DNA from: Thermoanaerobaculia bacterium
GTDB lineage: Bacteria > Acidobacteriota > Thermoanaerobaculia > Gp7-AA8
Length of the DNA stretch: 64,000 bases
Direction: 5' to 3'
Assembly: GCA_041748075.1 (NCBI GenBank)
Contig: JBGTDX010000118.1
Coordinates: 66,730-130,729 of the forward strand
Below are positions 1 to 64,000 of this stretch, piece by piece. Made by a program: the position numbers and the translations under genes. How positions within the stretch are numbered: the stretch's first letter is position 1; each line of letters starts with the position of its first letter. The notes below the pieces were generated by a model. It saw nothing but the letters and a program-made list of their open reading frames with translations, did not search any database and was not told the origin of the DNA.

Positions 1-356
1 GCACCTCGTAGCGGCACGTCGATACCTGCGGCGATGTCGTCGTTCCGCACGCCGTCGCCATCGGTGTCGTCATAGATCGTGTAGACCCACTTCCCGTCGG
101 CCATGGTGAACTTCACGCCCGTATTGACGTCGCGGGCGATGGCTCTCGAGCGGGCGAAGTGAAGCGAGGCCGAGGCCTCCTGCGCCGCGGCGCGAAGAAC
201 GATGCTGCTCCGGACTGTCGAGAGTGCCGGGATCGACACGGCCACGAACAGCCCCATGAGCGACAGGACCACGAGAAGCTCGATGAGTGAGAAGCCGCGG
301 AAGCGGCCTCCCTCGTCAGGTGGCTTGAACAGGGAGGTGATCAGCGGTTTGTGCAT
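1..356 (-). CDS. Type IV pilin-like pseudopilin (GspH/FimT-like). The N-terminus lies inside the window and the C-terminus runs off the 5' edge.
   Basis: Reverse-complement translation from ATG about 356 reads MHKPLITSLFKPPDEGGRFRGFSLIELLVVLSLMGLFVAVSIPALSTVRSS... This has a class III prepilin signal (G|FSLIELL followed by a hydrophobic helix). The frame stays open to position 1, which is why the ORF track (it needs a stop) does not list it. It is divergent from pilD. Confidence 0.6.
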   Translation of the reverse strand, partial: MHKPLITSLFKPPDEGGRFRGFSLIELLVVLSLMGLFVAVSIPALSTVRSSIVLRAAAQEASASLHFARSRAIARDVNTGVKFTMADGKWVYTIYDDTDGDGVRNDDIAAGIDVPLRG

Positions 357-506
357 GCCGGCACGCAGTTGCAGGCGGCCGGCCTGTGGGAACGATCTCG
401 AGAACTGCTGAAAACAGGGGTGTTTACCTCCGTCGTGATCGTATGGGGCGTGTCAAAAACTCTTGCAGTGCCGCACGCCCGGCAAACGAATCTGCGAAAC
501 CGTGGT

Positions 507-530
507 TCCCCTCTCCCCGCGGGGGAGGGG
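507..530. repeat. Short GC palindrome ccctctccccgcgggggagggg (family R3), in the pilD divergent promoter region.
   Basis: Perfect inverted repeat seen directly. Related copies occur at 43646-43675 and 43841-43872. Confidence 0.6.
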
Positions 531-564
531 AAGAACCGAGCCCACGTCGTACAATCCCTGACGA

Positions 565-1368
565 ATGTCCGCACTGTTCGCCCTCTACGCCTTCGCCCTG
601 GGCGCAATCATCGGCAGCTTCCTCAACGTCGTCATCCACCGCTACCCACGCGAAGAGTCGATCGTCTTTCCGCCGAGCCGCTGCGGGTACTGTCAGGCGC
701 GCATCAAACCGTACGACAACATTCCCATCCTCAGCTATCTGATCCTCCTGGGCCGCTGCAGAAGTTGCGGCGTCGCGTTCGGCTCGAGATACGTGATGAT
801 CGAGCTGGCAAACGCGCTCTTCTACCTCGCGATCTTTTTTCACACCGGGGTTAGCCTCGCCTTCATCCCGCTCGCGGCCATCGTCTCGATGACGATCGTG
901 CTCATCTACATCGATCTCGACATCCAGATCCTCCCCGACGTCATCGATCTTCCTGGAATTCTGATCGGTCTTCTGATTGGATGGATGGGGCTCGGAACGC
1001 TCTATCCACAGCTCATCCTGGCAGTCGATCTGCTCGACTCGATCTTCGGCGCAGCATTCGGCGCCTCACTCCTCCTGGCGATCGGAATGGTGTACAAGCT
1101 TCTCCGGAAGATCGAGGGCATGGGACTCGGCGACGTGAAGATGCTCGCGATGATCGGGGCGGTCACCGGCTGGAGGGCCATCTTCCCGCTGCTGTTTCTC
1201 GCCTCGGTCGGAGGCGCGATCATCGGGTTGATCGTCGCGGCCCGGCAGCGCCACGAGAATCTTCAGTTCCCCATCCCGTTCGGGGTTTTTCTCGGTCTGG
1301 CCACGTTGGCCGTGATCTTCTTTGGAAATACACTCTTCACATGGTACGGATCACTTCTCGGCGGATGA
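565..1368 (+). CDS. pilD: Prepilin peptidase (A24 family, PilD/GspO).
   Basis: 267 aa: MSALFALYAFALGAIIGSFLNVVIHRYPREESIVFPPSRCGYCQARIKPYDNIPILSYL... with the Cys-rich zinc motif (CxxC...CxxC) and multiple TM helices typical of PilD. Confidence 0.9.
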   Translation: MSALFALYAFALGAIIGSFLNVVIHRYPREESIVFPPSRCGYCQARIKPYDNIPILSYLILLGRCRSCGVAFGSRYVMIELANALFYLAIFFHTGVSLAFIPLAAIVSMTIVLIYIDLDIQILPDVIDLPGILIGLLIGWMGLGTLYPQLILAVDLLDSIFGAAFGASLLLAIGMVYKLLRKIEGMGLGDVKMLAMIGAVTGWRAIFPLLFLASVGGAIIGLIVAARQRHENLQFPIPFGVFLGLATLAVIFFGNTLFTWYGSLLGG

Positions 1369-3044
1369 CCCCCGTAGGGTTCCGGCGGGACATCAAGTTC
1401 TTTCTCGCCTGCCTGGTGGGATTTCTCGTTTTCATCATTCTCACGCTGCTGGTCCTTCTTCAGTCCGTGACCGAGCGCGCAACCGAGCGGACTCTCGAGC
1501 AATGGCGGTTCGCGAGCGACGTTGCAGCCGCAGCCCTGAACCGCCTGCCGGAGAACGCGAATCGTTCCGAGATCGAGTCCCAGCTCATCTTCCTTCGCGG
1601 GCAGTACGACATCGCGACGATCACGCTCTTGATTCCCGGTGAGACTCAGCTCGTTTCCGGATATCCCGTCTCCGATCCGGGGTTTTCGGACATTCAGCGA
1701 ATGACCCGGCATGGCGAGGCGACGCTCAGCTTCGATCCCGGCGAGGTCATCGCCGCTCGCAGGACGTTTCTCTACACCGCCGGTATCTCCATCGCAGCAA
1801 CGATCCTCGGGACGATCCTTCTCTCGCTATACCTGCCCAGGATCGTCCGGCCGATTGAAAAAATGCTGGATGACGCGAGCGTACTCGGGGAGCGGGCGTC
1901 CGGTGTCGACGAAGCAAACTATCTGATCGACACCTTCCGCAAATCGATTCAGACGTTGAAGGATCAGGAGCACGAGCTCAAGCGACTCCACGAGCTGGAG
2001 AAGATCCGCGCGGACGATCTGCAGAGGATCACCGCGACGCTGACCCGAAGCCTGACCTCGGGGTTCATCGCAATCGACCAGCATGGGCGCGTCGTCGACA
2101 TGAACTCCGCGGCCCGCGACATCCTTCGACTGAATGAGATGCGCGATCCCGCAGGGCTCACCGTTCGCGACGCACTCGGCGAGTCCTCCTTCTCGAGGGA
2201 ACTGCAGAGCGCACTGGACGACGGCGTTCCCGTGTCACGTCAGGAAGTGACTCAGGAGGCGGGCGGCGAGACCGTCACCATCGGCCTGACTACAGTGCCC
2301 CTGACGAACGAGGAGTCGGAACTCCTCGGCGTGATCGCGCTGTTTGCAGACCTTACGCCGGTCCGCCAACTCGAGGCGCGTGTCCGCGAGATGCAGACAC
2401 TCGCAGACCTCGGTGAGATCTCCGCCGGCATCGCTCACGAGTTCCGTAACTCCCTCTCGACGATCCTCGGCTATCTCAAACTCGCCGGGCGCGAGCAATT
2501 ACCGGACGAAACGCAGAAGCGGCTCCGCCACGCGGAGGAAGAAGCGGAGCTCCTGTCCGAAGCGGTCGAAGGGCTTCTGAGCTTCGCCCGTCCGATGCAA
2601 ATGGAGTTTCGCGAAACGGATCTGGCAACGCTCGTGCGCGGCATTCTCGAGCGGTTCGAAGACCAGCACGACGGCATGGACATCGTCGCGCAACTCGAGG
2701 ATTCGAGCTTCGATGCGGATCCCATCCTGCTCTCGCGCGCCGTGGAGAACGTGATCCGCAACGCCATCGATGCGGTCCGTCAGAAAGGCGGCGGCAGGAT
2801 CACGATCACCCTCCGTTCTGATCCCGGGCCGGTGCTGACCATCGCCGATACCGGCGTCGGGTTCGAGCCCGAGGCCGCGACGCGTCTGATGCTGCCTTTC
2901 CAGTCCGACAAACCGGACGGCATGGGGCTGGGCCTCCCGCTGGCGCGGAAGATCGTGATGCTGCATGGTGGAAGTCTGCAGCTGACAGGGAAGCCTGGTG
3001 AGGGAGCGACGGTCGTGATCGAGTTTCCGGCAGGCTTCATTTAG
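1365..3044 (+). CDS. Sensor histidine kinase with two TM helices around a periplasmic segment, then PAS, HisKA and HATPase domains.
   Basis: ORF 981..3044 trimmed to the ATG at 1365, which overlaps the pilD stop as ATGA. H-box: EISAGIAHEFRNSLSTILGY. G-boxes: DTGVGF and GMGLGL. No response regulator is adjacent. Confidence 0.8.
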   Translation: MTPVGFRRDIKFFLACLVGFLVFIILTLLVLLQSVTERATERTLEQWRFASDVAAAALNRLPENANRSEIESQLIFLRGQYDIATITLLIPGETQLVSGYPVSDPGFSDIQRMTRHGEATLSFDPGEVIAARRTFLYTAGISIAATILGTILLSLYLPRIVRPIEKMLDDASVLGERASGVDEANYLIDTFRKSIQTLKDQEHELKRLHELEKIRADDLQRITATLTRSLTSGFIAIDQHGRVVDMNSAARDILRLNEMRDPAGLTVRDALGESSFSRELQSALDDGVPVSRQEVTQEAGGETVTIGLTTVPLTNEESELLGVIALFADLTPVRQLEARVREMQTLADLGEISAGIAHEFRNSLSTILGYLKLAGREQLPDETQKRLRHAEEEAELLSEAVEGLLSFARPMQMEFRETDLATLVRGILERFEDQHDGMDIVAQLEDSSFDADPILLSRAVENVIRNAIDAVRQKGGGRITITLRSDPGPVLTIADTGVGFEPEAATRLMLPFQSDKPDGMGLGLPLARKIVMLHGGSLQLTGKPGEGATVVIEFPAGFI

Positions 3045-3225
3045 GTCAAAACTCCCGCCGTCATCCCGAGCAACCTAACGGCGCGGGGCGCCGGTGAAGG
3101 GGTGATGAACCGCGCACCGGAGGTGCGCTGAGAGGGTAGCCGGTGGCAAGCGAAGCGCAGCCACCGGACAGTGAGTCCCTCTTGTACACGCACCCCGGGT
3201 AGGGGTGCCAGATCCGACCTTGTTC

Positions 3226-3256
3226 TGCCGCCCCGCCGGGGCGGAGAGCTTTTGCG
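3226..3256 (+). terminator. Candidate intrinsic terminator after the kinase gene.
   Basis: GC hairpin ccgccccgccggggcgg followed by agagcttttgcgc, a weak T-tract. Confidence 0.3.
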
Positions 3257-3457
3257 CACCGGTACCGGAGGTTCATTAGAAGGTACCACCGCCCAGAACC
3301 CTGGAACGTCGCTCCGGCCGCACATGTGTTACTTTTTCTCCCATAAACGCCATCACGACTCGACGTCGTCGCTTGCAACATGAGTTCAAACATTGACAAC
3401 AATACACTTATCTTCCACAAACTCCATGGCATCCCGACTGCAATAGAGCAGCCCCAC

Positions 3458-3991
3458 ATGAATCGTCTAATCAGGTTTCACCGCCGGGATGCCCGCGGCT
3501 TCTCCCTCCCGGAGTTGCTCGTAGTGATTGCGATCATGGGACTGATCGTCATGGTGTCCGTTCCGAATTTCATCGCCTACTTCCAGTCGAACAAGGTCAA
3601 GACGTCGTTGCGGGTATTCAACACCGACGTCCGGGCTGCGCGGCAGCGAGCGGTAACGCGGAACAGCTTCACCAGAGTCACTTTCAGAACCGGCGTGGGA
3701 GCCAATCAGTATCGAGTGTTCGAGTCGCTCGATCGCGGAGCCACATGGGCAGTTGCGCCTTACATCTCGAGGGAGCTCGAAGAGCCGGTCTACTTCGAGA
3801 GCACCGGCTTCGGCGACACGGCGCCGGCCACTCCCGACACCGCCCCCGACATCGTCTTCCGCAACGATGGCGCCGTCCAGGATCATCCCGGTGGAACAGA
3901 CGATTACGTAGTCATCCGGACGACGCACACCATTCCGAGAAACGAATTCACGATACGAATCAGTGCGGCCGGCGCCGTGAGAACTGATTAG
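3458..3991 (+). CDS. Minor pseudopilin (GspH/FimT-like).
   Basis: Prepilin signal RDARG|FSLPELLVVIAIMGLIVMVSVP. ORF track frame 3380..3991. ATG 3458 gives a 14-aa leader; the in-frame ATG 3380 would give a 40-aa leader. Confidence 0.7.
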   Translation: MNRLIRFHRRDARGFSLPELLVVIAIMGLIVMVSVPNFIAYFQSNKVKTSLRVFNTDVRAARQRAVTRNSFTRVTFRTGVGANQYRVFESLDRGATWAVAPYISRELEEPVYFESTGFGDTAPATPDTAPDIVFRNDGAVQDHPGGTDDYVVIRTTHTIPRNEFTIRISAAGAVRTD

Positions 3992-4005
3992 CCGAGGAGA
4001 TCTGT

Positions 4006-4548
4006 ATGCGCTGCATAGTTGCCAGCTCACGCGGGAGTCACAGCGAACGGGGATTCAATCTCGTCGAAGTCATCATTGCCATGGCTCTGCTGGGAACCGT
4101 CCTTCTGGGAATCCTCTCGCTGTTCTTCTTCGGTCGCAACAACGTCTACAGCGGCAAACAGATGACGCATGCAGTCTCGGTCGCTACACATGTCCTCGAA
4201 GATCTTTCAGGGCTGACGTACACCCAGATCGAAGCGGCGATGGATTTCGAGATCGGAACCGACACACTTGCGAGTCATACGGTAAACGGCGTGACGTATG
4301 CCAGCGCACTGAGAAGAACCACAGACGCTCTCGGTGAAGACGCCGATCCTCCGAACTTCCTCGACAAGTGGAAGGCCGAGCTCGATACAAAAGTGTCCGA
4401 GGGTGCTGTGGACCTGATCTTCACGCCCGATCTCAGCGACCGGGTCCTGCGCATCGACGTGATCGTCACCTGGAAGGAACCGGGAAGGATCAGTGTCGGT
4501 GGGAACAAGCGTCAGATCATCATGGAAACGGCCAAGATCCGCCACTGA
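4006..4548 (+). CDS. Minor pseudopilin (PilV/GspI-like).
   Basis: MRCIVASSRGSHSERG|FNLVEVIIAMALLGTVLLG is a prepilin N-terminal motif. A GAGGAGA Shine-Dalgarno sits 6 nt upstream. Confidence 0.7.
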   Translation: MRCIVASSRGSHSERGFNLVEVIIAMALLGTVLLGILSLFFFGRNNVYSGKQMTHAVSVATHVLEDLSGLTYTQIEAAMDFEIGTDTLASHTVNGVTYASALRRTTDALGEDADPPNFLDKWKAELDTKVSEGAVDLIFTPDLSDRVLRIDVIVTWKEPGRISVGGNKRQIIMETAKIRH

Positions 4549-4564
4549 CCAGGGAGACATTCAG

Positions 4565-7500
4565 ATGCAGCGAACAGCACGTCGTTCCGAGCGGGGATTC
4601 AGCCTCGTCGAAGTCATCGTGGCCACCGCGATTTTCGTGGTCGTCCTCGTCGCAGCGCTGATGCTCTACGACCGGAGCACGAACACGTTCAGGCGAGGGA
4701 TCGAGGCTGCCGACACCCAGCAGAACACCCGAGTGTCGTTCGACAAGCTGCTCACCGATCTCCGCATGGCGGGATTCGATTACGATCGTGATGGGTTCCC
4801 GAGTGCCGCAGCAGGCACCGTCTGGACCGCCAGCCGCGTTTACGCGGTCGGGGACATCGTCGTACCCGTAGTCGTAAACGGCTTCAATTACCGCGCGACC
4901 ATAGGCGGAACCAGTGGCGGTTCGGAGCCGACCTGGCCGACCACCATCGGAGACCTTCGCGTGGATGGCGGGGTTACCTGGGAAACCATTGCCGGCACGA
5001 GCCAGGCGCAGCAGCCCGATGAACAGATCGAATACGTCGGTCCCTCGGCCATCACCATCCGCGCGAACTTCGACTACAACATCACTCCCAACCAGGGACG
5101 CGAACCGGCACTGGAATCCGCATCCTTTCCCGTCGTAACGACCGGAAACCACGAGATCGTCACCTACGCCCTCCGCTCAGCTGACGCCTCCAAGAACATA
5201 CAATCGGTTCAGTTCTTCGCCGACGTAAACGCTTCGGGTGCTCCGAGTCGTACCGCTTATCCCGGCGGAAGTTCCGAGCGGCAGATTACGATTCCAAACG
5301 TCGACCTCACGAACGCCAACCCACCGTATACACTCCACCGTTTCACACTCGCGGAGGACGGTTCGGTGGTCTCGAGCCCTGTAGCCGAAAATATCCGCAG
5401 CCTCAATTTCTTTTACTTTCAGGACACACAGGGGCTGACTCCTCTGGAAGACCTGTCGACCACCCCGGTGGCTTTCCCGCAGGGGAGCGCCACGCTCGGC
5501 GGAAGCGGGCAGTACAATCCTGCAAGCCCGGCGACGCTGATTCCGTGGCGGACGATGCGCTCGCGAGTCCGCTCGGTTCGGGTCGAGCTTGTGGGTATGT
5601 CGAGCCAGCCCGACCCGGCTTATACCGATACAGATCCCATCGTCGCGACGCGCAACTTCAGAAAATATCGCCTCGAAACTCTCATCGTCCCGCGCAACAT
5701 CGGAAAACGTGGCCTGCGCGAGTTCGACACGATGCCTCCAGGCGCGCCCGTACTCCAGTCGGCGTGCTTCGGACACTGCAGCATCGCGAAGCTCACCTGG
5801 CAGGCTCCGTCCACGGGAGGCGCGGTCGAACAGTACGCCATTCTTTACGACACCGACCTGGTCGGAGGTTTCGCGAGCAGTTTCATCGTCAGCGCGACCA
5901 CCTTTGCGTACGTAGTGCTGCCCGACCCCGCTGCCACGTACTACTTCGCCGTCCAGGCGCTCAACGGCTACGGCGCGTCGCCGGAGTCAAACGTACTCAG
6001 CGGCATACCGCTCAACCGGACCAAGCCAGACGCAATCGATGACATCACGGTGAACACCACAGCGAGCGGCATCCAGCTCAGTTGGCAGAAGCCTGTTACC
6101 AATGACGTCGGCGGGCTGACCTGCGTGCCGAGCGGCAGCCCTTCGGAAGAAATCCCAGCCCAGGAGAATATCCGTTACCGAATCTACCGCTCGATAGGAG
6201 ATGACATGTTCACGGCAGATTCGACCACCAGGATCTGGGACGAGAACTCCACCGGCGGCAACCTGGCCTACAACCCCGGAAGCGGAACGGTCACCTTCAC
6301 CGACAGCACGGCCGCCAACTGCGTGGACTACTACTATCGGATCGAAGCCCTCGATCGATGTGGCGACGACAGCAGCCTCAATGCCTCCGGATTCACCGGC
6401 GTGTCGGACATCTTCCCAGCTGCAGGATCTCCGGGAACATTTGCCCGCAACAACCCGAGCACTCCGCCGCAGCCCATGGCGCCTTCAACGCTCCAGGTAC
6501 TTTTGCCAGCGTCTAACTGTGATGCATTCAACTGCGAAATCTATCTCGAGTGGCCACGGGTGACCCTGGACATTTCCTCGAATCCTGTGGCGGTCGACGA
6601 GTACATCATCAGGCGTCGGAGACTGCTGGCGGGCGTTTATGTCGTGGAGCCGCCCGATGATGTTCCCTCGAGCGGCCACTCGGCGACGTCAGGCCCGACC
6701 ATAAGCGTCAGGCAGGATGTTCCCGCACCGGTTGCGGGAGTGTTCGACATGTACGAATACACCGTCTTCGCAACGAACTGCTCCACCTGGAGCGATCCCT
6801 CGCTCACGGTCAGGTTCCCCTGCGCCTGGTCCGGCGGATCGCCGGTGATCACCAACCAGCCGGTAGTCGGGGTATCCGGCGCCCTGGAAGGTAATGGGGA
6901 TGCCGGCTCGCCGTTCCTGGTGTTCGGCTCGCCCTCGTTCAGCATCAGCGGCATAACAAGCACGGTTAACGTGACAGCATTCGTCTATCTGGGGGGAACC
7001 CAGATTGAAGGGCCTCTCACGAGAACCGGCCCCGGCGCGCTGCCGATCTCCACCGATCCCATTGACGATGGGACGATCTACAGCCTGTCCCTGCAGTTCG
7101 TCGATTCCGGCGGTTGCTCGGTCAACCAGACGATCTATTTCGTCGGAAGCAGCAGCAACTGCTGCCTTGCAATTGAAAGCATCACGGGAGCTGTCGCATC
7201 CAGTGCCGAAGTCACAGTCACGTTCAGAAATCAGTGCTCTGCGAACGTGGCGATGAATGCGAGTGGGGCCGTTCGCATGCAGTGGACCGATGACCGATTC
7301 CCCAATCCATCTGTCCGGCTCGGCGGCATCACCTATCCCCGCGAAGGGGGCGGAACCATTGCCGGCACCGTCGCGACGAATACGGAGGGAAGCGTCGTTT
7401 CCCATAGCGCTCCGGGAGGAGCTGACGTGACCATCGAGGCGGGAACAACGTACGAGATCAAATTCTCGTTCACTAGAGACCTGAACGTCTCGACCTCTCC

Positions 7501-7588
7501 CATTCTGGATCTCTGCATCTCGTACGGTTCTTCTCCCATTACAGTGTGCAACATCATCAACGACGGCTTCGGGACTACGTGTCCGTAA
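4565..7588 (+). CDS. Giant minor pilin/pseudopilin (about 1007 aa; PilW/GspJ position) with fibronectin-III-like domains. Putative tip adhesin.
   Basis: ORF 4493..7588 trimmed to ATG 4565: MQRTARRSERG|FSLVEVIVATAIFVVVLVAALML. Internal W...Y...YY.A.N..G.S blocks (e.g. LTWQAPSTGGAVEQYAILYD...YYFAVQALNGYGAS and LSWQKPVTND...YYYRIEALDRCGD) look like FN3 domains. Confidence 0.7.
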   Translation: MQRTARRSERGFSLVEVIVATAIFVVVLVAALMLYDRSTNTFRRGIEAADTQQNTRVSFDKLLTDLRMAGFDYDRDGFPSAAAGTVWTASRVYAVGDIVVPVVVNGFNYRATIGGTSGGSEPTWPTTIGDLRVDGGVTWETIAGTSQAQQPDEQIEYVGPSAITIRANFDYNITPNQGREPALESASFPVVTTGNHEIVTYALRSADASKNIQSVQFFADVNASGAPSRTAYPGGSSERQITIPNVDLTNANPPYTLHRFTLAEDGSVVSSPVAENIRSLNFFYFQDTQGLTPLEDLSTTPVAFPQGSATLGGSGQYNPASPATLIPWRTMRSRVRSVRVELVGMSSQPDPAYTDTDPIVATRNFRKYRLETLIVPRNIGKRGLREFDTMPPGAPVLQSACFGHCSIAKLTWQAPSTGGAVEQYAILYDTDLVGGFASSFIVSATTFAYVVLPDPAATYYFAVQALNGYGASPESNVLSGIPLNRTKPDAIDDITVNTTASGIQLSWQKPVTNDVGGLTCVPSGSPSEEIPAQENIRYRIYRSIGDDMFTADSTTRIWDENSTGGNLAYNPGSGTVTFTDSTAANCVDYYYRIEALDRCGDDSSLNASGFTGVSDIFPAAGSPGTFARNNPSTPPQPMAPSTLQVLLPASNCDAFNCEIYLEWPRVTLDISSNPVAVDEYIIRRRRLLAGVYVVEPPDDVPSSGHSATSGPTISVRQDVPAPVAGVFDMYEYTVFATNCSTWSDPSLTVRFPCAWSGGSPVITNQPVVGVSGALEGNGDAGSPFLVFGSPSFSISGITSTVNVTAFVYLGGTQIEGPLTRTGPGALPISTDPIDDGTIYSLSLQFVDSGGCSVNQTIYFVGSSSNCCLAIESITGAVASSAEVTVTFRNQCSANVAMNASGAVRMQWTDDRFPNPSVRLGGITYPREGGGTIAGTVATNTEGSVVSHSAPGGADVTIEAGTTYEIKFSFTRDLNVSTSPILDLCISYGSSPITVCNIINDGFGTTCP

Positions 7589-7599
7589 GGAATGAAATC

Positions 7600-9801
7600 A
7601 TGATCGAAAGGCCAACACGCACTTCCGAAGAACGCGGCTCTGCGCTTCTGGTGAGCCTCATGGTGATGGTCGGTCTGTCTCTTCTGGGACTCGGCTTCGT
7701 CACCGCTTCCGAGACCGAGAGCGCCATCTCGGCGAACCAGCGAAACTATACCCAGGCCCTCTCGATCGCGGAAACCGGCGTGAAGGCCGCGGTCGAATGG
7801 TTTCAGAACCCGGAATCGATGGCTGACATCGGTCTGCTCCCTGTCAATCACGTCAACCTCAAGACCACCAGAATTCTGGGAGGAACTGGCATCGGATATT
7901 ACAAGGGAAGCGGGGGCGATCTTTTCGACCGTCCGTTCAAACCTGCTCCGGTCGACCGCCTCTACGGTGACGTCGACCATGCGGACGTGAAGATCGACCG
8001 CAATAGCGTGCAGGGACGCGCGTTTCTCGACGCGTTCAACACCGCCATTCTCGGGAACACTCAGAACGGCGAAGTCACTGAGATCCTCGTTTACGCGCCG
8101 CCGATCGTTGGGGGTACGCTCAATGGTGACGGCTTCTGGGAGGGAGGAACGCGCTACGGCCTGGCGACCATCCGCGCGACTTCGACCATTTTCCGCGACC
8201 GCGTCGCGCGGACGGGCATCATCGCGGAGCGCTCCGTGACGGTCGTCGTCACCGAATGGCCGTTCCCCGGACCTCAGGGCCCCGTGCAGTCGAATGCCAG
8301 TATCTCCACGGCGGGCAACTTCGGCGTCCACTGGGGAAAGATGACTTCCTCCGAGTCGATGAATATCTTCAACTCGTGGGCAGCCCTCCCCTGGTTCAAC
8401 GCCTACGACCGGATCACGATCGACCGCGGCTACCCGACCCAGAACAAGTGCGGTCCTTTCGATGATCAGCCGTGCGAAGCGCAGTATCTGCCGCTCGCGA
8501 GCGGCACGGATCTCCCCACCGACCACGACTGGCTCGCTGAGATGGTCGGACGCACGGTCGTCGATCCATGGTGGGAAGCGCGTTCGCGCATGAACATCAC
8601 CAACATGGGGGGCGACACCACGCCAATCCCGTACGCCAAAATCGACCACCTCGTCAACGACGTAGTGAGCACTCCCCGGGCCGGCTACTCCGGCTGGGGA
8701 CAGTTCCAGGACCGCAACGACTACCCCAACCACAAGGAAGTCATCTTCCCCCGCATCGACTACGACTTCTGGAAGGAGATCGCCATCCAGGGCAGCTCCA
8801 GCGGCCAGGAAGGTATCTATTATCTCCGCCCGACCGGCGGGATCAACTACACGGACGGATCCACGACCAAGAACTTCGGCGAATGGGTCAACGTGAACCG
8901 CGACGGCAACCCCGGCTTCTACTTCTTCGACACGATGAACGGTCTCAATCCGCAGGGTCCGGGAGCGCCCGGAACTCTTGCGCCCGCAATCCTTCTGAAC
9001 TCCGGCGTCGATGGACCAGGCTTCCGGATGGAAGGGTTCATTTATCTCAATGTCGCGAGCTATCAAAGTACGGGCCTTTCCCCACCGACACAGTGGGTTC
9101 CGTTTCCAGGAGAGCCGTACCGGGACGTCGGCTATCAGCGCATCAATCCAGGCACCGGTGAACCGATCGCCGGCCAGGCGAACTTCGACGCCAACAACGG
9201 GCAGTGGGACTACCAGGATGTCAACGACAATGGACGCTTCGACGTGTTCGTAAATAATCTCGTCGCGAAAACGAGACCTTCGGGAGGAGGTTCATTCTTT
9301 CCCTACCTTCCGGTGGCCCACTACGTGGGATGCAACCCGGGAGTGAACTGCTCGGAGCCGCATGAGCCATACCTGAACATCATTTATCCCACGACCGCCA
9401 AAACGGGTGGGATGGGAGGAAGCCCGACCCCCGTGGTCGTTGGCTGGCAGCCGCAGGGCGCTCAAACGCGGAGGGCGAAGGCCCGGCCGGGCGGGGTGAC
9501 ACCGGCCTGCCCGTCCGACAACACCTTCAACGCAAACTGCACATCCAATGGCTATGACCGTGACGGCGGCTACACGAACGACCTGCAACTGCTCCTCAAC
9601 GGCGTGCTCTATGTCGAGGGCGACTTCCTCGGTACGGCCGGTAACGGCGAGTACTTCGGTTCCGTCCTCGTCGAGGGCGACTTCAGCTCGACCGGCACCT
9701 CGGAGGTGTGGTTCGACGAGCGGCTGATCAAAGGCGACTGGCCGCCTCCGGAGTTCAACTTTCCGCGCGTCTACATCAGCGCAATGAAGACCGACGAATA
9801 A
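7600..9801 (+). CDS. PilX-N-domain pseudopilin (PilX/GspK-like), 733 aa.
   Basis: ORF 7546..9801 trimmed to ATG 7600. The N-terminus ERGSALLVSLMVMVGLSLLGLGFVTASETESAISANQRNYTQALSIAETG matches the PilX N-terminal domain pattern, followed by a large Gly/Asn/Asp-rich C-terminal region. Confidence 0.7.
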   Translation: MIERPTRTSEERGSALLVSLMVMVGLSLLGLGFVTASETESAISANQRNYTQALSIAETGVKAAVEWFQNPESMADIGLLPVNHVNLKTTRILGGTGIGYYKGSGGDLFDRPFKPAPVDRLYGDVDHADVKIDRNSVQGRAFLDAFNTAILGNTQNGEVTEILVYAPPIVGGTLNGDGFWEGGTRYGLATIRATSTIFRDRVARTGIIAERSVTVVVTEWPFPGPQGPVQSNASISTAGNFGVHWGKMTSSESMNIFNSWAALPWFNAYDRITIDRGYPTQNKCGPFDDQPCEAQYLPLASGTDLPTDHDWLAEMVGRTVVDPWWEARSRMNITNMGGDTTPIPYAKIDHLVNDVVSTPRAGYSGWGQFQDRNDYPNHKEVIFPRIDYDFWKEIAIQGSSSGQEGIYYLRPTGGINYTDGSTTKNFGEWVNVNRDGNPGFYFFDTMNGLNPQGPGAPGTLAPAILLNSGVDGPGFRMEGFIYLNVASYQSTGLSPPTQWVPFPGEPYRDVGYQRINPGTGEPIAGQANFDANNGQWDYQDVNDNGRFDVFVNNLVAKTRPSGGGSFFPYLPVAHYVGCNPGVNCSEPHEPYLNIIYPTTAKTGGMGGSPTPVVVGWQPQGAQTRRAKARPGGVTPACPSDNTFNANCTSNGYDRDGGYTNDLQLLLNGVLYVEGDFLGTAGNGEYFGSVLVEGDFSSTGTSEVWFDERLIKGDWPPPEFNFPRVYISAMKTDE

Positions 9802-9811
9802 ACTTACATGT

Positions 9812-9850
9812 GGCAGGGGACTCCGCTCCCCTGCCTGTTCCGTTCATTCC
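9812..9850 (+). terminator. Intrinsic terminator after the PilX-like gene.
   Basis: Stem ggcagggga / tcccctgcc with loop ctccgc, followed by the T-rich ttccgttcattcctttg. Confidence 0.45.
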
Positions 9851-9887
9851 TTTGTATGAACGAAGCTGGAGCGATGACGATCGTCTC

Positions 9888-9955
9888 GCTGACTCCAGGT
9901 GTGGTACCTCTTCAACTATTCGGTATAGGCAAACCTGGGAGCAATGGCGTCAATT
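9888..9955 (+). repeat. Structured about 70-nt repeat, family R2 copy a (ctccaggtg.ggtacctc..actattcggtat.ggca..cctgggag).
   Basis: Clearly related to the copies at 10111-10180 and 11941-12012 and to a fragment at 11464-11492. Confidence 0.7.
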
Positions 9956-9968
9956 TGACGCACGAGGT

Positions 9969-10052
9969 GTCATCCTGAGCGAAGCGAAGGATCCCCCCAA
10001 GCCTTGCGATACTGCCAGTTGTAAGGGGATCCTTCGCTTCGCTCAGGATGAC
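9969..10052. repeat. Palindromic repeat element, family R1 copy a (gtcatcctgagcgaagcgaaggatcc ... ggatccttcgcttcgctcaggatgac).
   Basis: About 26-bp perfect arms around a about 32-nt loop. It makes spurious VILSEAKDP-type ORFs on both strands (ORF track 9708..10229 and 9970..10341). Confidence 0.8.
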
Positions 10053-10110
10053 ACTTGCTCCCTTGGCACCGCGCGAGTCTACGATGCGTGGAGCGCGCAC
10101 GATCCTCTCG

Positions 10111-10180
10111 CCGACTCCAGGTCCCGCACCTCGTCACGATCCGGCATAGGCAGGGCCTGGGAAGGCCCTGCCACATGGGG
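10111..10180 (+). repeat. Family R2 copy b, containing the inner hairpin ggcagggcc-tgggaa-ggccctgcc.
   Basis: Alignment by eye with copies a and c. Confidence 0.7.
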
Positions 10181-10238
10181 GCTTCGGCCGCTGCCGATTT
10201 TCCTCGGATTTTCGAAGATTCCGAGGTAGCCTCGGTGC

Positions 10239-10793
10239 GTGACTGAGAAGACGAAAAGCGGCGCGCTGTACGAGGATGTGATCGCTGCGCCGGAGATGAA
10301 AATCGCCGAGCTCGTCGGCGGCGATCTTTACCTTTCTCCACGGCCGGCGATGCGGCATTCGAAGGCTGCGTCGATGCTCGGTGCGGACCTCAGCGATGCG
10401 TTCCATCGGGGCCGAACCGGTCCCGGAGGCTGGTGGATCCTCGACGAGCCCGAGCTTCATTTCGGCAGCGACGTCCTCGTTCCCGACATCGCGGGATGGA
10501 GGCGCGAGCGTCTGCCCGAGATTCCTGATGCCGGATGGATGGAGCTCGCACCCGACTGGTTGTGCGAGGTGCTGTCGCCTTCGACGGAACGCTTCGACCG
10601 TCGTCTCAAGCTTCCGCTTTATGCAGCGGCCGGCGTGGAACATCTCTGGCTGCTCGATCCCGGCATTCGGACTCTCGAGGTCTACGGCCGGATGGGGGCA
10701 TCGTGGGTGCTGCTCGAATCGCATCGCGGCGACGCGACGGTGCATGCTCCTCCGTTCGAAGCCGTCGGTATCGAGCTCGCGCCGGTCTGGTAG
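10239..10793 (+). CDS. Uma2-family endonuclease (DUF820; putative restriction-endonuclease-like).
   Basis: GTG start. YEDVIAAPEMKIAELVGGDLYLSPRP ... DVLVPDIAGW ... PDWLCEVLSPST ... GVEHLWLLDP matches Uma2 hallmark blocks. Confidence 0.8.
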   Translation: MTEKTKSGALYEDVIAAPEMKIAELVGGDLYLSPRPAMRHSKAASMLGADLSDAFHRGRTGPGGWWILDEPELHFGSDVLVPDIAGWRRERLPEIPDAGWMELAPDWLCEVLSPSTERFDRRLKLPLYAAAGVEHLWLLDPGIRTLEVYGRMGASWVLLESHRGDATVHAPPFEAVGIELAPVW

Positions 10794-10841
10794 GCCATAC
10801 CATATTGCATAGGTCTCAAACAGCCCGCTCAGGGGATTCTC

Positions 10842-11198
10842 TCAGCGCGGATTGGTGAGCGTTCCCAGTCGTGTGAGCACCTCGGCGATGACGGTCTCGG
10901 GAAGGGTGCAGATGAGCCGGGCTTTCCGCGCACGCCAGTCGAGACTCTTCAGCTGATCGCTGAGAATCGCTCCCTCGATCGGAAGCGCCGCCGCGGGTAA
11001 CAACACTTCAAAGGGGTAGCCTTTGATCGCCGAGGTGATCGGACAGAACAGCGCCAGTCCGACCCTTCCGTTGTAGGCGACCGGAGAGATGACAACTGCA
11101 GGTCGCCGGCCTGCCTGCTCGTGCCCAGCCTGCGGATCGAACAGGAGCCACACGACATCGCCACGTCCGGGAACGTAGCTACCAGACTTCTTTGCCAA
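10842..11198 (-). CDS. Type II toxin, MazF/PemK family endoribonuclease.
   Basis: SYVPGRGDVVWLLFDPQAGHEQAGRRPAVVISPVAYNGRVGLALFCPITSAIKGYPFEVLL. TTG start at 11198 overlaps the end of the antitoxin gene. ORF track frame 10842..11360. Confidence 0.7.
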   Translation of the reverse strand: MAKKSGSYVPGRGDVVWLLFDPQAGHEQAGRRPAVVISPVAYNGRVGLALFCPITSAIKGYPFEVLLPAAALPIEGAILSDQLKSLDWRARKARLICTLPETVIAEVLTRLGTLTNPR

Positions 11199-11418
11199 CC
11201 GGTTTTCCTGTTGCGATCTCTGTGTGAAGGTTTTCGTCGGAGATTCTTGCGAGCAACTCTTCGAGCGTGACCGGCTCCGGCAAGGGAACCACGACGAGCT
11301 CGCCGTCCCGAACACGCACTTCGACCGATGAGTCTTCGACAAGCTGGACTTCCTCGGCAAATGGTTTCGGAATACGGAGGGCCAGGCTGTTTCCCCACTT
11401 CTGGATTCGAGTTCTCAT
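11179..11418 (-). CDS. Type II antitoxin, MazE / AbrB-SpoVT family.
   Basis: MRTRIQKWGNSLALRIPKPFAEEV... is a swapped-hairpin AbrB-type DNA-binding fold signature (KWGNSLALRIP). Confidence 0.65.
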   Translation of the reverse strand: MRTRIQKWGNSLALRIPKPFAEEVQLVEDSSVEVRVRDGELVVVPLPEPVTLEELLARISDENLHTEIATGKPVGKEVW

Positions 11419-11430
11419 GGTAATCGGTAT

Positions 11431-11649
11431 CTACAAAGAGTATACCATCAATCGTAGTCTTCGCGATGGCTCCAGGTAAGGTACGAGGGTGAGCCGTCCG
11501 CGCTCGACCAGCTTTGCGACTTCCCAGCACGAGATCGCACTTACCGCGAAGCCGTCTTCTGGTAATTCGAGGCTCGCTGCCAACTGTGCGGAAATCTGCC
11601 GATCACCATGACACCACCAGACCCAGATGTGGGTGTCGAGCAGGATCAC
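11431..11649 (-). pseudogene. PIN-domain (VapC-like) toxin, 3'-truncated to 72 aa; likely disrupted.
   Basis: MILLDTHIWVWW...AVSAISCWEVAKLVERGRLTL is the N-terminal half of a PIN domain. The frame diverges exactly where a partial R2 repeat copy (11464-11492, ggctccaggtaaggtacg) lies and stops at 72 aa, against about 130 aa expected. Confidence 0.5.
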
Positions 11650-11855
11650 TTTTCAGTGTCCCACTCCGACTCGCTCACCGCGGGGAGGAATGGATCGATC
11701 AGGCGCACGGGCAGACCCCGAAGGGGCATCGTTGGCCGGGGAGCCTCGACAAGCTTCACCGTGACGTCGACCTGCTGGCCCTGCTTCACCGGCAGACCAT
11801 CGATCACGATCCGGCCATCCTTCAGAACGAGAACCCGCAGTTTCTTTGTCTTCAT
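11646..11855 (-). CDS. Putative antitoxin (VapB-like small DNA-binding protein) paired with the PIN gene.
   Basis: 69 aa: MKTKKLRVLVLKDGRIVIDGLPVKQGQQVDVTV. A 4-bp ATGA overlap with the downstream PIN ORF is typical of type II toxin-antitoxin coupling. Confidence 0.45.
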   Translation of the reverse strand: MKTKKLRVLVLKDGRIVIDGLPVKQGQQVDVTVKLVEAPRPTMPLRGLPVRLIDPFLPAVSESEWDTEK

Positions 11856-11940
11856 CGCGTGCTCCAGTTCAAGAGAGTACCTCGGAGGCTCGGTCGAGAC
11901 AACAGCAGTGATCTGGTTCCGTGCGGTTTCGGTTCTCCAA

Positions 11941-12012
11941 ATGGCTCCAGGTGAGGTACCTCTTTACTATTCGGTATTGGCAGGACCTCGGAGGGCCCTG
12001 CCAGATGTTGGC
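11941..12012 (+). repeat. Family R2 copy c.
   Basis: ggctccaggtgaggtacctctttactattcggtattggcaggacctcggagggccctgccagatg. Confidence 0.7.
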
Positions 12013-12162
12013 CATCCGGAAATCCGCTCGGCGGGCGCTCCGTTGTAGAATAGGCAGTGCCGTTACGCCTCCCCGCTTCGCTCTGCATGTATCAGCGAAT
12101 CCATCATTTAGAAACGTTTCCTGCATTCGCGCGTCGAAAAGGCGTGACAGATTGGAAAACTG

Positions 12163-13371
12163 ATGCCTAGCTTCGTGTTCAGGGTTGGCACGCCCGACGG
12201 CCAGATCATCGAGCGCCAGGTCGACGCGATCGACCTCCCCAGCGCGAAGGAGGAGATCCAGCGGGCCGGCCTCCATGTCTTTCACGTCAAGCAGCAGGGC
12301 CTGTCATTCTCGCTGAACCCGTTCCGCTCACGAAAGATCGTCTCGACCGAGGGCTTCCTGCTCTTCAATCAGGAGCTGCTGGCTCTGGTCAGGGCAGGCC
12401 TGCCGGTGATCCAGTCATTCGACATCATGCTCGAGCGGCAGAGGAATCCTCGGTTCAGGCAGGTCCTCACGGAGATCCGCGACAAGGTCAAGTCGGGCGT
12501 TGCGATCTCGGACGCTTTCGCCGCATACGGCCGGGCATTCCCTCCGATCTATTCGACCTCGATCCGCGCGGGCGAGCGTGCAGGCGACCTCGAGGGGGTT
12601 CTCCGCCGCTTTCTCCGCTACCAGAAGATCATCGTCAACCTCCGAAAGAAAGTCACCTCGGCGCTGATCTACCCGGCGGTCCTGGTGACTCTTTCCGTCG
12701 TGATGGTCTTCATCATGCTCACGTACGTCATCCCGAAGTTCGCGGAGTTCTACGAAGGCTTCGGGGCCGATCTCCCGTGGGCGACCCAGCTGACTATCAC
12801 CATTTCGACGATCCTCAGGGAAAACATCCTCATCGTTTTCGGATCCCTGGCCGCTGTCATATTCCTGGTGCGGCGGTGGAGCCTCAGCGTCACCGGGGGG
12901 ATCACGTACGACCGGCTCAAGCTGAAGATTCCGCTCGTAGGCGGCATTCTTCACCGCTTCGCGCTTCTCCAGTTCACCCAGTCGCTGGGCACGCTTCTGG
13001 CGGGGGGAACGCCCATGGTTCCGTCGATCGAGATCGCCGCCCTGTCGATCACGAACCGTCACGTTTCGGCCCGCGTCGCCGCCATCGCAAAGAACGTCAT
13101 GGAGGGTGAAACGCTGTGGAGGTCGCTCGAGCAGACCGGGGTCATCAGCGACATGGCGGTCGAAATGATCAAGGTCGGCGAGTCGAGCGGCGCCCTCAAT
13201 GAAATGCTGGCCAACGTGAGCGAGTTCTACGATGAGGAAATCGAATCGCGGTTGAACCGGATGATCACGATGATCGAGCCGATCATTCTTGTCGGGCTCG
13301 GCATCGTCATTGCCGGGCTCCTCTATGCCTTCTACCTGCCGCTCTTCCAGTTGACGAACGTACAGAATTGA
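12163..13371 (+). CDS. pilC: Type IV pilus / T2SS inner-membrane platform protein (PilC/GspF).
   Basis: 402 aa with T2SSF-family repeats and three TM segments. Confidence 0.9.
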   Translation: MPSFVFRVGTPDGQIIERQVDAIDLPSAKEEIQRAGLHVFHVKQQGLSFSLNPFRSRKIVSTEGFLLFNQELLALVRAGLPVIQSFDIMLERQRNPRFRQVLTEIRDKVKSGVAISDAFAAYGRAFPPIYSTSIRAGERAGDLEGVLRRFLRYQKIIVNLRKKVTSALIYPAVLVTLSVVMVFIMLTYVIPKFAEFYEGFGADLPWATQLTITISTILRENILIVFGSLAAVIFLVRRWSLSVTGGITYDRLKLKIPLVGGILHRFALLQFTQSLGTLLAGGTPMVPSIEIAALSITNRHVSARVAAIAKNVMEGETLWRSLEQTGVISDMAVEMIKVGESSGALNEMLANVSEFYDEEIESRLNRMITMIEPIILVGLGIVIAGLLYAFYLPLFQLTNVQN

Positions 13372-13378
13372 TCAATCC

Positions 13379-14992
<1,614 letters not shown>

Positions 14993-14994
14993 CT

Positions 14995-15894
14995 ATGGCC
15001 AGATCATTTCCACCAGACGTCATCATCTGCGATCAGGATTCGCTCATGTTCGCCCGTTTCGACGGCGGCAAGTCGATGCCCCGGATCGTGACGGCGAAGA
15101 CGTACGCGCTCGATGACGATGTGTTTGCACCGGGGATCGTGACGCCCGCTCTCGCGCGGCCGGAACAGCTCACCGCGGTTCTCGGGCGCATGAAAAAGGA
15201 GCAGGGACGGCTCGATCGCGTTTCGCTGCTGCTGCCCGATTCCTGGTTCCGCATCAACCTGATTGACATTCCGACGCTGCCGGAGAAAAAGGCGGAGGCG
15301 GATGAAGTCGTGCGCTGGTCTCTGAAGAAATCCACGCCGATCCGGCCTGAAGAGTTCCGCCTGGCCTATCAGACCGTGGACAAGACGAGCTCCGGATCAC
15401 GGGTGCTCGTGGTCGCCGCTCTCGAGAAGACGCTCGCCGGAATCGAAAAGGCATTCGCCGAGACACAGCTCACTCCGGTGCTCATCGAGCCGGTCGGGAT
15501 GAACATCTGGAACAGCATCGCAGTACGAGAGCAGCCGGCCAACGATGACAGAATCTTCTTCTATGTCCGGAATCGGGAATTCACCACCGCGGTCTTCAGG
15601 AATGGCACGCCGCTGTTCTTCCGTTCGCGAGTGATGAGCGACGACCGGACGCTCCTTCAGGAGATCCGGCTTTCAGCGTCGTATTTCAAATCGAATCTCG
15701 AGATCACGCACGTGGAAAAATGCTACGTGGCGGGCCAGCAGTTCAACGATCAGGTATCGTCCACGATCTCCGAGGAGCTCGGCGCGACGACCTCCAGAGT
15801 CACGCTCGACAGCTACGTCGAATCATCTCCCTCGGTTGATACGCGCGCGATCGAGGCCGAGCTCACAGCCTGCGCAGGAGTGTTCACCGCTTGA
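14995..15894 (+). CDS. PilM/GspL-like cytoplasmic assembly protein (actin-like fold).
   Basis: ORF 14764..15894 trimmed to ATG 14995, 3 nt after the pilB stop. Position and size (299 aa) are consistent with PilM. Similarity is modest. Confidence 0.6.
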   Translation: MARSFPPDVIICDQDSLMFARFDGGKSMPRIVTAKTYALDDDVFAPGIVTPALARPEQLTAVLGRMKKEQGRLDRVSLLLPDSWFRINLIDIPTLPEKKAEADEVVRWSLKKSTPIRPEEFRLAYQTVDKTSSGSRVLVVAALEKTLAGIEKAFAETQLTPVLIEPVGMNIWNSIAVREQPANDDRIFFYVRNREFTTAVFRNGTPLFFRSRVMSDDRTLLQEIRLSASYFKSNLEITHVEKCYVAGQQFNDQVSSTISEELGATTSRVTLDSYVESSPSVDTRAIEAELTACAGVFTA

Positions 15895-16469
15895 AGACGC
15901 TTCACCTGAATCTCGCTTCGCGCCCGTATCGCGATTACACGCCTGTCTATGCCGTGGCGATCGTGCTCGCTCTCGTGACGGGCTTTCTCATGATCAACAA
16001 CATCCAGACCGCGTACCGTTACTTCGTCAACACCGAGGAAACGCGCGGAGAGATCGCCCGGGTCGAGGCCGAGACTGCTGCCGAAACCCGCGCGGCGGAA
16101 ACGCTGGAGCGATCCGCAGAGGGGATCAATGTACGGGCGCTCGCGATGGAGACGGCGTACATCAACGCGCAGATCGCCGAGCGCGCGTTCTCCTGGAGCA
16201 ATCTTCTCGACAACATGGAAAGGGTACTTCCCCGCAACGTCCGGCTGATGACGCTCAATCCCGACATTCAACCCGACGGAGATGTGAGACTCACCATCAC
16301 CGCCAGAGCCAAGGGGAGCGACGGCATGGTCACCATGCTGCGGAATATGCTCGGCGATCCTCACTTCGCCGATCCGTTCCCGGGAACCGACTCTCAGAAT
16401 GATGACGGCTCCTACAGCTTCAGTCTTTCGACGACCTATCGTCCGGATCCGCGGGGGCTGACGCGATGA
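15891..16469 (+). CDS. PilN-like (bitopic, N-terminal LNLASRP motif then a TM helix).
   Basis: MKTLHLNLASRPYRDYTPVYAVAIVLALVTGFLMINN. TTG start overlaps the upstream stop. Confidence 0.7.
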   Translation: MKTLHLNLASRPYRDYTPVYAVAIVLALVTGFLMINNIQTAYRYFVNTEETRGEIARVEAETAAETRAAETLERSAEGINVRALAMETAYINAQIAERAFSWSNLLDNMERVLPRNVRLMTLNPDIQPDGDVRLTITARAKGSDGMVTMLRNMLGDPHFADPFPGTDSQNDDGSYSFSLSTTYRPDPRGLTR

Positions 16470-17056
16470 TCTGGCGCGAGAAAAGGAGCCTGCTGATTGT
16501 TCTGGGCGTGCTGCTTGCGATCAATGTGGCATTCTTCCTGACATACAGGGTTCGATACCAGCAGAGGATCCAGGCGCTCGACGTGACGCTCGATCAGGCG
16601 AACGCGGCCCTGGAAGCCGCCCGCAGCCGGAAGGCGGCCGCAGAGCAGACTCTCACGGGTTACAAGTCGACGACCGCCGACATTCAGAGGATCTACAACG
16701 AAGTCTGGTCCACGCCGCAACGGCGGCTCACGTCCATGATCCTGGAGATTCGCGACCTGGAAAATCGCAGCAGAATGGTGCCGCGCTCCACGAGCTTCAC
16801 GCAGCAGGTCGAGAAGAAAGAATTCGGAACGCGGGCCATGACGATGAACTTCATGGTCCGGGGCACCTATGCACAGGTGCGCCAGTTCATCAACCTGCTC
16901 GAGTTGTCCCAGAACTTTGTGGTGATCGATCAGATCATGCTGGCAGACCCGACCGATGAAACCCAGCTCCTGAATCTGAACATTCAGATCAAGACACTCT
17001 TCCACGAGCCACTCGATCCGTCAGAGCAGTCGGCGCGGCGCGGAGGAACCTCCTGA
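16466..17056 (+). CDS. PilO-like protein (TM helix plus coiled coil).
   Basis: MIWREKRSLLIVLGVLLAINVAFFL followed by a coiled-coil region. 4-bp overlap with PilN. Confidence 0.65.
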   Translation: MIWREKRSLLIVLGVLLAINVAFFLTYRVRYQQRIQALDVTLDQANAALEAARSRKAAAEQTLTGYKSTTADIQRIYNEVWSTPQRRLTSMILEIRDLENRSRMVPRSTSFTQQVEKKEFGTRAMTMNFMVRGTYAQVRQFINLLELSQNFVVIDQIMLADPTDETQLLNLNIQIKTLFHEPLDPSEQSARRGGTS

Positions 17057-17736
17057 TGGACTGGTCGAACTGGAAGACCTGGCTCCTGCTCAGCGGCGTT
17101 GTGCTCGCCCTGTTCGCGATCTATGTCTTCGCGTCTCCCGACGCTCCCCTGCAGTTGCAGAATGAGCCCGAGGCCGTGCGTCCCGTTGCCGCGTCGCGGC
17201 AGGTCGCGGGCGGGGCAACGCGCTCGATTGCGCCTCCGGGCGTGGAACCGGTGCGCATCGATCTGCTCGAGCCGGCCAGCGGAAGCTTCAGCAGCGACCG
17301 CAACCTGTTCCGTTATGTAGAACCGCCTCCGCCTCCTCCCGCTCCAACACCCAGACCTCCCGCTCCCCCGCCGGATCGCGACAAGGACGGCATTCCAGAC
17401 TTCCAGGACAATTGTCCCGATGTATACAACCCGGACCAGGCGGACATCGATCGCAATGGCGTAGGTGATGCATGTCAGGAGGGGCCTATCGTTCCTCCAC
17501 CGCCGCCGCCGCCGCAACCGCCGGCGTTCAACTACACTTACATGGGAAGCTTCGGGACGCCCGCGCGGCCCATCGCGGCATTCTCGCGCGACGGACAGAT
17601 CGTCAACGTGAGGGTGGGCGAGACCTTCGGCGGACAATTCATCCTCCGGAACATAGGGATCGAGTCGGTGGACATCGGGTTCGTCGGATTTCCGCCGGAT
17701 GCGCGAAAGAGAGTCGCCGTCGGAACGCCTCCGTGA
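17056..17736 (+). CDS. PilP/GspC-like protein carrying a thrombospondin type-3 (Ca-binding) repeat and polyproline tracts.
   Basis: N-terminal TM helix. PPPPPPAPTPRPPAPPP, then DKDGIPDFQDNCPDVYNPDQADIDRNGVGDAC (a TSP3 / OmpA-N-like DxDxDGxxDxxD motif), then PPPPPPPQPP and a C-terminal beta-rich domain. Confidence 0.55.
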   Translation: MDWSNWKTWLLLSGVVLALFAIYVFASPDAPLQLQNEPEAVRPVAASRQVAGGATRSIAPPGVEPVRIDLLEPASGSFSSDRNLFRYVEPPPPPPAPTPRPPAPPPDRDKDGIPDFQDNCPDVYNPDQADIDRNGVGDACQEGPIVPPPPPPPQPPAFNYTYMGSFGTPARPIAAFSRDGQIVNVRVGETFGGQFILRNIGIESVDIGFVGFPPDARKRVAVGTPP

Positions 17737-17804
17737 CGTTTCGTCACGCTTGAGCGTCTGAGCTGTTATAGCCGAGCCACATGATCGATCGAGAGAAAAC
17801 ATTC

Positions 17805-20252
17805 ATGAACCGAAACAGACTGAAAGTCGCAACGACGCTACTTCTGCTGCTGCCTCTGCTTTCGTGTACGAGCTTCCGCTCGTATCAGAGCGCGAAAGAC
17901 TTCGAAGAGCAGGGCAAGTGGGACGAGGCGATCGTCGAATACCAGAAGGCACTCGAGGTCGATCCCAACAACGTCCGCTACAAAATGGCGCTCGACAGGA
18001 GCAAGCTGGAAGCTTCGCGCGCACACTTCGAGAAGGGCAAATCGCTCCGCGCGGCTGCAATCGAAGCGCGAAACCGGGGAGAGGCTGCGCGAGCGCTGCA
18101 GCTCAACGAGCTCGCGCTGGTCGAGTTCGAGCTCGTCGTCAGACTGGATTCCACAAACCAGTTTGCCGCGGTCGAGTATGCGAAAGTCGTCTCCGCGATT
18201 CAGGAAGCAACGGCCGCAGCAAACGGTCCGACCTTCGAAGAGCGCAAGCGCGCGGTCGTCACCAAGGCGCAGCCGCCACAACTCAACCCAACCTCGCTCG
18301 AGCCGATCTCACTGTCGTTCCCCCGCCCCACTCCAATCAAGGACATCTACCGTTCCCTCGGCAATGCGTTCGGCATCAACATCATCTTCGATCAGGGGGT
18401 CAAGGATGAAGAGCGCATCTCGATCGAGCTGCGGGACGTCACCGCGCAGCAGGCGCTCGAGCGCGTCATGCAGGCCGGCAATCAGTTCTACAAGGTCCTC
18501 GACGAGAAGACGCTCATCGTCATCCCCGACACACCACAGACCCGGCGTGACTACGAAGATCTCGTCATCCGTACGTTCTACCTTTCCAACGGAGATGCCG
18601 AGCAGGTGACCAACGTCGTCAGGACGATGATCGAAGCACGGAACGTATTTCCGCTCAAAGCGCTCAACGCGATCACGATCCGCGACACCGCGGACAAAGT
18701 GCGGATCGCAGAGAAGATCATCGAAGCAAACGACAAGGCGCGTGCAGAAGTCGTCGTGCAGGTCGAGCTTCTGCAGGTCGACGCCCGCAAGCTGCGCGAC
18801 ATCGGCCTCAAACTCGGCGCCTACAGCACGAGTGGCGCGTTGACCGACGCGGCCGGCGGCACGATCGGAAGCCTCCCGTACGGGGAGCTGGGCAACATCG
18901 CGCTGAACGATTTCAACTTCACGATTCCCACGCTCAGCTATACGCTCCTGAAGAACAACACCGACGCGCGGCTTCTCGCACGGCCGCAGCTGCGGATCTC
19001 CGAGGGTGAGGACGCAACGCTGCACATCGGCCAGAAACAGCCCATTCCCGTCTCGACGCTCTTCACGAACGTCGGCGTCGGCGGCGGATTCAACCAGGGT
19101 CCCATCACCTCGTTCCAGTACCAGGACGTAGGAATCAAGATCGCGATCACGCCGCGCGTCCATCACAACCGCGAAGTCTCGTTGAAGCTCACCGTCGAGG
19201 TGTCGAACATCGCGGGATTCGTTCCAGGCGGCGGAGAAAACTCTCCCGATCAGCCGATCATCGGAACCCGCACCATCCAGTCGACCATCCGACTCAAGGA
19301 CGGTGAGACGAACCTTCTCGCAGGCCTGATCCGGGAAGACGACTCGATCACCAAAGACGACATCCCCTTCCTGTCTGACCTTCCGGTCATCGGACGGCTG
19401 TTCAGCAGGGAACAGAACAACGTAGCGACCACGGACGTGGTCCTCACCATGACCCCGCACATCATCCGCATCCCCGACATCACGGACGAGGATCTCGCGC
19501 CGATGTGGGTCGGAACGACGAACAATCTGACCTTCCGCGGGGTTTCGCCGCGGCTCGAGTCAAACGTTCAGGCGGATCCGTTCAACAACGTGCCCCGCAC
19601 GACCACCGCGACACAGGAGAACCCGCCGCCGTCGCAGGAGTTCTTCGCCCCGGGCCAGGTGCCGGCGACGCAGCCTCCGCCCTCATCACCCGTTCCACCC
19701 GCATCCGGACCGAGCGACGTCTTCCGCCAGCAGCCGCAGCCACCGCCTCCCGGAGGCGGAGCCAATGAGCCGCAGAATCCAGGTGTTCAACCGCCGCCGC
19801 CGGGAGCGTCGTCGATGAACCAAGAAGACTACCGGCTCAAATTCGCCCCGCGAATCGCTCCGCAGCCGTCGAGAATCGCGCTCGGTCCCGGCGAAGAAAA
19901 GGTCTGGTCGATCGTTGCGATGGATGTAGCGGAGCTTGCGATCCCGCAGATGGTGCTGCACTACGACCCGCTCGCGATGGACATCGCTGGCTTTTCGCTG
20001 GGCACGGCACTCGAGATCAACCCTGAAGTTCCGCCGGTCGTATCGATCGACCGGGCGAATGGAACGATTCGCATCAGCTCGTCCGACGGCAGCATGCTCC
20101 AGTTCCGCTCCGGCGGTGAGGTCGTCGCCTTCCGGGTGCGGGGCGGCGTAACAGGCGACACGATGCTCGTGATCGAACCGCTCGCGTTCTCGCAACGCAA
20201 CGGCGAGCGCGTCGACGTTGCCGTCGCCGGCGGCTCGGCCCGGGTGGAGTAA
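17805..20252 (+). CDS. Secretin (PilQ/GspD family) lipoprotein with an N-terminal TPR-like segment and a about 260-aa C-terminal extension.
   Basis: Lipobox LLLLLPLLSC. Secretin core LLARPQLRISEGEDATLHIGQKQPIP...IIGTRTIQSTIRLKDGETNLLAGLI...DIPFLSDLPVIGRLFS...VVLTMTPHIIR. The Pro-rich linker and extra beta domain that follow are detailed in the secretin finding. Confidence 0.85.
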   Translation: MNRNRLKVATTLLLLLPLLSCTSFRSYQSAKDFEEQGKWDEAIVEYQKALEVDPNNVRYKMALDRSKLEASRAHFEKGKSLRAAAIEARNRGEAARALQLNELALVEFELVVRLDSTNQFAAVEYAKVVSAIQEATAAANGPTFEERKRAVVTKAQPPQLNPTSLEPISLSFPRPTPIKDIYRSLGNAFGINIIFDQGVKDEERISIELRDVTAQQALERVMQAGNQFYKVLDEKTLIVIPDTPQTRRDYEDLVIRTFYLSNGDAEQVTNVVRTMIEARNVFPLKALNAITIRDTADKVRIAEKIIEANDKARAEVVVQVELLQVDARKLRDIGLKLGAYSTSGALTDAAGGTIGSLPYGELGNIALNDFNFTIPTLSYTLLKNNTDARLLARPQLRISEGEDATLHIGQKQPIPVSTLFTNVGVGGGFNQGPITSFQYQDVGIKIAITPRVHHNREVSLKLTVEVSNIAGFVPGGGENSPDQPIIGTRTIQSTIRLKDGETNLLAGLIREDDSITKDDIPFLSDLPVIGRLFSREQNNVATTDVVLTMTPHIIRIPDITDEDLAPMWVGTTNNLTFRGVSPRLESNVQADPFNNVPRTTTATQENPPPSQEFFAPGQVPATQPPPSSPVPPASGPSDVFRQQPQPPPPGGGANEPQNPGVQPPPPGASSMNQEDYRLKFAPRIAPQPSRIALGPGEEKVWSIVAMDVAELAIPQMVLHYDPLAMDIAGFSLGTALEINPEVPPVVSIDRANGTIRISSSDGSMLQFRSGGEVVAFRVRGGVTGDTMLVIEPLAFSQRNGERVDVAVAGGSARVE

Positions 20253-20263
20253 CCAGCCAGCTC

Positions 20264-20737
20264 ATGTTCCGAAAGGTTAACGGAGAAAACGGATTCACAG
20301 TCGCCGAGCTCATTACGGTCGTGGCAATCATCGGCCTGCTCGCGGGGATGGCGATTCCGGTCGCAAAGTTCGGATTCCAGAGGCAGAAGGAGATCGAGCT
20401 CCGGAACAGACTTCGCAAGATCACCGATGCGATCGACCGCTACCACGACCTGCGGGTCAAGGGACTGATCAAAGAGCAGGTAACCCTCGGACAGGGCGAG
20501 TATCCGAAAGATCTTCAGCAGCTTGTCGAAGGCGTCGAGTTGATGGACGGAAAGAAAGTAAAGTTCCTGCGCGAGCGCGATCTGATCGACCCGATGACCG
20601 GCAGAAAAGAATGGTTCACCAGATCGAATACCGACGACTTCGATTCCATGAGCTCCGACAACAACAACGTCTTCGAAGTGCGATCGACCTCGACGAAACT
20701 CTCGCTGGACGGCAAGACGCGGTACAACGAATGGTGA
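20264..20737 (+). CDS. GspG/PulG-like type IV pilin (pilin 1).
   Basis: MFRKVNGENG|FTVAELITVVAIIGLLAGMAIPV is a canonical 10-aa leader plus N-methyl-Phe helix. Confidence 0.75.
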   Translation: MFRKVNGENGFTVAELITVVAIIGLLAGMAIPVAKFGFQRQKEIELRNRLRKITDAIDRYHDLRVKGLIKEQVTLGQGEYPKDLQQLVEGVELMDGKKVKFLRERDLIDPMTGRKEWFTRSNTDDFDSMSSDNNNVFEVRSTSTKLSLDGKTRYNEW

Positions 20738-20742
20738 AACTG

Positions 20743-21324
20743 ATGCCTGAAACTCGACGTGACGGTTGTGGGTTGTGGGTTGTGGGTTGTGGGACCGCCC
20801 GGACCCCACACAAACCCCAACTCACAACTCACAACTCACAACTCACAACCGGCCGGGCGGCGGCACCCACAACCCACAACCCACAACCCACAACCGGTCG
20901 GGCGGCCGGCTTCACCCTCATCGAGCTTCTCGTGGTCGTCACCATCGTCGGACTGCTCGCGGGCATCGCCGTCGTCAACGTCCTCGGGGCGCAGCGGAAG
21001 GCGGCGGAGAACGTGCTGAAAGCGGATCTCGCCCTGATGCGTCAGGGCATCGACAACTTCTACGCCGACAAACAGCGGTATCCCTCATCGCTCGAAGAGC
21101 TCGTCGAGGCGAAGTACATGCGCAGGATCCCCGTCGATCCGATCACGAAATCGGCCGACACATGGATCCCTGTCACCGAGGAAGTCGAGTTCGATGGAGG
21201 CGGCTTCGGGGGCAGTTTCGGCAGTGATTTCGATTATGACGCGCCCACGGGCCCCGGCATCGCCGACGTGAAGAGCGGCGCCGAGGGAGAAACCCTCGAT
21301 GGCGTGCCGTACGGGGAACTGTAA
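20743..21324 (+). CDS. GspG-like pseudopilin (pilin 2) with an unusually long, repeat-encoded leader. Start uncertain (ATG 20731 or 20743, or TTG/GTG 20770/20779).
   Basis: ORF track frame 20611..21324. Mature start ...TTGRAAG|FTLIELLVVVTIVGLLAGIAV at nt about 20908. There is no start codon between the repeat hairpin and the cleavage site, so the leader (about 40-56 aa) reads ...TTHNSQLTT...PTTHNPQPTT through the heptamer arrays. Confidence 0.55.
   Translation: MPETRRDGCGLWVVGCGTARTPHKPQLTTHNSQLTTGRAAAPTTHNPQPTTGRAAGFTLIELLVVVTIVGLLAGIAVVNVLGAQRKAAENVLKADLALMRQGIDNFYADKQRYPSSLEELVEAKYMRRIPVDPITKSADTWIPVTEEVEFDGGGFGGSFGSDFDYDAPTGPGIADVKSGAEGETLDGVPYGEL
20765..20894. repeat. Inverted arrays of heptanucleotide tandem repeats: (GTTGTGG)x4 ... 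(AACTCAC)x4 ... (CCCACAA)x4, forming an imperfect about 40-bp stem hairpin.
   Basis: Arrays seen at 20765-20792, 20819-20846 and 20866-20893. The flanking gaccgcccggacc / ggccgggcggc are also complementary. The whole structure is in-frame inside the leader of pilin 2. Confidence 0.9.
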
Positions 21325-21332
21325 GGTTTAGA

Positions 21333-21477
21333 GAACGGAATGTTGAATGTTGAATGTTGAATGTTGAATGAGCCCGCTTTCAAAGATTCTCGCGTGTGAC
21401 GAATGTTATGGATGCCCGCAGAAAAAACCTGCGCGGACCCATTCAACATTCAACATTCAACATTCAACATTCCGTTC
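21333..21477. repeat. Perfect 38-bp inverted repeat built from (ATGTTGA)x4+ATG and (TCAACAT)x4, separated by a 69-nt loop.
   Basis: gaacggaATGTTGAATGTTGAATGTTGAATGTTGAATG (21333-21370) is exactly complementary to CATTCAACATTCAACATTCAACATTCAACATtccgttc (21440-21477). The only usable start codon of pilin 3 (21368) is the last ATG of the left arm. Confidence 0.95.
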
Positions 21478-22099
21478 TAAAAATGTAAGAAATCAACAAG
21501 GCTTTACCTTAGCCTCCCTCCTCGTCATCCTGACCGTGATGTCGGTCATCCTCGCCTTCTCCGTCCCGCGCATGTGGTCCGACGTCATGCGAAGGGAGCG
21601 GGAGCAGCAGGCGGTCTGGGCGATGAAGCAGTACGCGCGCGCGATCACCGAGTATCAGAAAAAGCGCCGCGAGCTGCCGACGAAACTCGAGCAGCTCGAA
21701 GAGCAGACCGAGCCGCGAGTCATCCGCTCGCTCTATCCCAATCCATTCAGCGGAGAGCTCGACTGGGTTCCCGTGCCGCCGAGCACCGCCGTCCAGGTGC
21801 CCGGCCAGCCCGGCGCCCCTGGTGCGGGTCTTCCGACGCCGACGCCCGGATTGTTCCCTTCACCGTCGCCATCCCAGCCCGGGCTCAACCCGGGTACCGG
21901 ACTTCAGGGCGAATACTCCGGACCGATCGGCGGGGTCCGCCTCCCGCTGACGGGGCCGAGCATGATCGTTCTCAATGGTCAGGACCGGTACGAGAACTGG
22001 GTCTACACGATCACGGAGCTGGCGCAGGAGCAGAGTGGCGGTCCCGTCCAGGATCCGACGCGGGCGGCTCCGATTACACCGGGAAAGCCTAACCCATAA
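21368..22099 (+). CDS. GspG-like pseudopilin (pilin 3) with a Pro/Gly-rich C-terminal region. Its start codon lies inside the hairpin arm.
   Basis: MSPLSKILACDECYGCPQKKPARTHSTFNIQHSTFRSKNVRNQQG|FTLASLLVILTVMSVILAFSVP. The 45-aa leader is translated through the hairpin loop and right arm. Confidence 0.55.
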   Translation: MSPLSKILACDECYGCPQKKPARTHSTFNIQHSTFRSKNVRNQQGFTLASLLVILTVMSVILAFSVPRMWSDVMRREREQQAVWAMKQYARAITEYQKKRRELPTKLEQLEEQTEPRVIRSLYPNPFSGELDWVPVPPSTAVQVPGQPGAPGAGLPTPTPGLFPSPSPSQPGLNPGTGLQGEYSGPIGGVRLPLTGPSMIVLNGQDRYENWVYTITELAQEQSGGPVQDPTRAAPITPGKPNP

Positions 22100-22108
22100 A
22101 GCCCTCGT

Positions 22109-22192
22109 GTCATCCTGAGCGCAGCGAAGGATCCCCTGAGGACTTGCGGTAGCGCCTCGAGGCGGGGGATCCTTCGCTTCGCTCAGGTTGAC
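22109..22192. repeat. Family R1 palindromic element copy b (gtcatcctgagcgcagcgaaggatcccc ... ggggatccttcgcttcgctcaggttgac). Probable terminator after the pilin cluster.
   Basis: Seen directly, with about 27-bp arms. Confidence 0.8.
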
Positions 22193-22304
22193 ATCTTTGT
22201 CAGTTTGAGCTCCGAGTCCTAAAAACCGCTCCGGGACTCTCTCAAATGCACTAGTTCTGGAATGAATGGGTCGGCCAGAATTTCGCTCCTTCGAACTCCG
22301 TTGG

Positions 22305-23600
22305 ATGGTCTGCATGAGAAAGAACGAGAGCGAGATCGCCCGGCACGTGCTCCCCTCAGGGCTGACCGTGCTGGTCGAAACGCTGCCGCACGTTCGCTCC
22401 GTTGCGCTCGGGTATTACCTCCGGACCGGTTCCGCTGTCGAAACTGAAGATCGGTCCGGCGCATCGCACTTTCTCGAGCACCTGGTCTTCAAGGCAACCA
22501 ACCGCAGGAACACCACGCAGATCGCACAGGTGATCGACCTGCTGGGCGGCGAAGTGGACGCCTTCACGGGCAAGGAGTACACATCGTTCTACGCCCATGT
22601 TCTCGATGAACAGGTGGACATGGCACTCGATCTTCTGACGGACCTGGTGGCCGATCCGCTGCTCACCCAGGAAGACCTCGAGTCCGAACGGGGTGTCGTA
22701 CTCGAAGAGATCCGGATGGTCGAGGACACGCCCGACGATCTGGTACACGAGATGTTCGTGACGACTTTCTGGCCCGGTCATCCCCTCGGACGACCCATCC
22801 TCGGGACGGAAGAGACGGTGAACAACCTCCAGCGCGAGCAGATCTTCGAGCACTATAGGGAGACGTTCCACCCGTCGAACATGATCTTCTGCGCGTCCGG
22901 CAACGTGCGCCCTTCGCAACTGCTCCCCTATCTCGAAAAGGCGTTTCCGGCCTCGGGAAGCGGACCGGTGCGTCTCGACTGGCCTCCGCCGATGCCTCAC
23001 CAGCACGTGCAGCTTCGTGAGAAGCGGGAGCTCGAGCAGGTACACCTCTGCCTGGGGAGCAAAGGCTTCCCCCAGCAGGGACTCGAGCGCTACTCCGCCG
23101 CGCTGCTCAACACGATTCTCGGCGGTGGGATGTCATCGCGGCTGTTCCAGAGAGTGCGGGAGAAAGAGGGACTCGTCTACACGGTCACCTCGTACCATAC
23201 CGGCTATCTCCACGGAGGCTACGAGGCGGTCTACGCTGCGTGCAACCCGAAGAACCTTCGGCGCGTGCTCGATCTGACGCTCGAGGAGATGCGCAAGATC
23301 AAGGTGGAAGGTGCAACTGCCGAGGAGTTGTCGGCTGCGAAGCGGCACCTGAAGGGATCGATTCTGCTGTCACTCGAATCGACCATCAGCCGGATGTCGG
23401 GAATCGCGCGGCAGGAGTATTACTTCGGCCGCCAGTTCTCACCCGACGACATCATTGCGCACATCGACGCCGTGACGCTGGACAACATACAGTCCGTCGC
23501 GCAGGCGATCGTCGATCCGGATTCGCTGTCGCTGACGCTGCTGGGAAATCTGCGCAAGCCGGGTATTTCCACCGAGGCGCTCAAGCAGGCCGTGGCTTAG
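22305..23600 (+). CDS. M16-family zinc peptidase (pitrilysin/insulinase-like).
   Basis: Inverted zinc motif HFLEHLVFKAT (HxxEH), followed by a downstream Glu-rich region. Confidence 0.8.
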   Translation: MVCMRKNESEIARHVLPSGLTVLVETLPHVRSVALGYYLRTGSAVETEDRSGASHFLEHLVFKATNRRNTTQIAQVIDLLGGEVDAFTGKEYTSFYAHVLDEQVDMALDLLTDLVADPLLTQEDLESERGVVLEEIRMVEDTPDDLVHEMFVTTFWPGHPLGRPILGTEETVNNLQREQIFEHYRETFHPSNMIFCASGNVRPSQLLPYLEKAFPASGSGPVRLDWPPPMPHQHVQLREKRELEQVHLCLGSKGFPQQGLERYSAALLNTILGGGMSSRLFQRVREKEGLVYTVTSYHTGYLHGGYEAVYAACNPKNLRRVLDLTLEEMRKIKVEGATAEELSAAKRHLKGSILLSLESTISRMSGIARQEYYFGRQFSPDDIIAHIDAVTLDNIQSVAQAIVDPDSLSLTLLGNLRKPGISTEALKQAVA

Positions 23601-23706
23601 AGGCACTGACGCTTCAGTGTCTTAACAGCGTTTCTCCACCATGATACGCGCCGTCATTGTCGAGCTCGGAATGACGCTCCAATTCTAACTGCGCTCTCGC
23701 AGCCCC

Positions 23707-24963
23707 TCAGGGCGTGTCGACGAACTCCACGGTCACTCCCTTGTCGACGATGCGGGCAAGGTCGCGCGCTTCCCAGTTCGGAAGTCTCACGCATCCGGCC
23801 GACGACGCGTAGCCGATCGATTCGGGATCGGACGTGCCGTGGATTCCGAAATGCGGCTTGCTCAGAGCCATCCAGACGATGCCGACCGGAGAGTTTGGAC
23901 CCGGCTTCAGATGCGCCTCGGCCTCGCTGTCATCGACGTGCGCGAATAGCTTCGGCTGGTAGTGAAAATGGGGATCGTGCGCGATCGCAGTGATGTTCAA
24001 CGTCTCGTTCGGTGACGGATCGTATTCGGATCCTACGGTGGTCGGCGAGTGACGGATCATGTTGCCCGAGGCGTCCATCGCGTGAAGGTAGTTGCCCTTG
24101 ACCGAGACGACGATCTTCGCGACGCTCTTCGTCGCGTTCTCGGGTCGCGGCGGGTTGACGTTGGGCACGAGGATCTGGGCCCCCGCCTGGAGCGTGTCGA
24201 TATCGACTCCGGGATTCAGCCGCACCAGCATGGCCGGGGACACGTGAAAGCGCTCGCCGAGTTTCTCGGTGAGCGTCTCGTAACAGAGGCAATCGAGCTT
24301 CTCCTTCTCGTAGACATCTTCCGGTATCTTTGTGAACGGGCCCGAGACGTCATCTGCGGTCAGGGTGTGCTGGACGAGCGCCGGACCGTTGGCGCGGCCA
24401 GCAAGAAGGCGGAAGGTCTGCTCGTCTATGGTTCCGGTCGGTGGAATGCCCTCTTCACGCTGAAACCAGTGAACCGCGATTTCCGAGTTCTTTCCCCATC
24501 GCCCATCGATGCTTCCGGGAGAGAAATTCGCCCGATCGAGGAGTACCTGAGCCCGGAGGACGGACGGGCCGCGGACATCTCCGGTGATCGGGACCGTCAC
24601 GGGCAGTGACTCGATAGCGGCAAAATCGACTCCGTCAAAGCTCTCTGTGACGCCAGCAGCCGGGCGAAACTGAATATTCTGCGCCGCGGGCGTAGAGGGT
24701 GCCGGTTGCTGGGCACGAACGGCCTGTTCGGCGCGGAACGACTGCAGATCCCGCCACTGTGCATCGAAGCGTTCCCGTTCCATCTGCTCCTGATTCGGAG
24801 GAGCGCCGACCGGCGCCGAAGTCTCGAATCGTTCCCGGACCGCCTGTCCGGTGCTCTGGGCCGCCTCGTTGACCCTGCTCATGGTATCGCTGGTGGTCGA
24901 CTCTCTGCTGCAGCCGAGTGTCACAACGAGCAACGCCGGCATGATCAGTTTTCTGTAGTTCAT
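23707..24963 (-). CDS. L,D-transpeptidase (YkuD) lipoprotein with a peptidoglycan-binding domain.
   Basis: Lipobox MNYRKLIMPALLVVTLGCS. PG-binding-like DGRWGKNSEIAVHWFQREEGIPPTG. Catalytic HG(T)...SAGCVRLPN. Shine-Dalgarno GAGGTGA upstream of ATG 24963. Confidence 0.8.
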   Translation of the reverse strand: MNYRKLIMPALLVVTLGCSRESTTSDTMSRVNEAAQSTGQAVRERFETSAPVGAPPNQEQMERERFDAQWRDLQSFRAEQAVRAQQPAPSTPAAQNIQFRPAAGVTESFDGVDFAAIESLPVTVPITGDVRGPSVLRAQVLLDRANFSPGSIDGRWGKNSEIAVHWFQREEGIPPTGTIDEQTFRLLAGRANGPALVQHTLTADDVSGPFTKIPEDVYEKEKLDCLCYETLTEKLGERFHVSPAMLVRLNPGVDIDTLQAGAQILVPNVNPPRPENATKSVAKIVVSVKGNYLHAMDASGNMIRHSPTTVGSEYDPSPNETLNITAIAHDPHFHYQPKLFAHVDDSEAEAHLKPGPNSPVGIVWMALSKPHFGIHGTSDPESIGYASSAGCVRLPNWEARDLARIVDKGVTVEFVDTP

Positions 24964-25167
24964 GGTGGTGTTCCCTTTCACCTCGTGTACAAAGCAAGGA
25001 TGCTGCCCACGGATGAGGTTCCCGGTTCTGGGTCTGGGTTCCGGCAGTTCCGGGAGAGTCGAATCGTTTCGGCCACGTGACATCAGTTCGATGATGAGTG
25101 CATCATTGAAATCGCAAATCAAAGAAGGACGTCTTCCCAAGCCAGAACCCGGAACCCAGAACCCAAA

Positions 25168-26898
25168 ATGATCAGTTACCTGAAAGTCAGAAACCTCGCC
25201 ATCGTGGAGGAGTTCGCGATCGAGCCGGGAAGTGCGCTGAATGTCCTGACCGGCGAGACGGGAGCGGGCAAGTCTCTGCTGATCGATTCCCTGGAGTTTC
25301 TCAGCGGCGCCCGCGGATCTTCGGACTCGATCCGTTCCGGGGCTGAAAAGATGAGCGCCGAGGCCATCTTTCACCTTCCCGGTGAGACGGGGCAGCTGAT
25401 GGCCGTCCGCGGAATCGAGATGGACGAATCGGGAGAACTGATCGTTCGCCGCGAGATCTCCACGAATGGGAGAGGTCGCGTTCTGCTCAACGGATCCCCG
25501 GTTGCCGTTCGGGACCTGGTCGGTGCAATGGAATCAATCATCGAAATCCATGGTCAGAACGAATCCCACCAGCGGATTGCCGGACAGTCGTTTCGTGAGC
25601 TACTGGATCAGTACGGAGGCCATCGGGACCAGATCGATCGAACGGCATCGGCCTATCGAAGCTGGGGCGAGGCGCAGGCGCAGCTCGGAGAGTTGCGCGG
25701 GGCTGTCCGCGATCGGGAGCTCCGTCTCGACCTTCTGAAGTACCAGATTGACGAGATCGGCAAAGCGCGACTCGATCCCGCGGAGGAAGAAGAATTGCGG
25801 ACCGAGCGGACGCTGCTCACGCATTCCGGTGAGATCCTCACGGCGACCGCGGGCTCGTTCATGCTCCTGGATGAGGACGACAGCTCGGCGCTCGCTCAAA
25901 TAGGTCGCGCGCGCAGCCTGCTCCATCCGCTTTCGAGCCGGATCGAGAGTGTTGCCGGCATGGCCGAAGAGCTCGAAGAAATCCGCATTCGCCTGCAGGA
26001 ACTGTCCCGGTCACTCTCGGCTATGGGAGACTCGGTCCGCCACGATCCGCGGCGGCTCGATGAGATCGAAGACCGCCTCGCCCTGATCGAGCGGCTGAAA
26101 AAGAAATACGGCGGATCGATCGAGGAGGTTCTCAGGCACTTTCAGAAGAGCAGCGAGGAGCTCGAGCAACTGAACGATCATGAAATGGCGCTTGCGAAAC
26201 TCCAGACCGCGGAGTCGAAGGCCTTCGATTCATATGCCGATGCGGCCGGAAACCTCTCGGAGCGGCGGCGTACGGCTTCCGCGGAATTCCAGGCCGCGAT
26301 CCAGGCGGAGCTCGACGACCTCGCAATGGAACGAACGACCGTCCGGCTCGAGCTCACGACACTGGCAGCACGCGATTCGAGACTCATGCTCGACGGAAGA
26401 GAAACCGCGTTCGGCCCGGAGGGATATGACCGCATCGAAATTCTCATCGCTCCGAACCGCGGTGAAGAGCCCAGACCGATGCAGAAAATCGCATCCGGCG
26501 GCGAGCTCTCCCGCATCCAGCTCGCCATCGCCGCGGCGCTCTTCAAACACTCGCCGCACAGCGCCGCGGCAACTCTGGTTTTCGATGAGATCGATGCCGG
26601 AATCGGTGGCGCCGTCGCCGAAGTCGTGGGGCGGAAACTTCGCGAGCTGGCGGCTGCGAACCAGGTGATCTGTGTAACTCATCTTCCCCAGATTGCCGGC
26701 TTCGGTTCGACGCACTTCAGAGTCTGGAAGGAAGATTCCGCCGGACACACCAGAGCGCGCATCGCGAGGCTCGATTCCGCGGAAGAGCGGGTCGATGAGA
26801 TCGCCCGGATGCTCGGCGGCACGTCGGTCACCGAATCCGCGAAAGCTCATGCCCGCGAGCTGCTCGAACGCGGCCAGGCCGCGTCCCAGCCGGCGTAG
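25168..26898 (+). CDS. recN: DNA repair protein RecN.
   Basis: MISYLKVRNLAIVEEFAIEPGSALNVLTGETGAGKSLLIDSL..., coiled-coil middle, C-terminal ...LVFDEIDAGIGG (SMC-like). Confidence 0.9.
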   Translation: MISYLKVRNLAIVEEFAIEPGSALNVLTGETGAGKSLLIDSLEFLSGARGSSDSIRSGAEKMSAEAIFHLPGETGQLMAVRGIEMDESGELIVRREISTNGRGRVLLNGSPVAVRDLVGAMESIIEIHGQNESHQRIAGQSFRELLDQYGGHRDQIDRTASAYRSWGEAQAQLGELRGAVRDRELRLDLLKYQIDEIGKARLDPAEEEELRTERTLLTHSGEILTATAGSFMLLDEDDSSALAQIGRARSLLHPLSSRIESVAGMAEELEEIRIRLQELSRSLSAMGDSVRHDPRRLDEIEDRLALIERLKKKYGGSIEEVLRHFQKSSEELEQLNDHEMALAKLQTAESKAFDSYADAAGNLSERRRTASAEFQAAIQAELDDLAMERTTVRLELTTLAARDSRLMLDGRETAFGPEGYDRIEILIAPNRGEEPRPMQKIASGGELSRIQLAIAAALFKHSPHSAAATLVFDEIDAGIGGAVAEVVGRKLRELAAANQVICVTHLPQIAGFGSTHFRVWKEDSAGHTRARIARLDSAEERVDEIARMLGGTSVTESAKAHARELLERGQAASQPA

Positions 26899-26931
26899 CG
26901 TCGTCGGCCTGTGCGGTATCCTTTCCATCCG

Positions 26932-27966
26932 ATGTCCTCCGACGATCGCCACTCCCGCCACCGTCTGTTCACCCCGATCGGGGAGCAGGGACAGGAATCG
27001 CTGGAGATCGCGCGAATCGCAGTGGTCGGCTGCGGCGCGCTCGGAAGCCGGATTGCCGAGCTTCTCGCTCGCGCCGGCGTCGGGCGGCGGGAAAACGGCC
27101 TGTTGCGAATCATCGACCGGGACTATGTCGACCTGTCGAACCTTCAGCGGCAGGCGCTGTTCGATGAAGAGGATGCGAAACGCTCCCGGCCGAAAGCTCC
27201 GGCCGCGAAGCGCCACATCGCGCGGATCGACTCGACCCTCCACTGCGAAGCCGTCGTGCGGGATCTCAACCCCTCGAACGCGCTCTCGCTGCTCGAAGGA
27301 GTCGATCTCATCATGGATGGGACCGACAACTTCCGCACCCGCTTCCTCATCAACGACGCCGCGATCCGGCTCGATATCCCATGGATCTATGGTGCTGCCG
27401 TCGGCAGCCGGGGGATGACGGCCACCATCGTTCCGGGTACCACGCCGTGCCTCCGCTGCTTCATGGAATTCCTCCCTCCGCTTGGAAGCAATGAAAGTTG
27501 CGACGTCGCTGGAATCATCACACCCCTTCCCTCGGTGGTCGCCGGCCTGCAGGTGGCGGGTGCATTGAAATGGATCGTCGCGCGGGAGATCGACCGCGGC
27601 GTGGCCGCCTTCGACGTATGGAAGGGCGGGACGAGCGGCGAGCGGCGATGCGCCGGAACCACTCCCGTCAAAGGTTGCCTGTCCTGCGATCTTCGCGAGT
27701 TGCCTTCTCTCGATGCCGACTCAGAGGAGCTGGTGACGCTCTGCGGCAGAAACTCGGTGCAGATTTCGAGAAGTGTCGTCACCGACCTCGAGGGCGTCGC
27801 GAAGCGTCTCGCCACACGATTCGATCTGCAGACCCACGACGAGTCGCTGACGATCGCAACACCGGAAGGCAAGCTGACTTTGTTCGATGATGGCCGAGTG
27901 ATCGTTGAAGGAACGACCGATGTGCTCGAGGCGAAAACCCTCCTCTCGCGCTACCTCGGAGACTGA
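26932..27966 (+). CDS. ThiF/MoeB-family E1-like adenylyltransferase.
   Basis: Nucleotide-binding IAVVGCGALGSRIAELLARAGVG, DRDYVDLSNLQRQ, and the CxxC of the ThiF family (TPCLRC). Confidence 0.75.
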   Translation: MSSDDRHSRHRLFTPIGEQGQESLEIARIAVVGCGALGSRIAELLARAGVGRRENGLLRIIDRDYVDLSNLQRQALFDEEDAKRSRPKAPAAKRHIARIDSTLHCEAVVRDLNPSNALSLLEGVDLIMDGTDNFRTRFLINDAAIRLDIPWIYGAAVGSRGMTATIVPGTTPCLRCFMEFLPPLGSNESCDVAGIITPLPSVVAGLQVAGALKWIVAREIDRGVAAFDVWKGGTSGERRCAGTTPVKGCLSCDLRELPSLDADSEELVTLCGRNSVQISRSVVTDLEGVAKRLATRFDLQTHDESLTIATPEGKLTLFDDGRVIVEGTTDVLEAKTLLSRYLGD

Positions 27967-27968
27967 AG

Positions 27969-28607
27969 ATGGCCGAGCCGGTCACATATGTTGCGCGCGA
28001 TGGGGATGTATCGCAGGAAGTGATCGGGAAGCTGGCCGAGTCGATCGGCGCGGGCGGTGTCGTGATTCTTCCCACGGATACGATCTACGGTCTGCATTGT
28101 GACGCGATGAACGAGCGGGCGGTGAGCTCCATCTTTCAACTCAAGCTGCGCGAAAAGAAAAAACCGCTCATCGTGCTGGCGTCGAGCATCGGCCAGCTGA
28201 CCGACCTGGGCGTCGAACTGAACGAGGACGTGGAGTCGTGGCTCGCCTCGATCTGGCCGGCTCCCCTGACGGCAATTCTTCCACTGCGCAAGCCCATCCC
28301 TGCAAGTGCAGGAACCGGGACGATCGCTGCACGAATCCCTTCCATACCATGGCTGCAGGACCTGGCCGGGAGGGTGGGGCCGCTCGCATCTACGAGCGTG
28401 AATGTCAGTGGGAGACCGGCAATTTATAACACGGAATCCGTCGAAGCACACATCAGAAAATCAGTTGCTGCCGTACTCGATTCCGGGCCATTGAGCGGTG
28501 AACCATCAACGGTTGTGGACTTTACGTCCGGTGAGCCCCGCATGGTGCGCGAAGGGAAATTTCGCTTTACACAGGAACTGTGGAAAACGTCGCGGAAATC
28601 ACTGTGA
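27969..28607 (+). CDS. tsaC: L-threonylcarbamoyladenylate synthase (TsaC/YrdC family).
   Basis: VVILPTDTIYGLHCDAMNERAVSSIFQLKLREKKKPLIVL... is the YrdC-domain signature. Confidence 0.8.
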   Translation: MAEPVTYVARDGDVSQEVIGKLAESIGAGGVVILPTDTIYGLHCDAMNERAVSSIFQLKLREKKKPLIVLASSIGQLTDLGVELNEDVESWLASIWPAPLTAILPLRKPIPASAGTGTIAARIPSIPWLQDLAGRVGPLASTSVNVSGRPAIYNTESVEAHIRKSVAAVLDSGPLSGEPSTVVDFTSGEPRMVREGKFRFTQELWKTSRKSL

Positions 28608-28794
28608 AAAACTCCAGAAACGACGCACACACCAACGAGAGAGCAAAATGCACAACTCGATGGGCGAAGCGATCAACCACCGCAATATCAATGAGTTAAA
28701 CACTTCACACGGAGTTTGCACGACTGAGGTATCACACTCCGGCAGGCTCGACCGTTTCCGCGGCTCCGGACGGCGGAAAGAGGATTGACTTTCG

Positions 28795-30174
28795 TCAAAA
28801 ACGCCAGTAAAGCAGGACGAGCGTTGCAAGCCCCAGGAAGGCGAAAAAGCCGGCCACATCCGTCACCGCAGTAACGAAGATGGAGGAAGACACAGCCGGA
28901 TCGAACCCGAAGCGCTTGAGAATGAGCGGCGTGAATCCGCCAGCGACACCGGCAACGATCATCGTGAAGGTCATCGCCACGAACAGGATCAGCGCCAGTT
29001 TGAAGTCGCCGGTCCACAATCCAACGATGGTCGCCGTGAGCACGCCCATCCCCAGCCCATTGGCAAGCCCGACGAGCAGTTCCTTGAAGATGGGTCTGCC
29101 CCGGGTTCCCCATTCCACTTCACCAAAGGCGAGCGCCCTGACGAATACCGTGAGCGTCTGGGTTCCGGCATTTCCGGCGATCCCGACGACCACCGGCATG
29201 AACGCCGCCAGGACGGCCCAGCGTTCGATGGTGCCTTCGAAGTAGCGAATGACGCTCGCTGCGACGAATGCCGTTGCAAGATTGACGATGAGCCAGGGAA
29301 ACCGCGCCTTGAAGGTCTTCCCCATCGGCGTGGAAAGCCTCTCGGAAACGTCGACGCCCGCGAGATGGAGCAGGTCCTCTTCCGCCTCTTCCTGGATGAC
29401 ATCGATGACATCATCGACCGTGACTACGCCGACCAGCCGGTTCTGCATGTCGACTACGGGTACGGAGAGAAGGTCGTACTTCGCCACGACCTGCGCCACT
29501 TCTTCCTGCGAGGAATCGACGCTCGTTCGAACGACATGCTGCACCATGATCAAGCTGAGTTTCGCGTCCGGTTCTGCGAGTATCAGATGGCGGAGTGACA
29601 GAACCCCGAGCAGACGGCCTTCGGTGTCGACCGTGTAAACGTAGAAGAACGAATCCTTGCGTGGGTATTGCCGGATCGCTGTGATGGCATTGGCGACGGT
29701 GAGATTTTCGTCGAGGGCAAGAAACTCCGTTGTCATCAGCGAGCCGGCCGTCTCTTTCTCCTGAACCAGAAGAGACTCCAGTTTCGCGCCGCGGGAGGGG
29801 TCGAGCCGCGCGAGAATTCCTGCACGCCGTTCGTCATCGAGCAGATCGAGCAGATCTGCCGCGTCGTCGGGTGCCGAGGAGTTGCAGATGGACGCGACCG
29901 TCGCATCGTCGAGATCCTTGAGGGTATCGATCACCTGATCGCGCTCGAGCTCCAGAATCACACGGGCCGCTTTGCCCGCCTCGATGAGCAGTGCGAAAAT
30001 CTTCCGCCGGTCTTCGAGCAGCAGCAGCGGAATGACCGGCGCGATGTCCGCCGAGAGCGTTTTGTCGATGATCTTCCGCAGCTGCGACAGCGCGTTATGG
30101 CGCAGGAGCTTGGTCATCACCTGCTGGTAGGAGCGGGCCGCGGTGGAAGCCGAATTCAATGCGGGACGGGTCAT
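28795..30174 (-). CDS. mgtE: Magnesium transporter MgtE.
   Basis: N-terminal domain, tandem CBS domains, C-terminal five-TM domain with GNAGTQT. Confidence 0.9.
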   Translation of the reverse strand: MTRPALNSASTAARSYQQVMTKLLRHNALSQLRKIIDKTLSADIAPVIPLLLLEDRRKIFALLIEAGKAARVILELERDQVIDTLKDLDDATVASICNSSAPDDAADLLDLLDDERRAGILARLDPSRGAKLESLLVQEKETAGSLMTTEFLALDENLTVANAITAIRQYPRKDSFFYVYTVDTEGRLLGVLSLRHLILAEPDAKLSLIMVQHVVRTSVDSSQEEVAQVVAKYDLLSVPVVDMQNRLVGVVTVDDVIDVIQEEAEEDLLHLAGVDVSERLSTPMGKTFKARFPWLIVNLATAFVAASVIRYFEGTIERWAVLAAFMPVVVGIAGNAGTQTLTVFVRALAFGEVEWGTRGRPIFKELLVGLANGLGMGVLTATIVGLWTGDFKLALILFVAMTFTMIVAGVAGGFTPLILKRFGFDPAVSSSIFVTAVTDVAGFFAFLGLATLVLLYWRF

Positions 30175-30288
30175 GAGTCCTCGAACCTAAACAAAACGCA
30201 CCTCGTTAGCAAGAGTTATGACCGCCGGAGGGCCGAATCGCCACTCCCGCACTCGTCCAGCTCCGCCACTCCTGATAGAATCCGCGCC

Positions 30289-31026
30289 ATGACTACTACC
30301 ACTCAACCCGAGGCCAGAACGGACAGCGCCGGGCAGCCGGCTCTGGCCCGCCAGTTCGTCAATTTCATGTTCTTCAAAGTCGACCGGTCGATCCGGCGCG
30401 AATCGCCCGAATTGCGGGCGGAGGCGAAGGCCCGTGTCTCTGAAATCGTAGAAACGTACTCGAAGCAGATGATCCTGCTTCCCTACTCGACGATCGGGCT
30501 CAAGGCGAAGACCGATTTCATGCTCTGGCGCATCGGTTACGAGATCGAGCCCTTCCAGTCGATGGCTGCCGATCTGTTCCGCTCGCCGATCGGCCCGTGG
30601 CTCGACGTGCCGGAATCGTTCCTGGCGATGACCAAGCACTCGCAGTACGTCGAAGAGCACGTACACGAGGGGCAGGAAGGACGACGCCTGAAAATCGTGC
30701 CCGGAAAGCGCGAGCTGCTGTTCGTCTATCCGTTCGTGAAGACCCGCGACTGGTACCTGCTTCCGATGAGCGACCGTCAGAAAGTCATGAACGAGCACAT
30801 CGCCATCGGTCACAAGTATCCGAACGTGAAGATCAACACGACCTATTCGTTCGGACTCGATGATCAGGATTTCGTCGTCGCCTTCGAGGCGGACAAAGCG
30901 GAGGACTTTCTCGATCTCGTGCAGGAACTGCGGGAGACCGAATCGTCGAAGTACACGGTACGGGATACGCCGATGTACACCTGCCGCCGCAGCAGTATCG
31001 GCGACGTGCTCGATGCCCTGATCTGA
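30289..31026 (+). CDS. Chlorite dismutase family protein (HemQ-like coproheme decarboxylase).
   Basis: 245 aa from ATG 30289 (ORF track frame 29668..31026 is a 5' extension): FVNFMFFKVDRSIRRESPELRAEA...VYPFVKTRDWYLLPMSDRQKVMNEHIAIGHKYP is a Cld/HemQ fold signature. Confidence 0.8.
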   Translation: MTTTTQPEARTDSAGQPALARQFVNFMFFKVDRSIRRESPELRAEAKARVSEIVETYSKQMILLPYSTIGLKAKTDFMLWRIGYEIEPFQSMAADLFRSPIGPWLDVPESFLAMTKHSQYVEEHVHEGQEGRRLKIVPGKRELLFVYPFVKTRDWYLLPMSDRQKVMNEHIAIGHKYPNVKINTTYSFGLDDQDFVVAFEADKAEDFLDLVQELRETESSKYTVRDTPMYTCRRSSIGDVLDALI

Positions 31027-31124
31027 ATCGGGATTACCCGCATCGCCGCCTCCACCCTTCACTGACGCAATGAAACGACTGGATGCGGGCGCGACGCCCG
31101 CCCTCCAGCCGCCCGGAAACACGA

Positions 31125-31520
31125 ATGGACAACCTCGAGCTGATTGAAGAAGCGACCGTCGCCCGAGAACGTGCCATCGCACCGTTCTCGAAGTTCATGG
31201 TGGGAGCGGCTCTGCTCACCGAGGACGGCGCCGTCTTTCATGGATGCAACGTAGAGAACTGCACGTTCGGCCTGACAGTCTGCGCCGAAAGGGTCGCGCT
31301 CCTGTCTGCTCTTGCTGCTGGCGAGCGCAGCTTCACCGCAATCGCCGTCGTCACCGCCAGCGAGCCTCCCGCCACACCGTGCGGACCATGCAGACAGCTC
31401 CTGTGGGAGTTCTGCGGCGACATCGACGTGATCCTCGCCTCAACCAATGACACCTCGCGCACGATGAAACTCTCAGCGCTGTTTCCTGAGCCGTTCGAGC
31501 TCAAACCGGAGGACCGATGA
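31125..31520 (+). CDS. cdd: Cytidine deaminase.
   Basis: CAERVALLSALAAGE...PCGPCRQLL is the zinc-binding HAE/PCxxC motif (as CAE...PCGPC). Confidence 0.8.
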   Translation: MDNLELIEEATVARERAIAPFSKFMVGAALLTEDGAVFHGCNVENCTFGLTVCAERVALLSALAAGERSFTAIAVVTASEPPATPCGPCRQLLWEFCGDIDVILASTNDTSRTMKLSALFPEPFELKPEDR

Positions 31521-32926
31521 AGCTTCGCTCGATATGGGTGGCCTGCGCTCTGGTCGCCCTCTCCTGCACCACCTCTGTCCCCCTCGCGGAACCGACCGCC
31601 GATCTGATTCTCACCGGCGGCACCGTCGTCACGATGGCCGGCTCGAACATAGAGAACGGCGCCGTTGCAATCCGGGATGGAGTGCTGGTGGCCGTCGGGC
31701 CGGCAGACGCGATTGCCGCAAGCTACACGTCTGCCGAAGTCGTCGATGCGCGTGGGATGGCCATCCTTCCGGGCCTGATCAACGCGCACACTCATGCGCC
31801 GATGGTGCTGTTTCGCGGCATCGCCGACGACCGCGACCTGATGGACTGGCTGCAGAACTTCATCTTTCCCGCGGAGGCGAAGAATGTCGACGCGGAGTTC
31901 GTACGCTGGGGCACGCGTCTCGCCGCCGCGGAAATGATCCGTTCCGGGACGACGACTTTCGCCGACATGTATTACTTCGAAGCAGACATTGCGCGCGAGG
32001 TCCGCAGCGCAGGCCTGCGCGCAATCCTCGGAGAAACCATGATCGACTTCCCCGCCCCGGACAACAAGACGTGGGAGGAAGCGGTCGCGTATGTTCGCGC
32101 CTACGCCGCGGAATTCAAAGATGACCCGCTCATCACGCCGGCACTGGCGCCGCATGCGCCCTTCACGGTCTCACGGGAACATCTCCAGCAGGTCCGCGCT
32201 CTGGCGAACGAGCTGGGCGTCCCGATTCTGATTCATGTGTCGGAAACCACTGATGAGCTCCGGCAGGTAGCCGAACGATCCGGTGGGATGACGCCGGGCA
32301 ACTACCTCCGCTCCATCGGCTTCCTGGGGCCCGACGTCGTCGCCGCTCACGGCGTCTGGCTCACATCGGAGGAAATCAGCATGTTTGCAGAGGCCGGCGT
32401 CGGAGTCGTTCACAATCCGGAGAGCAACATGATGCTCGCATCGGGTGTGGCGCCCGTCGTCGAAATGCGCAACGCCGGTGTCGATGTGGGACTCGGCACC
32501 GACGGCCCGGCGGGCTCGAACAACAACCTCGACATGTTCGAGGAAATGGCAAGCGCAGCCAGGCTCCAGAAGATAACGAGAAGGGATCCGAAGGCGCTCG
32601 GAGCCCGCGACGTGCTCGAGATGGCCACCATCGGCGGGGCGCGCGCGCTGGGGCTCTCCGACAAAATCGGATCGCTCGAGGCCGGCAAGCGTGCCGATGT
32701 CATTCTGGTCGACCTGCGGACGCCAAAGACTCAGCCGGTCTATTCAGTCGAATCCGCCATCGTCTACTCGGCCAGCGGCGCGGATGTCGTGATGACTATC
32801 GTCGACGGCAGAGTGCTCATGCGCGATCGCAAGGTCCTGACGGTCGATATCCCCGCGGTCCTGGAAAAGGCGCGGGAGTATCGGGATCGGATTGCGGCGA
32901 GTGTGGCGGGTGGAGGGGCGCAGTAG
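31517..32926 (+). CDS. Amidohydrolase-superfamily deaminase (MtaD/SAH-deaminase-like) lipoprotein.
   Basis: Signal plus LSC lipobox. Metal-binding GLINAHTHAPM. 4-bp overlap with cdd. Confidence 0.75.
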   Translation: MKLRSIWVACALVALSCTTSVPLAEPTADLILTGGTVVTMAGSNIENGAVAIRDGVLVAVGPADAIAASYTSAEVVDARGMAILPGLINAHTHAPMVLFRGIADDRDLMDWLQNFIFPAEAKNVDAEFVRWGTRLAAAEMIRSGTTTFADMYYFEADIAREVRSAGLRAILGETMIDFPAPDNKTWEEAVAYVRAYAAEFKDDPLITPALAPHAPFTVSREHLQQVRALANELGVPILIHVSETTDELRQVAERSGGMTPGNYLRSIGFLGPDVVAAHGVWLTSEEISMFAEAGVGVVHNPESNMMLASGVAPVVEMRNAGVDVGLGTDGPAGSNNNLDMFEEMASAARLQKITRRDPKALGARDVLEMATIGGARALGLSDKIGSLEAGKRADVILVDLRTPKTQPVYSVESAIVYSASGADVVMTIVDGRVLMRDRKVLTVDIPAVLEKAREYRDRIAASVAGGGAQ

Positions 32927-33026
32927 ATAGAACGATCGCTGGCGTCGCCTTTGCCCGTTGCCGAGCCGGAAAGATCCTAACCGCACGATACTTACTACGA
33001 ACTCCGTTTCGAAAGGTCCAGGACGA

Positions 33027-34838
33027 ATGAAGATTCTTTCCCTTGTCGCCCTCGCGCTGCTCGCCGGGTGCGCCAGCCCGGTGACACCGGCTCCCGCTCT
33101 CGTACCAATCGAGGGAGCTGCACCCGCGAAAGTCGTATTGATCTCCTTCGACGGAGTCGGCGCCGACGCGCTCCGGAGTCACATCGCGGCCGGGCATCTC
33201 ACTTCAGGCGGATACGAAGCGATGGCGAGCGGCGGGACTACTGCTCGCCTGATTACGGTCGAGCCTTCGCTCACCGCGCCGACGCATGTCTCGATCGTCA
33301 CCGGAGCTCCGCCGCAGGTCACGGGAATCGTCTCGAACACGTACCACCTTCCGGGCACTCCGATCGGAAGTTCGGCCAGCGGCTTCGTGGGTGACATTTC
33401 CGCGGAAACACTCTGGCAGGCGGCACGACGTCAGGGCAGGAAAGTAGGAATCGTAACCTGGCCGAGTGCGGATGCGCGCACACCGGAACGCAGCGGCGAC
33501 TGGGGCCTGATCTGGACCGATCCGATCGCGCGCTCACGGATTACGACACTCAGCAGGTCGGACTTCCAGGGAGAGTGGCTCCCTCCCGGCTGGAGGGGGC
33601 AACCCGATCCGGAATCGTTCAGTCCCGTACTGACCGCACGCGTTCCATGGACGATGGCTCACAACGGAGCAACGATCACGCGCGAGCTCGTTCTCGTTGC
33701 CCGCGACACCACAGACGACGGGGTGGTGAACTACGACCGCATCATGGTGCGGGAAGACAAGACGCCGCTTCCGGCGGATGGCGACTGGTTCGCAGTCTCG
33801 ACGGACGTTCAGCGGGACGGAACGACCTATCGATACGGATCATGGTCACGCGTTCTGCGCTTTGATCCATCTCTGAACGAGACCGTGATCTATTGGGGAC
33901 CGGTTGCTCGGGTGGAGGGGTATCCGGAAAGCTACCGTCGCATGATCGAGACGGAGGTCGGATTCTGGCCTTCGGATCCGGACGGATGGGCCGTGGGAGA
34001 GTGGCTGGCCGGGCGCGGAGGAATACCGCCGGAGATCTGGGCCGAACAGATGCTTCGATTCTCGAACTTTCTCACGCGGGCCACCGAGCTTTCGATCTCC
34101 AGAATGCCGTTCGATCTGCTTCTCGCCTACAACCCGACGGTAGACGAGACCGAGCACCAATTCCTTCTCGTGAACGATGCACAGTTGTACTCCACAGCGG
34201 AGAATCGCGAAAGGGCGGCGAGAGTCCGGCAACTCTCTTTTGCGAACTTCGACCGCACGCTCGCACGGCTGCGCGCGGCAACTGACCCATCGACGACCGC
34301 GCTGGTCGTGGTGAGCGATCACGGCCTCTCGCCGCTCGACTCACGGCTGACGTTGAACAAGGTGCTCGTCGCGGAGGGATTCGCGACGCAGACGGGCGAT
34401 TCGCTCGACCCGTCGAGTCGATGGGCGGCGTTCACATCGGGACACATGGCGCACCTCTACCGGTTCGGCGCGGCCGACGAGCAGGAGACAACCCGGCTCG
34501 TGAGCGTTCTGACGGCGCTGCGCGCACCCGACGGAGATCCGGTCTTCGATCGCGTCGATCGTAAGACGGCGCAGCATCATCCCAACAGCGGCGACATCAT
34601 GGCGTTCACCAATCCCCGATTCACGCTGAGCTCTTCTCTGCGCGGCGAGATTTTCGAGAAGACCAATTACTTCGGCCAGCATGGAGGTCTCAACCGGCAT
34701 CCCCAGTTTCATGCGATCTTCGCGGCAGCCGGGGCAGGAGTTGCACCCGGGCTCGAGGCGCCACAGATTCACCAGACCGACGTCGCGCGATTCGTGAGCC
34801 TGCTGCTCGGAATATCGCCGCCAGCCCAGGCGCAATGA
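33027..34838 (+). CDS. Alkaline-phosphatase-superfamily nucleotide pyrophosphatase/phosphodiesterase lipoprotein.
   Basis: Lipobox LLAGCAS. VVLISFDGVGADAL...TAPTHVSIVTGAPPQVTGIVSN is an NPP/AP core motif with nucleophile Thr. Confidence 0.65.
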   Translation: MKILSLVALALLAGCASPVTPAPALVPIEGAAPAKVVLISFDGVGADALRSHIAAGHLTSGGYEAMASGGTTARLITVEPSLTAPTHVSIVTGAPPQVTGIVSNTYHLPGTPIGSSASGFVGDISAETLWQAARRQGRKVGIVTWPSADARTPERSGDWGLIWTDPIARSRITTLSRSDFQGEWLPPGWRGQPDPESFSPVLTARVPWTMAHNGATITRELVLVARDTTDDGVVNYDRIMVREDKTPLPADGDWFAVSTDVQRDGTTYRYGSWSRVLRFDPSLNETVIYWGPVARVEGYPESYRRMIETEVGFWPSDPDGWAVGEWLAGRGGIPPEIWAEQMLRFSNFLTRATELSISRMPFDLLLAYNPTVDETEHQFLLVNDAQLYSTAENRERAARVRQLSFANFDRTLARLRAATDPSTTALVVVSDHGLSPLDSRLTLNKVLVAEGFATQTGDSLDPSSRWAAFTSGHMAHLYRFGAADEQETTRLVSVLTALRAPDGDPVFDRVDRKTAQHHPNSGDIMAFTNPRFTLSSSLRGEIFEKTNYFGQHGGLNRHPQFHAIFAAAGAGVAPGLEAPQIHQTDVARFVSLLLGISPPAQAQ

Positions 34839-34907
34839 CAGATGACACGGTTTGATGCGACAAGCATCGTCCTGTCATTGTCGAGCCTGATGGCGCCGGC
34901 TCCCGTC

Positions 34908-35165
34908 TCAATCGAGAATCTGCGGAAACTCCCAACGGGCCTCGCGCAACTCCTCCGCGATGATCTCGTCATTCTCGAGTCCCGCAAGCTCCGGCGCTTC
35001 CCAGTTGCTCATCCACATCGGGTTCACGTATGGCAACACCGCAATCCCCGTGACGCGAATGGCGAGACCCCGCTTGTCGAACCGCTCGTTGAGATGGGCG
35101 ATGACGTCAGCGGCCGTCGGAATGCCCTGGAGGTCATCGCTCACCGGAACCTCCTCCGACTTCAT
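34908..35165 (-). CDS. Hypothetical small protein (85 aa), translationally coupled to the sigma-54 activator.
   Basis: ATGA overlap with the upstream regulator stop. No recognisable motif. Confidence 0.3.
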   Translation of the reverse strand: MKSEEVPVSDDLQGIPTAADVIAHLNERFDKRGLAIRVTGIAVLPYVNPMWMSNWEAPELAGLENDEIIAEELREARWEFPQILD

Positions 35166-36556
35166 CGTTCATGAGTCTGATCATCTCTGATATCGAGCTC
35201 TTTGAGTTTGCTCAGCAGCGTCCTGTACCCGATGCCGAGCTTTTCCGCCGCTTCCGCCCTGCTCGTGCTGCTCTCCAGGGCCAACGCGATACTGGCCCTT
35301 TCCACCAGCGACACCGCGCGAGAGGTCGCGTCGGCGAGAGTACCGGACAGATCCACGACGCTCCCGATCCCCGCTCCTGAAGCGCCTCCGCTCGATTGTA
35401 TGATGAGATCGCGCGGTTCGATCAGGTTCCGTTCGCAGAGGATCACAGCGCGTTCGATACAGTTTTCCAGTTCACGCACATTCCCGGGCCAGTCGTAGTC
35501 GCGAAGAAGCTGCGCAGCCTCCGAAGTGATTCCGACGCCGGGCTTTCCGATCTCCGCTCCGATCTTCGCCAGAAAATGGCGGATCAGCGCGTCAATGTCG
35601 CCCCGGCGCTCTCGAAGCGGCGGCACGACAACCGGAAACACATTGATTCGAAAGAACAGATCCTCACGAAACGTCCCCTCGCGAACCGCTTTGTCCAGGT
35701 CGCGGTTCGTCGCGCAGATGATGCGTACATTCGCGGTGAGTGTCGTCACGCCGCCGATCCGTTCGAACTTCCGCTCCTGCAGAACGCGCAGAATCTTGGA
35801 CTGCGTTCCGACGCCCATTTCTGCGATCTCGTCGAGAAAGATCGTACCGGAATCCGCGAGATCGAACTTCCCCATCTGCCTCGACGCTGCCCCCGTGTAC
35901 GCTCCCTTCTCGTGGCCGAACAGTTCATTCTCGATGAGCGTATCGGGGATCGCAGCGCAATTGAGTGCAATGAAGGGGCGTTCCCGGCGCGGTGAGAGTT
36001 GATGCACCGCGCGCGCAAAGAGCTCCTTGCCCGTTCCGGACTCACCCAGAAGAAGCACGGTGGAATCGGTAGCGGCAACCTTCTCGATCTGCGCGGTGAG
36101 TGCTTTCATCGGCGGGGATTCGCCGATGATTGCTGGAAAGCCATGTCGCTTCTGATATTCCTCCCGCAGGAGCAGGTTCTCGAAACGCAGGCGGCGGTGA
36201 TCGATCGCCCGCCGGATCAGGAGGATCAGATGGTCCAGATCGATCGGCTTCTGAATGAAGTCCCAGGCTCCGAGCTTCATCGCCGTCACGGCATTCTCGA
36301 CGGTTCCAAACGCCGTCATGACGATTACAGGACAATCGGGGTCCAGTTCCCTGGCTTCGCTCAGGATCTCGATCCCGTCTTCGCCAGGCAGTCGCAAGTC
36401 GGTCAGAATGGCTGTATAGCGCCGGCCATCGCGAAGCCGGCGGATCGCCTCCGAGCCGGAAGTCACCCAGTCGACTTCGAATGATTCGGACGAGAGCGCA
36501 TCCTCGAGCATCCGGCCGAGGGAGTCTTTGTCTTCTGCAAGCAGGATGGTGGTCAT
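35162..36556 (-). CDS. Sigma-54-dependent transcriptional activator (NtrC/Fis family: receiver, AAA+, HTH).
   Basis: REC with Asp (AILTDLRLPG). AAA+ Walker A GESGTGKE and the GAFTGA-type loop (GAYTGA). ESGTIFLDEI. C-terminal HTH. Confidence 0.9.
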   Translation of the reverse strand: MTTILLAEDKDSLGRMLEDALSSESFEVDWVTSGSEAIRRLRDGRRYTAILTDLRLPGEDGIEILSEARELDPDCPVIVMTAFGTVENAVTAMKLGAWDFIQKPIDLDHLILLIRRAIDHRRLRFENLLLREEYQKRHGFPAIIGESPPMKALTAQIEKVAATDSTVLLLGESGTGKELFARAVHQLSPRRERPFIALNCAAIPDTLIENELFGHEKGAYTGAASRQMGKFDLADSGTIFLDEIAEMGVGTQSKILRVLQERKFERIGGVTTLTANVRIICATNRDLDKAVREGTFREDLFFRINVFPVVVPPLRERRGDIDALIRHFLAKIGAEIGKPGVGITSEAAQLLRDYDWPGNVRELENCIERAVILCERNLIEPRDLIIQSSGGASGAGIGSVVDLSGTLADATSRAVSLVERASIALALESSTSRAEAAEKLGIGYRTLLSKLKELDIRDDQTHER

Positions 36557-36569
36557 CGATTCCACCGCA

Positions 36570-37163
36570 TCAGCACTCTCTCACAGCGCGCACGATCGGC
36601 TCGAGGGGGCGATCGAGGAGAAACATCGTGATCGCTGCAACTCCCTCGAGTCCCGAACCGCAAAGATGCTGCAGATTCTCGAGAGAGATCCCGCCGAGTG
36701 CGAACGTCGGCCCGCCGGCGGCAGCCATGCGCATCTCGTCCATCGTCACCGCGGGCTCTCCCGGCTTGGACCTGACCTGGAATACGGGTCCGAGCAGAAC
36801 GTAGTCCGCCCCCTCACTTTGTGCGCTGGACGCGTCCAGGAGCGAGTGACAGGAGCGGCCGACAATGAGCGCCGGATCCACCGCGCGTGCGGCTTCGACA
36901 GGCATGCCGCGGGACGTGAGGTGCACGCCGTCGGCTCGTGCAGCGGAGGCGATGTCGGGCCGGCCATTGACGAGGAACCGTGGACCGTCAATGGGAATGA
37001 TCGCGCGGCAGCGTTCGGCGGCCCGCATGAGCGCCGCTCCCTCGAGCTTTCTGGCGCGGAGCTGAATGAAGTCGACCCCCGAGTCGCTCAGCTCGGACAG
37101 ACGACGGAAGAACTCATCCTCGCCGGCTACCGAATCGAAGTCGGCGATGGCATAACTCTTCAT
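36570..37163 (-). CDS. Thiamine-phosphate synthase family (ThiE/TenI-like) protein.
   Basis: FIQLRARKL...FLVNGRPDIASAARADGVHL...GADYVLLGPVF blocks. Confidence 0.6.
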   Translation of the reverse strand: MKSYAIADFDSVAGEDEFFRRLSELSDSGVDFIQLRARKLEGAALMRAAERCRAIIPIDGPRFLVNGRPDIASAARADGVHLTSRGMPVEAARAVDPALIVGRSCHSLLDASSAQSEGADYVLLGPVFQVRSKPGEPAVTMDEMRMAAAGGPTFALGGISLENLQHLCGSGLEGVAAITMFLLDRPLEPIVRAVREC

Positions 37164-37420
37164 TGTCCGCGGCTCGAGAACTGATCACGCCTTGCCTGGA
37201 GCATGTCCAGAAGGTCGCGAATTCCAATGAGCAGATGAAGAAAACCGAATCCGGATACGAGTCCACGGAAGTATGGATTGGTCGCGATCGCCGTGATGGA
37301 GGGAGCGTAGGTCAGGAGCGGATTTCCCAGCCAGAAGCGGGTCCATGGCGCGAGAATGAAAAAGAAACCGGCTTCCAGACAGTAGAGGATGAAAAAGACC
37401 CGCAGCGCCATTGGCTCCAT
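37160..37420 (-). CDS. Small hypothetical membrane protein.
   Basis: MEPMALRVFFILYCLEAGFFFILAPW..., two predicted TM helices. 4-bp overlap with the downstream gene. Confidence 0.35.
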   Translation of the reverse strand: MEPMALRVFFILYCLEAGFFFILAPWTRFWLGNPLLTYAPSITAIATNPYFRGLVSGFGFLHLLIGIRDLLDMLQARRDQFSSRGQ

Positions 37421-37518
37421 TGTAGGAGCGGCAGCAGGCAGGGCGCAATGCGAATGGCTGCCGGAAGGCAAGAAACCGAGGATTGCGGGCGGCGAAGACC
37501 CGCAATCCTCTCAACCCA

Positions 37519-39735
37519 TCAGTCCTTCTTGATCCGGCTTCGCGACGGACTCTCCGAAGGGGCCGGCTTCGAGGACTCTTTCGCAGGCCGCTCGACCCGC
37601 GCCGGAGCAGAACTCTCTTTCGGCGCTGGACGCTGGACACGCGAAGGCGCCGGCCTTTCGGCCGGCTTGCTCTCGGTGCGTGGCGATACGGTTCTCGGCG
37701 GGGACCCGCTTTCCCGGACGCGCGGTGTCACGCGCACTCCACCGATGCCGTCAATGACCTGACGGGGTACGGCACGGGGAGGCGGCGTGGCTCGCTGCAC
37801 CGGTTCGCGACTCTGCGTCTCGGAGGTGCTGGCGGTCTCACCACTGTTGCCAGATCTCTGGTTCGAGGATTGCCGCCAGTTTTCCCGCCTGAGGGACGAA
37901 GCGCTGGAGTCCGACCGCGGCGTCACTGTCGGACGCACGACAGCGGGACGCTCGACCGAACGCGGCTCCACCGTGGGACGCTCGACTTCAGGGCGACGCC
38001 ACTCCGTGTCGCGTGCCGGTGCTTTCCGTTCAGGAGTTGCCTTCTGCTCCGGCGCCTGAACAGGCTTGCGCTCGACCGCATCCCGACGAATGGTTCCAAT
38101 CCCGGAGTTCGGCGCAGGCGCCGGCTTCGCTTCGGACTCAGTCGTGCGCGGCGTGGCACCCCGCCAGACAGTTCCCCTGGAGGGTTGCGTCGACTCAGTC
38201 CGCGTCCTCTCGGGTGCAACCTGCTCTCCGCCACGACGCAGCCGTCCTGCCGCAGTGTCCGCAGGCGAAGCTGTCGAAGGTGCGAGAACCGAACGATCCA
38301 CTGTCGCTCCGCCAGAAGAGGGCAACAGAGCCGAGCGACCTGAGTCTGCGGTCTGCCCCCGCGTCAGGCGTTCTTTGATAGTGGTCGAAAGCTCAGGGTC
38401 ACGACGGAAAAAAGGAGTTAAATCCGCCGTGGACCCCGAACCCTCGTTGCCGGTACCACTTCCGATCCCGCGGCGTGCGATTCTCGACACCGCGGAAGCC
38501 GGATCTTTGATTTCATCGCGCGTGAGACGGATTCCGCCCGTCACCAGCGAACCGTCGCCCCTCGTGAGGCGGCCACGGATCGCATCAGTAGTCAGTGCGG
38601 CACGGTCGATCCTCCTCGAGACGAGGCCGTCCGGTGTCACGAACGTCCAGGGAGCCAGGTCGGTATCCCAGAGTCGCACGCGACCGTGGAAACCGAATCC
38701 CACCTGGAAGCTGGAGAACCGGTGCCTGTTGTAGCCCCACGCGTAGTAAGGCGGATAGCAGTCATACCATCCGGAGGGAACCCAGCCGATGTAGCTCGGC
38801 CCGTACGCCCAATAGACCCAGGCATGCGAGTAGCCTCCGCCGGGAAGCCACACCCATCCGTAATGCGGCATGTAGGACCAGCGTCCGTAGTGGTAGGGCA
38901 CCCAGCCCCAGGGCTCACTGGAGACCCACACGAGACCGCCATAGCGGCTGTGCACCCAGCGTCCGTAGTGGTAGGGGCGCCAGCCGATCGAAACATGGGG
39001 GCGCCAGACATGGGTTCTGTACGTATCGACGTAAATCCACGTTCCATGAGTGTTCAAAGAACGATCAGCGTACGCGAGACGCCGGTCGAGATACCGGCTC
39101 GAGGACGACCGGTATCCTTCGGCACGATCGAGATACCAGCGTTCGAAATCGTTGATGCCGCTGTATGCGAGCGAGACCGTCTCGATGTCCCGGTCGTCGA
39201 TGGTCGCCTGCTGGCCTCGACGCAGCCGCCGGTCTCCGAAAGGCGTCCTGACCTCGAGTGTCCCTTCATAAACAGAAACGATGTCGCGACCTCGACCGTC
39301 CGAATCGACTCCATAAATCGCATCCTCGGAGCTCACGTAACTCGCATTGACGGTGTCGAGCCGCAATGGAGTACTGTCTTCCGAAAGGCGGTGAACAATC
39401 AGCAGGCCGGCCTGCAACTCGACGATGGTCTGATCGTCCTCACCCTCATAACTGTCGAGAATCGAGAGGAAACGGATCGTCGTGCTGCGGTCGAGCGCCA
39501 GGATGTTCCCGTCGGCAAGCATGATCTCAGACCGGCCGCGCCGGTCCGTTTCGATGACGTCGCCGGGGAAGACCGGAATGTTGATCGCGGCCTCGACCCC
39601 TTCGTCATCCCCCGCCTGACGGATCAGTGTTCCGCCCTCGTCGAAGGTGAAATAGGACTGATGCTTCGAGTCCGCCCATAGTGGGAGGGCGAGAGCGAAA
39701 ACCAGTGCCGGAACCAGAAATCTGAGTTTTCTCAT
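37519..39735 (-). CDS. Secreted FecR-domain protein with a Trp/Tyr/Gly-rich repeat region and a long Pro/Arg/Ser/Glu-rich disordered tail.
   Basis: Signal peptide MRKLRFLVPALVFALALPLWA. FecR-like ILALDRSTTIRF...VYEGTLEV. Repeats YHYGRWVHSRYGG..WGWVPYHYGRWSYMPHYGWVWLPGGGY. About 300 aa of low complexity. AGGAG Shine-Dalgarno before ATG 39735. Confidence 0.6.
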   Translation of the reverse strand: MRKLRFLVPALVFALALPLWADSKHQSYFTFDEGGTLIRQAGDDEGVEAAINIPVFPGDVIETDRRGRSEIMLADGNILALDRSTTIRFLSILDSYEGEDDQTIVELQAGLLIVHRLSEDSTPLRLDTVNASYVSSEDAIYGVDSDGRGRDIVSVYEGTLEVRTPFGDRRLRRGQQATIDDRDIETVSLAYSGINDFERWYLDRAEGYRSSSSRYLDRRLAYADRSLNTHGTWIYVDTYRTHVWRPHVSIGWRPYHYGRWVHSRYGGLVWVSSEPWGWVPYHYGRWSYMPHYGWVWLPGGGYSHAWVYWAYGPSYIGWVPSGWYDCYPPYYAWGYNRHRFSSFQVGFGFHGRVRLWDTDLAPWTFVTPDGLVSRRIDRAALTTDAIRGRLTRGDGSLVTGGIRLTRDEIKDPASAVSRIARRGIGSGTGNEGSGSTADLTPFFRRDPELSTTIKERLTRGQTADSGRSALLPSSGGATVDRSVLAPSTASPADTAAGRLRRGGEQVAPERTRTESTQPSRGTVWRGATPRTTESEAKPAPAPNSGIGTIRRDAVERKPVQAPEQKATPERKAPARDTEWRRPEVERPTVEPRSVERPAVVRPTVTPRSDSSASSLRRENWRQSSNQRSGNSGETASTSETQSREPVQRATPPPRAVPRQVIDGIGGVRVTPRVRESGSPPRTVSPRTESKPAERPAPSRVQRPAPKESSAPARVERPAKESSKPAPSESPSRSRIKKD

Positions 39736-39956
39736 CGTACTTCTCCTAATCCGCCCAGTCGGAAATGCGGGTGACATGCCACGAGACCTAAAACCACTAA
39801 GGCTTTAATATCAGTAGGATACGCCCTGAAGAGCCCGCCTCGAGCATCCGGGAATTCCTCTACAGAGGACACTGCGTCACCCGCAGGTGTCAGGGAGCTT
39901 TAGTTATTAGACTATAACGGGTTGCGGGGAGGAATCATTTCTTGCCGCCTGGGTGA

Positions 39957-40026
39957 AGAATTCAGAATTCAGAATGAAGAAAGAAGACTGGCCCTGGTCC
40001 TTTCTGCATTCTGAATTCTAAATTCT
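39957..40026. terminator. Long imperfect AT-rich palindrome (gaattcagaattcagaatg...cattctgaattctaaattc); probable terminator downstream of aroK.
   Basis: About 70-nt near-palindrome seen directly. Confidence 0.5.
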
Positions 40027-40035
40027 CAATTCTCC

Positions 40036-40551
40036 TCAACTCCGTCGCATCCGTTCGCGCGGCAACTCGAGAACAATCCGTTCCACAATCTCGGCGGTCG
40101 ACTGCTCTTCACGAATCTCCACGGTCACGTCGGCAAGCCGGTAGTATTTGAGCCGGTGCATGAAAAGCCCATGCGCGGCGCTCTCGTCGTGAAACATCGG
40201 CCGTTCCGCCGATTTGTCCTGAATCCTGCTGACGAGCAACGGAAACGGCGCTGAAAGGTAGACGGAGAAACCCTCGGACTTGATGAGCTGAATGTTGTCC
40301 TCGAAGGTAAAGGTACCGCCCCCCGTGGCGATGACACCGCTTTCGACGTACTTCGTGGTGCGAAGAAGATCGCGCTCGCGCTTGCGGAACCATGGCTCGC
40401 CCTGGGCGGCGAAGATCTCCTTGACGGACATCTTCTCGGCCGACTCGACCAGGTCGTCGAGATCGAAGAACGGAGTTTCGAGCCGTCGTGCGAGCTCCCG
40501 TCCCGTCGTCGTCTTTCCAGCGCCCATGAAGCCGATGAGGAAAATCTTCAT
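40036..40551 (-). CDS. aroK: Shikimate kinase.
   Basis: [24 protein letters not shown] (Walker A) ... GGG. Confidence 0.85.
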   Translation of the reverse strand: MKIFLIGFMGAGKTTTGRELARRLETPFFDLDDLVESAEKMSVKEIFAAQGEPWFRKRERDLLRTTKYVESGVIATGGGTFTFEDNIQLIKSEGFSVYLSAPFPLLVSRIQDKSAERPMFHDESAAHGLFMHRLKYYRLADVTVEIREEQSTAEIVERIVLELPRERMRRS

Positions 40552-41174
40552 CGGGAGAGTCCTGCGGCGAGCATCAGGGCGGAAGCGTTCCCGACGATGT
40601 CGTCCGAGGCGTAGAGAGCCGAGATGACGGCAGCGGAGTCGGCTCCCGCATCGAGCACCGATTCGATGTTCGACGCGTCGATGCCGCCGATGGCGATGAT
40701 CGGTTTGTCCGTCCCGGCACGGATCCGGGACAGGACAGCGGTGCCGAGCGCCTCGCGGACATTCTTCGTAGGCGAGCGGAAGATCGGGCCGATGGCGACG
40801 TAGTCGATCTCGTCGCGCCGGGCGGCATCGATGGCTTCGCTGACGTCATGCGTCGAGTAGCCGATCAGGAGTTGTCTCTCGCCGGCGACCAGCCGGGCGC
40901 TTCGGGGGTCGAGGTCCGTCTCCCCCAGATGCACGCCGTCCGCAGCACACGCCAGCGCGAGATCGACTCGATCATTTACGAAGAGTCTCGTGCCTTCCGG
41001 GATCATGGTTCTGGCGCGCACCAGATCGATGTAGAGCCGGTCGTCATGCGAGGTCTTGTCTCGAATCTGAATCCAGCGTACTCCTGCCGCCACGAGCTGC
41101 GCCACATCCTCACACGGTGAGGTCGGTCGCGTGAGTGCGTACAGCGGAGGAACGTCACACCGGTGGAGCTTCAC
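40548..41174 (-). CDS. thiE: Thiamine-phosphate synthase.
   Basis: LYALT...WIQIRDK...[25 protein letters not shown]...IGYSTH...[13 protein letters not shown]. Confidence 0.8.
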
Positions 41175-42511
41175 GACTTTCGGAAGAACTCTTCCATGAA
41201 GCGAGTCGAATAGACGCCGCTCTGGAACCGCGGATCATCGAGAATCGCGCGATGGAGCGGAATGGAGGTCTTGATGCCTTCAATGGTGAACAGATCGAGA
41301 GCGCGTCTGCCCCTGGCGATTGCCTCCTCCCTGTCGGCTCCCTGCGTGATCAGCTTTGCGATCAGGGAGTCGTAGTGCGGCGGAACCACGTAGTCGCGGT
41401 AGGCGGCGGAGTCGACACGCACTCCGGGCCCGCCGGGAGGATGAAAGGTGGTGATGCGGCCCGGATGAGGTGCGAAAGTCACTGGATCCTCGGCATTGAT
41501 CCTGAACTCGATCGCGTGGCCCCGCAGCGGAATCGGGCCCTCGGGGAACGACAGGGGCAGGCCTGCGGCGACACGGATCTGTTCTTTGACCAGGTCGTAG
41601 CCGGTCACCTGCTCGGTCACCGGATGCTCGACCTGGATGCGCGTGTTCATTTCCATGAAGTAGAAATCACGGCCATCGAGCAGAAACTCGATCGTGCCCG
41701 CGTTGTCGTAGTTCACGGCCTTTGCGACCTTGACTGCGGCGGCACCCATAGCCTCGCGCAGTTCGTCGTCCAGAGCCGGCGAGGGAGATTCTTCGATGAG
41801 TTTCTGATGCCGGCGCTGCACCGAGCATTCGCGCTCGCCGAGGTGCATCACCCGCCCATGCTTGTCTCCAAAGACCTGGAACTCGACGTGCCGTGGCTGC
41901 TCGAGATACTTCTCGAGGTAGACGTCGGCGACACCGAAGGCGCGCTCGGCTTCGCTTCTTGCGGTCTGCCAGGCGCTCTCGAGTTCTTTGTCGTCCCAGC
42001 AGATCCGCATCCCGCGGCCTCCGCCCCCGGCGGATGCTTTGAGAATGATGGGGTAGCCGATGTCCGCCGCCACTGCCGAAGCTTGTGCAATTGAGTCAAC
42101 GGGGCCGTCGCTGCCGGGAACGATCGGAACTCCAGAAGCCTTCACCGTTTCGCGCGCCTTTGATTTGTCCCCCATCAGCCGGATCGTTTCCGACGCGGGA
42201 CCGATGAACGCGAGCCGGCACTCGTGCAGAACATCGGCGAAGTGATCGTTCTCAGCGAGAAAACCGTAGCCGGGGTGAATCGCATCGGCTCCCGTGATCT
42301 CGGCCGCGGCGATAATGCTCGAGATGCTGAGGTAGCTCTGGCGGGATGTGGGAGGGCCTATGCAGACATCATCGTCGGCGTAGCGGACATGAAGAGCATC
42401 CCTGTCGGCCTCCGAGTGCACGGCGACCGTCTTGATGCCGAGCTCCTTGCAGGCCAGAATGATGCGGAGCGCGATCTCGCCTCGATTGGCGATCAGAATC
42501 TTTTTGAACAT
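41171..42511 (-). CDS. accC: Acetyl-CoA carboxylase biotin carboxylase subunit.
   Basis: [21 protein letters not shown]-type N-terminus and ATP-grasp motifs. Confidence 0.95.
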
Positions 42512-42667
42512 AGTTTGCTTGCGGCGCGGCGTTCGAGAATCCCTGACGACAGCCGCTGTGTCGTTCAGGGCGAAGCGGGCGAAGTATCAACCTGTCATTG
42601 GTCGCGTCATTTCTAAGCTCAGGATGACACACAATTGCAGGCAACTCACAACCCGCGCACTCTGAGC

Positions 42668-43144
42668 TTACGGCTGAATCGCGAAGAGCTTTTCTCCGTA
42701 CTCCACGGGCTGGCCGTTCTGCGGATAGATCTTCGCGACCACGCCTGCACGGTCGGATTCGATTTCATTCATCAGCTTCATCGCTTCGACGATACAGAGA
42801 ACGCTTCCCTTTTCCACGCGATCGCCCGGACTGATGAAGGGATCCGATTCCGGATTCGGTGTGCGATAGAAAGTGCCAACGATCGGGGATGTGATGATGT
42901 GCCACGAAGGATCCACCGGTTCCTCACCGGTCTCAGGAGCCGGGGCCTGTGGAGCACGCTCCTGCTGGATCGTCGACGTGGAGTACGCCTGCGCCGGGCC
43001 TGGGGGCTGTGCCGCCAGAACCGCCATCGACGGGCTCTTTTTTCCCTTGATGCGGATCCGCATACCAGCGCGCTCGACCTCGAGAGAGGAGATGCCGCTG
43101 GACGAGACCTTATCGATCAACTCGAGAATTTCTTTAAGCGTCAA
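42668..43144 (-). CDS. accB: Biotin carboxyl carrier protein.
   Basis: Pro/Ala linker and biotinylation motif EAMKLMNEIE. Confidence 0.9.
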   Translation of the reverse strand: MTLKEILELIDKVSSSGISSLEVERAGMRIRIKGKKSPSMAVLAAQPPGPAQAYSTSTIQQERAPQAPAPETGEEPVDPSWHIITSPIVGTFYRTPNPESDPFISPGDRVEKGSVLCIVEAMKLMNEIESDRAGVVAKIYPQNGQPVEYGEKLFAIQP

Positions 43145-43162
43145 CGACCATCACCTTTCACC

Positions 43163-43516
43163 TCAGGCAAGTTCGGCGCCGAGGGCCTGTTTTGCTTTGG
43201 ACAGCTCGAACCGGGCTCGACCGTAGTTTCCGCCCGGAGTCAGAACCATCAGGATAAAGTAATCGGGGCTGACTGCGGAAAGAAACGTCGTGTATTTCTC
43301 GGTCACCAGGGCGAACTGGGTGACTTCACCCGTGTCGAGCTCGGTGCTGGACAGGCGGATCGTCCGGATGAACGCGCCGAACTCGGCACTCATCGAATCG
43401 ACGGGAATCTCTCCGTCCGAGAGGGTGTGCACGGGGATTCCATCGACTCCGACCAGACTGACTGCGCGGGTTCCTTCGACCCGGGCCCGCAGTCCGGCGA
43501 GCACTGCTTCAATCAT
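43163..43516 (-). CDS. Roadblock/LC7-domain protein (MglB-like).
   Basis: 117 aa: AVSLVGVDGIPV...FALVTEKYTTFLSAVSPDYFILMVL is the roadblock fold pattern. Confidence 0.6.
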   Translation of the reverse strand: MIEAVLAGLRARVEGTRAVSLVGVDGIPVHTLSDGEIPVDSMSAEFGAFIRTIRLSSTELDTGEVTQFALVTEKYTTFLSAVSPDYFILMVLTPGGNYGRARFELSKAKQALGAELA

Positions 43517-44351
43517 TCCGCCTCTGGTTGCGCTGGATCAAAGTAAGCCACCGGTGAAGTTTCTCGATGGTCTTCTGCCTCTGCTCGTCGTGGTCCGGCA
43601 CGATCGAGAGCGCCGGCCCCGCCTCGACAGGATTCGACGCTTCTTCCCCTCTCCCCGCGGGAGAGGGGTCAGGGGTTAGGGAACCTTGTTGAGGTGAACG
43701 TTCCGTTAGACCTTCGACTTCCCCGATGGCCTCGAGCTCCTCCGGATCCCACGTCACTTCGCCCTGACGACCCTCGGACTCGATTTGAGTTGCTGACTCA
43801 CTCTCGGGACCGTTGAACGGATCAAAGACGGGAGCCATCACCCCTGACCCCTCTCCCGCGGGGAGAGGGGAAAAGGCAACATCCCGGAACTCCGGAATCT
43901 CCTCGGTGACCTGAATCGGGCGGGAGTACTTTTCCGGATTGAGCTGTCGCTCGAGGGTTTCGATGCTCGCCTGGACTTCCAGATCGGACGGGATGAATGC
44001 ATGGACGAGCTTGAACTTCTTAATGGCTTCCACCTTCTCGCCGAGCGCGAGATACGATTCGGCCGCCAGCCGGGCAGCCACGACATTCTCCGGATCGATC
44101 TGGAGTGCGCGCGAGAGTGCTTCGACCGCCTCGCCATGGCGCTCCTGCTGGGAGAGCAGTCTGCCGAGACTCACCCAGGCGGACAGATAGGCGGGATGCC
44201 GTTCGATTCCCTCCCGCAGTACCCGCTCGGCCTCCTCGACCTGTCCCGCCTTCCGCAGCTCCTCCGCCAGGGGAAAGAACATCCTGGATCCGGGATCGGA
44301 CGCGAGCCGAGCCTTCAGCTCGTCGATCTTCGGGCTTTCAGGACCAGTCAT
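43509..44351 (-). CDS. TPR-repeat protein with an acidic C-terminal region containing two in-frame copies of the R3 palindrome.
   Basis: TPR-like ...AERVLREGIERHPAYLSAWVSLGRLL...ALQIDPENVVA.... The C-terminus carries SPLPAGEGSG and PSPAGRGEE, encoded by the palindromes. Confidence 0.65.
   Translation of the reverse strand: MTGPESPKIDELKARLASDPGSRMFFPLAEELRKAGQVEEAERVLREGIERHPAYLSAWVSLGRLLSQQERHGEAVEALSRALQIDPENVVAARLAAESYLALGEKVEAIKKFKLVHAFIPSDLEVQASIETLERQLNPEKYSRPIQVTEEIPEFRDVAFSPLPAGEGSGVMAPVFDPFNGPESESATQIESEGRQGEVTWDPEELEAIGEVEGLTERSPQQGSLTPDPSPAGRGEEASNPVEAGPALSIVPDHDEQRQKTIEKLHRWLTLIQRNQRRND
43646..43675. repeat. R3 palindromic element copy b (cccctctccccgcgggagaggggtcaggggt), inside the TPR CDS.
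   Basis: Seen directly. Confidence 0.6.
43841..43872. repeat. R3 element copy c (acccctgacccctctcccgcggggagagggg), inverted relative to copy b, inside the TPR CDS.
   Basis: Reverse complement matches copy b including the flanking gaggggtcaggggt. Confidence 0.6.
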
Positions 44352-44528
44352 CAGCGGATTTCCCGCCGGTCAGGCCGGCTGACGATTGTCGAGCTCATGT
44401 TCTCTCCGCAGGGAAGCGCATTTTCTTAGACACGACCGGGTCGAATCGCGCAACCCATGACGTCCTCGATTACGGCAGATGACCGCCCTGGCGGGCGGTC
44501 ATCGGATATTGCGTGTGGTTCAGATTCA

Positions 44529-46526
44529 TCAATTTCCTGGCGGCGGAGCGGCTGTCGCCGTTCCGGTGAGCGGCACTGTAATGTTGCCTCCGTTGGTAAC
44601 AATCGAAACAGACCCCTGGAAGCTTCCCGCTGCGGCCGGCGTGAACGTCACATTGAACTCCGCCGAGCCGCAGGGCGCGAGGGATGTGCTCGAAGGCACC
44701 GAGTTCGAGAACGGCGGATTCGGCGTCGCCGGTCCCACACTCGTGACCGTCAGCGTACCGCCACCGGTGTTCACCAGCGTGACCGTCCGCGAGGAGGAGG
44801 TACCGACGACAGCGGTGAATGTCAGTGAACTCGGATCGACGAACAGCTCCGGCGTCGGCGCCGGATTGATCGTGAGCGCTCTGGCCAGAGAGTCGTCACA
44901 CTTGGTCACGAAGTCCTCGAATGCAACATCGTAGAAAGTTGTGGCAGGACGGCTGCCGCCCGCCGGGCAATCCACTTCATCGAGGTCGAGCGTGGCAGGA
45001 ACCACGAATGTATAAACAGCGGTCTGCGTGGCCCGGTCGTATGAAATTCTCGTCGATGGCACGGTCACGCCGGCGCCCGTCTCTCCGCTTCCTCGGATGC
45101 GGAAGCGACCGTTGCCGCTGGTCCCGCTCACGGTCGCCGTCACTTGCTGCCCGGGCGTCACGACCGAGGGAGAAACGCTGAGAAGCTGAAGCCTCGGAAC
45201 GATGAATGTGAAGATTCCCTCGAACTCTGCGCTCGCTCCATCTTCGATATTCGTCACCGAGATCGGTCCGTCAGGATTGGTATCGCAGTTTTCAATAATC
45301 GGCGCATTCGTTTCGGCGATGATCTGCGTACCTGACACGGAAATCACGTTCGCACCCACGCCACCGATGGTCACCGCCACCGGCTCATCGAATCCCCAGC
45401 CGTCGATCCGCACTCTGGTGCCGCCAAGCGCGCTACCCGTTGTCGGTCCGACCGCCGTGATCTGCATTCCCGGTCCATAACGGTACGCCAGAGGGCGAAC
45501 CGCATCGGTGCCGGATGCCTGGTTCAGTACGCGCAGGGTCACCTGCTGGTCCCTGAGTGCCGCGCCCAGACCCAGCGCGGGAGGAGTCAGAGCGATGATT
45601 CTGTCGAACGTGACCTGGAGGATCTCGAGCTCCACCTGATTGATCAGAGAACCGCCGGCACTGCCACCCGTGCCGAAGAATGCCCGCACGGGTGCCTGGA
45701 AGCCTTCACCGAAAATCGTAATGCGGGTGTTCCCCTCGTTCGGTCCCGATGAAGGCGCGACGTCGCGGATGACCGGGGTGAGGATTGGCACCTCGTACCG
45801 GAACGGTTCGGGCGAGGTAGCCCGCTGCTCGGCCGGCGTCTCCGATTCGCTGATGACGAGAATCGTCACTTCACGGAACTGCTCTGTCGGCCCCAGGGCG
45901 ATCTGCGGGACGAGCACGCGGATCTCGGTCGGGGTGGACGAAAGGATGACCGCGGGGATGTCGCCGAAGAATACACGCAGGGGCGGCTGGAAGTTCGTGC
46001 CGCGGATAGTGACCGTCTGGCCACCCTGAGGCGTAGCCGAACCGGGAGTCACGGAGGTGATGGTGGTGATGACCGGCGGCGGAACTGGTGGAATGACCGG
46101 CTCGGCGAGCCACTGGATCGTCGTGGTCTGGGATACGTTATTCACCCGTGCGGTTACCGTAGCGGTTCCTGGCACAGCCGAGGTGAGCGTTGCGGTCGCA
46201 ACGCCATTGGTCGTCGTGCGGATGGTCGTTGCCGTGGCCGTGTCGAGAAACGTACCGAGGTTCGTGGAGAACTCGACGGCGGTCCCGTTCGGAACCGCGG
46301 TGCCGCCCTGGGAGACCGTGGCAGTGATCGTGGAAGTCGACCGGATGACAGGCGTGGGGTTCGACACCGCGAGGACAATCGAGGCGCCCGTCGGCGGCGG
46401 AGTTCCGCTGCCGCCACCTCCCCCTGGAGGAGCAGTTGGAGGAGGCGCGGTTGGCGATTCGCCGCTGCAGCCGCCCAATAGAGCCATCATCGCAACCAGA
46501 GCGATTCCGACTACTCGATGATTCAT
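44529..46526 (-). CDS. Lipoprotein with tandem Ig-like (BIG/IPT-TIG) beta-sandwich domains.
   Basis: Lipobox ALLGGCS, Pro/Gly linker, repeated ...TATV/ATVT... Ig-like segments (TIRGTNFQPPLRVFFG is IPT-like). Confidence 0.6.
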   Translation of the reverse strand: MNHRVVGIALVAMMALLGGCSGESPTAPPPTAPPGGGGGSGTPPPTGASIVLAVSNPTPVIRSTSTITATVSQGGTAVPNGTAVEFSTNLGTFLDTATATTIRTTTNGVATATLTSAVPGTATVTARVNNVSQTTTIQWLAEPVIPPVPPPVITTITSVTPGSATPQGGQTVTIRGTNFQPPLRVFFGDIPAVILSSTPTEIRVLVPQIALGPTEQFREVTILVISESETPAEQRATSPEPFRYEVPILTPVIRDVAPSSGPNEGNTRITIFGEGFQAPVRAFFGTGGSAGGSLINQVELEILQVTFDRIIALTPPALGLGAALRDQQVTLRVLNQASGTDAVRPLAYRYGPGMQITAVGPTTGSALGGTRVRIDGWGFDEPVAVTIGGVGANVISVSGTQIIAETNAPIIENCDTNPDGPISVTNIEDGASAEFEGIFTFIVPRLQLLSVSPSVVTPGQQVTATVSGTSGNGRFRIRGSGETGAGVTVPSTRISYDRATQTAVYTFVVPATLDLDEVDCPAGGSRPATTFYDVAFEDFVTKCDDSLARALTINPAPTPELFVDPSSLTFTAVVGTSSSRTVTLVNTGGGTLTVTSVGPATPNPPFSNSVPSSTSLAPCGSAEFNVTFTPAAAGSFQGSVSIVTNGGNITVPLTGTATAAPPPGN

Positions 46527-46608
46527 CGTTCTCATGTGCATCCCCCACCGACTCACGTTCCCGAACCTCACCATGTGCTCTTCCGAAAAATCCCGCTATT
46601 CAATCGAC

Positions 46609-47160
46609 TCAAGTGCAGCCCGCGCAGAAAATGAAGGGCGCCAGCGCGCGCGCCGAAACCCTCTCTCCGCTGATGGTTTCGCCGAAAATATCGATGATCA
46701 CGTCCATCTTCACGAAGCGATTCCCCGTTTCGGGATCGCGCCCGCCGTTCTGAGGCAGAAGCGCCGCGTAAGGCGCCTGCGTGAGCGACCCGATGTCGAA
46801 CACGGTGAACGTGTTGAACGTGGTCGGAGCCCCGCCTACCGGCACGGTTCCCGAGATCGAACGGACAAACGTCGCCGGAACCAGCGTCCCTCCGTCGGTA
46901 CGTCGGTAGCTGACCTGATAACGAATCAACTGCACGTCCAGAAACCGCGGATCAGAGTCCACACGCTTGGCGATCGCCCGCAGCAGAATGGTACCCAGCT
47001 GCGTGGTGGGAAGATTCAGGACATCGATCGTATCGATGTCCTGTTCGATGGTCGCAAGCAACTCGACCGGCGCCGTTTCCCTGTTGATCTCGCTGCATCC
47101 GGCAAGCGAGCCGGCCAGCAGCGCGATGACGATCACAGCCGCGACTGATTTCGTTCTCAT
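46609..47160 (-). CDS. Hypothetical lipoprotein.
   Basis: MRTKSVAAVIVIALLAGSLAGCS lipobox. No other motif recognised. Confidence 0.45.
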   Translation of the reverse strand: MRTKSVAAVIVIALLAGSLAGCSEINRETAPVELLATIEQDIDTIDVLNLPTTQLGTILLRAIAKRVDSDPRFLDVQLIRYQVSYRRTDGGTLVPATFVRSISGTVPVGGAPTTFNTFTVFDIGSLTQAPYAALLPQNGGRDPETGNRFVKMDVIIDIFGETISGERVSARALAPFIFCAGCT

Positions 47161-47216
47161 AATGTTTCCTTCACCCCTGATGCTGTTTCCCCTGTTCATG
47201 CGAAGGTCTCCGTCAC

Positions 47217-49859
47217 CTACGTACCGCGGACGATGCGGGGTGTGATGAAAATCAACAGCTCGTCGTGGCGCCGCCCAATTTCTCTGTTTTTGAAAAGATG
47301 TCCCAGGACAGGAATCTGATGAATGATCGGGACACGGTTTTCGGAGTCGTTATCCGTCGACTGATAGATGCCGCCGATGACGGCTGTTCCGCCGTCGCGG
47401 ACCATCAGCCGCGTCTGAGCTCTCCGGGTGATGAGCGGCACATTCTCGCCGCCCGTGATCCCGAGCGCTGTGGCCGGCTCTACCTTCTGTACCTCGATGA
47501 TCATGATCACGGTGTTCTCCGCTGTGATCTGCGGCGTGACGCTCAGCCGGAGCGTCGCGTCAACGAAGGCTACGGTCGTCGTGAAGTTCACCCGTGTCTG
47601 GAAGGGAATCTGAATACCGCTCTGAATCTCGGCCTGGGCGTTGTCCTGCGTCGCGATCCGCGGCGCGGAGATCACGCGCGCCAGACCCTCGTTCTCCGCC
47701 GCTGCAAGCAACAGATCGAGATCAAACGTTCCGAGAACATTCGAAAGACTGATGTCGAACACCGTACGTCCGATCGCGAGATCGAACACAGAGCCCGGTC
47801 CTCCCACGCCTGTGTTGATCCGGTTCGGCCACTGGAGTCCGGTCCCGGTTCCCAGTGCCGGGTCCAGATCCGCGTTGAATCCGAGCGAGAAGCCGAACTG
47901 CCTGGAGAACGTCTTGGTCGTCTCCACGATGCGCGCTTCGATGATCACCTGTGGCGTCGGGATGTCGACCGTATCGACCATGTTGAGCATCAGCCGCAAC
48001 GCTTCCGGGATATCGGTGATGATGATCTGATTGGTGCGCGCGTCGACGATGATCTTTCCGCGAGGCGAGGCAAGCTGCGTGAGCAGCGTAGATATCTCTC
48101 CTGCTTTCGCGTACGAAAGCCGGCGCGCCACCGAGGTGGTCGGTACGTTGAGCCGCTTCTCTTCTTCACGGCGGCGTGTCGCCGCCTGCTCGGTGGCCAG
48201 GCGGTCGACCGTACCGATCCGCATGACGTTGCCTTCGAGATCGTAGGCCAGGCCGTTCTGCTTGAGGATCAGCTCGAGCGCCTGGTCCCACGGCACATCG
48301 GTGAACTCCACGCTGACCGTCCCGGTAACCTGCGGGTCGATCGCGATGTTCAGTCCCGTGAGCTGCGCGAAGGTGCGCAGGACGTCCTTGATGTCCGCAT
48401 CCTTGAGGGTCAGGCTCAGTGGCTCACCCGTGTAGACCCGCTCCTCGGTGCTGAGAGTCCGGCTCGTGCCCGGAGCGATGCCACCGCTCAGGTCGATCAT
48501 CGGCCCGACTCTCGTGATGGGAGGTTCGATGAATACGTCTTCCACGGGCGACACGCGCGCGGTCGACTCCGGCAGCGTTGCCGTGGCCGTCGACCGTGGC
48601 CCTGACTGCGGCGCCGGGCTGTTCACTACGTGCGTGGTCACTGGTCGAAACTCCGGTTCCACCCGGGCCGGGGGCGGCGGAACCACGAAGGCCACGGATG
48701 GCGCCTCTTCTTCGAAAATGTTCCGCTCGTCCTGCGTTGAAGCCATCTTTACGACAGGCTCGGCCACGACCGGCTCGACCTCCGCAGGGAGCGACCGTGC
48801 AGGTGCTGGCGGCGGCGCTTCAGACGCAACCCGTGTCGGCTCGCGCACGGGAACGGGGAGAGCCGGTGGAGGCATCTCCTCGGCTTGGGCCGTCATACTC
48901 GGGGGAGCGGGGTCCGAATAGGCCTCACGGGCGACCGGCTCGCTCGACTGCGCGAGTGCCGCTGGCGGGACAGACCTCGCCCGGCCAAACGTAACGCGAA
49001 GAGATCGTCCGTCTCTGACAATGTCGTACTCGATCAATTCATCGAGGTCCACAACGATTCGAGTGATGGCTTCCGGGGTCAGCTGGAACTGCGAGACTCG
49101 GATCTGCCGAACGCTCGCGGCGGCAACCTGGAAATTTTTTTGGCGGACGTGATTCGTGACCCCCTTGAGATCGACGACCAGACGGAGAGGGTTCGCCAGA
49201 CGGAAAGTCGTGTATTCCACTCGGCCGTCCGTCTCGAGCACGACCTCGCTTCCGGACGAACTTACATTCCGCAGTCTTCTGGCCGGAGGGTAATCCGATC
49301 GGAAATCACTCGAGGCCGGCGCTGCTGTCGCGACCACAGGTGTCTCACGAATGTCGGATACAGAAACGACATCCTCCGGCGGAGGGAGCACTTCCGGAGC
49401 GTCGAAATCTTCGACGCTCGCCATGAGGGGTTCCGAGAAATCGATCACCACCCTGCCGTCGACCGTCGAGGCCGTGGCGGACATGGGCGACGTGAAACGA
49501 ACCGTAACGCGAGTGAGCGGCCGGCCGAGCTCTATGGCCTCGTCCGCCGCGACGGATGCGACGTAAGACGGCAGATTCGTGGGCAGAACCAAACCGTAAG
49601 CCTTGGTCGTCCGCGGAAGGTCCAGCACGAAAACATCGGGCTGCGGACTGTACGAGGTGTACGTGGGCGCTCCCGTAGTTTGCAGGACCAGCCGCGGTGC
49701 AGGGAGTGCCTCGGCGCGGAGAGCATCGAGCGTCGCCCGCCCCCCGTTTTCCGCACTCGGAACCGCGGATCCGGCCTGCACCTCCGACGGATTTCCCGAC
49801 GCGCAGGCAACTGCCAGGACCAGCACGCTTCCCATGACGAGCAGACGCAGCGTTTTCAT
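47217..49859 (-). CDS. pilQ: Type IV pilus secretin PilQ (AMIN domains plus secretin).
   Basis: Signal MKTLRLLVMGSVLVLAVACAS. N-terminal AMIN-like repeats. Secretin core ...VETTKTFSRQFGF...NEGLARVISAPRIATQDNAQAEIQSGIQIPF...IPVLGHLF...LLIFITPRIV. Confidence 0.85.
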   Translation of the reverse strand: MKTLRLLVMGSVLVLAVACASGNPSEVQAGSAVPSAENGGRATLDALRAEALPAPRLVLQTTGAPTYTSYSPQPDVFVLDLPRTTKAYGLVLPTNLPSYVASVAADEAIELGRPLTRVTVRFTSPMSATASTVDGRVVIDFSEPLMASVEDFDAPEVLPPPEDVVSVSDIRETPVVATAAPASSDFRSDYPPARRLRNVSSSGSEVVLETDGRVEYTTFRLANPLRLVVDLKGVTNHVRQKNFQVAAASVRQIRVSQFQLTPEAITRIVVDLDELIEYDIVRDGRSLRVTFGRARSVPPAALAQSSEPVAREAYSDPAPPSMTAQAEEMPPPALPVPVREPTRVASEAPPPAPARSLPAEVEPVVAEPVVKMASTQDERNIFEEEAPSVAFVVPPPPARVEPEFRPVTTHVVNSPAPQSGPRSTATATLPESTARVSPVEDVFIEPPITRVGPMIDLSGGIAPGTSRTLSTEERVYTGEPLSLTLKDADIKDVLRTFAQLTGLNIAIDPQVTGTVSVEFTDVPWDQALELILKQNGLAYDLEGNVMRIGTVDRLATEQAATRRREEEKRLNVPTTSVARRLSYAKAGEISTLLTQLASPRGKIIVDARTNQIIITDIPEALRLMLNMVDTVDIPTPQVIIEARIVETTKTFSRQFGFSLGFNADLDPALGTGTGLQWPNRINTGVGGPGSVFDLAIGRTVFDISLSNVLGTFDLDLLLAAAENEGLARVISAPRIATQDNAQAEIQSGIQIPFQTRVNFTTTVAFVDATLRLSVTPQITAENTVIMIIEVQKVEPATALGITGGENVPLITRRAQTRLMVRDGGTAVIGGIYQSTDNDSENRVPIIHQIPVLGHLFKNREIGRRHDELLIFITPRIVRGT

Positions 49860-49954
49860 CATGCCTCCCACCATCCCATCACCATCACAACCCTCCACGT
49901 CACCCGTGGGCAGTATTCAAGCGATACTCGAGCGCCTGAGCGCACCTGTCCGGT

Positions 49955-50473
49955 TTAACGTCTGTTTGCCTCCGACTGCGGCGTGATGTCCTTGACGACC
50001 TCACGGAATCTTTCAATCCGCGTGGGGTCATTCACTTCCTGCCGGAACACGACCGAAAGCGGCGTGATCCGGATGACTTCACCGTCAAATACCTTGTCAC
50101 CAACCTTGATCAGGTATCCGTTGTTGTCCGGACCGTTGACCATCGCCACGAACCCTTCCCGCGTCCGGACAACCCCCGTAAGATCGAGCTCTTCGATGAG
50201 AAATCCAGCGGCTCCGGGAGGCGCATTCTCGCGGCTCATCTGTGGCGCGGGACCGACGAGCGATCGGAACGGATCCCTCCGTCCCTGCTGATCGTAGCGA
50301 TAGCTGTCTGCTGCGTCCGGATCTTCGAGGATCTCCTGAAGATCCTGCTGAAGCGTCTCATCGGGCGACTGACCCCGAGCAGGGGCGGGTGGCTGCTGCG
50401 CCACCGCGATCAGAGCGGTTGCCGCAATCAGAACCAGCACGAACAGAAGCTTCTTCTTGATCATCCCCATCAC
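49955..50473 (-). CDS. PilP (pilus assembly lipoprotein-like).
   Basis: Signal. YRYDQQGRRDPFRSL...GYLIKVGDKVFDGEVIRITPLSVVF is the PilP beta-domain pattern. Confidence 0.6.
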   Translation of the reverse strand: MMGMIKKKLLFVLVLIAATALIAVAQQPPAPARGQSPDETLQQDLQEILEDPDAADSYRYDQQGRRDPFRSLVGPAPQMSRENAPPGAAGFLIEELDLTGVVRTREGFVAMVNGPDNNGYLIKVGDKVFDGEVIRITPLSVVFRQEVNDPTRIERFREVVKDITPQSEANRR

Positions 50474-51091
50474 CTACTGAGCCCCGCCCGGCGTTCCGTC
50501 CGCCGTGTCCGGTTCGTTCTTCGGTTCAATATAGACGAATGTCTTCGCCACGAATTCACTCGTCACCGTACGTTCGGATTGTACTCCGAGTGCGTTGATC
50601 GAAAACTGCTCGACGTTCATGATGCGGGAGAAACTGCTCAGCCGATTGAACAGGATCGCAAGATTGTGGTAGCCGCCCTCGACCGCAATACTGATCGGCC
50701 ATTCGGAGTAGACCTCGCTTTCCTCGGAAGGAACGAGCGGCGGGAATGCGATCCGGCGGAGAGTGAAGTCTCCCTGATCGACCAGAGCCTTGATCTTCTT
50801 GATGATCTCTTCGGTGTTTCTGCTCGAGGGAAGAATGCGACGGAGCTTGTCCAGCTCGAGCTCGAGCCGTTTGACCTCCTCGCGGAACTGCGGAAGCTTC
50901 TTTTCGGCCGAGCGGCCCGCCTGGATCTTCTTGGCGAGCTCATCGAGCTCCGCGTCGACGGTCACGATCTCTGCATTGAGTGGCTTGATGAGAAAATAAT
51001 GCACGCCGAAGACGATCAGCGCCGCGAGGGCGAGTCCGATGAGCAGCCCGTAGTACCAGGGCTTTCCTTCCATTCCGAGCTCGAGGGCCAT
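50474..51091 (-). CDS. PilO.
   Basis: TM WYYGLLIGLALAALIVFGVHYFLI plus coiled coil. Sits between pilN and pilP. Confidence 0.65.
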   Translation of the reverse strand: MALELGMEGKPWYYGLLIGLALAALIVFGVHYFLIKPLNAEIVTVDAELDELAKKIQAGRSAEKKLPQFREEVKRLELELDKLRRILPSSRNTEEIIKKIKALVDQGDFTLRRIAFPPLVPSEESEVYSEWPISIAVEGGYHNLAILFNRLSSFSRIMNVEQFSINALGVQSERTVTSEFVAKTFVYIEPKNEPDTADGTPGGAQ

Positions 51092-51101
51092 CGGCTTTCC
51101 C

Positions 51102-51782
51102 CTATGTCCCCGCACCCGGAAGGGGCGCAGTAGCCGGTTGCGTGGATTCAACGGGAGTCACGGCGGGCTCACCCACGAGCTCAGTCGGCGCATAGGTGAA
51201 ATTGAACGTCATGCCCCAGCTATACACCGTCGTATTCCCCTCCTGGCCCGTGGTCACGGCGTCCACCACCGGCTCTTCGAAAGTGGGATCCGTCTTGATG
51301 TTCTCGACGTAATTTGCGATAGCGGTCGGATTGAGAGCCTTGCCCTGCATGGTCACCTGATTGCCAGAGAAGGTCATCGAAGTCAGCCAGACGAGGTCCG
51401 GAAGGAGCTGGCTGATCTTGTCCATGATCCGAACAGGGCCTTTCTGCCTCTGTTTGAGGTCGTTGATCAGATTGATTCTCTTTTCGAGGGAGTCCTTGCG
51501 TCTCTGGAACTGCTCGACCTCGGCGATGATCGATTCGAGCTGCTGGGCTTCCTGCCTGCGCTCAACCGCTTCGTCCTGCTTCGAGCCCAGCTCCCGGCTC
51601 TTGAGCAACCACCACCCGCCCGCCAGCAGAAGCCCTGCGACGATGAGCCCCACGATCAGCACGTTATTGATCTCCCGCGGCGCGGACATCGATGCGGAAC
51701 TGGCCATCGACGAACCGGACCGCGAGGGTCCCGTGTCGCGGGCTCCGGCGCGAGCCTCCCGGATCAGGTTGATCTTGATCAC
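51102..51782 (-). CDS. PilN.
   Basis: GTG start giving VIKINLIREA..., overlapping the pilM stop as GTGA. TM NVLIVGLIVAGLLLAGGWWLL. Confidence 0.7.
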   Translation of the reverse strand: MIKINLIREARAGARDTGPSRSGSSMASSASMSAPREINNVLIVGLIVAGLLLAGGWWLLKSRELGSKQDEAVERRQEAQQLESIIAEVEQFQRRKDSLEKRINLINDLKQRQKGPVRIMDKISQLLPDLVWLTSMTFSGNQVTMQGKALNPTAIANYVENIKTDPTFEEPVVDAVTTGQEGNTTVYSWGMTFNFTYAPTELVGEPAVTPVESTQPATAPLPGAGT

Positions 51783-52834
51783 GAGTCCCCCAGCTTTCTG
51801 ATGGCGAGTCCTACCGCCACGGCCATACTCGGCCCGACCTCGGAGATCCACTCGGGATTGAAGTCGCTCTCATTGATCGCGATATTGCGGAAAGGATTCA
51901 TAATCTCCACGGGGATGCCAAACTTTTCCCGCAGGATGGCATCGAGATTCAGCACTCCCGATCCGCCTCCCGCGATGACCACGTGCTCGACCCGTTCGGC
52001 TCCCGAAGTCGCCGCGAAGAAGTCGAGCGTCTTCCGCAACTCGGATGCGAAGTCCTCGGAAACCGAGTTCAGAATCGGGATCACCTGCTGAATGTTTCGA
52101 TCGGCGACCGACTCGCCCCGCTTGAGGCCTTCGGCCTGAGCAAACGAGAGGTTCAACTCGCGCTGAATGGCGTCCGTGTACTGGTTGCCGCCAAACGTGA
52201 TGTCCCGCCAGAAGAGCGATTCGCCACCCTGCATGACCGTGACGTTGGTCACCGAAGCCCCGATGTTCACAAGAGCCGTGACCTCACGGCCCACGATCGG
52301 ATAGTTCAGCTCATAGGCGTTCTGAAGGGCGAAGGCGTCCACATCCACGATCACCGACGACTTGCCGGTCTGGCTGATCACCGAGGTGTAATCGTTGATC
52401 TTTTCCTTCTTGACGGCCACCAGGATGACGTCGACGCTGTCGCCTCCCGAGCTCGGAAGCGGGACGTAGTCGAGGTTGACGTCATTGATATCGAAGGGGA
52501 TGTACTGCTCGGCTTCCCACTGGATCGACTCGGCGAGCTCCTCGCTGGACATGGAGGGCAGGGCGATTTTCTTGATGATGACCGAATGGCCGGACAGGGA
52601 AGTGGCAAAGCTGGAATTCTTCACTCCCTGGGCGGCGTTGAGGCGTTGGATGGTATCGACGACGAGCGAGGAATCCATGATGGATCCGTCGACGATGGCT
52701 TCCGGTGAGAGCGACTCGATGCCTATCTTGAGCAGCTGATAGGAACCAGCCTTCTTCTCCTTCAACTCCACGAGCTTCACCGCGGAGGATCCGATATCAA
52801 GACCAACTACATTTTTGCTCTTTGAGAAGAACAC
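51779..52834 (-). CDS. pilM: PilM (actin-like ATPase-fold pilus assembly protein).
   Basis: MFFSKSKNVVGLDIGSSAVKLVEL...; 351 aa. Confidence 0.9.
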   Translation of the reverse strand: MFFSKSKNVVGLDIGSSAVKLVELKEKKAGSYQLLKIGIESLSPEAIVDGSIMDSSLVVDTIQRLNAAQGVKNSSFATSLSGHSVIIKKIALPSMSSEELAESIQWEAEQYIPFDINDVNLDYVPLPSSGGDSVDVILVAVKKEKINDYTSVISQTGKSSVIVDVDAFALQNAYELNYPIVGREVTALVNIGASVTNVTVMQGGESLFWRDITFGGNQYTDAIQRELNLSFAQAEGLKRGESVADRNIQQVIPILNSVSEDFASELRKTLDFFAATSGAERVEHVVIAGGGSGVLNLDAILREKFGIPVEIMNPFRNIAINESDFNPEWISEVGPSMAVAVGLAIRKLGDS

Positions 52835-53147
52835 CGCTCACCCCATCCATCTCACTCACTTCTCGTCGGGCACTGATTCAGAGCATGAATTTTGAAAGTT
52901 GGAGCGAAATTACACGGTTTTAATAGTCATGTCAACTCTACAAGATTTAGAGACGCAAATAGATGCGGCGACAGGACCGGGGTGGTCCAACCCGCTTTTC
53001 TCACATCATTTGTCGCGGGGAGGACGAGTCATCGCCGGCACGCTGTCAGGGTGCAAGGCGCCTCGCAACGAACCAGATAGGGCCGGTATCGTCTTCGCGG
53101 CAGAAACGGTGTGAGAAATGGGAGTTGAGGGCCAGTTTGAAAAAGCA

Positions 53148-53176
53148 TTGCGCGGAATCGGGACGGCACGTACAAT
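53148..53176 (+). promoter_or_regulatory. Candidate sigma-70 promoter for rpmB (-35 TTGCGC, 17-nt spacer, -10 TACAAT).
   Basis: Spacing counted directly. The downstream GAGGAG Shine-Dalgarno lies 7 nt before ATG 53208. Confidence 0.35.
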
Positions 53177-53207
53177 TCCTCGCTTTTGAATTTCGAGGAG
53201 TCAATCC

Positions 53208-53402
53208 ATGGCAAAGATGTGTGAAGTCTGCGGCAAAGCGCCGGTTTTCGGCAACCGGGTGAGTCATGCCCACAATGTGTCGAGCCGCCGGTGGCTGCCG
53301 AACCTGCAGAGGGTTCGCGTCCTGGTCGGCGGAGCCGTCCGCAGGATGAACGTCTGCACCCGCTGCATCCGCTCGGGCTCGATCCAGAAAGCCGCCCGGT
53401 AG
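53208..53402 (+). CDS. rpmB: 50S ribosomal protein L28.
   Basis: [38 protein letters not shown]... Confidence 0.9.
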
Positions 53403-53426
53403 TCTCGCCTGCAGCCTCAACCAATC

Positions 53427-53456
53427 AGCCCCGTCACCGGGGCTTTTTGCTTTTTT
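53427..53456 (+). terminator. Rho-independent terminator after rpmB.
   Basis: Stem agccccg/cggggct followed by tttttgctttttt. Confidence 0.7.
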
Positions 53457-53538
53457 GGGGGTGAGGGACGTCCCTCGACGCCGTCGCCGTCGCCGTGGCC
53501 GTGGCCGAGACCATGGCGCCGGAGGGCGCAGAAAGACG

Positions 53539-53555
53539 CTAGTGTCCTGTAACGG
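53539..53555. repeat. Half-copy (ctagtgtcctgtaacgg) of the 54-bp palindrome arm found at 61845.
   Basis: 17/17 identity to the palindrome arm, followed by ggcgacggaaacggaaacgg. Confidence 0.6.
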
Positions 53556-53606
53556 CGACGGAAACGGAAACGGTAATCAGGGTGCGCAGGAGCTGGAGGC
53601 GGGCGC

Positions 53607-55778
53607 TTATGCCGTTGCGTGGCGGATGTTGTACTTCCGCTCGACCTGGAGCACTCCATCGATCGCGCTGATGGACTTGATCACCTTTTCGAGGTGTTTG
53701 AGGTCGGCGATTTCGACGTTCAGCTCGATGGTGCCTCGCCCGTCAGCCGTCCGGGACTCGAGGTTCCGGATGTTTGTCTTGAGGTTGGCGATGGAGGATA
53801 CGACACGGGCCAGAATCCCCTGGCGGTCTTCCATGACGATCTCGAGATCGATGTTGAATCGCGAGCCCCGCTCATCGGCCCAGGAAACCTCGATCTCACG
53901 ATCCGGATTGAAAATCAGGTTCTTCACATTCGGACAGCTCGCGCTGTGCACCGCGATCCCTTTTCCGCGGGTGACGTAGCCGACGATCTCTTCTCCGGGC
54001 ACAGGGTTGCAGCAGCCGGCCAGGTACGTCATCAGGTCGTCGTAGCCCTTGACTTTGATGGTCTGGGCTCCGGTGAAGGGAAAGATTCTGCGCACGGCCT
54101 GCTGGAACACGCCGGCGGGCTCCGGTTCCTTTTTCCCTTTGCCTCCCTCGGGGACAAACCTCTCCACGACGGCCTTCGCGGCGATCTTTCCGTATCCGAC
54201 GTCGGCAAAGAGCTCCTCGAGCCTGGCCAGCCCGTATTCGGCGAGCACGCCATCGAGAGCGTTCTCGGCGATGAGCTTCTTGAACTGAACGCGGAGGCGT
54301 TTCGCTTCTTTTTCGATCAGCTTCCGTCCCAGCTCAGTCGATCGGTTCTTCTGCTCGGTGTTGAGCCAGTGACGGATCTTGTGGCGAGCCCTCGAGGTGA
54401 CGACCAGATTGATCCAGTCGCGATTGGGCGTTTGATTCGGCGTCGTGAGTATCTCGACGATGTCACCGTTCTTCAGAGTCGTCCGGAGGGGCATGAGCTT
54501 CCCGTTGATCCGAGCTCCGACACACCGATGTCCCACGTCCGTGTGGATCCCGTAAGCGAAATCCAGCGGGGTGGCTCCACGCGGAAACGCGAACACGTCG
54601 CCCTTCGGCGTGAAGGTGTAGACCTCGTCGGGGTAGAGGTCGATCTTCAGCGAATTCATGAACACCCGTGGGTCCTTGATGTCGTGCTGCCATTCGACCA
54701 CCTGTCGCAACCAGAGGAAGTTCTCGTCATCGGTTGACGGTCCCCCACCTTCTTTATATTTCCAGTGGGCGGCGATCCCCTGTTCGGCAACCAGATCCAT
54801 CTCCCGGGTCCGGATCTGCACCTCGAAGGGCTGGCCCTTCTCAGCCACGACGGTGGTGTGGAGGGACTGGTAGAAGTTCGGCTTCGGCATCGCAACGTAA
54901 TCTTTGATGCGGCCGGGCACGGGTCTCCAGGTCTGGTGGATGATGCCGAGCGCCGCGTAACAATCCTTGACTGTCGCGGTCGTGATGCGGAAGGCGAGAT
55001 AGTCGTAGAGCTGGCCGATGTCGATTCCCTGTTTACGCAGTTTCTGGTGGATCGAGTACATCGATTTTACGCGGCCGCCGACTTCGCATTCGATGAGGTT
55101 CTCGCTCATCTTCGCGCTGAGGGTCTCCCGGATTCTGTCGACGATCTCACCCGACACCGCCAACTTTCCTTCGACCGCGCGCGAGAGCTCTTCGTACTCC
55201 CGCTGGTGGAGATTTCGGAACGAGAGGTCCTCGAGCTCATTCTTGATCCGCCCCATGCCGAGGCGGTTCGCGATAGGCGCATAGATCTCGAGTGTTTCCT
55301 TGGCAATGGTCAGACGGCGATCGTCCGGCATGTGCTCGAGGGTTCGCATGTTGTGCAGCCGGTCCGCGAGCTTGACGAGAACGACGCGGAGGTCCGAGAC
55401 CATCGCGAGAATCATCTTGCGGAACGTTTCGGCCTGTTGCTGTTCTTTCGAGACGTAGGCGTAGCGTGAGATCTTCGTCACGCCGTCAACGAGCTCGGCA
55501 ACATCGTCGCCGAAGAGCTCCTGCAGTTTCTCCTTGGTCGTGAGGGTGTCCTCGAGAACGTCGTGCAGGAGCCCGACTGCGATCGAGGTTTCGTCGAGCC
55601 TCATGTCCGCCAGGATGTAGGCGACATTGAGTGGATGAACCAGGTACGGCTCGCCCGAGCGGCGGACCTGTCCCTTGTGCTCGAGGGCCGAGAAGATGTA
55701 GGCCTTCTGGAGCAGTTCCTCATCGAATCCCGGTTTGTAGGACTCGACCTTGTCGAGGATCTGTTCGAAACGGATCAT
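53607..55778 (-). CDS. Bifunctional (p)ppGpp synthetase/hydrolase (RelA/SpoT, Rel).
   Basis: HD domain (HPLNVAYILADMRLD...HDVLEDT), synthetase domain, TGS and ACT regions. 723 aa. Confidence 0.9.
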   Translation of the reverse strand: MIRFEQILDKVESYKPGFDEELLQKAYIFSALEHKGQVRRSGEPYLVHPLNVAYILADMRLDETSIAVGLLHDVLEDTLTTKEKLQELFGDDVAELVDGVTKISRYAYVSKEQQQAETFRKMILAMVSDLRVVLVKLADRLHNMRTLEHMPDDRRLTIAKETLEIYAPIANRLGMGRIKNELEDLSFRNLHQREYEELSRAVEGKLAVSGEIVDRIRETLSAKMSENLIECEVGGRVKSMYSIHQKLRKQGIDIGQLYDYLAFRITTATVKDCYAALGIIHQTWRPVPGRIKDYVAMPKPNFYQSLHTTVVAEKGQPFEVQIRTREMDLVAEQGIAAHWKYKEGGGPSTDDENFLWLRQVVEWQHDIKDPRVFMNSLKIDLYPDEVYTFTPKGDVFAFPRGATPLDFAYGIHTDVGHRCVGARINGKLMPLRTTLKNGDIVEILTTPNQTPNRDWINLVVTSRARHKIRHWLNTEQKNRSTELGRKLIEKEAKRLRVQFKKLIAENALDGVLAEYGLARLEELFADVGYGKIAAKAVVERFVPEGGKGKKEPEPAGVFQQAVRRIFPFTGAQTIKVKGYDDLMTYLAGCCNPVPGEEIVGYVTRGKGIAVHSASCPNVKNLIFNPDREIEVSWADERGSRFNIDLEIVMEDRQGILARVVSSIANLKTNIRNLESRTADGRGTIELNVEIADLKHLEKVIKSISAIDGVLQVERKYNIRHATA

Positions 55779-55865
55779 TTGCGCTATCTCAACTGCGAGC
55801 GAGTATAACGCTCAAACCCCGAGGTCCATTCTGGACGGGAGGAAGGGCGTCGCATCTCGCTCCCC

Positions 55866-56636
55866 TTACGCGCTCGGAACGATCCAGCTGCGGCCATCCG
55901 CCGACTCGATGGCCTCGCCGCGAAAGCCGAAGTACTCGAGCATCACTTCGGGCCGCATCACGTCTCCGGGTGTTCCCTCCATCGCGAGCCTCCCCCTGCT
56001 CATGACCAGCATCCGGTCGGAACACGCCGCGCTCCAGTTCATATCGTGCGAGATGAAAACAACGGTGCATCCTTTCGAGTCGACGATCGATCGGAGCAGT
56101 TGCGAGAAGCGCTGCACGTGCTCGAGGTCGAGCGCTGCGAGCGGTTCATCGAGCAGAATCAGGCGCGGTTGGCCCGCGAGCACGCGGGCGAGAAACACCC
56201 GTTTCCTCTCGCCCCCGCTCATCTCCTCCAGGAGCCTGCCGGCGAGATGCGTGGCGTCGCAGTCGGCGAGTGCCTGCTCGGCGAGCTCGTAGTCTTCCCT
56301 CGATTCCCATTGGAACCGGCCGAGAAATGGTGCGCGCCCGGAAAGGACCACATCGATCGCCCGCATCGGCAGCAGCCACTCCGGTTCCTGAGGGAGATAC
56401 CCGGTCTGTCGGGCGAACTCGCGGCGATCCCACTCCCCGATCGGCTGGTCCAGAAAGCGGACTTCCCCCTGCTGCGGCGAGAGCACGCGCGCCATCAGTT
56501 TCATCAGCGTCGACTTGCCTGAACCGTTCGGCCCGGTCAGCGAGATCAGCTCTCCTTCGCCGAAACGGGTCGTCACCGAGTCGAGGCCGCCTACGCCCCT
56601 CGCATACGAAAATCCGACAGCTCGGAGGTCCATCAT
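55866..56636 (-). CDS. ABC transporter ATP-binding protein (FecE/BtuD-type importer).
   Basis: Walker A GPNGSGKST, signature LSGGERKRV, Walker B LILLDEP. Confidence 0.85.
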   Translation of the reverse strand: MMDLRAVGFSYARGVGGLDSVTTRFGEGELISLTGPNGSGKSTLMKLMARVLSPQQGEVRFLDQPIGEWDRREFARQTGYLPQEPEWLLPMRAIDVVLSGRAPFLGRFQWESREDYELAEQALADCDATHLAGRLLEEMSGGERKRVFLARVLAGQPRLILLDEPLAALDLEHVQRFSQLLRSIVDSKGCTVVFISHDMNWSAACSDRMLVMSRGRLAMEGTPGDVMRPEVMLEYFGFRGEAIESADGRSWIVPSA

Positions 56637-57634
56637 CGAGAGAGTCTCCGCAGCAGCACGAAAAAGAAGGGTACGCCGAGTAGCGCCGTGAGTGCCCCGA
56701 TGGGGAGCTCACCCGGCGCCATGATCGAGCGCGAGAGCGCATCGGCGAGCACGAGCAGCGTGCCACCACCCAGCGCCGCCAGCGGGAGCAGCACCCGGTA
56801 ATCGTGCTTCCAGATCATGCGGATCGCATGCGGCACGAGCAGCCCGACGAAACCGATGATGCCGCTCACGGATACCGCGGCTCCCGTCGCCAGGGACGAC
56901 ACGAGAAACACCATCAGGATCACAGGGGTCGTGTTGACTCCGCGCGATCGCGCATCGTCCTCGCCGAACGCCATGAGTCGCAACTCGCCGCTGAGGGCAA
57001 CCAGGGCGACCAGGCTGAATGCGAGCACCGCGGACAACATCGCCACATCACTCCACGAGGCGCTGAAGAACGTCCCCATCATCCACCGCAACGCCGCCGA
57101 CAGATCACTTCCCGCCGTCAGCGAGAGGGCCAGCAGTATCAGCGCCGAAAAAAATGCATTCAACACGAGACCCGCCAGCAACAGCCTCGATGGATCGAGC
57201 GTCAACTCTCTTCGGGCAAGCATCAGTACTGCGACCATCGCAACGCAGGCGCCGCCGAATGCCACCACCGGGATCACGCCAGGATACCGGGCGAGTCCCA
57301 GCGCCGTGGCCACGGCGGCGCCGCACGCCGCGCCTCCGGATACTCCGAGAATGAACGGGTCTGCCAGCGGATTCCGCAGTAGCGTCTGAAATGTCAAACC
57401 CGTCACCGCCAATATGGCTCCCACCAGCGCCGCGAGAAGCACGCGGGGCAGACGGATCGTGAGAAAGATCGTCTCCGCAATCGGATCTCTCGCGATGAGC
57501 GCGGCGAGAGATACCCGGGCCGCACCCAATTGCGTGGCGAGCGCAATGGCAAGGACCAGCGCCAATCCCAGGATCAGCACACCGTTCCAAAGCGCGCGCC
57601 TGGCGCCCGTATCGCTCAACGCATACGTTCCCAT
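56633..57634 (-). CDS. FecCD-family ABC importer permease (iron-siderophore / cobalamin type).
   Basis: About 10 TM helices. FecCD-type GVSGGAACGAA and IGFVGLLVPH blocks. Confidence 0.85.
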   Translation of the reverse strand: MGTYALSDTGARRALWNGVLILGLALVLAIALATQLGAARVSLAALIARDPIAETIFLTIRLPRVLLAALVGAILAVTGLTFQTLLRNPLADPFILGVSGGAACGAAVATALGLARYPGVIPVVAFGGACVAMVAVLMLARRELTLDPSRLLLAGLVLNAFFSALILLALSLTAGSDLSAALRWMMGTFFSASWSDVAMLSAVLAFSLVALVALSGELRLMAFGEDDARSRGVNTTPVILMVFLVSSLATGAAVSVSGIIGFVGLLVPHAIRMIWKHDYRVLLPLAALGGGTLLVLADALSRSIMAPGELPIGALTALLGVPFFFVLLRRLSR

Positions 57635-58473
57635 TCGTCGACGATCCTGTTGATAGCCGCAGCCGCTTCCGGCAGCCGGGGGCCCGGTCGCATGAACAGA
57701 TCCTCGTCCACTGAATGCGCCGTGACGGGTCTCCCCTCGCGGCGGGCGTTCAGCAGCGTCACGAGAGCGTCGGGAGGCGCAGCCCTGCCCGGATAAAAAA
57801 TCATATCCGGGGGATTCGCAACGACGGCCTCCCTCGAATAAAGCGAGCGCTGGTTGCCCGCGGCGGCCACATTCACAACCCCCGTGAGCGCGAGCAGATC
57901 CCCGAGATGCGTTTCAGGCACAGCGACGTACAGCGGATCGGGGAAGATGACGAAAAGGACGCGCGGTTTGCTGCCGCGCGTGCGTCGCTCCGCCTCCATT
58001 CTGCGCTCGAACTCCACACGAACATCGTTTGCACGCGGCGATCCGAGGATCTCGCCGATTCGCGAGATTGCGGGCGCGACCTCGTGCAGGCGGTCGGTAC
58101 GGACCGCATAGAGAGCGATGTCCATGGACTCGAGAGCCACAGCGAGCTGTGGATGCATCGCGCTGGTCGACGCGAGCACCAGGTCCGGATCGAGTTGCGC
58201 GATCCGCTCCCTGCTCGGCTCCATGCCTCCTACTTTCGGCAGTGCGGCAGCCTGGGGCGGAAAGTCCGAATAGTCATCGGTGCCGGCGAGCAGAGCCCCC
58301 GACCCGATCGCGTGCACGATCTCGGTTAGCGCGGGCGCAAGTGTAATCACCCGCGAGACCTGCTGAGGAAGAGCGACGCGCCGGCCCAGGTCGTCGACCG
58401 TCTCGCCGCTCCGGCGCTCGGTGCAGGAGGCGAGGAGCACCAGAAAAGGCGCGGCGATGCGTAGGAGTCGCAC
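57616..58473 (-). CDS. ABC importer periplasmic substrate-binding lipoprotein (BtuF/FhuD-like).
   Basis: GTG start. Lipobox LVLLASCT. RVITLAPALTEIV...DPDLVLAST pattern of class III substrate-binding proteins. Confidence 0.75.
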   Translation of the reverse strand: MRLLRIAAPFLVLLASCTERRSGETVDDLGRRVALPQQVSRVITLAPALTEIVHAIGSGALLAGTDDYSDFPPQAAALPKVGGMEPSRERIAQLDPDLVLASTSAMHPQLAVALESMDIALYAVRTDRLHEVAPAISRIGEILGSPRANDVRVEFERRMEAERRTRGSKPRVLFVIFPDPLYVAVPETHLGDLLALTGVVNVAAAGNQRSLYSREAVVANPPDMIFYPGRAAPPDALVTLLNARREGRPVTAHSVDEDLFMRPGPRLPEAAAAINRIVDEWERMR

Positions 58474-58481
58474 GATTGTTC

Positions 58482-58725
58482 CTAGTGTCCCGAGCTACCT
58501 AACCGGCGCTGGGCGCCGGTGAAGGGGTGATGAACCACCGTGTCATGCTGAGCGAGGTCACGTCATCCTGAGCGAAGCGAAGGATGACACATCGGTAGGT
58601 TTCCGCGACAGGGTTCCTTACAAGCGGCTGAATGACAATCCCGTCATTGCGGGCGAGCGATGAACCAGGCGTCATCCTGAGAGACTGTGAATTAATTGGA
58701 CAGAAGTGTCATCCCGATCCTCTGG
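58482..58725. repeat. Cluster of degenerate R1-family palindromic units (gtcatgctgagcgaggtcacgtcatcctgagcgaagcgaaggatgac ...; gtcatcctgagag...gtgtcatcccg) plus a conserved about 50-nt element shared with 3062-3112.
   Basis: Seen directly. Lies in the 5' region of the ABC substrate-binding gene. Confidence 0.6.
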
Positions 58726-58755
58726 AAAGCAATCGGAAACCGCAGGATCGCGACT

Positions 58756-58986
58756 TCAGCCCTGTTCACCAGTTTCGTCGTCGAGATCGTTCGGAATGCC
58801 GAGACGGTTGCACGCAGCCTCGTACATCTGCCTGGAGGCATTGATCGCATTCTGCAGATCGGCAATTCTGTCTTTCACCTTCGAGAGCTCTTCCTCTATC
58901 TGGACCTGAAGATCACCAATCTCCTGTTTGGTCACCTGGAGCGTCGTCTCGTAGAACTTTCGTTGCTGGTCGGTCAGCACCGCCAT
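58756..58986 (-). CDS. Hypothetical small coiled-coil protein (76 aa).
   Basis: ORF only; heptad-like LQVTKQEIGDLQVQIEEELSKVKDRIADLQNAI. Confidence 0.3.
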   Translation of the reverse strand: MAVLTDQQRKFYETTLQVTKQEIGDLQVQIEEELSKVKDRIADLQNAINASRQMYEAACNRLGIPNDLDDETGEQG

Positions 58987-59035
58987 GAAGTGAAACCTCC
59001 GATCGACAGCAGGTCCAGCCTGCTCTCTCGCGTGA

Positions 59036-61762
59036 TTATAGCTTGAACGGCACGGTGACGTTCTTATAGGCTTTCACGCGAACTCCGTTCACGGTGGCAG
59101 GCTTGAACGTGGATCGCCGGACGGCGTCGAGCGCCGCCTCGTTGATACCGACGTTCTGTGCAACACCACGGAGAACCCGCACATCGAGAACTTTGCCATC
59201 TTCGGAGACGAGCGCAGAGACGATCACGACACCCTCGACCTTGTGCATTTTGGCCATCGGCGGGTATGGCGGTCTGTACTGCTTGATGACAGCTGCCTGT
59301 ACCAGGCCGGGCGTGCTCGCATCGACCAGGTCTCCCTGCCGGACCGGAACGGGGGCGGCAACCGGCGTCGCCTGCGCGACCGCGGGAGTCTGCACCGGCG
59401 TCGGCACCGGAGTCGAGACCGGCACCACTGGAGGAGGCGCAGGCGTCGCTTCGATGACCGGGGTTGCAACAGGAACCGCGGTCTGAGTGAGCTCAGGCGC
59501 CTGCACGGCCGAGGCGGCCGTCGGAACTGCCGCCGGCTGTTTCTGCGGACGACTGGCGGCCAACTGCAGTGCACGCTGATTCTCGAGGCGCAGCCCCTCG
59601 GCTTCGAGTCTTCGCTGGACTTCCTGATCGACGCGTGCCTGATCGCTTCCGTCGATGACAGTCGGGTCGACTGTTTCGCTCACGGGGAGTGCTTCACCCC
59701 CTGAAACGAGCGGCGCCTGATTCGCGGGAACCGGCACCGTCCGCTGCACCGGCGCCGCAGTCGAGGCCATCAGCGCCGGGGTCTGGTCATTGCTCCGTCC
59801 ATTCCAGACGATGTACGAAGCCGTGGCCGCGGTGGTAATCAGCAGAAGAATTCCAGCGGCTATCGGGACGATTCCGAACCTTCTTTTCTTTGCGGGCTCC
59901 GAAGCGGTGAACATCACCGGTGTCGCTATTGCCGGCTGGGGCTGGGGCTCGGGCTCGGGTTCAGCAGTGATTGCGGGCTCGGCCACAAGCTCGGACGGCA
60001 TTTCAATGTCCGCGGTTTCCTGAATCGATTCGACCGGGGTCAGGCCCGCATCACCGGCTTCAGACAATGGATCCGGCTCGTCTGCAACAGCAGGGTCGGC
60101 CACGCTCACCGAATCGGGGGTGTAGAGATGATGCATGTAGATCGCGACATCGGCGTTCGTCGGCGTCGGCCAGAAGTTGTAGACGATCGCATCGAGATCC
60201 TTCACGAGCTCGCCGGCGGTCTGGTACCGGGAAGACGGCTCTCCCTGGAGCGCCTTCATGACGATCGCATCGATTTCGGGGGTGACATCTTCATTGAGCG
60301 TCGAAGGGGCCACGACGCGAGCCTGACGCACCTGCTCGAGGACCGACAGCTCGTTCTCGCCGACGAAGAGCTTGCGGCCCGTGAGAAGCTCGAACAACAC
60401 CGTGCCGAGAGCAAAGATGTCGGATCGCCGATCGATCCGGCGTCCCCACGCCTGTTCGGGCGACATGTACTGCAGCTTGCCTTTGAGCGCACCGGAAAGC
60501 GTGTGAGAGGCCTTCGACGCCGCCTTCGCAATACCGAAGTCGCAGAGTTTGATGTCCCCTTCGTAGGAGATCAGGACATTCTGAGGGGAGACGTCGCGAT
60601 GGACCAGCTCCATCTCCTTCTCATCGAAGTCGCGTTTGCGATGCGCATAGTCGAGTGCTGCCGCCGTTTTCGAAGCGATGAAGAGCGCCAGTTCCACCGG
60701 AAGTCTCTGGTCGCGCTCCTCGGCGGTATTCATGATCGACTTCAGGTCATGACCGTCGATGTACTCCATCGCAATGTAGTAAGACTTGGCGATCCGGCCC
60801 AGATCGTAAATGTGAATGATGTTGCTGTGATTGAGCTGTGCCGCGAGCTTGGCTTCGTCCACGAACATCTCGACGAAGTCGGAGTTGTCGGACAGGTGCG
60901 GAAGAATCTTCTTGATAGCGACGATCTTCTGGAAGCCCTCGACTCCGCGCATCCGCGCCTTCCAGACTTCGGCCATACCGCCACTCGCGATCTTTTCGAG
61001 GAGCACGTACTGGCCGAAGCGGATTCCGTCGGAGGTGTCATCATCGTGGCGTTCCTCAGCGGAACCATCTTCGGGCAACGCAGCTGTATGAAAAGCGGAT
61101 GCATCCTCTGCGCGCCGCTTCTCCAGCCCAGAGAGTGTGTCCTCGAGCAGCTTGTCGAGGTCGACCAGCTGCGAGCCGGGCTTCGTCTCGACCGGTTCGT
61201 CCGTGGCCGGTTTGCGCGTGAGAGGAATCCGGACGCCCGCAAGGGTGTCTGCAACCATCTTGTCCACGTCCTCGAACGTGCTTCGAGATTTTTTCTTTGC
61301 GGCGCTCACAGCCTGCTGCCCGGCAGCGACCTTCAACTGGCGATCGAGCTCTTCTCCGATGTCGGCCGAAGTCCATCCGCTGCCGCCGCGGTCGAGACCG
61401 AGCATCTCCTGTACTTTTCCGAAGAATTCAGTTTCCGAATAAGGCTTGGGCAGCAGATCCGACGCTCCCAGCCGCACGGCGTCCGCCTTGGGCGTCTTGC
61501 CGTTGTAGCCGGAGATGGTGACGAGGATCGGCGTCGCGGCGGCCGCGGGTCGGTTTCGGATCTGGCGAATGAGATCGCCTGTGCTTATTCTCGGAAGGAT
61601 GGACGACAGAACGATGAGGCGGGGAGATGCCGTGTCGAGAGCCTTGAGTGCTTCCTCGCCATCGCGGGCGAAGATGGGGGTGACGGGGTGGGACGAAACA
61701 GCCTGTCTGATCCGGTCGATGTAACGCGGTTCATACTCTACGACCAGAATCTGTTCAGCCAT
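59036..61762 (-). CDS. Multidomain fusion: N-terminal receiver (REC) domain, Hanks-type Ser/Thr protein kinase, TM helix, Pro/Ala-rich linker, and TonB C-terminal domain.
   Basis: Kinase: GQYVLLEKIASGGMAEVWKA (Gly loop), VAIKK, HRDVSPQNVLI, DFGIAKA, SPEQAWG. TM FGIVPIAAGILLLITTAATASYIVW. Linker PAPPPVVPVSTPVPTPVQTPAV. TonB_C-like ...QYRPPYPPMAKMHKVEGVVIVSALVSEDGKVLDVRVLRG...AALDAVRRSTFKPATVNG. REC details are in the fusion-protein finding. Confidence 0.8.
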   Translation of the reverse strand: MAEQILVVEYEPRYIDRIRQAVSSHPVTPIFARDGEEALKALDTASPRLIVLSSILPRISTGDLIRQIRNRPAAAATPILVTISGYNGKTPKADAVRLGASDLLPKPYSETEFFGKVQEMLGLDRGGSGWTSADIGEELDRQLKVAAGQQAVSAAKKKSRSTFEDVDKMVADTLAGVRIPLTRKPATDEPVETKPGSQLVDLDKLLEDTLSGLEKRRAEDASAFHTAALPEDGSAEERHDDDTSDGIRFGQYVLLEKIASGGMAEVWKARMRGVEGFQKIVAIKKILPHLSDNSDFVEMFVDEAKLAAQLNHSNIIHIYDLGRIAKSYYIAMEYIDGHDLKSIMNTAEERDQRLPVELALFIASKTAAALDYAHRKRDFDEKEMELVHRDVSPQNVLISYEGDIKLCDFGIAKAASKASHTLSGALKGKLQYMSPEQAWGRRIDRRSDIFALGTVLFELLTGRKLFVGENELSVLEQVRQARVVAPSTLNEDVTPEIDAIVMKALQGEPSSRYQTAGELVKDLDAIVYNFWPTPTNADVAIYMHHLYTPDSVSVADPAVADEPDPLSEAGDAGLTPVESIQETADIEMPSELVAEPAITAEPEPEPQPQPAIATPVMFTASEPAKKRRFGIVPIAAGILLLITTAATASYIVWNGRSNDQTPALMASTAAPVQRTVPVPANQAPLVSGGEALPVSETVDPTVIDGSDQARVDQEVQRRLEAEGLRLENQRALQLAASRPQKQPAAVPTAASAVQAPELTQTAVPVATPVIEATPAPPPVVPVSTPVPTPVQTPAVAQATPVAAPVPVRQGDLVDASTPGLVQAAVIKQYRPPYPPMAKMHKVEGVVIVSALVSEDGKVLDVRVLRGVAQNVGINEAALDAVRRSTFKPATVNGVRVKAYKNVTVPFKL

Positions 61763-61844
61763 TGCTCTCGCCTCCCCTCCTCTCCTTGGATCTACTGATG
61801 ATTGTCACATAAAACAGCAGTCAGGGGCCAGTGGTGTTCGAGGG

Positions 61845-61898
61845 CTAGTGTCCTGTAACGGTGAAATCGCTAGCGATTTCACCGTTACAGGACACTAG
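61845..61898. repeat. Perfect 54-bp palindrome CTAGTGTCCTGTAACGGTGAAATCGCT|AGCGATTTCACCGTTACAGGACACTAG, between the divergent kinase-fusion and rho genes.
   Basis: 27+27 nt exact inverted repeat read directly. The 9-mer CTAGTGTCC recurs at 53539 and 58482. Confidence 0.95.
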
Positions 61899-61959
61899 TC
61901 GCGGGGGCGGGCAAAAAGTATACAGGCAGCCCGCAGGTCCATGAGCCGGACTCAGGCGA

Positions 61960-62225
61960 AAGCCTCTCGTGCCTGGCCCTGACTCCTCCCTGCTCGTCTC
62001 TGGTTCACACCCCTTGCGTTTTCGCTCTATCTACGGTCTACTGTCGTCCGTCGACTTTGCCCTTGCGTTCCGTCCCGCGAGTTCCGCTAGACTGAGGTGG
62101 CACTTTCGTGCGACGAGTTTGTTAAGGCTTCCTTGCCAGGCGTCGAGACAGCAGGCTCCGCCGCGATGTCGTCAGGAACTCCCGCAGTCAGGAGAAATCG
62201 AGCATAACGATGAATTTTACATTGC
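61960..62225 (+). promoter_or_regulatory. Long C-rich, G-poor 5' leader of rho (candidate rut-like autoregulatory leader).
   Basis: ctcctccctgctcgtctctggttcacaccccttgcgttttcgctctatctacggtctactgtcgtccgtcgactttgcccttgcgttccgtcccgc is strongly C>G. Rho genes commonly have attenuating leaders. Confidence 0.35.
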
Positions 62226-63590
62226 ATGACACCACCAGAAAATCGACCACCGCGTAGGCGTCGCAGGCGCAGGCGTCGCGCCCCGGGTAATTCCGCCGGC
62301 GCGCCGGGTTCCGGCAACGCCGCCACGACAGCCTCTCCTCAGGAAGACCAGGCTTCCCGGCCTCAACCGGAAGGTCGTGCGCGAGGGAACGCTCCCAGGA
62401 AAAAACGTTCGCGGAGTCGCGGGGGCCGTTCCCGCGAGAGCGAATCGATGCAGGACAGCTCCAGTCAGCCCGACAGCGGTCCGACCGGGGAGCTCGTTCC
62501 GGCCAGCGGCGTTCTTCACATCAAACCCAACGGAAACGGCGTGCTCGTCAACGCGGGGAACAATTACGTCATTCAGCCGGGCGACCCGCTGGTGCCGAGG
62601 GGTACAATCGAGAAACTGCACCTTCAGCCGGGCCTGCAGCTCACGGGCACGGCAAGACGGACGCACAACGGTCTCGAACTGATCGGGCTGGAACAGATCG
62701 AAGGGATGGCGGTCGACGACTTCCGCGAATCGCGCCATCCGTTCTCCGAGCTGATCTCGATCGATCCGAACGAGATGTTCAAGCTCGAGACCGAACCGGA
62801 TCGCCTGACCACACGGGTGCTCGATCTGTTTGCGCCGCTCGGCAAAGGGCAGCGCTGCCTCATCGTCGCACCGCCAAAGACGGGAAAGACGACCCTGCTG
62901 AAGGACATCGCGCACGGGATCAACGTCAATCACCCTGACGTGATCCTCATGGTGCTCCTCGTGGACGAGAGACCGGAAGAGGTCACCGACTTCCGGCGCT
63001 CGGTAGCTCAGGGCGAAGTGATCGCGTCGAGCTCCGACGAGACCGCAGAGAACCACATCATGATCGCTGAGGTCGTACTCGAGCGGGCGCGACGGCTGGT
63101 CGAGATGAAGAAGGATGTCGTCATTCTCTGTGACTCGATCACCCGAATGTCCCGGGCGTACAATAATGAGCAGCGCGGGAGCGGGAAGATCCTCTCCGGC
63201 GGCATCGACGCCCGAACCATGGAAAAGCCACGGCGATTCTTCGGCGCGGCCCGGAACGCCGAAGACTGGGGCTCCCTGACGATCGTTGCCACCGCGCTGG
63301 TCGACACGGGATCCCGAATGGACGAGGTCATCTTCCAGGAGTTCAAGGGAACGGGAAACACCGAGATCGTACTGGACCGCGGGCTGTTCGAAAGGCGTAT
63401 ATTTCCGGCGATGAACATCGCGCAGACCGGCACCCGGAAAGAGGAGAAGCTGCTCGATCCGGAAGTGTTACCGAAAGTTCACACACTGAGGCGGGCGCTG
63501 GCGGGAACGGATGCCACGACAGCGATGAAAATGCTGCTCGAGAAGCTCCAGAAGTTCAAGTCGAATGAAGCGTTTCTGAAGAGCTTCTGA
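62226..63590 (+). CDS. rho: Transcription termination factor Rho with an Arg-rich low-complexity N-terminal extension.
   Basis: CSD-like VLHIKPNGNGVLV...YVIQPGDPLV; Q/R loops; Walker A APPKTGKTTLL. N-terminal PRRRRRRRRRAPG... Alternative start at ATG 62448. Confidence 0.9.
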   Translation: MTPPENRPPRRRRRRRRRAPGNSAGAPGSGNAATTASPQEDQASRPQPEGRARGNAPRKKRSRSRGGRSRESESMQDSSSQPDSGPTGELVPASGVLHIKPNGNGVLVNAGNNYVIQPGDPLVPRGTIEKLHLQPGLQLTGTARRTHNGLELIGLEQIEGMAVDDFRESRHPFSELISIDPNEMFKLETEPDRLTTRVLDLFAPLGKGQRCLIVAPPKTGKTTLLKDIAHGINVNHPDVILMVLLVDERPEEVTDFRRSVAQGEVIASSSDETAENHIMIAEVVLERARRLVEMKKDVVILCDSITRMSRAYNNEQRGSGKILSGGIDARTMEKPRRFFGAARNAEDWGSLTIVATALVDTGSRMDEVIFQEFKGTGNTEIVLDRGLFERRIFPAMNIAQTGTRKEEKLLDPEVLPKVHTLRRALAGTDATTAMKMLLEKLQKFKSNEAFLKSF

Positions 63591-63793
63591 GGTGCGGGGC
63601 CAAGGCGGAAAATCTCTTCGTTTCGCGAGGATTCCGCGATACCCTGTGTGGACTTTACATCCTCTTTACACCGGTCCGAATCGAATTCAATGACGCTCAG
63701 GTAAGTTGATGCCGCCTAGCTATTTTCAGCGCACGACGCGATGCGCGAAGTCCATCAGAACTTAACGTTGTCAGTCATCAAATTAGGGGGATT

Positions 63794-64000
63794 CATGTTT
63801 GCTCGTATACGAACCATCGCATTAATCACGATGTGCAGCGCATTGCTCGCCTTGGGCGCGTTTGCCCAGACGTCATCGACGACGGGCGAAATCAACGGAA
63901 GCGTCACCGATAGCGGGGGCTCCGCGCTGCCAGGTGTGACGGTAACGGCGAGGAATGTCGCGACTGGGTTGACCCGCACGACATATACCGAAAGCGGTGG
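63794..64000 (+). CDS. TonB-dependent receptor-like outer-membrane protein, N-terminus only (signal peptide plus carboxypeptidase-regulatory-like domain); 3'-partial at the window edge.
   Basis: MFARIRTIALITMCSALLALGAFAQTSSTTGEINGSVTDSGGSALPGVTVTARNVATGLTRTTYTESGG. GGGGGA Shine-Dalgarno. No stop before the window end, so it is absent from the ORF track. Confidence 0.55.

Follow-up and report, generated by a model that had tools for sequence, protein, structure and literature searches.

The left end of a 64-kb stretch of Thermoanaerobaculia (Acidobacteriota) DNA, referred to here as the window, encodes pilins, an assembly ATPase and a secretin in an arrangement that combines features of type II secretion systems (T2SS) and type IV pili. 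What kind of machine do these genes specify? A preliminary description had listed the genes of positions 1–22099 and proposed a hybrid or undescribed apparatus for secretion or adhesion. ORF calls and Pfam searches of this region confirmed every gene on that list, in the order given. We consider it probable that the core, 12163–22099, is a Pul/OxpG-type "atypical" (or "unorthodox") T2SS, which is a real and non-canonical system of a known, poorly characterised kind.

Composition of the core

The core comprises ten tightly packed genes on one strand:

12163–13371, + strand: PulF, inner-membrane platform (T2SSF, 174.8 bits)
13379–14992, + strand: PulE, assembly ATPase (T2SSE, 437 bits; MshEN, 66 bits)
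14995–15894, + strand: PulM, free-standing PilM-like actin-fold protein (no Pfam match; PilM fold confirmed by structure)
15891–16469, + strand: PulN, PilN-like bitopic protein (PilN, 23.9 bits; hhalign against canonical PilN, P 8e-6)
16466–17056, + strand: PulO, PilO-like bitopic protein (PilO, 21.0 bits, gathering cut-off 22; hhalign against canonical PilO, P 2.8e-4)
17056–17736, + strand: PulP, with a TM helix, Pro-rich linker, TSP3 calcium-binding repeats, second Pro-rich linker and C-terminal GspC/PilP HR domain
17781–20252, + strand: PulQ, lipoprotein secretin (TPR, N0/STN, Secretin_N, Secretin, Pro-rich linker, cohesin-like domain; Pfam)
20264–20737, + strand: pilin G1, PulG position (N_methyl)
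about 20731–21324, + strand: pilin G2, OxpG match (N_methyl; cleavage-site Gly at 20908; long leader containing a heptamer hairpin)
21368–22099, + strand: pilin G3, TklG position (N_methyl, 21.3 bits)

As had been noticed, the platform gene comes before that of the ATPase; then follow the PilM-, PilN-, PilO- and GspC/PilP-like genes, the secretin and three short pilins. The claim of a hybrid composition also stands: short GspG-like pilins and the lack of PilT are combined with free-standing PilM, PilN and PilO and a GspC/PilP-like protein.

Every core protein missed the curated NCBIfam equivalog cut-offs for both T2SS and type IVa pili (T4aP). PulF scored 296 bits against GspF (cut-off 424) and 275 bits against the Myxococcus-type PilC (cut-off 700), PulE 541 bits against GspE (cut-off 630) and 531 bits against PilB (cut-off 676), and PulQ 149 bits against GspD (cut-off 351) and 105 bits against PilQ (cut-off 284). 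A second cluster at 47217–52834 served as an internal control, and its PilM (252 bits, cut-off 133) and PilQ (354 bits, cut-off 284) both passed. The two clusters are clearly distinct, as originally proposed: the second is a canonical pilMNOPQ set with an AMIN-domain PilQ and passes cut-offs that the core misses. The core resembles the window's own T4aP PilM, PilN and PilO by profile only (P 1e-4 to 1e-6).

A PilM-PilN-PilO-PilP alignment subcomplex is present in the core, and PulN has a conserved N-terminal motif, HLNLAxRPYRDY (family consensus). Because this subcomplex is common to the Pul type, it does not discriminate between that type and T4aP. The C-terminal domain of PulP is nearest to the HR domain of GspC, and the protein contains no PDZ domain. 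PulQ carries a lipobox, LLSC, in its translation, along with a TPR_11 match of 32.8 bits and a Cohesin match of only 18 bits; Pfam found no AMIN domains. Its C-terminal domain is homologous to those of proteobacterial counterparts (hhalign P 2.4e-5), in which the cohesin match is stronger: 81 bits in Ralstonia, which also has the TPR, and 41.6 bits in Paraburkholderia, with Geobacter outside the comparison. TPR and cohesin on the secretin are a family hallmark common to Ralstonia and Paraburkholderia. Of the accessory domains first singled out as unusual, these two are not, whereas none of the three proteobacterial loci compared has the TSP3 insert of PulP.

Three short pilins

G2 matches Geobacter OxpG (GSU1776) over its full length in BLASTP (41% identity, E 9e-33), a sequence match consistent with orthology, and its T2SSG score (18.8 bits) is close to that of OxpG itself (17.2 bits). 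G1 is only 31% identical to OxpG, and its top NCBIfam match is a sub-threshold Myxococcus-type PilA; the best full-length NCBIfam matches of G2 and G3 are both GspG. Mature G1 and G2 are short, about 130–150 aa.

The three pilins also correspond one-to-one, and in order, to the three that follow the secretin in Ralstonia and Paraburkholderia (hhalign P about 1e-9 to 1e-29). G1 aligns with the first (P 5e-23 and 6e-21, respectively), G2 with the second (P about 1e-28) and G3 with the third (P 7e-13 and 2e-9). Relatives of G1 were found on 127 plasmid or chromid records.

Conservation and relatives of the core

We fetched 80 Thermoanaerobaculia loci, drawn from 458 relatives in GTDB species genomes. 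The ten-gene core is syntenic in essentially all of them, far beyond chance. The order F-E-M-N-O-P-secretin-G1-G2-G3 is kept in about 55–77 related species of the class, with ATPases 77–86% and secretins 51–63% identical to those of the window; PulF is 61–72% identical in 55 loci.

The same order occurs on a Ralstonia megaplasmid, a Paraburkholderia chromid and an Aliiroseovarius plasmid. Each of these loci has F and E, four small "hypothetical" genes, a TPR/cohesin secretin and three prepilin genes. PulN matches the second hypothetical protein and the PulP C-terminal domain the fourth (P about 1e-7), while the PulM counterparts have diverged beyond the reach of profile matching. Identity to these proteobacterial systems is 49–50% for the ATPase (the Ralstonia and Paraburkholderia proteins are named "GspE/PulE family"), 27–31% for the secretin, 36–38% for G1 and about 40% for G2. 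They differ from the window in having an extra true GspG gene and a PulP equivalent without TSP3, and they lie on plasmids or chromids, whereas the window's version is chromosomal and vertically conserved across a class. A neighbor-joining tree placed the window ATPase with those of Ralstonia, Paraburkholderia and Aliiroseovarius, apart from GspE and PilB references, with bootstrap values of 0–3, unsupported deep nodes and no Geobacter PulE included. ATPase relatives extend to candidate division NC10.

The suggestion of an undescribed machine does not hold, since this architecture has been reported twice, as the "Pul" atypical T2SS of Geobacteraceae (PMC3543383) and as the "unorthodox T2SS" on the Ralstonia solanacearum megaplasmid (PMC5080846). 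The Geobacteraceae cluster reads pulF-pulE-pulM-pulN-pulO-pulP-pulQ-pulG-oxpG (PMC3543383, Table S4). A statement in that paper, citing Mehta et al. 2006, describes the cluster as required for OmpB secretion, and papers citing the same work report OxpG as a pseudopilin necessary for export of this multicopper protein. In G. sulfurreducens the cluster spans GSU1776–GSU1784, with OxpG (GSU1776) and PulE (GSU1783) seven genes apart; this order was deduced from how the locus tags are spaced and from the Pelobacter table rather than from the DNA.

Order and component set agree between the window and the Geobacteraceae clusters, including Pelobacter Pul-1, and both have three pseudopilins; the sequence comparison with Geobacter was made through OxpG alone. 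Geobacteraceae PulQ is annotated as a "secretin lipoprotein", in keeping with the lipobox seen here, and both clusters sit beside housekeeping genes for the cell envelope and DNA metabolism. The window differs in the TSP3 insert of PulP, in the adjacency of its three pilin genes (tklG lies elsewhere in Pelobacter), and in having pilD and a four-gene minor-pilin operon upstream.

Upstream genes and the surface pilus alternative

The genes to the left of the core are as follows; likely starts lie 3' of the longest-ORF starts, at about 3458, 4565 and 7600, and likewise at about 14995 for PulM:

3–356, − strand: GspH/FimT-like minor pseudopilin, N-terminal 118 aa, gene crossing the window's left edge (Pfam N_methyl, 26.9 bits; GspH, 23.5 bits)
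565–1368, + strand: prepilin peptidase, PilD/GspO family (Pfam A24_N_bact, 108.4 bits; Peptidase_A24, 55 bits)
about 1347–3044, + strand: membrane sensor histidine kinase, PAS-HisKA-HATPase_c (Pfam; best NCBIfam match AtoS-like, 217 bits, below cut-off)
3380–3991, + strand: GspH/FimU-like minor pilin, likely start about 3458 (N_methyl, 27.6 bits; GspH, 26.1 bits)
4006–4548, + strand: PilV/GspI-like minor pilin (N_methyl, 21.8 bits; weak PilV and XpsI matches, below cut-off)
4493–7588, + strand: giant fn3 minor pilin of ~1007 aa (ORF 1031 aa), PilW/GspJ position, likely start about 4565 (N_methyl, 28.8 bits; fn3, 31.3 bits)
7546–9801, + strand: giant PilX_N protein of ~733 aa, PilX/GspK position, likely start about 7600 (PilX_N, 30.7 bits)

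Homologues of the 3–356 pseudopilin lie upstream of pulF, on the same strand, in eight related loci. The link between the kinase and the pilin genes is one of position only. In five related loci (L005, L007, L016, L020 and L055) homologues of the PilX-like gene stop 165–460 nt before pulF, and in L007, L020 and L055 they are preceded by homologues of the giant fn3 pilin. Of 43 related loci, only 15 have the minor-pilin operon (3380–9801) directly upstream of the core and on its strand; the operon may therefore serve the T4aP instead. It is uncertain that 1–22099 encodes a single machine; the operon may supply a tip or priming complex, at roughly even odds for the core machine or for the separate T4aP.

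These neighbors bear on the best-surviving alternative, that the core builds a non-retractile, T4aP-like surface pilus for adhesion or aggregation, with the giant fn3 and PilX-like minor pilins as tip adhesins. Such proteins would suit an adhesive fiber, and in those 15 loci minor-pilin genes lie directly upstream of the core. The alignment complex is of the PilM/N/O/P type with a true PilM fold, PulE in pairwise comparison scores slightly higher with PilB structures (428 bits) than with GspE (360 bits), and some annotations label the secretin PilQ. Against this, G2 matches a secretion pseudopilin over its full length, G1 and G2 are short and G2 and G3 match GspG best, and the secretin has no AMIN domains. 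A tblastn search found no second T2SSE/PilT-family ATPase across the 64 kb, upholding the original observation that pilT is missing from the window, and a complete canonical pilMNOPQ set lies elsewhere in the same window. The core further departs from T4aP (PilBCMNOPQ) in being a single locus led by F and E. We regard a surface pilus as unlikely.

Other alternatives

Could this be an ordinary Gsp-type T2SS that looks odd through acidobacterial divergence? With the canonical systems of E. coli, Vibrio and Klebsiella the core shares its GspE/F-family motor and platform, the GspC-like HR domain, an AMIN-less secretin, short GspG-like pilins and the lack of a retraction ATPase. NCBIfam best matches for the ATPase, platform, secretin, G2 and G3 are all Gsp models, and GspC supplies the closest relative of the PulP C-terminal domain. 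Yet the GspE, GspF and GspD cut-offs are missed, as is that of GspG (52.8 against 88.85). The core contains neither of the defining proteins GspL (the fused PilM-PilN equivalent) and GspM, which PilM, PilN and PilO replace; its GspC-like protein has no PDZ domain, and its secretin is extended by a TPR at the N-terminus and a cohesin domain at the C-terminus. The order F-E-...-D-G also differs from C-D-E-F-G-H-I-J-K-L-M, which we checked in E. coli, and Geobacter and Ralstonia each hold an orthodox Gsp cluster besides the Pul-type one. Divergence from an ordinary Gsp system is thus a very improbable explanation.

A competence or DNA-uptake pseudopilus, or an MSH-like pilus, we likewise judge highly improbable. 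Pul clusters lie near genes for cell division and DNA uptake or metabolism (Aklujkar et al.), recN follows 3 kb downstream, in the window as in 47 loci, and OxpG has a weak ComP_DUS Pfam match (17.9 bits, below cut-off). The recN neighborhood, however, is shared housekeeping synteny, and comEA, comEC and dprA were not identified among the annotated ORFs, which are part of the window's total. As for an MSH pilus, the MshL model gives 89 bits where its cut-off demands 250, and TPR is fused to the window secretin rather than carried on a separate MshN protein. MSH genes run in the order mshIJKLMNEGF..., unlike those of the core.

A model for secretion by the core

If the core is a Pul/OxpG-type T2SS, the prepilin peptidase (565–1368) would cleave the leader from each of the three short pilins, and PulE, acting on the PulF platform, would polymerise them into a short periplasmic pseudopilus. 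Two attachments would hold PulE in place: the cytoplasmic protein PulM, which would itself grip the N-terminal end of PulN, and the PulN/PulO pair. From its anchor in the inner membrane, PulP would span the periplasm and dock its HR domain on the N0 domain of PulQ, coupling the motor to the outer-membrane channel. The growing pseudopilus would then push folded periplasmic proteins out through PulQ, with no retraction ATPase. These contacts are modeled on PilM-PilN and GspC-GspD structures, and the predicted secretion function on the phenotype of one oxpG mutant of Geobacter, a member of a different phylum. We identified no cargo candidate, nor a counterpart of Geobacter OmpB here.

More tentatively, Pul/OxpG-type clusters could represent a separate and ancient branch of the type IV filament superfamily, one that joins a T4aP-style PilMNOP core to a secretion pseudopilus. 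Relatives were seen in Acidobacteriota, in Beta- and Alphaproteobacteria and, for the ATPase, in NC10; published work adds Desulfuromonadales. This lineage may have escaped the reference classification: in the reference table of Denise et al. 2019, the Geobacter OxpG validation, the one experimental case, appears attached to the orthodox Gsp cluster. Under this reading, the dockerin-like TSP3 repeats of PulP in Thermoanaerobaculia might bind the secretin cohesin, giving a clamp between the two membranes that depends on calcium.

Inserted island and repeats

Between the minor-pilin operon and pulF lie an island and an inverted repeat:

10239–11855: island of Uma2 nuclease (10239–10793, +), MazF (10842–11360, −), MazE (11179–11418, −), PIN fragment (11431–11649, −) and small ORF (11646–11855, −) (Pfam and ORFs)
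9967–10054: perfect 30-nt inverted repeat with 28-nt loop, 3' of the minor-pilin operon

The toxin-antitoxin genes described earlier are present, as a local insertion rather than a part of the machine. The island is flanked by direct repeats (10089–10182 and 11919–12012) and is missing from the related loci compared. A second copy of the inverted repeat lies at about 22110–22190; five matches were counted in the window against 0.15 expected.

Very stable hairpins built of tandem heptamers were also observed, some within prepilin leader-coding sequence (TRF):

20756–20903, + strand: between G1 and G2, (GGTTGTG)x4.3 paired with (ACCCACA)x4.4, loop (CAACTCA)x4.6
21330–21478, + strand: between G2 and G3, (GAATGTT)x4.7 paired with (CATTCAA)x4.7

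There is no in-frame start codon between the first hairpin and the G2 cleavage site. The predicted RNA fold is −87.7 kcal/mol (z −7.5) for the G1-G2 hairpin and −79.5 kcal/mol (z −14) for the G2-G3 hairpin.

Layout of the locus and its core operon

Both the gene list and the gene order of the preliminary description were borne out by an ORF listing and Pfam matches. The window has a G+C content of 61%, and the genes of interest are arranged as follows.

3-356, minus strand: GspH-like pseudopilin, truncated
565-1368: prepilin peptidase
about 1347-3044: PAS histidine kinase
3380-3991: GspH-like pilin-like gene
4006-4548: PilV-like pilin-like gene
ending at 7588: pilin with an fn3 domain, roughly 1000 aa
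ending at 9801: PilX_N protein, roughly 730 aa
12163-22099: core operon, consisting of T2SSF (PulF), T2SSE (PulE), a 299-aa protein (PulM), PilN (PulN), PilO (PulO), TSP3 (PulP), a TPR-secretin (PulQ) and three pilins (G1, G2, G3)
22266-23600: M16-family peptidase, with an L,D-transpeptidase-like gene and recN further downstream, to 26898

The core operon is tightly packed, with neighbouring genes overlapping or lying a few bases apart. PulM (299 aa) has no Pfam match at all, the PilN and PilO matches of PulN and PulO are both weak, and the three terminal pilins are short, each with an N_methyl match. Across the 64 kb we found no further T2SSE/PilT-family gene, in agreement with the earlier statement that the window lacks pilT. 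Scans of the window against Rfam and for tRNAs gave no matches, and scans for sigma-70 promoters and terminators near the operon ends gave none above background. A perfect 30-nt inverted repeat (GTGTCATCCTGAGCGAAGCGAAGGATCCCC and its reverse complement around a 28-nt loop) occurs at 9967-10054 and at about 22110-22190, 3' of the stops of the PilX-like gene and the last pilin gene, respectively. The element resembles a REP or terminator sequence that marks both operon ends. Spurious ORFs render it as 'SEAKDPP...ILRFAQDD', and a half-copy lies at 58571.

The core departs from canonical T2SS and T4aP

We scored each core component against curated NCBI models with their equivalog or subfamily cut-offs, and every component fell below them.

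Scores of core components against curated NCBI models, with cut-offs
Component; T2SS model, score / cut-off; T4aP model, score / cut-off
ATPase; GspE 541 / 630; PilB 531 / 676
Platform; GspF 296 / 424; PilC (Myxococcus type) 275 / 700
Secretin; GspD 149 / 351; PilQ 105 / 284
Best pilin (G2); GspG 52.8 / 88.85; not applicable

The second pilus cluster of the window served as an internal control and cleared its cut-offs (PilM 252 versus 133, PilQ 354 versus 284); its PilQ bears an AMIN domain. Judged by these sequence scores, the core fits neither the canonical T2SS nor the canonical T4aP. The MSH pilus was rejected on gene order and on the MshL score. PulM, PulN and PulO match their second-cluster counterparts by profile only remotely (P 1e-4 to 1e-6), which upholds the earlier distinction between the core and a conventional pilMNOPQ set. 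That second cluster (47217-52834, minus strand) is a canonical pilMNOPQ operon whose PilP scores 30 bits in Pfam; it adjoins relA/spoT (53607-55778) and an IPT/TIG surface protein (44529-46574), and none of pilB, pilT, pilC or pilA lies near it.

A probable Pul/OxpG-type atypical T2SS

The Pelobacter carbinolicus genome paper (PMC3543383) describes a 'Pul' system in Geobacteraceae made up of pulF, pulE, pulM, pulN, pulO, pulP, pulQ, pulG and oxpG, with pulQ labelled 'secretin lipoprotein' and tklG a third pseudopilin. The G. sulfurreducens genes for PulE (GSU1783) and OxpG (GSU1776) lie seven genes apart, as the Pul order predicts, and GspE (GSU0328) and PilB (GSU1491) have genes of their own. 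Using an OxpG sequence from a preprint supplement, we obtained an end-to-end alignment with G2 at 41% identity (E 9e-33), compared to 31% for G1. The T2SSG Pfam match is below threshold in both OxpG (17.2 bits) and G2 (18.8 bits). Given the Pul gene order and the match between G2 and OxpG, we assign 12163-22099 to the Pul/OxpG-type atypical T2SSs.

Since this architecture was already known from the Geobacteraceae Pul system (PMC3543383) and from a Ralstonia 'unorthodox' system, the suggestion that the machine might be undescribed does not hold, and the discovery is modest. The proposal of a hybrid, non-canonical machine survives in that all cut-offs are missed, but the system is of a known, barely characterised kind. 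Linking it to the Geobacter and Ralstonia systems provides a testable role for hundreds of genes named 'hypothetical' or 'GspE/PulE family'. A Pul-type system also falls naturally between pili and secretion systems, which bears on the evolution of T2SS from T4aP.

Secretion of the multicopper protein OmpB needs Pul and not Gsp, according to PMC3543383, which reports this second-hand from the 'atypical type II secretion system' of Mehta et al. 2006. The reference table of the main type IV filament classification (PMC6668835) ties the Mehta 2006 validation to G. sulfurreducens gspN/M/L/K, genes that belong to the orthodox Gsp cluster near GSU0328 and not to the oxpG locus (GSU1776). The only experimental anchor of the Pul type may thus be mis-assigned there, and the type may lack an anchor in that scheme.

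Proteobacterial counterparts and ATPase phylogeny

When plasmids and chromids were searched in translation, the top matches (49-50% identity) were ATPases annotated 'GspE/PulE family', from megaplasmids of Ralstonia solanacearum and chromids of Paraburkholderia. Their neighbourhoods share the gene order of the core: F, E, four small hypotheticals, a roughly 760-aa TPR secretin and three prepilin genes; an Aliiroseovarius plasmid cluster adds an A24 peptidase in front. Profile comparison pairs each of G1, G2 and G3 with the proteobacterial pilin at the corresponding position (P 2e-9 to 4e-29), PulN with the second hypothetical, and the C-terminal domain of PulP with the fourth (P about 1e-7). 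Because the hhalign match between the PulM family and the first Ralstonia/Paraburkholderia hypothetical was not significant, that correspondence is one of position only. G1 relatives occur on 127 plasmid or chromid records from nine genera. Neither the TSP3 insert of PulP nor the giant-subunit minor-pilin operon that is often linked to the core turned up in the three proteobacterial loci under comparison.

Searching proteins with the ATPase yielded no classified references: all matches were generically named orthologues of more than 82% identity. We built a neighbour-joining tree of 117 ATPases over 387 columns, combining 101 representatives at 50% clustering with references (E. coli GspE, EtpE and HofB; Vibrio GspE; Geobacter and Myxococcus PilB; Thermus PilF). 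Shallow clades in this tree are solid. The window ATPase groups with Thermoanaerobaculia orthologues (bootstrap 100) and, at 83-98, with a small number of other representatives. One cluster of the latter comes from candidate division NC10, the sole taxon hint among the 10 nearest representatives looked up. In topology this group falls beside the ATPases of Ralstonia, Paraburkholderia and Aliiroseovarius, and outside the clades formed by the GspE references (100) and by Geobacter/Myxococcus PilB (100). Because the deep nodes have bootstraps of 0-3, the tree gives the family no placement relative to GspE or PilB. In pairwise comparison the window ATPase scores slightly higher with PilB structures (428 bits) than with Vibrio GspE (360 bits).

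Alignment proteins and secretin

The unlabelled core genes are PilM-like and GspC/PilP-like. The N-terminus of PulN keeps a conserved motif, HLNLAxRPYRDY, which we take to resemble the INLLP-type PilM-binding peptide of PilN. Comparison of the TSP3 family (PulP) with the second cluster's canonical PilP by hhalign gave no match, and the identity of PulP was settled by structure prediction. The secretins of the window, Ralstonia and Paraburkholderia have in common a lipobox, TPR, N0/STN, Secretin_N and Secretin domains, a low-complexity linker and a C-terminal cohesin domain. For this last domain the scores are 81 bits (Ralstonia), 41.6 bits (Paraburkholderia) and a weak 18 bits (window); the window domain is nevertheless homologous to its counterparts (P 2.4e-5).

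Residues about 105-141 of PulP (17056-17736) form dockerin-like TSP3 calcium-binding repeats, and the cohesin-type domain occupies residues about 690-823 of the secretin (17781-20252). The TSP3 insert is invariant among the aligned Thermoanaerobaculia PulP homologues. A cohesin-dockerin-like contact between the two proteins is conceivable; Ralstonia has the cohesin domain without TSP3 repeats.

Conservation and spread

A secretin scan of GTDB, with each species represented by one genome, returned 458 relatives, the best 80 of them nearly all labelled Thermoanaerobaculia or Acidobacteriota. The best matches are Thermoanaerobaculia metagenome-assembled genomes, and the closest secretin (locus L061) is 92% identical. 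In the best 80 of the 458 loci, the order platform-ATPase-M-N-O-P-secretin-G1-G2-G3 is invariant as far as contigs reach. Thermoanaerobaculia are widespread in soil, permafrost and sediment, and are known almost wholly from metagenome-assembled genomes. With 458 related genomic stretches bearing the machine, it is probably a main protein-export route of the class.

An M16-family peptidase gene follows the last pilin gene in 65 of the 80 loci, usually succeeded by an L,D-transpeptidase-like gene and recN. This neighbourhood echoes the adjacency of pul clusters to cell-envelope and DNA-metabolism genes (PMC3543383). PilT/PilU-like genes near pulF occur in one of the 80 loci, L078 (Acidobacteria gp7 AA10), where two such ATPase genes lie on the minus strand at 630-4328, 2-3 kb upstream of pulF and on the opposite strand.

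Proposed mechanism and the minor-pilin operon

The scheme we consider most likely for the core is pseudopilus-driven secretion. PilD would trim the pilins, and PulE, acting on PulF and tethered by PulM-PulN and PulO, would build a short pseudopilus of OxpG/PulG-type subunits. PulP would cross the periplasm and dock its HR domain onto the secretin N0 domain, making PulQ the exit for folded periplasmic proteins, with no retraction motor. Component identities, folds and conservation are shown by the present analysis; contacts between the proteins are deduced from the PilM-PilN and GspC-GspD structures matched by the models, and the secretion role would follow from the Geobacter mutant as reported second-hand.

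Of 43 related loci, 15 have prepilin-like genes no more than about 4 kb upstream of pulF and in its orientation; the remaining 28 have nothing pilin-like there. The proteobacterial clusters compared have only G-type or GspH-family pilin genes, without the four-gene GspH-K-like set, and the Geobacteraceae clusters, judged from gene names alone, also lack it. The minor-pilin operon may therefore prime this pseudopilus, the separate T4aP, or both.

An island carrying Uma2, MazE/MazF and a PIN fragment (Pfam) separates the PilX-like gene from pulF. Because it lies between direct repeats (9867-9931, 10089-10182 and 11919-12012; about 95-115 nt, 67-79% identity), we read it from the sequence as a local insertion into the former PilX-like/pulF intergenic region. 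The PilX-like gene stops 165-460 nt before pulF in five of the 15 loci, with the island absent. Relatives without the island led us to reject this toxin-antitoxin module as a working part of the locus.

Heptamer hairpins among the pilin genes

The two short gaps between G1, G2 and G3 hold very stable hairpins at 20756-20903 and 21330-21478, with predicted stabilities of -87.7 (z -7.5) and -79.5 kcal/mol (z -14). Their arms consist of about 4.4 tandem heptamer copies paired with a complementary heptamer array. Such arrays are found throughout the lineage: seven is the commonest tandem-repeat period across the 80 loci (194 arrays in 1.32 Mb). Complementary pairing accounts for 120 of these arrays, as 60 pairs from 37 heptamer classes, and 60 of the 194 fall between G1 and G3, an enrichment between the three pilin genes. 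Arm sequences vary between close relatives with complementarity kept: in L061, the 92%-identical relative, the G1/G2 hairpin uses another heptamer, still complementary. Examples in relatives are L061:1825-2028 and, in a further related locus, L020:13034-13117.

In 16 of 20 cases the 3' arm stops 2-12 codons before the cleavage-site glycine. Because no in-frame start codon follows the arm, it is apparently translated within an unusually long leader peptide. A repeat unit of 7 nt does not preserve the triplet frame, so adding or losing a single heptamer would put the leader out of frame, and phase variation or translational control of the pseudopilins via the arrays is possible. In Geobacter metallireducens, comparable 'four or five tandem heptanucleotide repeats, mostly in pairs', are annotated as putative regulatory elements (PMC2700814).

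Elsewhere in the window, a 908-aa ORF (59036-61762, minus strand) has an unusual combination of a response-regulator receiver, a Ser/Thr protein kinase and a C-terminal TonB_C domain.

Follow-up and report, generated by a model that had tools for sequence, protein, structure and literature searches.

Why would a protein of 1007 residues begin like a pilin, and could it take the place of the PilY1/PilC-type adhesins found elsewhere? The question is raised by one gene, here called the J gene, in a stretch of 64,000 nucleotides from a Thermoanaerobaculia bacterium, the whole of which we refer to as the window. The features that bear on the answer are collected in Table 1.

Table 1. Genes of the window and domains of the J protein considered here, with the evidence for each
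Feature	Position	Strand	Basis
Prepilin peptidase (PilD/GspO)	565..1368	+	Pfam A24_N_bact 1.9e-31, Peptidase_A24 1.2e-14
GspH/FimU-type minor pilin (H slot)	3380..3991	+	Pfam N_methyl; GspH 26.1 bits > 21
GspI/PilV-type minor pilin (I slot)	4006..4548	+	N_methyl; weak PilV, XpsI, GspI
J-slot gene, 1007-aa modular GspJ/PilW-class minor (pseudo)pilin (predicted)	4565..7588	+	Intact ORF, RBS, AF2 model
Leader peptide, residues 1-11 (MQRTARRSERG, Gly-1 last)	4565..4597	+	Sequence, N_methyl, TIGR02532
Mature N-terminus and alpha1 helix, residues 12-67 (Phe+1, Glu+5)	4598..4765	+	AF2 helix 14-67, hhalign
CBM5/12-like beta module in alpha-beta loop, residues ~84-146	4814..5002	+	Subthreshold CBM_5_12, 1ed7 match
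Pilin beta-sheet head, GspJ/PilW type, residues ~150-385	5012..5719	+	AF2, Foldseek, subthreshold PilW
FN3 domain 1, residues ~390-482	5732..6010	+	Pfam fn3, titin/receptor FN3 profile matches
FN3-like domain 2 with insertion, residues ~485-625	6017..6439	+	AF2 strands 495-596, pLDDT ~90; Foldseek
Beta-sandwich domain 3, residues ~626-752	6440..6820	+	AF2 strands 656-751
Beta-sandwich domain 4, residues ~753-872	6821..7180	+	AF2 strands 758-862, pLDDT ~80
Distal beta-sandwich domain 5, residues ~873-1007	7181..7588	+	AF2 strands 868-999
PilX/GspK-type minor pilin (K slot), 733 aa	7600..9801	+	Pfam PilX_N 30.8 bits > 25.5
Machine genes: GspF/PilC, GspE/PilB, PilM-like, PilN, PilO, TSP3-repeat protein, TPR-secretin	12163..20252	+	Pfam
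Three further pilin genes: GspG-like (20264-20737), GspG-like (20743/20908-21324), N_methyl protein (21368-22099)	20264..22099	+	
Canonical pilMNOPQ operon (type IVa pilus)	47217-52834	-	PilQ 353.8 > 284, PilM_2 2.7e-73

The J gene is a single reading frame of 1007 codons from ATG 4565 to the TAA at 7586-7588, with zero internal stops, and a Shine-Dalgarno sequence (GGAGA) lies 7 nt 5' of the ATG. The program-made ORF list contained an alternative GTG start at 4493 (1031 aa). We rejected it because it overlaps the I-slot gene, which stops at 4548, and because the homologues begin at the equivalent of the ATG; the leader then counts ~10 residues. A protein identical to the J protein is present in the database (P0001). 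The window has a G+C content of 61% and many long spurious ORFs in other frames, which speaks for a chance ORF in GC-rich DNA, or for two genes fused by a missed frameshift or stop. Such an artefact is nevertheless next to impossible: the frame is stop-free, both halves of the protein hold invariant residues, the domain-level AF2 confidence is high throughout, and homologues of 880-1382 aa, at least 120 in number, align with it end to end and collinearly over 86 to 100% of the query. Even relatives at 25 to 33% identity still measure 720-1090 aa; the J protein is not the product of two genes. The 1007-aa pseudopilin proposed earlier in a sequence-only reading of this DNA thus passed the check for a missed frameshift or stop. 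Its large size is also conserved, full-length family members having about 720-1680 aa. We found at least 419 homologues, all from MAGs or metagenomes; clustered at 50% identity, 164 or more representatives have E<=1e-30, and the family is nearly restricted to Thermoanaerobaculia and other Acidobacteriota.

The J protein begins with a class III signal of textbook form (MQRTARRSERG|FSLVE, with Glu5), and its N-terminus reads MQRTARRSERG|FSLVEVIVATAIFVVVL. It combines a basic leader ending in Gly, Phe (Phe or Met being the rule) at +1, Glu at +5 and about 20 hydrophobic residues (MQRTARRSERG|FSLVEVIVATAIFVVVLVAAL). Both Pfam N_methyl (28.8 bits; cut-off, 21.2) and NCBIfam TIGR02532 (21.2 bits; cut-off, 16.3) were passed, which confirms that the prepilin signal is genuine, as had been claimed, and G11 and E16 are invariant across 60 homologues. 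The prepilin peptidase encoded 3 kb upstream, a place kept in loci L001-L004, is the enzyme expected to process this signal. Peptidase and assembly machinery (12163-20252) are thus both encoded nearby.

In the AF2 model of the N-terminal part (pLDDT, 83.6; pTM, 0.79), an alpha1 helix of 54 residues (14-67) is followed by beta strands between residues 155 and 374, the extended helix and beta-sheet head of type IV pilins. The head ends in a conserved junction motif, PRNxGKRGxR, of which R377 and N378 are invariant in the homologues (n=60). Foldseek searches with the head returned as pilin-like PDB matches only J-class entries, all at a TM of ~0.3, namely, Thermus TTHA1219 (E 8e-3), which is GspJ-like (PMC5131608), and XcpW/EpsJ entries (E 0.1-0.6). 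Alignment of the family profile with the E. coli proteins by hhalign, which covers 38 helix residues only, gave 94% probability for GspJ, 85% for GspH, 70% for GspI and 1% for GspK. Pfam PF16074 (PilW) stayed below its cut-off in the J protein and homologues (15.7-18.1 bits versus 26), recurring subthreshold in 9 of 18 family members, and TIGR01711 (gspJ) was not reached (11.7 bits; cut-off, 64.85). One homologue (P0008) bears the NCBI product name "PilW family protein." By model and weak-scoring matches, we therefore assign the J protein to the J slot (GspJ/PilW class) of an H-I-J-K set, with a full predicted J-type head of ~385 aa. The earlier idea of an adhesin fused to a pilin N-terminus holds insofar as this is a giant pilin with FN3 domains; the fusion is not an arbitrary one, since a complete predicted J-type head within an H-I-J-K set precedes the extension.

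A beta module is inserted in the alpha-beta loop of the head. It shows the W...Y..G..V...G..Y...P.W pattern of CBM5/12 modules; Pfam CBM_5_12 (PF02839) was subthreshold in the J protein (11.7-13.8 bits versus a cut-off of 26.2; E 0.06-0.27) and matched 12 of 18 homologues, with a best E of 4.9e-5. The chitin-binding domain of B. circulans chitinase A1 (1ed7) gave a weak profile match (E 0.063). The module occurs in 102 of 120 homologues and is missing in 18, while 4 carry a second copy in the last domain. It is also found in tandem arrays of unrelated giant proteins, at 25-28.4 bits, one of which reaches the CBM_5_12 cut-off.

According to the AF2 model, the C-terminal ~620 residues of the J protein are a string of five FN3/Ig-like beta-sandwiches. 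The sequence-only reading had counted at least two FN3-like modules, an underestimate: the AlphaFold and domain-search checks that it proposed gave a helix, a head and five beta-sandwiches (AF2 and Foldseek), of which one passes Pfam fn3 (residues 409-479; 31.1 bits versus 25). Over this first domain the family profile matched titin and receptor FN3 domains with E values down to 5e-41. With the tail, Foldseek retrieved titin and the ectodomains of multi-FN3 receptors (E down to 4e-16; 500-900 columns aligned). The full-length model has a pLDDT of 82.8 and a pTM of 0.50, so its inter-domain geometry is unreliable. The equivalent of domain 3 in homologues matched FN3_Tor_3rd and Ig_RIMBP2 weakly; apart from a weak Big_13 match in domain 4, no family was matched by the distal two domains, and domain 5 has no Pfam family. 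None of the protein's 16 cysteines falls outside the extension, and most of them are conserved at 90% or more, including Cys652/657/739 in domain 3 (92 to 100%) and Cys753/851/866 in domain 4 (93 to 100%); the penultimate Cys of the C-terminus is kept in 78% of members.

Conservation decreases along the protein. The mean pairwise identity drops monotonically from 0.56 in alpha1 through 0.52 in the pilin head to 0.23 in the distal domain, so that the head region is the most conserved part and domain 5 the least, and in homologues the last domain can be as short as 119 aa or as long as 465 aa. Together with the cysteines of the extension and the mobile CBM-like module, this identity gradient and variable last domain are indirect signs, read from sequence, that the extension may lie outside the cytoplasm, exposed and facing a ligand.

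In all loci examined, the J gene has an I-type gene on one side and a K-type gene on the other, and the order H-I-J-K is kept in L001-L004 and in distant genomes, with the K gene directly 3' of the J gene in 33 of 36 loci, where K measures 638-854 aa. The H-slot gene also gave a weaker NCBIfam gspH match. Pfam PilX_N scored above its cut-off in 21 of 21 K orthologues as well. The K-slot protein, which lacks Glu5 and gave no match in a PDB sequence search, has a conserved C-terminus (...PRVxVTSxxTDQ) in which V724, T731 and D732 are near-invariant. It is a second oversized, conserved minor pilin beside the J protein.

Which machine these pilins belong to can be read from the cluster downstream. 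Pfam identified T2SSF, T2SSE with MshEN, PilN, PilO, TSP_3 and Secretin there, PilN just over its cut-off (23.9 bits) and PilO just under (21); the PilM-like ORF had no family match. The secretin is unusual in carrying a TPR at its N-terminus and a long extension at its C-terminus, and it lacks an AMIN domain. NCBIfam scores were slightly higher for GspE than PilB (541 versus 531), GspF than PilC (296 versus 275), GspD than PilQ (149 versus 105) and GspG than PilA (51.6 versus 41), yet all of these are under the curated cut-offs. Neither component set is complete in the cluster: GspC, GspL and GspM found no match among its scanned genes, leaving the T2SS set short, and in the type IVa set PilO stays under its cut-off, the PilM-like ORF is unmatched and an AMIN-PilQ is lacking. 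The GspG-like pilins adjoining the secretin, whose best match is TIGR01710 (gspG, 51.6 bits; Pfam T2SSG, 19.5 bits), and the N_methyl protein beside them are likely the fibre subunits. The window showed no retraction ATPase of the PilT type. We rejected a canonical type IVa pilus as the host, the pilMNOPQ operon, with its strong type IVa matches, lying apart on the opposite strand. The J protein belongs to a second type IV filament machine, which is divergent and leans towards the T2SS.

Taken together, we consider it somewhat probable that the J protein is the J-position minor pilin of an H-I-J-K priming and tip complex and displays an adhesive stalk on this second machine. It is probably displayed at the filament tip as an adhesin, adhesion being suggested by anatomy. 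Judging from the motif, the prepilin peptidase would cut after Gly11. As in related families, alpha1 and the J-type head would join I and K at the inner membrane and reach the distal end of the fibre. The ~620-residue extension would hang from the conserved and presumably flexible junction; as modelled, it would form a chain of five domains, rich in disulfides, that would measure some 18-20 nm when stretched out. This chain would project ahead of the tip and could thus go through the secretin first. The fast-evolving distal domain and the CBM5/12-like head module would bind a ligand outside the cell, for which an insoluble polysaccharide or another surface is the most plausible candidate. The K-type neighbour would be a second bulky tip subunit and would probably give its own terminal beta-strand in cis, so that the system would need no PilY1.

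Because the core proteins score slightly better as GspD/E/F/G, "pilus tip" could also read "pseudopilus tip," and with a T2SS-leaning machine the J fibre may never leave the periplasm. The J protein would then sit on a short periplasmic pseudopilus, with its stalk and CBM-like module inside the periplasm or the secretin vestibule, where these parts might act on exoproteins by recruiting or pushing them, bind to glycan strands of peptidoglycan or serve as a gate of the secretin; they would be no surface adhesin. This reading draws on the higher T2SS scores of four of four core components, the GspG-like pilins beside the secretin, the missing PilT and a type IVa pilus that the complete pilMNOPQ operon already accounts for. 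We nevertheless find it rather doubtful, given the small margins of scores that are all under their cut-offs, the PilM/N/O-like assembly platform in place of GspC/L/M, and the unusual secretin; moreover, a binding surface exposed to the outside would be expected to have just such features as the ~20-nm stalk, the rapid divergence of the distal domain and the mobility of the CBM-like module. It is unlikely, on our assessment, that Thermoanaerobaculia turned a T2SS-derived machine into an attachment organelle whose J and K tip pseudopilins bear ~600-residue extensions. If so, J would thread a ~20-nm disulfide-locked FN3 stalk with CBM5/12-like modules and a hypervariable distal domain through the secretin, tethering the cell to insoluble substrates or coupling enzyme secretion to substrate contact, with no PilY1-type adhesin involved. 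In Planctomycetes and Verrucomicrobia, many N_methyl proteins have been suspected of an anchor-only role, and the pilin-like N-terminus of the J protein might likewise be a membrane anchor or export signal only, the rest being an unpolymerised FN3 protein, periplasmic or on the surface, that stays in the inner membrane or is released. Weak N-terminal matches to proteins of the Verru_Chthon cassette, large ones with pilin-like N-termini and no known role, are consistent with this, as is the basic KRGxR at the head-stalk junction, which could in principle be a processing site. The complete and well-conserved head is more than a signal, however; its being the most conserved part is as expected if it fits partner subunits, and the fixed place of the gene between I and K also makes the anchor improbable.

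PilY1 itself does not belong to the pilins; it carries a beta-propeller at its C-terminus and attaches to the K subunit by strand addition. The J protein had been suggested to fill the PilY1/PilC role, and only the adhesin part of this suggestion may hold. No PilY1/PilC beta-propeller was matched by Pfam in the J protein at E<=1 or in nine homologues at E<=0.1, the AF2 model has beta-sandwiches only, and the scanned genes of the cluster yielded no PilY1 domain either. For the assembly-licensing part of the PilY1 role, we followed the scheme of Ellison et al. (PMC13533445), in which the strongly conserved extreme C-terminus of K implies that licensing would fall to K in cis and not to J. A full replacement of PilY1, in which the J extension licenses assembly by donating its C-terminal strand to K and acts as the adhesin too, could appeal to the lack of a PilY1 domain in the cluster, to the penultimate Cys and to the C-terminal strand donation predicted in other systems for large non-PilY1 proteins such as MshQ (PMC13533445). 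We regard it as very improbable, because J is least conserved in its C-terminal domain, whereas the near-invariant residues that end K fit a strand given in cis, as in GspK and CpaL.

Among known systems, the GspJ/PilW/XcpW/EpsJ/TTHA1219 proteins share with the J protein the class III signal with Glu5, the long alpha1 and a gene between I- and K-type genes. They measure ~160-280 aa, whereas the J protein adds the CBM5/12-like head insert and the 620-aa five-domain tail. Like PilY1/PilC, it is a large protein encoded with minor-pilin genes and proposed to carry variable adhesive modules at the fibre tip, but no propeller family is among its Pfam matches and its C-terminal domain is the least conserved. 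The accessory modules of ChiA1, a secreted chitinase of Bacillus circulans, are FN3-FN3-CBM12. Chitinases of this type similarly combine FN3 spacers with a CBM5/12-type module; the J protein has no catalytic domain, and its divergent CBM-like module lies inside the pilin head. The Verru_Chthon cassette proteins A to D (TIGR02596-TIGR02600) form four-gene pilin-like sets with one member of >1000 aa. The H, I, J and K genes weakly matched proteins D, B, C and A, respectively, far under the cut-offs (10-36 bits versus 51-332) and in the N-terminal helix only, and the giant of the cassette is the K-like protein A, not C.

GspK, ComZ (Thermus), CofB/TcpB, CpaL/TadG and MshQ are bulky fibre-capping proteins with extra domains (PMC8179133; PMC13533445). 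These oversized tip subunits stand at or next to the K position, whereas here the largest subunit is J, with a separate K-type neighbour. Pilins with grafted modules, FN3 included, have already been described as "modular pilins" (PMC8179133), and when Raynaud et al. (2021) surveyed InterPro, FN3 (IPR003961) came out among the 15 modules most often grafted in pilins (PMC8179133). With a pilin motif (N_methyl) and a non-filament domain (fn3) both above Pfam cut-offs, the J protein is a conserved, unstudied Acidobacteriota example of this known design. PilB (vWA) and PilC (lectin) of Streptococcus sanguinis are built alike, with a pilin module joined through a short and flexible linker to grafted modules of other kinds, and two bulky modular minor pilins have been modelled together at one pilus tip (PMC9934059); the J and K arrangement parallels this "open wings" PilA-PilB-PilC tip. 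A tip adhesin role has been proposed or shown for PilB and PilC and is predicted for the J protein. The S. sanguinis proteins belong to a monoderm, reach at most about 50 kDa and have just one or two modules added. The J protein, in contrast, is a J-class subunit of 1007 aa, predicted from sequence, in a diderm with a secretin, and has six extra modules, one inserted and five appended.

Translation of the J-slot minor pilin gene at 4565-7588(+), the target of this analysis, gave 1007 uninterrupted residues ending at a TAA stop. The sequence-only reading had described a single gene with a genuine prepilin signal, and this observation was confirmed on both counts. No frameshift or stop is hidden in the ORF, and a pair of genes was ruled out by the translation, the homologue search and the alignment of conserved residues. 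The ATG is preceded, at a distance of 7 nt, by a GGAGA ribosome-binding site, and the preceding gene stops at 4548. A mechanical ORF list also permits a GTG start at 4493; the homologues start at the equivalent of the ATG, with leaders of about 10 residues. The N terminus reads MQRTARRSERG|FSLVEVIVATAIFVVVL, and its class III signal was accepted by both Pfam N_methyl (28.8 bits against a cut-off of 21.2) and NCBIfam TIGR02532 (21.2 bits against 16.3). Gly-1 and Glu+5 do not vary across 60 aligned homologues. The window encodes a prepilin peptidase, and the protein would be processed as a prepilin. A further pilin gene, RFRG|FSLIELLVVLSLMGL..., GspH/FimT-like by eye, exits the start of the window (1-380(-)) and diverges from pilD.

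We modelled the full-length protein with AlphaFold2 from an input alignment of 60 sequences. The model was confident at the level of domains (mean pLDDT 82.8), while a pTM of 0.50 makes the domain orientations unreliable. When searched with Foldseek, it matched multi-FN3 ectodomains (among them gp130/OSMR, LAR, contactins and titin) over 500 to 900 columns with E values down to 4e-16, and the family profile matched the same multi-FN3 proteins among PDB sequences. Because of these two sets of matches, we read the extension as a series of FN3/Ig-like modules. Going by general FN3 dimensions, each module should span about 3.5 to 4 nm, so that the whole would measure some 18 to 20 nm if extended, and it may project as a stalk. 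The full-model Foldseek search returned multi-FN3 proteins only and was uninformative on the head and on the specificity of domains 4 and 5; Pfam scans of nine homologues gave no matches beyond FN3-type in the C-terminal domains.

Coordinates of genes, arrays and target domains (residue numbers for domains), with mean pairwise identity within the target family
Feature	Position	Strand	Mean pairwise identity	Remarks
Prepilin peptidase gene	565-1368			
K-slot minor pilin	7600-9801	+		733 aa; RBS AAGGA
PilP-position gene	17056-17736	+		Pro-rich protein; thrombospondin type 3 (calcium-binding) repeat
Atypical secretin	17781-20252	+		N-terminal TPR; Pro-rich C-terminal region; weak cohesin-like match
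Canonical type IVa pilM-pilN-pilO-pilP-pilQ operon	47217-52834	-		Strong scores; AMIN-domain secretin, PilQ model 353.8 bits > 284
Example array, locus L028	22149-22784			
Example array, locus L003	6120-6145			Just upstream of pilD
Alpha1 helix	residues 14-67		0.56	AlphaFold2
Small beta module	residues ~84-146			AlphaFold2
Beta-sheet (pilin) head	up to residue ~385		0.52	AlphaFold2
Linker	between head and first sandwich			AlphaFold2; lower confidence
Beta-sandwich 1 (FN3 domain 1)	residues ~390-482		0.37	AlphaFold2; Pfam fn3 31.1 bits vs cut-off 25
Beta-sandwich 2 (FN3 domain 2)	residues ~485-625		0.31	AlphaFold2
Beta-sandwich 3	residues ~626-752		0.30	AlphaFold2
Beta-sandwich 4	residues ~753-872		0.26	AlphaFold2
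Beta-sandwich 5	residues ~873-1007		0.23	AlphaFold2

Four lines, each of them weak, agree in placing the head in the J class: gene order, fold, profile comparison, and family models with annotation. Ahead of the target come a GspH/FimU-like gene, whose product exceeds the Pfam GspH cut-off, and a PilV/GspI-like gene; behind it comes the gene of a PilX_N protein lacking Glu5, and distant genomes show this H-I-J-K order too. The pilin-like PDB neighbours of a model built from residues 1 to 385 on their own (pLDDT 83.6, pTM 0.79) were limited to Thermus TTHA1219 (E 8e-3), a protein called GspJ-like in PMC5131608, and XcpW/EpsJ entries (E 0.1 to 0.6). With hhalign against the E. coli K-12 minor pseudopilins, GspJ ranked first (94%, followed by GspH at 85%, GspI at 70% and GspK at 1%), but the helix alone was aligned, and an alignment of the N-terminal helix cannot prove fold. 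Pfam PilW matched below threshold at residues ~258-359 in 9 of 18 family members, and one homologue carries the NCBI name "PilW family protein." Since the target does not reach the cut-offs of the curated PilW and gspJ models, we file it as J-class by position and fold and do not count it as a certified member of the PilW/GspJ family. Searching PDB sequences with profiles told us little about the head: FN3 matches swamped the full-length profile, and the N-terminal profile picked up just the pilin helix and the CBM-like segment, plus a spurious-looking match of the latter to a potyvirus coat protein (E ~0.01).

Inserted in the head, residues ~84-146 (VWTASRVYAVGDIVVPVVVNGFNYRATIGGTSGGSEPTWPTTIGDLRVDGGVTWETI) carry the CBM5/12 pattern W-x5-Y-x2-G-x2-V...NG-x2-Y...EP-x-W. 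Pfam CBM_5_12 is subthreshold in the target and matched in 12 of 18 homologues (best E 4.9e-5), and the chitin-binding domain of Bacillus circulans chitinase A1 (1ed7) gave a weak profile match (E 0.063). As a regular expression proved too strict, we used a local HMM. By this HMM, 102 of 120 homologues have the module in their heads, 18 lack it, and 4 have a second copy within the last domain. In an exhaustive representative search, unrelated proteins of 592 to 4265 aa (P0208, P0214, P0217, P0221, P0222, and P0226) were seen to carry five to nine tandem copies of it. The CBM_5_12 cut-off is reached by one of them, and others have no Pfam match at all; the tandem modules look like a divergent CBM5/12 branch that has not been described. 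Because it is lost, duplicated and found in tandem elsewhere, the module is an independent, mobile unit, and probably a carbohydrate-binding one. FN3 spacers combined with CBM5/12 form the accessory architecture of secreted chitinases. The target may bind a polysaccharide or a surface.

Large size is a conserved property of the family. At least 419 relatives came out of a word-indexed search; the 120 best measure 880 to 1382 aa, mostly at 86 to 100% query coverage, and relatives with 25 to 33% identity still have 720 to 1090 aa. When the head alone was used in an exhaustive search, 4890 proteins reached E<=1e-3, of which 666 had E<=1e-10 and 164 had E<=1e-30. Among the top 150, most have 900 to 1680 aa and about two dozen fall below 600 aa; in several of the short ones, including P0121, P0161, and P0175, the match reaches the last residues, as would be expected if the genes were cut at contig ends. 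The 66 loci recovered from species-representative genomes are nearly all labelled Thermoanaerobaculia or Acidobacteriota MAGs. The family is large and taxon-restricted and has no studied member; we found no literature on pili of Thermoanaerobaculia bearing on the target. Identity declines from the helix to the last domain, whose length among homologues varies from 119 to 465 aa. The extension holds all 16 cysteines of the target, most of them with a conservation of at least 90%. Such a pattern would be expected of a constrained assembly module whose distal end is exposed, stabilised by disulfides and diversifying.

The K-slot gene lies directly downstream of the target gene in 33 of 36 loci, where it encodes 638 to 854 aa. 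PilX_N was found in 21 of 21 K orthologues; the ~670 residues beyond it matched no Pfam family and no PDB sequence, whether alone or as a 21-sequence profile. The extreme C terminus of K is strongly conserved (consensus PRVxVTSxxTDQ, with V724, T731, and D732 near-invariant). Ellison et al. (PMC13533445) showed that the K sheet obtains its final strand either from PilY1 in trans or, with GspK/CpaL-type proteins, in cis. Because the K C terminus is conserved, the C terminus of the target is poorly conserved, and Pfam found no PilY1 domain in the target or the scanned cluster genes, we suggest that K licenses assembly in cis and that the target adds display rather than licensing. The sequence-only reading had proposed that the target may play a PilY1-like adhesin role as an integral pilin subunit. 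This interpretation is supported in part: the display of a putatively adhesive stalk is retained, while membership of the PilY1 family was rejected because neither Pfam nor the AlphaFold2 model contains a propeller.

The machine genes of the cluster encode GspF/PilC, GspE/PilB, a PilM-like ORF, PilN, PilO, a thrombospondin-type-3-repeat protein and a TPR-secretin, with three pilin genes on their 3' side, two of them GspG-like. For all four core components the T2SS models scored slightly higher than the T4P models, and none reached its cut-off. Because a canonical type IVa operon is encoded in the same window, the cluster is, judged by its genes, a second, divergent and T2SS-leaning type IV filament system, and the genome harbors two such machines within 30 kb. 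The main rival to the adhesin reading follows from this leaning: the fibre of such a machine may not reach the surface. The distal diversification of the stalk and the probable carbohydrate-binding module are consistent with the adhesin reading, in which the target would be located at the tip.

An insertion of ~2.3 kb (9801-12163) separates the K-type gene from gspF/pilC, which are only ~450 nt apart in the related loci L001 and L002; it carries a Uma2-family endonuclease (10239-10793(+)) and a MazF/PemK toxin (10842-11240(-)). Directly downstream of the canonical pilQ, 44529-46574(-) encodes a 681-aa protein with Big_1, IPT/TIG and HYDIN/VesB-like Ig domains, which could be a surface or pilus-associated protein. 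A 908-aa protein (59036-61762(-)) shows the unusual architecture of a response-regulator receiver, a Ser/Thr protein kinase and a C-terminal TonB_C.

Perfect heptanucleotide arrays in inverted pairs precede the fibre pilin genes that follow the secretin gene. In the first set, (CAACTCA)x4.6 is flanked by (GGTTGTG)x4.3 and (ACCCACA)x4.4 (20764-20895 within 20738-20915), with a predicted hairpin of -98.9 kcal/mol (z = -9.0); in the second, (GAATGTT)x4.7 is paired with (CATTCAA)x4.7 (21338-21472). Both stand directly before the mature N termini of two pilin genes. The first overlaps the sole possible starts, or an unusually long 45- to 55-aa leader, of the second GspG-like gene, and the second overlaps the start and 40-aa leader of the next pilin gene. 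Overlap with the only in-frame starts would imply leaders of 40 to 55 aa or silenced genes, and the arrays may serve phase variation or translational hairpin control of the fibre pilins. Of the 35 perfect tandem arrays in 1.2 Mb of Thermoanaerobaculia DNA from related loci, 32 had period 7, with 21 different units; shuffled controls contained none. Perfect arrays occur in L003, L009, L019-L023, L028, L038-L043, L046, L050, L058, L060, and L065, several as inverted pairs and several about 30 to 70 nt upstream of the pilD heading a target-type cluster. The heptamer arrays are reminiscent of the STRR repeats of cyanobacteria and of heptanucleotide tracts involved in phase variation.

HIJK minor pilins are usually regarded as small assembly primers, and adhesion in diderms is usually ascribed to the non-pilin PilY1. 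Here, a whole class of environmental Acidobacteriota, so far represented by MAGs only, places large, fast-evolving and probably carbohydrate-directed modules on J and also on K. The target offers a candidate factor for surface attachment by abundant bacteria of soil and sediment, and a good lead for structural biology and ecology.

Raynaud et al. defined "modular pilins" and listed more than 1200 of them in 264 different architectures; FN3 (IPR003961) is one of the 15 grafts seen most often (PMC8179133). The same group modelled two bulky modular minor pilins, PilB (vWA) and PilC (lectin), which cap a single pilus tip together with an I-like subunit (PMC9934059). The target falls under this definition and shares the same working design. 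The understanding of type IV filaments is unchanged, and specialists will not be surprised. The design principle is published, and homologues are already annotated as prepilin-type or PilW-family proteins. The target carries the concept of modular pilins beyond a Gram-positive pathogen, into a secretin-bearing diderm system, and this raises the concrete question of how a bulky tip passes through an outer-membrane channel. Unlike the modelled modular pilins, the target is a J-class subunit of a diderm, secretin-containing system, combines an inserted CBM-like module with a five-domain stalk, has an equally large K subunit as its partner, and founds a large, taxon-restricted family.

Follow-up and report, generated by a model that had tools for sequence, protein, structure and literature searches.

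REPIN-RAYT systems, known from Pseudomonas and Enterobacteria (Bertels & Rainey 2011, PMC3116915; PMC3337134; Ton-Hoang/Messing 2012, PMC3479197), combine a repeat made of two inverted hairpin-bearing arms, joined by a short spacer and forming a long hairpin, with a single-copy HUH/Y1 transposase gene flanked by such repeats. The repeats are non-autonomous, come without target-site duplication, are dispersed in hundreds of copies that lie mostly at gene ends, and form subfamilies within one genome. The TIRYT/TIRtron elements and the class 3 TnpA-Y1 of Acidobacteria and Planctomycetes (Di Nocera 2013, PMC3733652; Quentin 2018, PMC6006769) include acidobacterial Y1 genes bordered by long inverted repeats or by atypical non-GTAG hairpins that are dispersed in the host genome, and Solibacter usitatus has ~600 hairpin copies (PMC3733652; PMC6006769). 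Class 3 is marked by the motifs NHVH, W[TA] and YV[VI][AENY]EQ and by the hairpin foot CnGA, and subclass 2.7 has GT[AG]G REPs (PMC6006769).

Two other kinds of described locus are relevant here. Chromosomal type II toxin-antitoxin (TA) clusters (mazEF, vapBC) occupy variable intergenic hotspots and consist of small two-gene overlapping modules with mixed families adjacent; their content varies between close relatives, and toxins are inactivated while antitoxins survive. Allelic pilin and minor-pilin "islands" are reportedly found in Pseudomonas aeruginosa (the work of Giltner et al. in 2011), with cassette-like allelic replacement beside conserved assembly genes.

We describe here a locus of a Thermoanaerobaculia bacterium (Acidobacteriota) lying in a 64-kb stretch of DNA, which we call the window. 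We put at about three in four the probability that two overlapping things are present: a TA/Uma2 islet in an insertion hotspot between pilus genes, and copies of a REPIN-like repeat, R2, that landed inside it.

Gene content of the islet

The original prediction had placed a Uma2 endonuclease gene, a mazEF-like pair and a vapBC-like pair between the PilX-like gene and pilC. These gene calls are upheld, with the PIN (vapC-like) gene truncated:

7546-9801: gene for a PilX_N protein (pilX), gene call upheld
10199-10237, plus strand: Uma2 leader with the hairpin CCTCGGA..TCCGAGG, conserved ahead of all Uma2 copies (in the window, L001 and L123 and at both copies of L005)
10239-10793, plus strand: gene for a Uma2-family putative endonuclease, 184 aa, intact (Pfam PF05685, E 1e-22; PADLOC candidate PDC-S03, E 1e-15)
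10842-~11198, minus strand: intact mazF toxin gene, probably with a TTG start (Pfam PemK_toxin, E 2e-26)
11179-11418, minus strand: mazE antitoxin gene, intact (Pfam MazE_antitoxin, E 1.5e-12)
11431-11649, minus strand: truncated gene for a PIN (vapC-like) toxin; 72 aa, of which ~55-57 residues are authentic (Pfam PIN positions 1-55 of 120)
11646-11855, minus strand: 69-aa partner of PIN (putative antitoxin), intact; a 69-aa gene lies beside PIN in L003-L009
12014-12162, plus strand: conserved region upstream of pilC, containing the AGAAACGTTT motif (L123 is 97.8% identical beginning at 12014; L005 can be aligned beginning at 12040)
12163-13371: gene for PilC, gene call upheld

The mazE and mazF genes overlap at 11179-11198, and MazF scores 126 bits against the NCBIfam MazF equivalog (cutoff 120). 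To judge by their sequences, these adjacent, overlapping genes of MazF/PemK and MazE/AbrB type fit the definition of a type II TA system. A complete vapBC-like PIN toxin is ruled out by the partial profile match, by a score of 23.2 bits, just under the Pfam cutoff of 23.6, and by the absence of the DPADQ and TLD regions of a full-length relative of ~136 aa, to which homology stops near residue 57. A search of Pfam and NCBIfam with the 69-aa partner matched nothing, and none of the PADLOC models matched the islet proteins, save for Uma2 (the candidate family listed above). The AGAAACGTTT motif recurs in L118 and L120, which are only distantly related.

History of the islet among relatives

Comparison with relatives bears out the proposal that an accessory module was gained at this site: the islet is a real accessory insertion. 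Three relatives with 70-73% PilC identity (L118, L120 and L122) run directly from pilX to pilC across a gap of 208-345 nt, with no islet and no R2. Closer relatives (L003-L007, 90% PilC identity) have both Uma2 and the PIN/69-aa pair in this position, and R2 is absent from L003-L008; the islet is thus older than R2. Four gene contents occur among relatives with 90-100% PilC identity (L001, L003-L007, L123 and the window), and the Uma2 gene is found in all relatives that have the islet. The mazF gene is intact in L123 and reduced to its first ~12 codons in L001, where the 3' half of mazE remains at 4057-4195.

The original prediction had also suggested that addiction or defence functions stabilise the pilus locus. 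This idea finds no support: the PIN toxin is truncated in the window and deleted in L001, where the 69-aa partner is present alone, and that partner is mostly deleted in L123. In its variable content, mixed two-gene modules and loss of toxins with antitoxins kept, the islet is like chromosomal TA clusters; its modules are ordinary, and all that sets it apart is where it lies, between pilX and pilC, and that its junctions carry REPIN debris.

R2 as one arm of a REPIN-like doublet

R2 had been taken for a direct repeat of ~70 nt. The actual unit is a palindromic doublet of ~149 nt, REPIN-like, of which R2 is one arm. Its copies in the window, together with a second repeat, R1, are as follows:

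9807-9872, minus strand: left arm of doublet 1, an inverted R2 that begins 6 nt past the pilX stop codon and is matched by the model from the sister MAG JTS-RE88
9873-9891: spacer between the arms of doublet 1
9892-9961, plus strand: right arm of doublet 1, R2 copy a (repeat match 9867-9961), terminal hairpin decayed
9967-10054, no strand: R1 palindrome, 30-nt arms at 9967-9996 and 10025-10054, 100% complementary, 28-nt spacer
10077-10179, plus strand: partial doublet 2, with the inner remnant of a left arm at 10077-10094, a spacer at 10095-10114 and an intact right arm
11448-11485, plus strand: REPIN fragment, spacer and first 16 nt of a right arm (nhmmer 11457-11484, E 0.011)
11944-12005, plus strand: solo right arm, R2 copy c (repeat match 11920-12018), hairpin with one A-C mismatch, foot CAGATG

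Three copies had been reported, all in the same orientation and each with a 9-bp GC hairpin. Copies a, b and c do all lie on the plus strand; the inverted arm at 9807-9872 is a fourth, and since it forms one complete doublet with copy a, the R2 copies are not all co-oriented. The hairpin is perfect in copy b (the right arm of doublet 2; repeat match 10089-10186; foot CACATGG), carries the single mismatch in c and has decayed in a. The left arm of doublet 1 has the terminal hairpin GGCAGGGGA-CTCCGC-TCCCCTGCC and the foot CATGT, with compensatory changes in its stem relative to the consensus. The predicted fragment within the truncated PIN gene was found at 11448-11485, where it supplies the 3' end of the PIN ORF; its spacer matches JTS-RE88 copy L099, and the same fragment is present in L123. 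The R1 palindrome also lies between the first two copies as predicted. R1 is a second, independent dispersed repeat family, with further copies in the window at 22109-22192 and 58562 and 67 arms in 31 loci of JTS-RE88; it follows pilX in L005, is absent in L123, and gives a sub-threshold Rfam match to RF03674.

An nhmmer model built from JTS-RE88 doublets only matches the window at 9807-9940 (E 1e-13), at doublet 2 (10078-10177, model positions 49-148, E 8e-18) and at copy c (11939-12007, model positions 80-148, E 1e-14), and the 22-nt R2 core has zero occurrences in shuffles. The window holds no R2 copies besides those at the pilX-pilC locus, and these are old, decayed relics: doublet 1 reaches 48 bits, the median in JTS-RE88 being 124 bits, and it folds at -28.4 kcal/mol against -87.7 for the consensus, the single long hairpin having been lost. 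Doublet 1 has an orthologue in L001 at 2133-2277, and doublet 2 shares 97% identity with its counterpart in L123 and 89% with that in L001.

JTS-RE88 is where R2 is abundant. A scan for the hairpin pattern matched at least 107 stretches, and among the first 80 matches listed 63 come from JTS-RE88, the rest being single chance-like matches in unrelated taxa. Within JTS-RE88, nhmmer finds at least 149 loci in 89 stretches (78 near full length), a count that is a lower bound; the scoring model was trained on copies picked by the search pattern. Inverted (-,+) pairs number 58, mostly 112-118 nt apart, and 47 aligned doublets yield a palindromic consensus whose fold has z = -21. Every arm carries at its end a 9-bp GC hairpin with a CCATGT/ACATGG foot, which is present in 47/47 aligned doublets; compensatory stem variants exist among the copies, and there are subfamilies with the loops TCGGAG and TGGGAA. 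Because the arms are joined by a short spacer, the whole element can fold as one long hairpin.

R2 thus shares with REPINs the inverted hairpin-bearing arms, short spacer and long hairpin (in the window, the doublet at 9807-9961) and, in JTS-RE88, high-copy dispersal. It is not a classical GTAG-tagged REP, as all 47 doublets have the CCATGT/ACATGG foot and no GTAG, and its arms are long (~65 nt). At no boundary offset is a k-mer of 2-9 nt duplicated past the palindromic terminus. JTS-RE88 sites L030 and L034 carry R2 copies and the window has none there, and no clean pair of filled and empty R2 sites could be aligned.

The position of some copies invites a different reading, in which R2 is a selected cis-element at gene ends (a terminator, mRNA-stabilising hairpin or small RNA) and the islet copies regulate pilX, Uma2 and pilC. 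Copies follow stop codons closely, at a distance of 6 nt from pilX in the window, of 7 nt in L030 and of 3 nt in the case of the RAYT-like gene described below; compensatory changes keep the stem, and such roles have been reported for REPs elsewhere (PMC3733652). Yet Rfam gave no match at gathering score in the window and none to R2 even at E <= 1 in 9700-12300, which also disposes of the suggestion that R2 might be a known RNA; no T-tract lies 3' of the hairpin, and a terminator scan does not detect R2. Both orientations are equally common, because the unit is a palindromic doublet, and the window copies are decaying. Regulation would moreover leave the copy number and the flanked transposase unexplained. 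We consider it unlikely as the primary account of R2, and it is compatible with a REPIN-like origin as a side effect.

A RAYT-like transposase gene in JTS-RE88

A single-copy RAYT-like gene flanked by the repeats, another hallmark of REPINs, is present in JTS-RE88 (L011, 2348-2944). Its product scores 30.2 bits against Pfam Y1_Tnp (cutoff 23), and its best-scoring family is NCBIfam REP_Tyr_transpos (E 2e-12, 47.1 bits, under the equivalog cutoff of 80), of which it is a distant member. Residues H122 and H124 (HUH) and the C-terminal Y189 are invariant in 24 homologs. The family profile matches 2xm3 (E 0.0035) and 4er8 (E 0.013), ISDra2 TnpA and E. coli TnpA-REP, and Y189 aligns with the ISDra2 catalytic Tyr region. 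Complete doublets lie on both flanks of the gene, at 2130-2277 (73 nt upstream) and 2947-3093 (3 nt downstream), and the gene is single-copy in the 732 kb of loci examined. Two other MAGs have homologs with hairpin repeats of their own at the flanks. The window has no orthologue, and the closest protein-database match is 52% identical. Given this and the confinement of R2 to one locus in 64 kb, the system may be extinct in the window species, or that MAG may be incomplete.

In addition to its foot and long arms, the R2 system differs from REPIN-RAYT in its host class, Thermoanaerobaculia, and in its transposase, which is extended N-terminally by ~100 aa that include the motif LPHWRQ, reads YIRQHK at the Tyr motif and scores below the RayT equivalog cutoff. 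With the TIRYT and class 3 systems it shares an acidobacterial Y1 gene flanked by long inverted, non-GTAG repeats dispersed in the host genome, and the NHVH motif. Membership of that group fails on the WQ and YIRQHK motifs and on the foot, CAYGT. The nearest published signature is that of subclass 2.7 ([ND]HVH, WQ, YI[LR][NQ]NP), with the NP missing, and the motifs of the transposase fit no published subclass exactly.

Long terminal inverted repeats, a uniform length of ~149 nt and a high copy number would also be expected if the doublets were MITEs of a DDE-type IS, moved by cut-and-paste through their termini, with the nearby Y1 gene a coincidence. This is very unlikely: the doublets show no target-site duplication beyond the palindromic terminus, the palindrome spans the whole element and not the termini alone, doublets lie 73 nt and 3 nt from the Y1 gene, homologous Y1 genes elsewhere have their own hairpin families, and no full-length IS with R2-type ends occurs in the 732 kb.

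Breakpoints at repeats

Several rearrangement junctions of the locus abut R2 pieces. The PIN gene is cut at 11485/11486, the R2 fragment ending at 11485 and homology to the full-length L005 PIN starting at 11486. In L001 an R2 hairpin (4196-4225) bridges the PIN/mazE deletion, and an R2 arm separates Uma2 from a replacement DUF5615/DUF433 pair; JTS-RE88 is a fragmented MAG, and faulty assembly could account for the left-hand synteny break of L001 at an R2 end. A deletion in L123 (11697-12013) ends within 10 nt of the outer end of copy c, and L123 identity switches from 65% to 97% at 9931-10071. The minor-pilin/pilX block is 65-70% identical between the two genomes, with flanks at 97-98%, and both breakpoints of this 7-kb replacement sit in clusters of R1-type and R2-type repeats. 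The block resembles the P. aeruginosa minor-pilin islands in its cassette-like replacement, and differs in phylum, in genes and in having its right breakpoint in an R2/R1 cluster beside a TA islet. The adjacency of breakpoints and repeats is a correlation, as intergenic DNA tolerates both alike.

These observations support part of the proposal that the module was remodelled by recombination between repeats, in that there are four gene contents and breakpoints at R2; the solo-repeat product of recombination between copies b and c is found in no relative. The original prediction went further and took the direct R2 copies as recombination or attachment boundaries that delimit a 2.3-kb island, gained or lost between them. 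Copies b and c are direct and near both ends of the gene cluster, and some junctions touch R2. Nevertheless, this version is very improbable and already largely refuted: the existence of an inverted arm and a complete doublet, the missing deletion product, the islets of L003-L007 and the empty sites L118, L120 and L122, all without R2, speak against an att-like island bounded by direct repeats. With an islet lacking R2 in relatives and R2 a high-copy dispersed family, what we find is essentially what had been named beforehand as evidence against bracketing repeats. With over 140 copies in the genome of a relative, R2 is ordinary genome litter that marks rearrangement scars and not an island border.

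In L001 the DUF5615/DUF433 pair lies between an arm at 3338-3434 (-) and the terminal hairpin at 4196-4225 (+), which are oriented like the two arms of a doublet that holds cargo instead of a spacer, and the RAYT-like gene itself lies between doublets. R2 arms might then be the ends of composite elements, with the Y1 transposase moving a TA cassette between inverted arms into the hotspot. We consider this very unlikely, as among 107 listed JTS-RE88 loci the sole other long (-,+) pair encloses housekeeping genes (one a 552-aa ORF that we take to be glucose-6-phosphate isomerase), the mazEF of the window has no left arm, and the L001 interval also holds mazE/mazF remnants and so resembles a deletion-and-replacement scar. 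TA cassettes with structured, imperfect ~70-nt palindromes between genes recall chromosomal integron arrays, but an array without integrase in which R2 serves as attC is effectively refuted by genes in both orientations, by the lack of R2 between Uma2 and mazF and of more than a 38-nt fragment between mazE and PIN, by genome-wide dispersal as inverted doublets and not arrays, and by a partner enzyme that is an HUH transposase and not a tyrosine recombinase.

Proposed history and implications

We therefore return to the reading of an islet in a hotspot into which REPIN-like copies landed. Where the minor-pilin/pilX operon gives way to the pilC-pilB-pilMNOPQ block there would be a permissive insertion hotspot, at which an ancestor of the clade (Thermoanaerobaculia) probably gained a small islet of Uma2 and type II TA pairs. 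Its content would then have turned over as TA cassettes were gained, replaced and decayed. R2, which we interpret as a non-autonomous palindromic REPIN-type element, would have proliferated to the copy number seen in the sister species, most likely mobilised as single-stranded DNA by the single-copy HUH/Y1 (RAYT-like) transposase, and its copies would have landed in the intergenic spacers of the islet. There, as dispersed homologous DNA able to form hairpins, R2 may have served as, or at least marks, breakpoints of deletion and replacement.

A bolder extension would have R2, together with the HUH transposase, drive cassette exchange by providing portable sites of breakage and joining, both in the TA swaps (the arm-cargo-arm arrangement of L001) and in the 7-kb minor-pilin/pilX allelic replacement. 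We regard it as a long shot; if true, REPIN-like elements would be a mechanism of surface-structure diversification in Acidobacteriota.

These findings do not overturn current understanding. They remove a false lead, in that a "structured repeat bracketing an island" is here the arm of a selfish element, and not an attachment site or RNA gene. With its five states, this single intergenic hotspot makes a compact natural series that displays TA turnover, toxin loss with the antitoxin kept and an allelic swap of a minor-pilin operon, and R2 and its transposase make a defined substrate/enzyme pair for biochemistry. A literature search returned no description of such REPIN-like repeats in the class Thermoanaerobaculia; the REPIN-like family and RAYT-like transposase documented here in that class widen the range of such elements.

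Repeats and genes between pilX and pilC

The original prediction described a toxin-antitoxin (TA)/Uma2 island between a pilX-like gene and pilC, flanked by three copies of a structured repeat, R2, all in the same orientation. We recover the three plus-strand copies together with an inverted arm that breaks the uniform orientation, and the inner hairpin ascribed to every copy is lost from copy a. The R2 fragment placed inside the truncated PIN gene, the R1 palindrome and the Uma2, mazEF-like and vapBC-like gene calls all hold, the last with a partial PIN domain and a 69-aa partner. The 22-nt R2 core has zero occurrences in shuffled sequence, and no further R2 was found in the rest of the 64-kb window.

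Repeats and genes at the pilus locus (window coordinates)
7546-9801, PilX_N protein (Pfam)
9807-9872, minus strand, inverted R2 arm, newly listed here
9867-9961, plus strand, R2 copy a (repeat search)
9967-9996 and 10025-10054, R1 palindrome, perfect 30-nt arms
10089-10186, plus strand, R2 copy b (repeat search)
10239-10793, plus strand, Uma2 (Pfam)
10842 to ~11198, minus strand, MazF (Pfam)
11179-11418, minus strand, MazE (Pfam)
11431-11649, minus strand, PIN fragment (Pfam, profile positions 1-55 of 120 only)
11448-11485, short R2 piece of 38 nt, the 3' end of the truncated PIN ORF
11646-11855, minus strand, 69-aa gene with no family match in Pfam or NCBIfam
11920-12018, plus strand, R2 copy c (repeat search)
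12163-13371, PilC (Pfam)

R1 occurs also at 22109-22192 and 58562-58586, with several degenerate R1-like heads within 58530-58720, and is a second dispersed family, with 67 arms in 31 loci of the sister-species MAG Thermoanaerobaculia bacterium JTS-RE88 (GCA_041750915.1). The copy at 9966-10055 matches the full model of Rfam RF03674 (MIR5387), typed by Rfam as a microRNA precursor family, at 44.9 bits (E 3e-7), which is sub-threshold (gathering score 69); the likeness perhaps reflects the model's seed more than R1. A third repeat, CCTAAC(C)GGCGC.GGGCGCCGGTGAAGGGGTGATGAACC, lies at 3050-3110 and 58490-58530, adjoining R1-like GTCATCC(C/T)GAGC motifs at both sites.

R2 as one arm of a palindromic doublet

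A pattern scan for the hairpin plus foot GGCAGGNCC-N6-GGNCCTGCCANAT, covering one genome per species, matched at least 107 stretches. JTS-RE88 contributes 63 of 80 among the matches listed, and the others listed are single ones in unrelated taxa with unrelated loops. The JTS-RE88 hairpins stand overwhelmingly in inverted pairs, at least 58 of them in (-,+) order and mostly at 112-118 nt spacing; 47 aligned pairs yield a palindromic consensus of ~149 nt, CCATGTGGCAGGGCC-loop-GGCCCTGCC..GATGTACGACACCTGGAGC - spacer - GCTCCAGGTGTCGTAC..GGCAGGGCC-loop-GGCCCTGCCACATGG, of which R2 as originally described is the right arm. As single-stranded DNA the consensus folds into one near-perfect hairpin (-87.7 kcal/mol, z = -21). 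A profile search of the retrieved JTS-RE88 stretches found the doublet at no fewer than 149 loci, with at least 78 copies near full length; conservation ends at CCATGT / ACATGG. There are two loop subfamilies, TCGGAG (at least 110 arms) and TGGGAA (at least 56 arms), and the rare stem variants are compensatory. One JTS-RE88 locus (L034, 4607-4890) carries a solo hairpin bearing both feet, CCATGTGGCAGGGCCTTCCCAGGCCCTGCCACATGG; behind it, three left REPIN arms and a right one stand in tandem, and the whole is a BIME-like cluster.

An attC/integron array has the wrong gene orientation, spacing and genome-wide distribution. The proposal that R2 might be a known RNA likewise fails: Rfam gave no R2 match at gathering score across the whole window or at E <= 1 at the locus, the element is symmetric on both strands, and scans for sigma-70 promoters and intrinsic terminators gave no signal at R2; the element may have a side role as a hairpin at transcript ends. 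Against a DDE-type MITE, no target-site duplication was found at the JTS-RE88 doublets and a Y1 gene is itself flanked by them.

A candidate partner transposase

That gene is an ORF at 2348-2944 of JTS-RE88 locus L011, with a complete doublet on each side, 73 nt upstream of it and 3 nt downstream. An E. coli YafM probe served only as a pointer (E 0.61), and the ORF was then tested with Pfam and NCBIfam: it scores 30.2 bits against Y1_Tnp (cutoff 23), and its best NCBIfam model, "REP-associated tyrosine transposase", gives 47 bits, under the equivalog cutoff of 80. When it is aligned to 23 homologs, H122 and H124 (the HUH motif) and the C-terminal Y189 are invariant. The family profile retrieves ISDra2 TnpA (2xm3, E 0.0035) and E. 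coli TnpA-REP (4er8, E 0.013) from PDB; this required the profile, as a single-sequence phmmer query returned noise only. The product is a Y1/HUH transposase, which would mobilise the R2 doublets. The gene is single in 732 kb of JTS-RE88 loci, and a search of the 64-kb window did not find it. Homologs in two other MAGs (49-50% identity) are flanked by hairpin repeats of their own. In one (L124, 1-1300) these are at least six 57-nt arms with hairpin GGCCGAAGA..TCTTCGGCC and foot CCACGTGG, the latter analogous to the R2 foot; in the other (L125, 1078-1839), GCAACGGCC-TCC-GGCCGTTGC hairpins lie on both sides.

Doublets and a flanked Y1 gene constitute the architecture of REPIN-RAYT systems (PMC3116915, PMC3337134). 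Non-GTAG, long-armed repeats with Y1 genes have been described from Acidobacteria as TIRYTs (PMC3733652) and as class 3 TnpA-Y1, with about 600 hairpins in Solibacter (PMC6006769). With NHVH, WQ and YIRQHK motifs and the foot CAYGT, the present system exactly matches none of the published TnpA-Y1 subclasses or TIRYTs, and our literature search found no paper tying such repeats to Thermoanaerobaculia.

The islet in relatives

Syntenic loci were found through PilC homologs. In three distant relatives (L118, L120 and L122; 70-73% PilC identity) the pilX-like gene is followed by pilC after 208-345 nt, with a terminator-like hairpin and a conserved AGAAACGTTT motif in the gap, where neither islet nor R2 was found. 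Because these relatives have an empty gap, the islet is a genuine insertion, as originally proposed, and it sits in the gap between two gene blocks rather than within a gene. The AGAAACGTTT motif, ~40-60 nt upstream of pilC (window 12100-12125, L118 8958-8970, L120 8925-8935), is shared by the window and relatives whose PilC is just 70% identical, and could be a promoter or operator of pilC. Another hairpin repeat, CGAGAGGTCGGCC.GAGGCCGACGCCCCC, stands twice in the L118 gap (8700-8830), and therefore the same gap attracts other palindromic repeats in other lineages.

Occupied sites differ in content, in line with the predicted repeated remodelling. The window islet has Uma2, mazEF, a truncated PIN and an intact 69-aa gene. 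In L003-L007 (90% PilC) we found two Uma2 genes, an antitoxin/PIN pair on the plus strand, a full-length PIN (~136 aa) with the 69-aa partner, and R1 after pilX (present in L005, absent in L123), and no R2 with the JTS-RE88 doublet model. JTS-RE88 itself (L001, 92% PilC) has Uma2, a DUF5615/DUF433 pair, mazF/mazE remnants, the 69-aa gene alone and five or six R2 pieces in both orientations. A locus from the window's own species (L123, GCA_035512555.1; 97-98% identity to the window) shares Uma2, mazEF and the truncated PIN with the window, and lacks window 11697-12013, that is, R2c and most of the antitoxin gene. Given this distribution of genes and R2, the islet was there before R2 invaded, and its content keeps changing. 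Islets and empty sites alike lacking R2 contradict its reading as boundary direct repeats bracketing the island. In L005 the second Uma2 is preceded by a 26-nt R2 relic that is significant when set against shuffled sequence, and it is too short to show that R2 is older than that lineage; where the window has R2c, upstream of pilC, L005 3860-3990 has CATTCAA x4, CTCCTGT/GTCCTGT runs and a GC hairpin.

The suggested defence or addiction role at the pilus locus finds no backing: the TA modules are visibly decaying, and PADLOC matches Uma2 only, over its full length, to the candidate defence family PDC-S03 (E 1e-15). Every Uma2 copy shares a leader, GATTTTCCTCGGA..TTCCGAGGTAGCCTCGG, a hairpin with a further CCTCGG behind it, immediately ahead of the start codon (window 10199-10237, L001 2737-2775, and L005 ~925-985 and ~1645-1699, upstream of both tandem genes), which may be a translational or regulatory element.

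Repeats at rearrangement breakpoints

Homology of the window PIN to full-length PIN starts at 11486, adjoining the 38-nt REPIN fragment. In L001, which has lost PIN together with the 5' half of mazE, a 30-nt R2 hairpin bridges the deletion, and an R2 arm separates the replacement TA pair from Uma2; the L123 deletion has an end within 10 nt of the R2c outer end, with 3-nt microhomology. The window and L123 are 97.6% identical at 2397-3048, only 65-70% at 3304-9931 (the whole minor-pilin/pilX operon) and 97-98.4% at 10071-20681, the right-hand switch falling within the doublet/R1/partial-doublet cluster and the left-hand one in repeat-rich DNA with R1-like sequence. This is the allelic replacement of a ~7-kb cassette with both breakpoints in repeat-rich intergenic DNA. 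The DNA left of the L001 islet (1-2133) has no pilX operon but an unrelated gene for 679 aa, read from the other strand. Synteny is lost precisely where an R2 arm has its outer foot: either the DNA was truly rearranged there or the MAG assembly was joined at a repeat.

Arm pairs that carry cargo are rejected as a general mechanism: L001 alone resembles one, and the sole other long (-,+) pair, away from the pilus locus, has housekeeping genes between its arms. The coincidences would fit hairpin-forming repeats acting as substrates of homologous or microhomology-mediated rearrangement, and would also fit repeats that are tolerated residents of the same permissive DNA.

Status of R2 in the two species

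Under a model built from JTS-RE88 doublets only, and so biased towards pattern-selected copies, the window doublet scores 48 bits, and near-full JTS-RE88 copies have a median of 124 (5th percentile 77). Its long-hairpin fold is gone, and orthologous JTS-RE88 stretches have extra doublets, placed at gene ends, that the window lacks; the intergenic DNA at window 23600 and 26883 was unalignable for a filled-versus-empty comparison. A database search gave 1456 homologs of the transposase, of which even the nearest shares only 52% identity, although window-lineage proteins are in the database. Because of the low score, lost fold, extra doublets and distant best relative, R2 appears to be an expanded, active family in JTS-RE88 and a relict one in the species of the window, whose MAG is possibly incomplete.

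The original observation was thus largely correct and its interpretation only partly right. The locus is an intergenic hotspot with an ordinary toxin-antitoxin/Uma2 islet whose content turns over fast and which REPIN-like palindromic relics have colonised, and the putative cognate RAYT-like transposase of the R2 element survives in the sister species.
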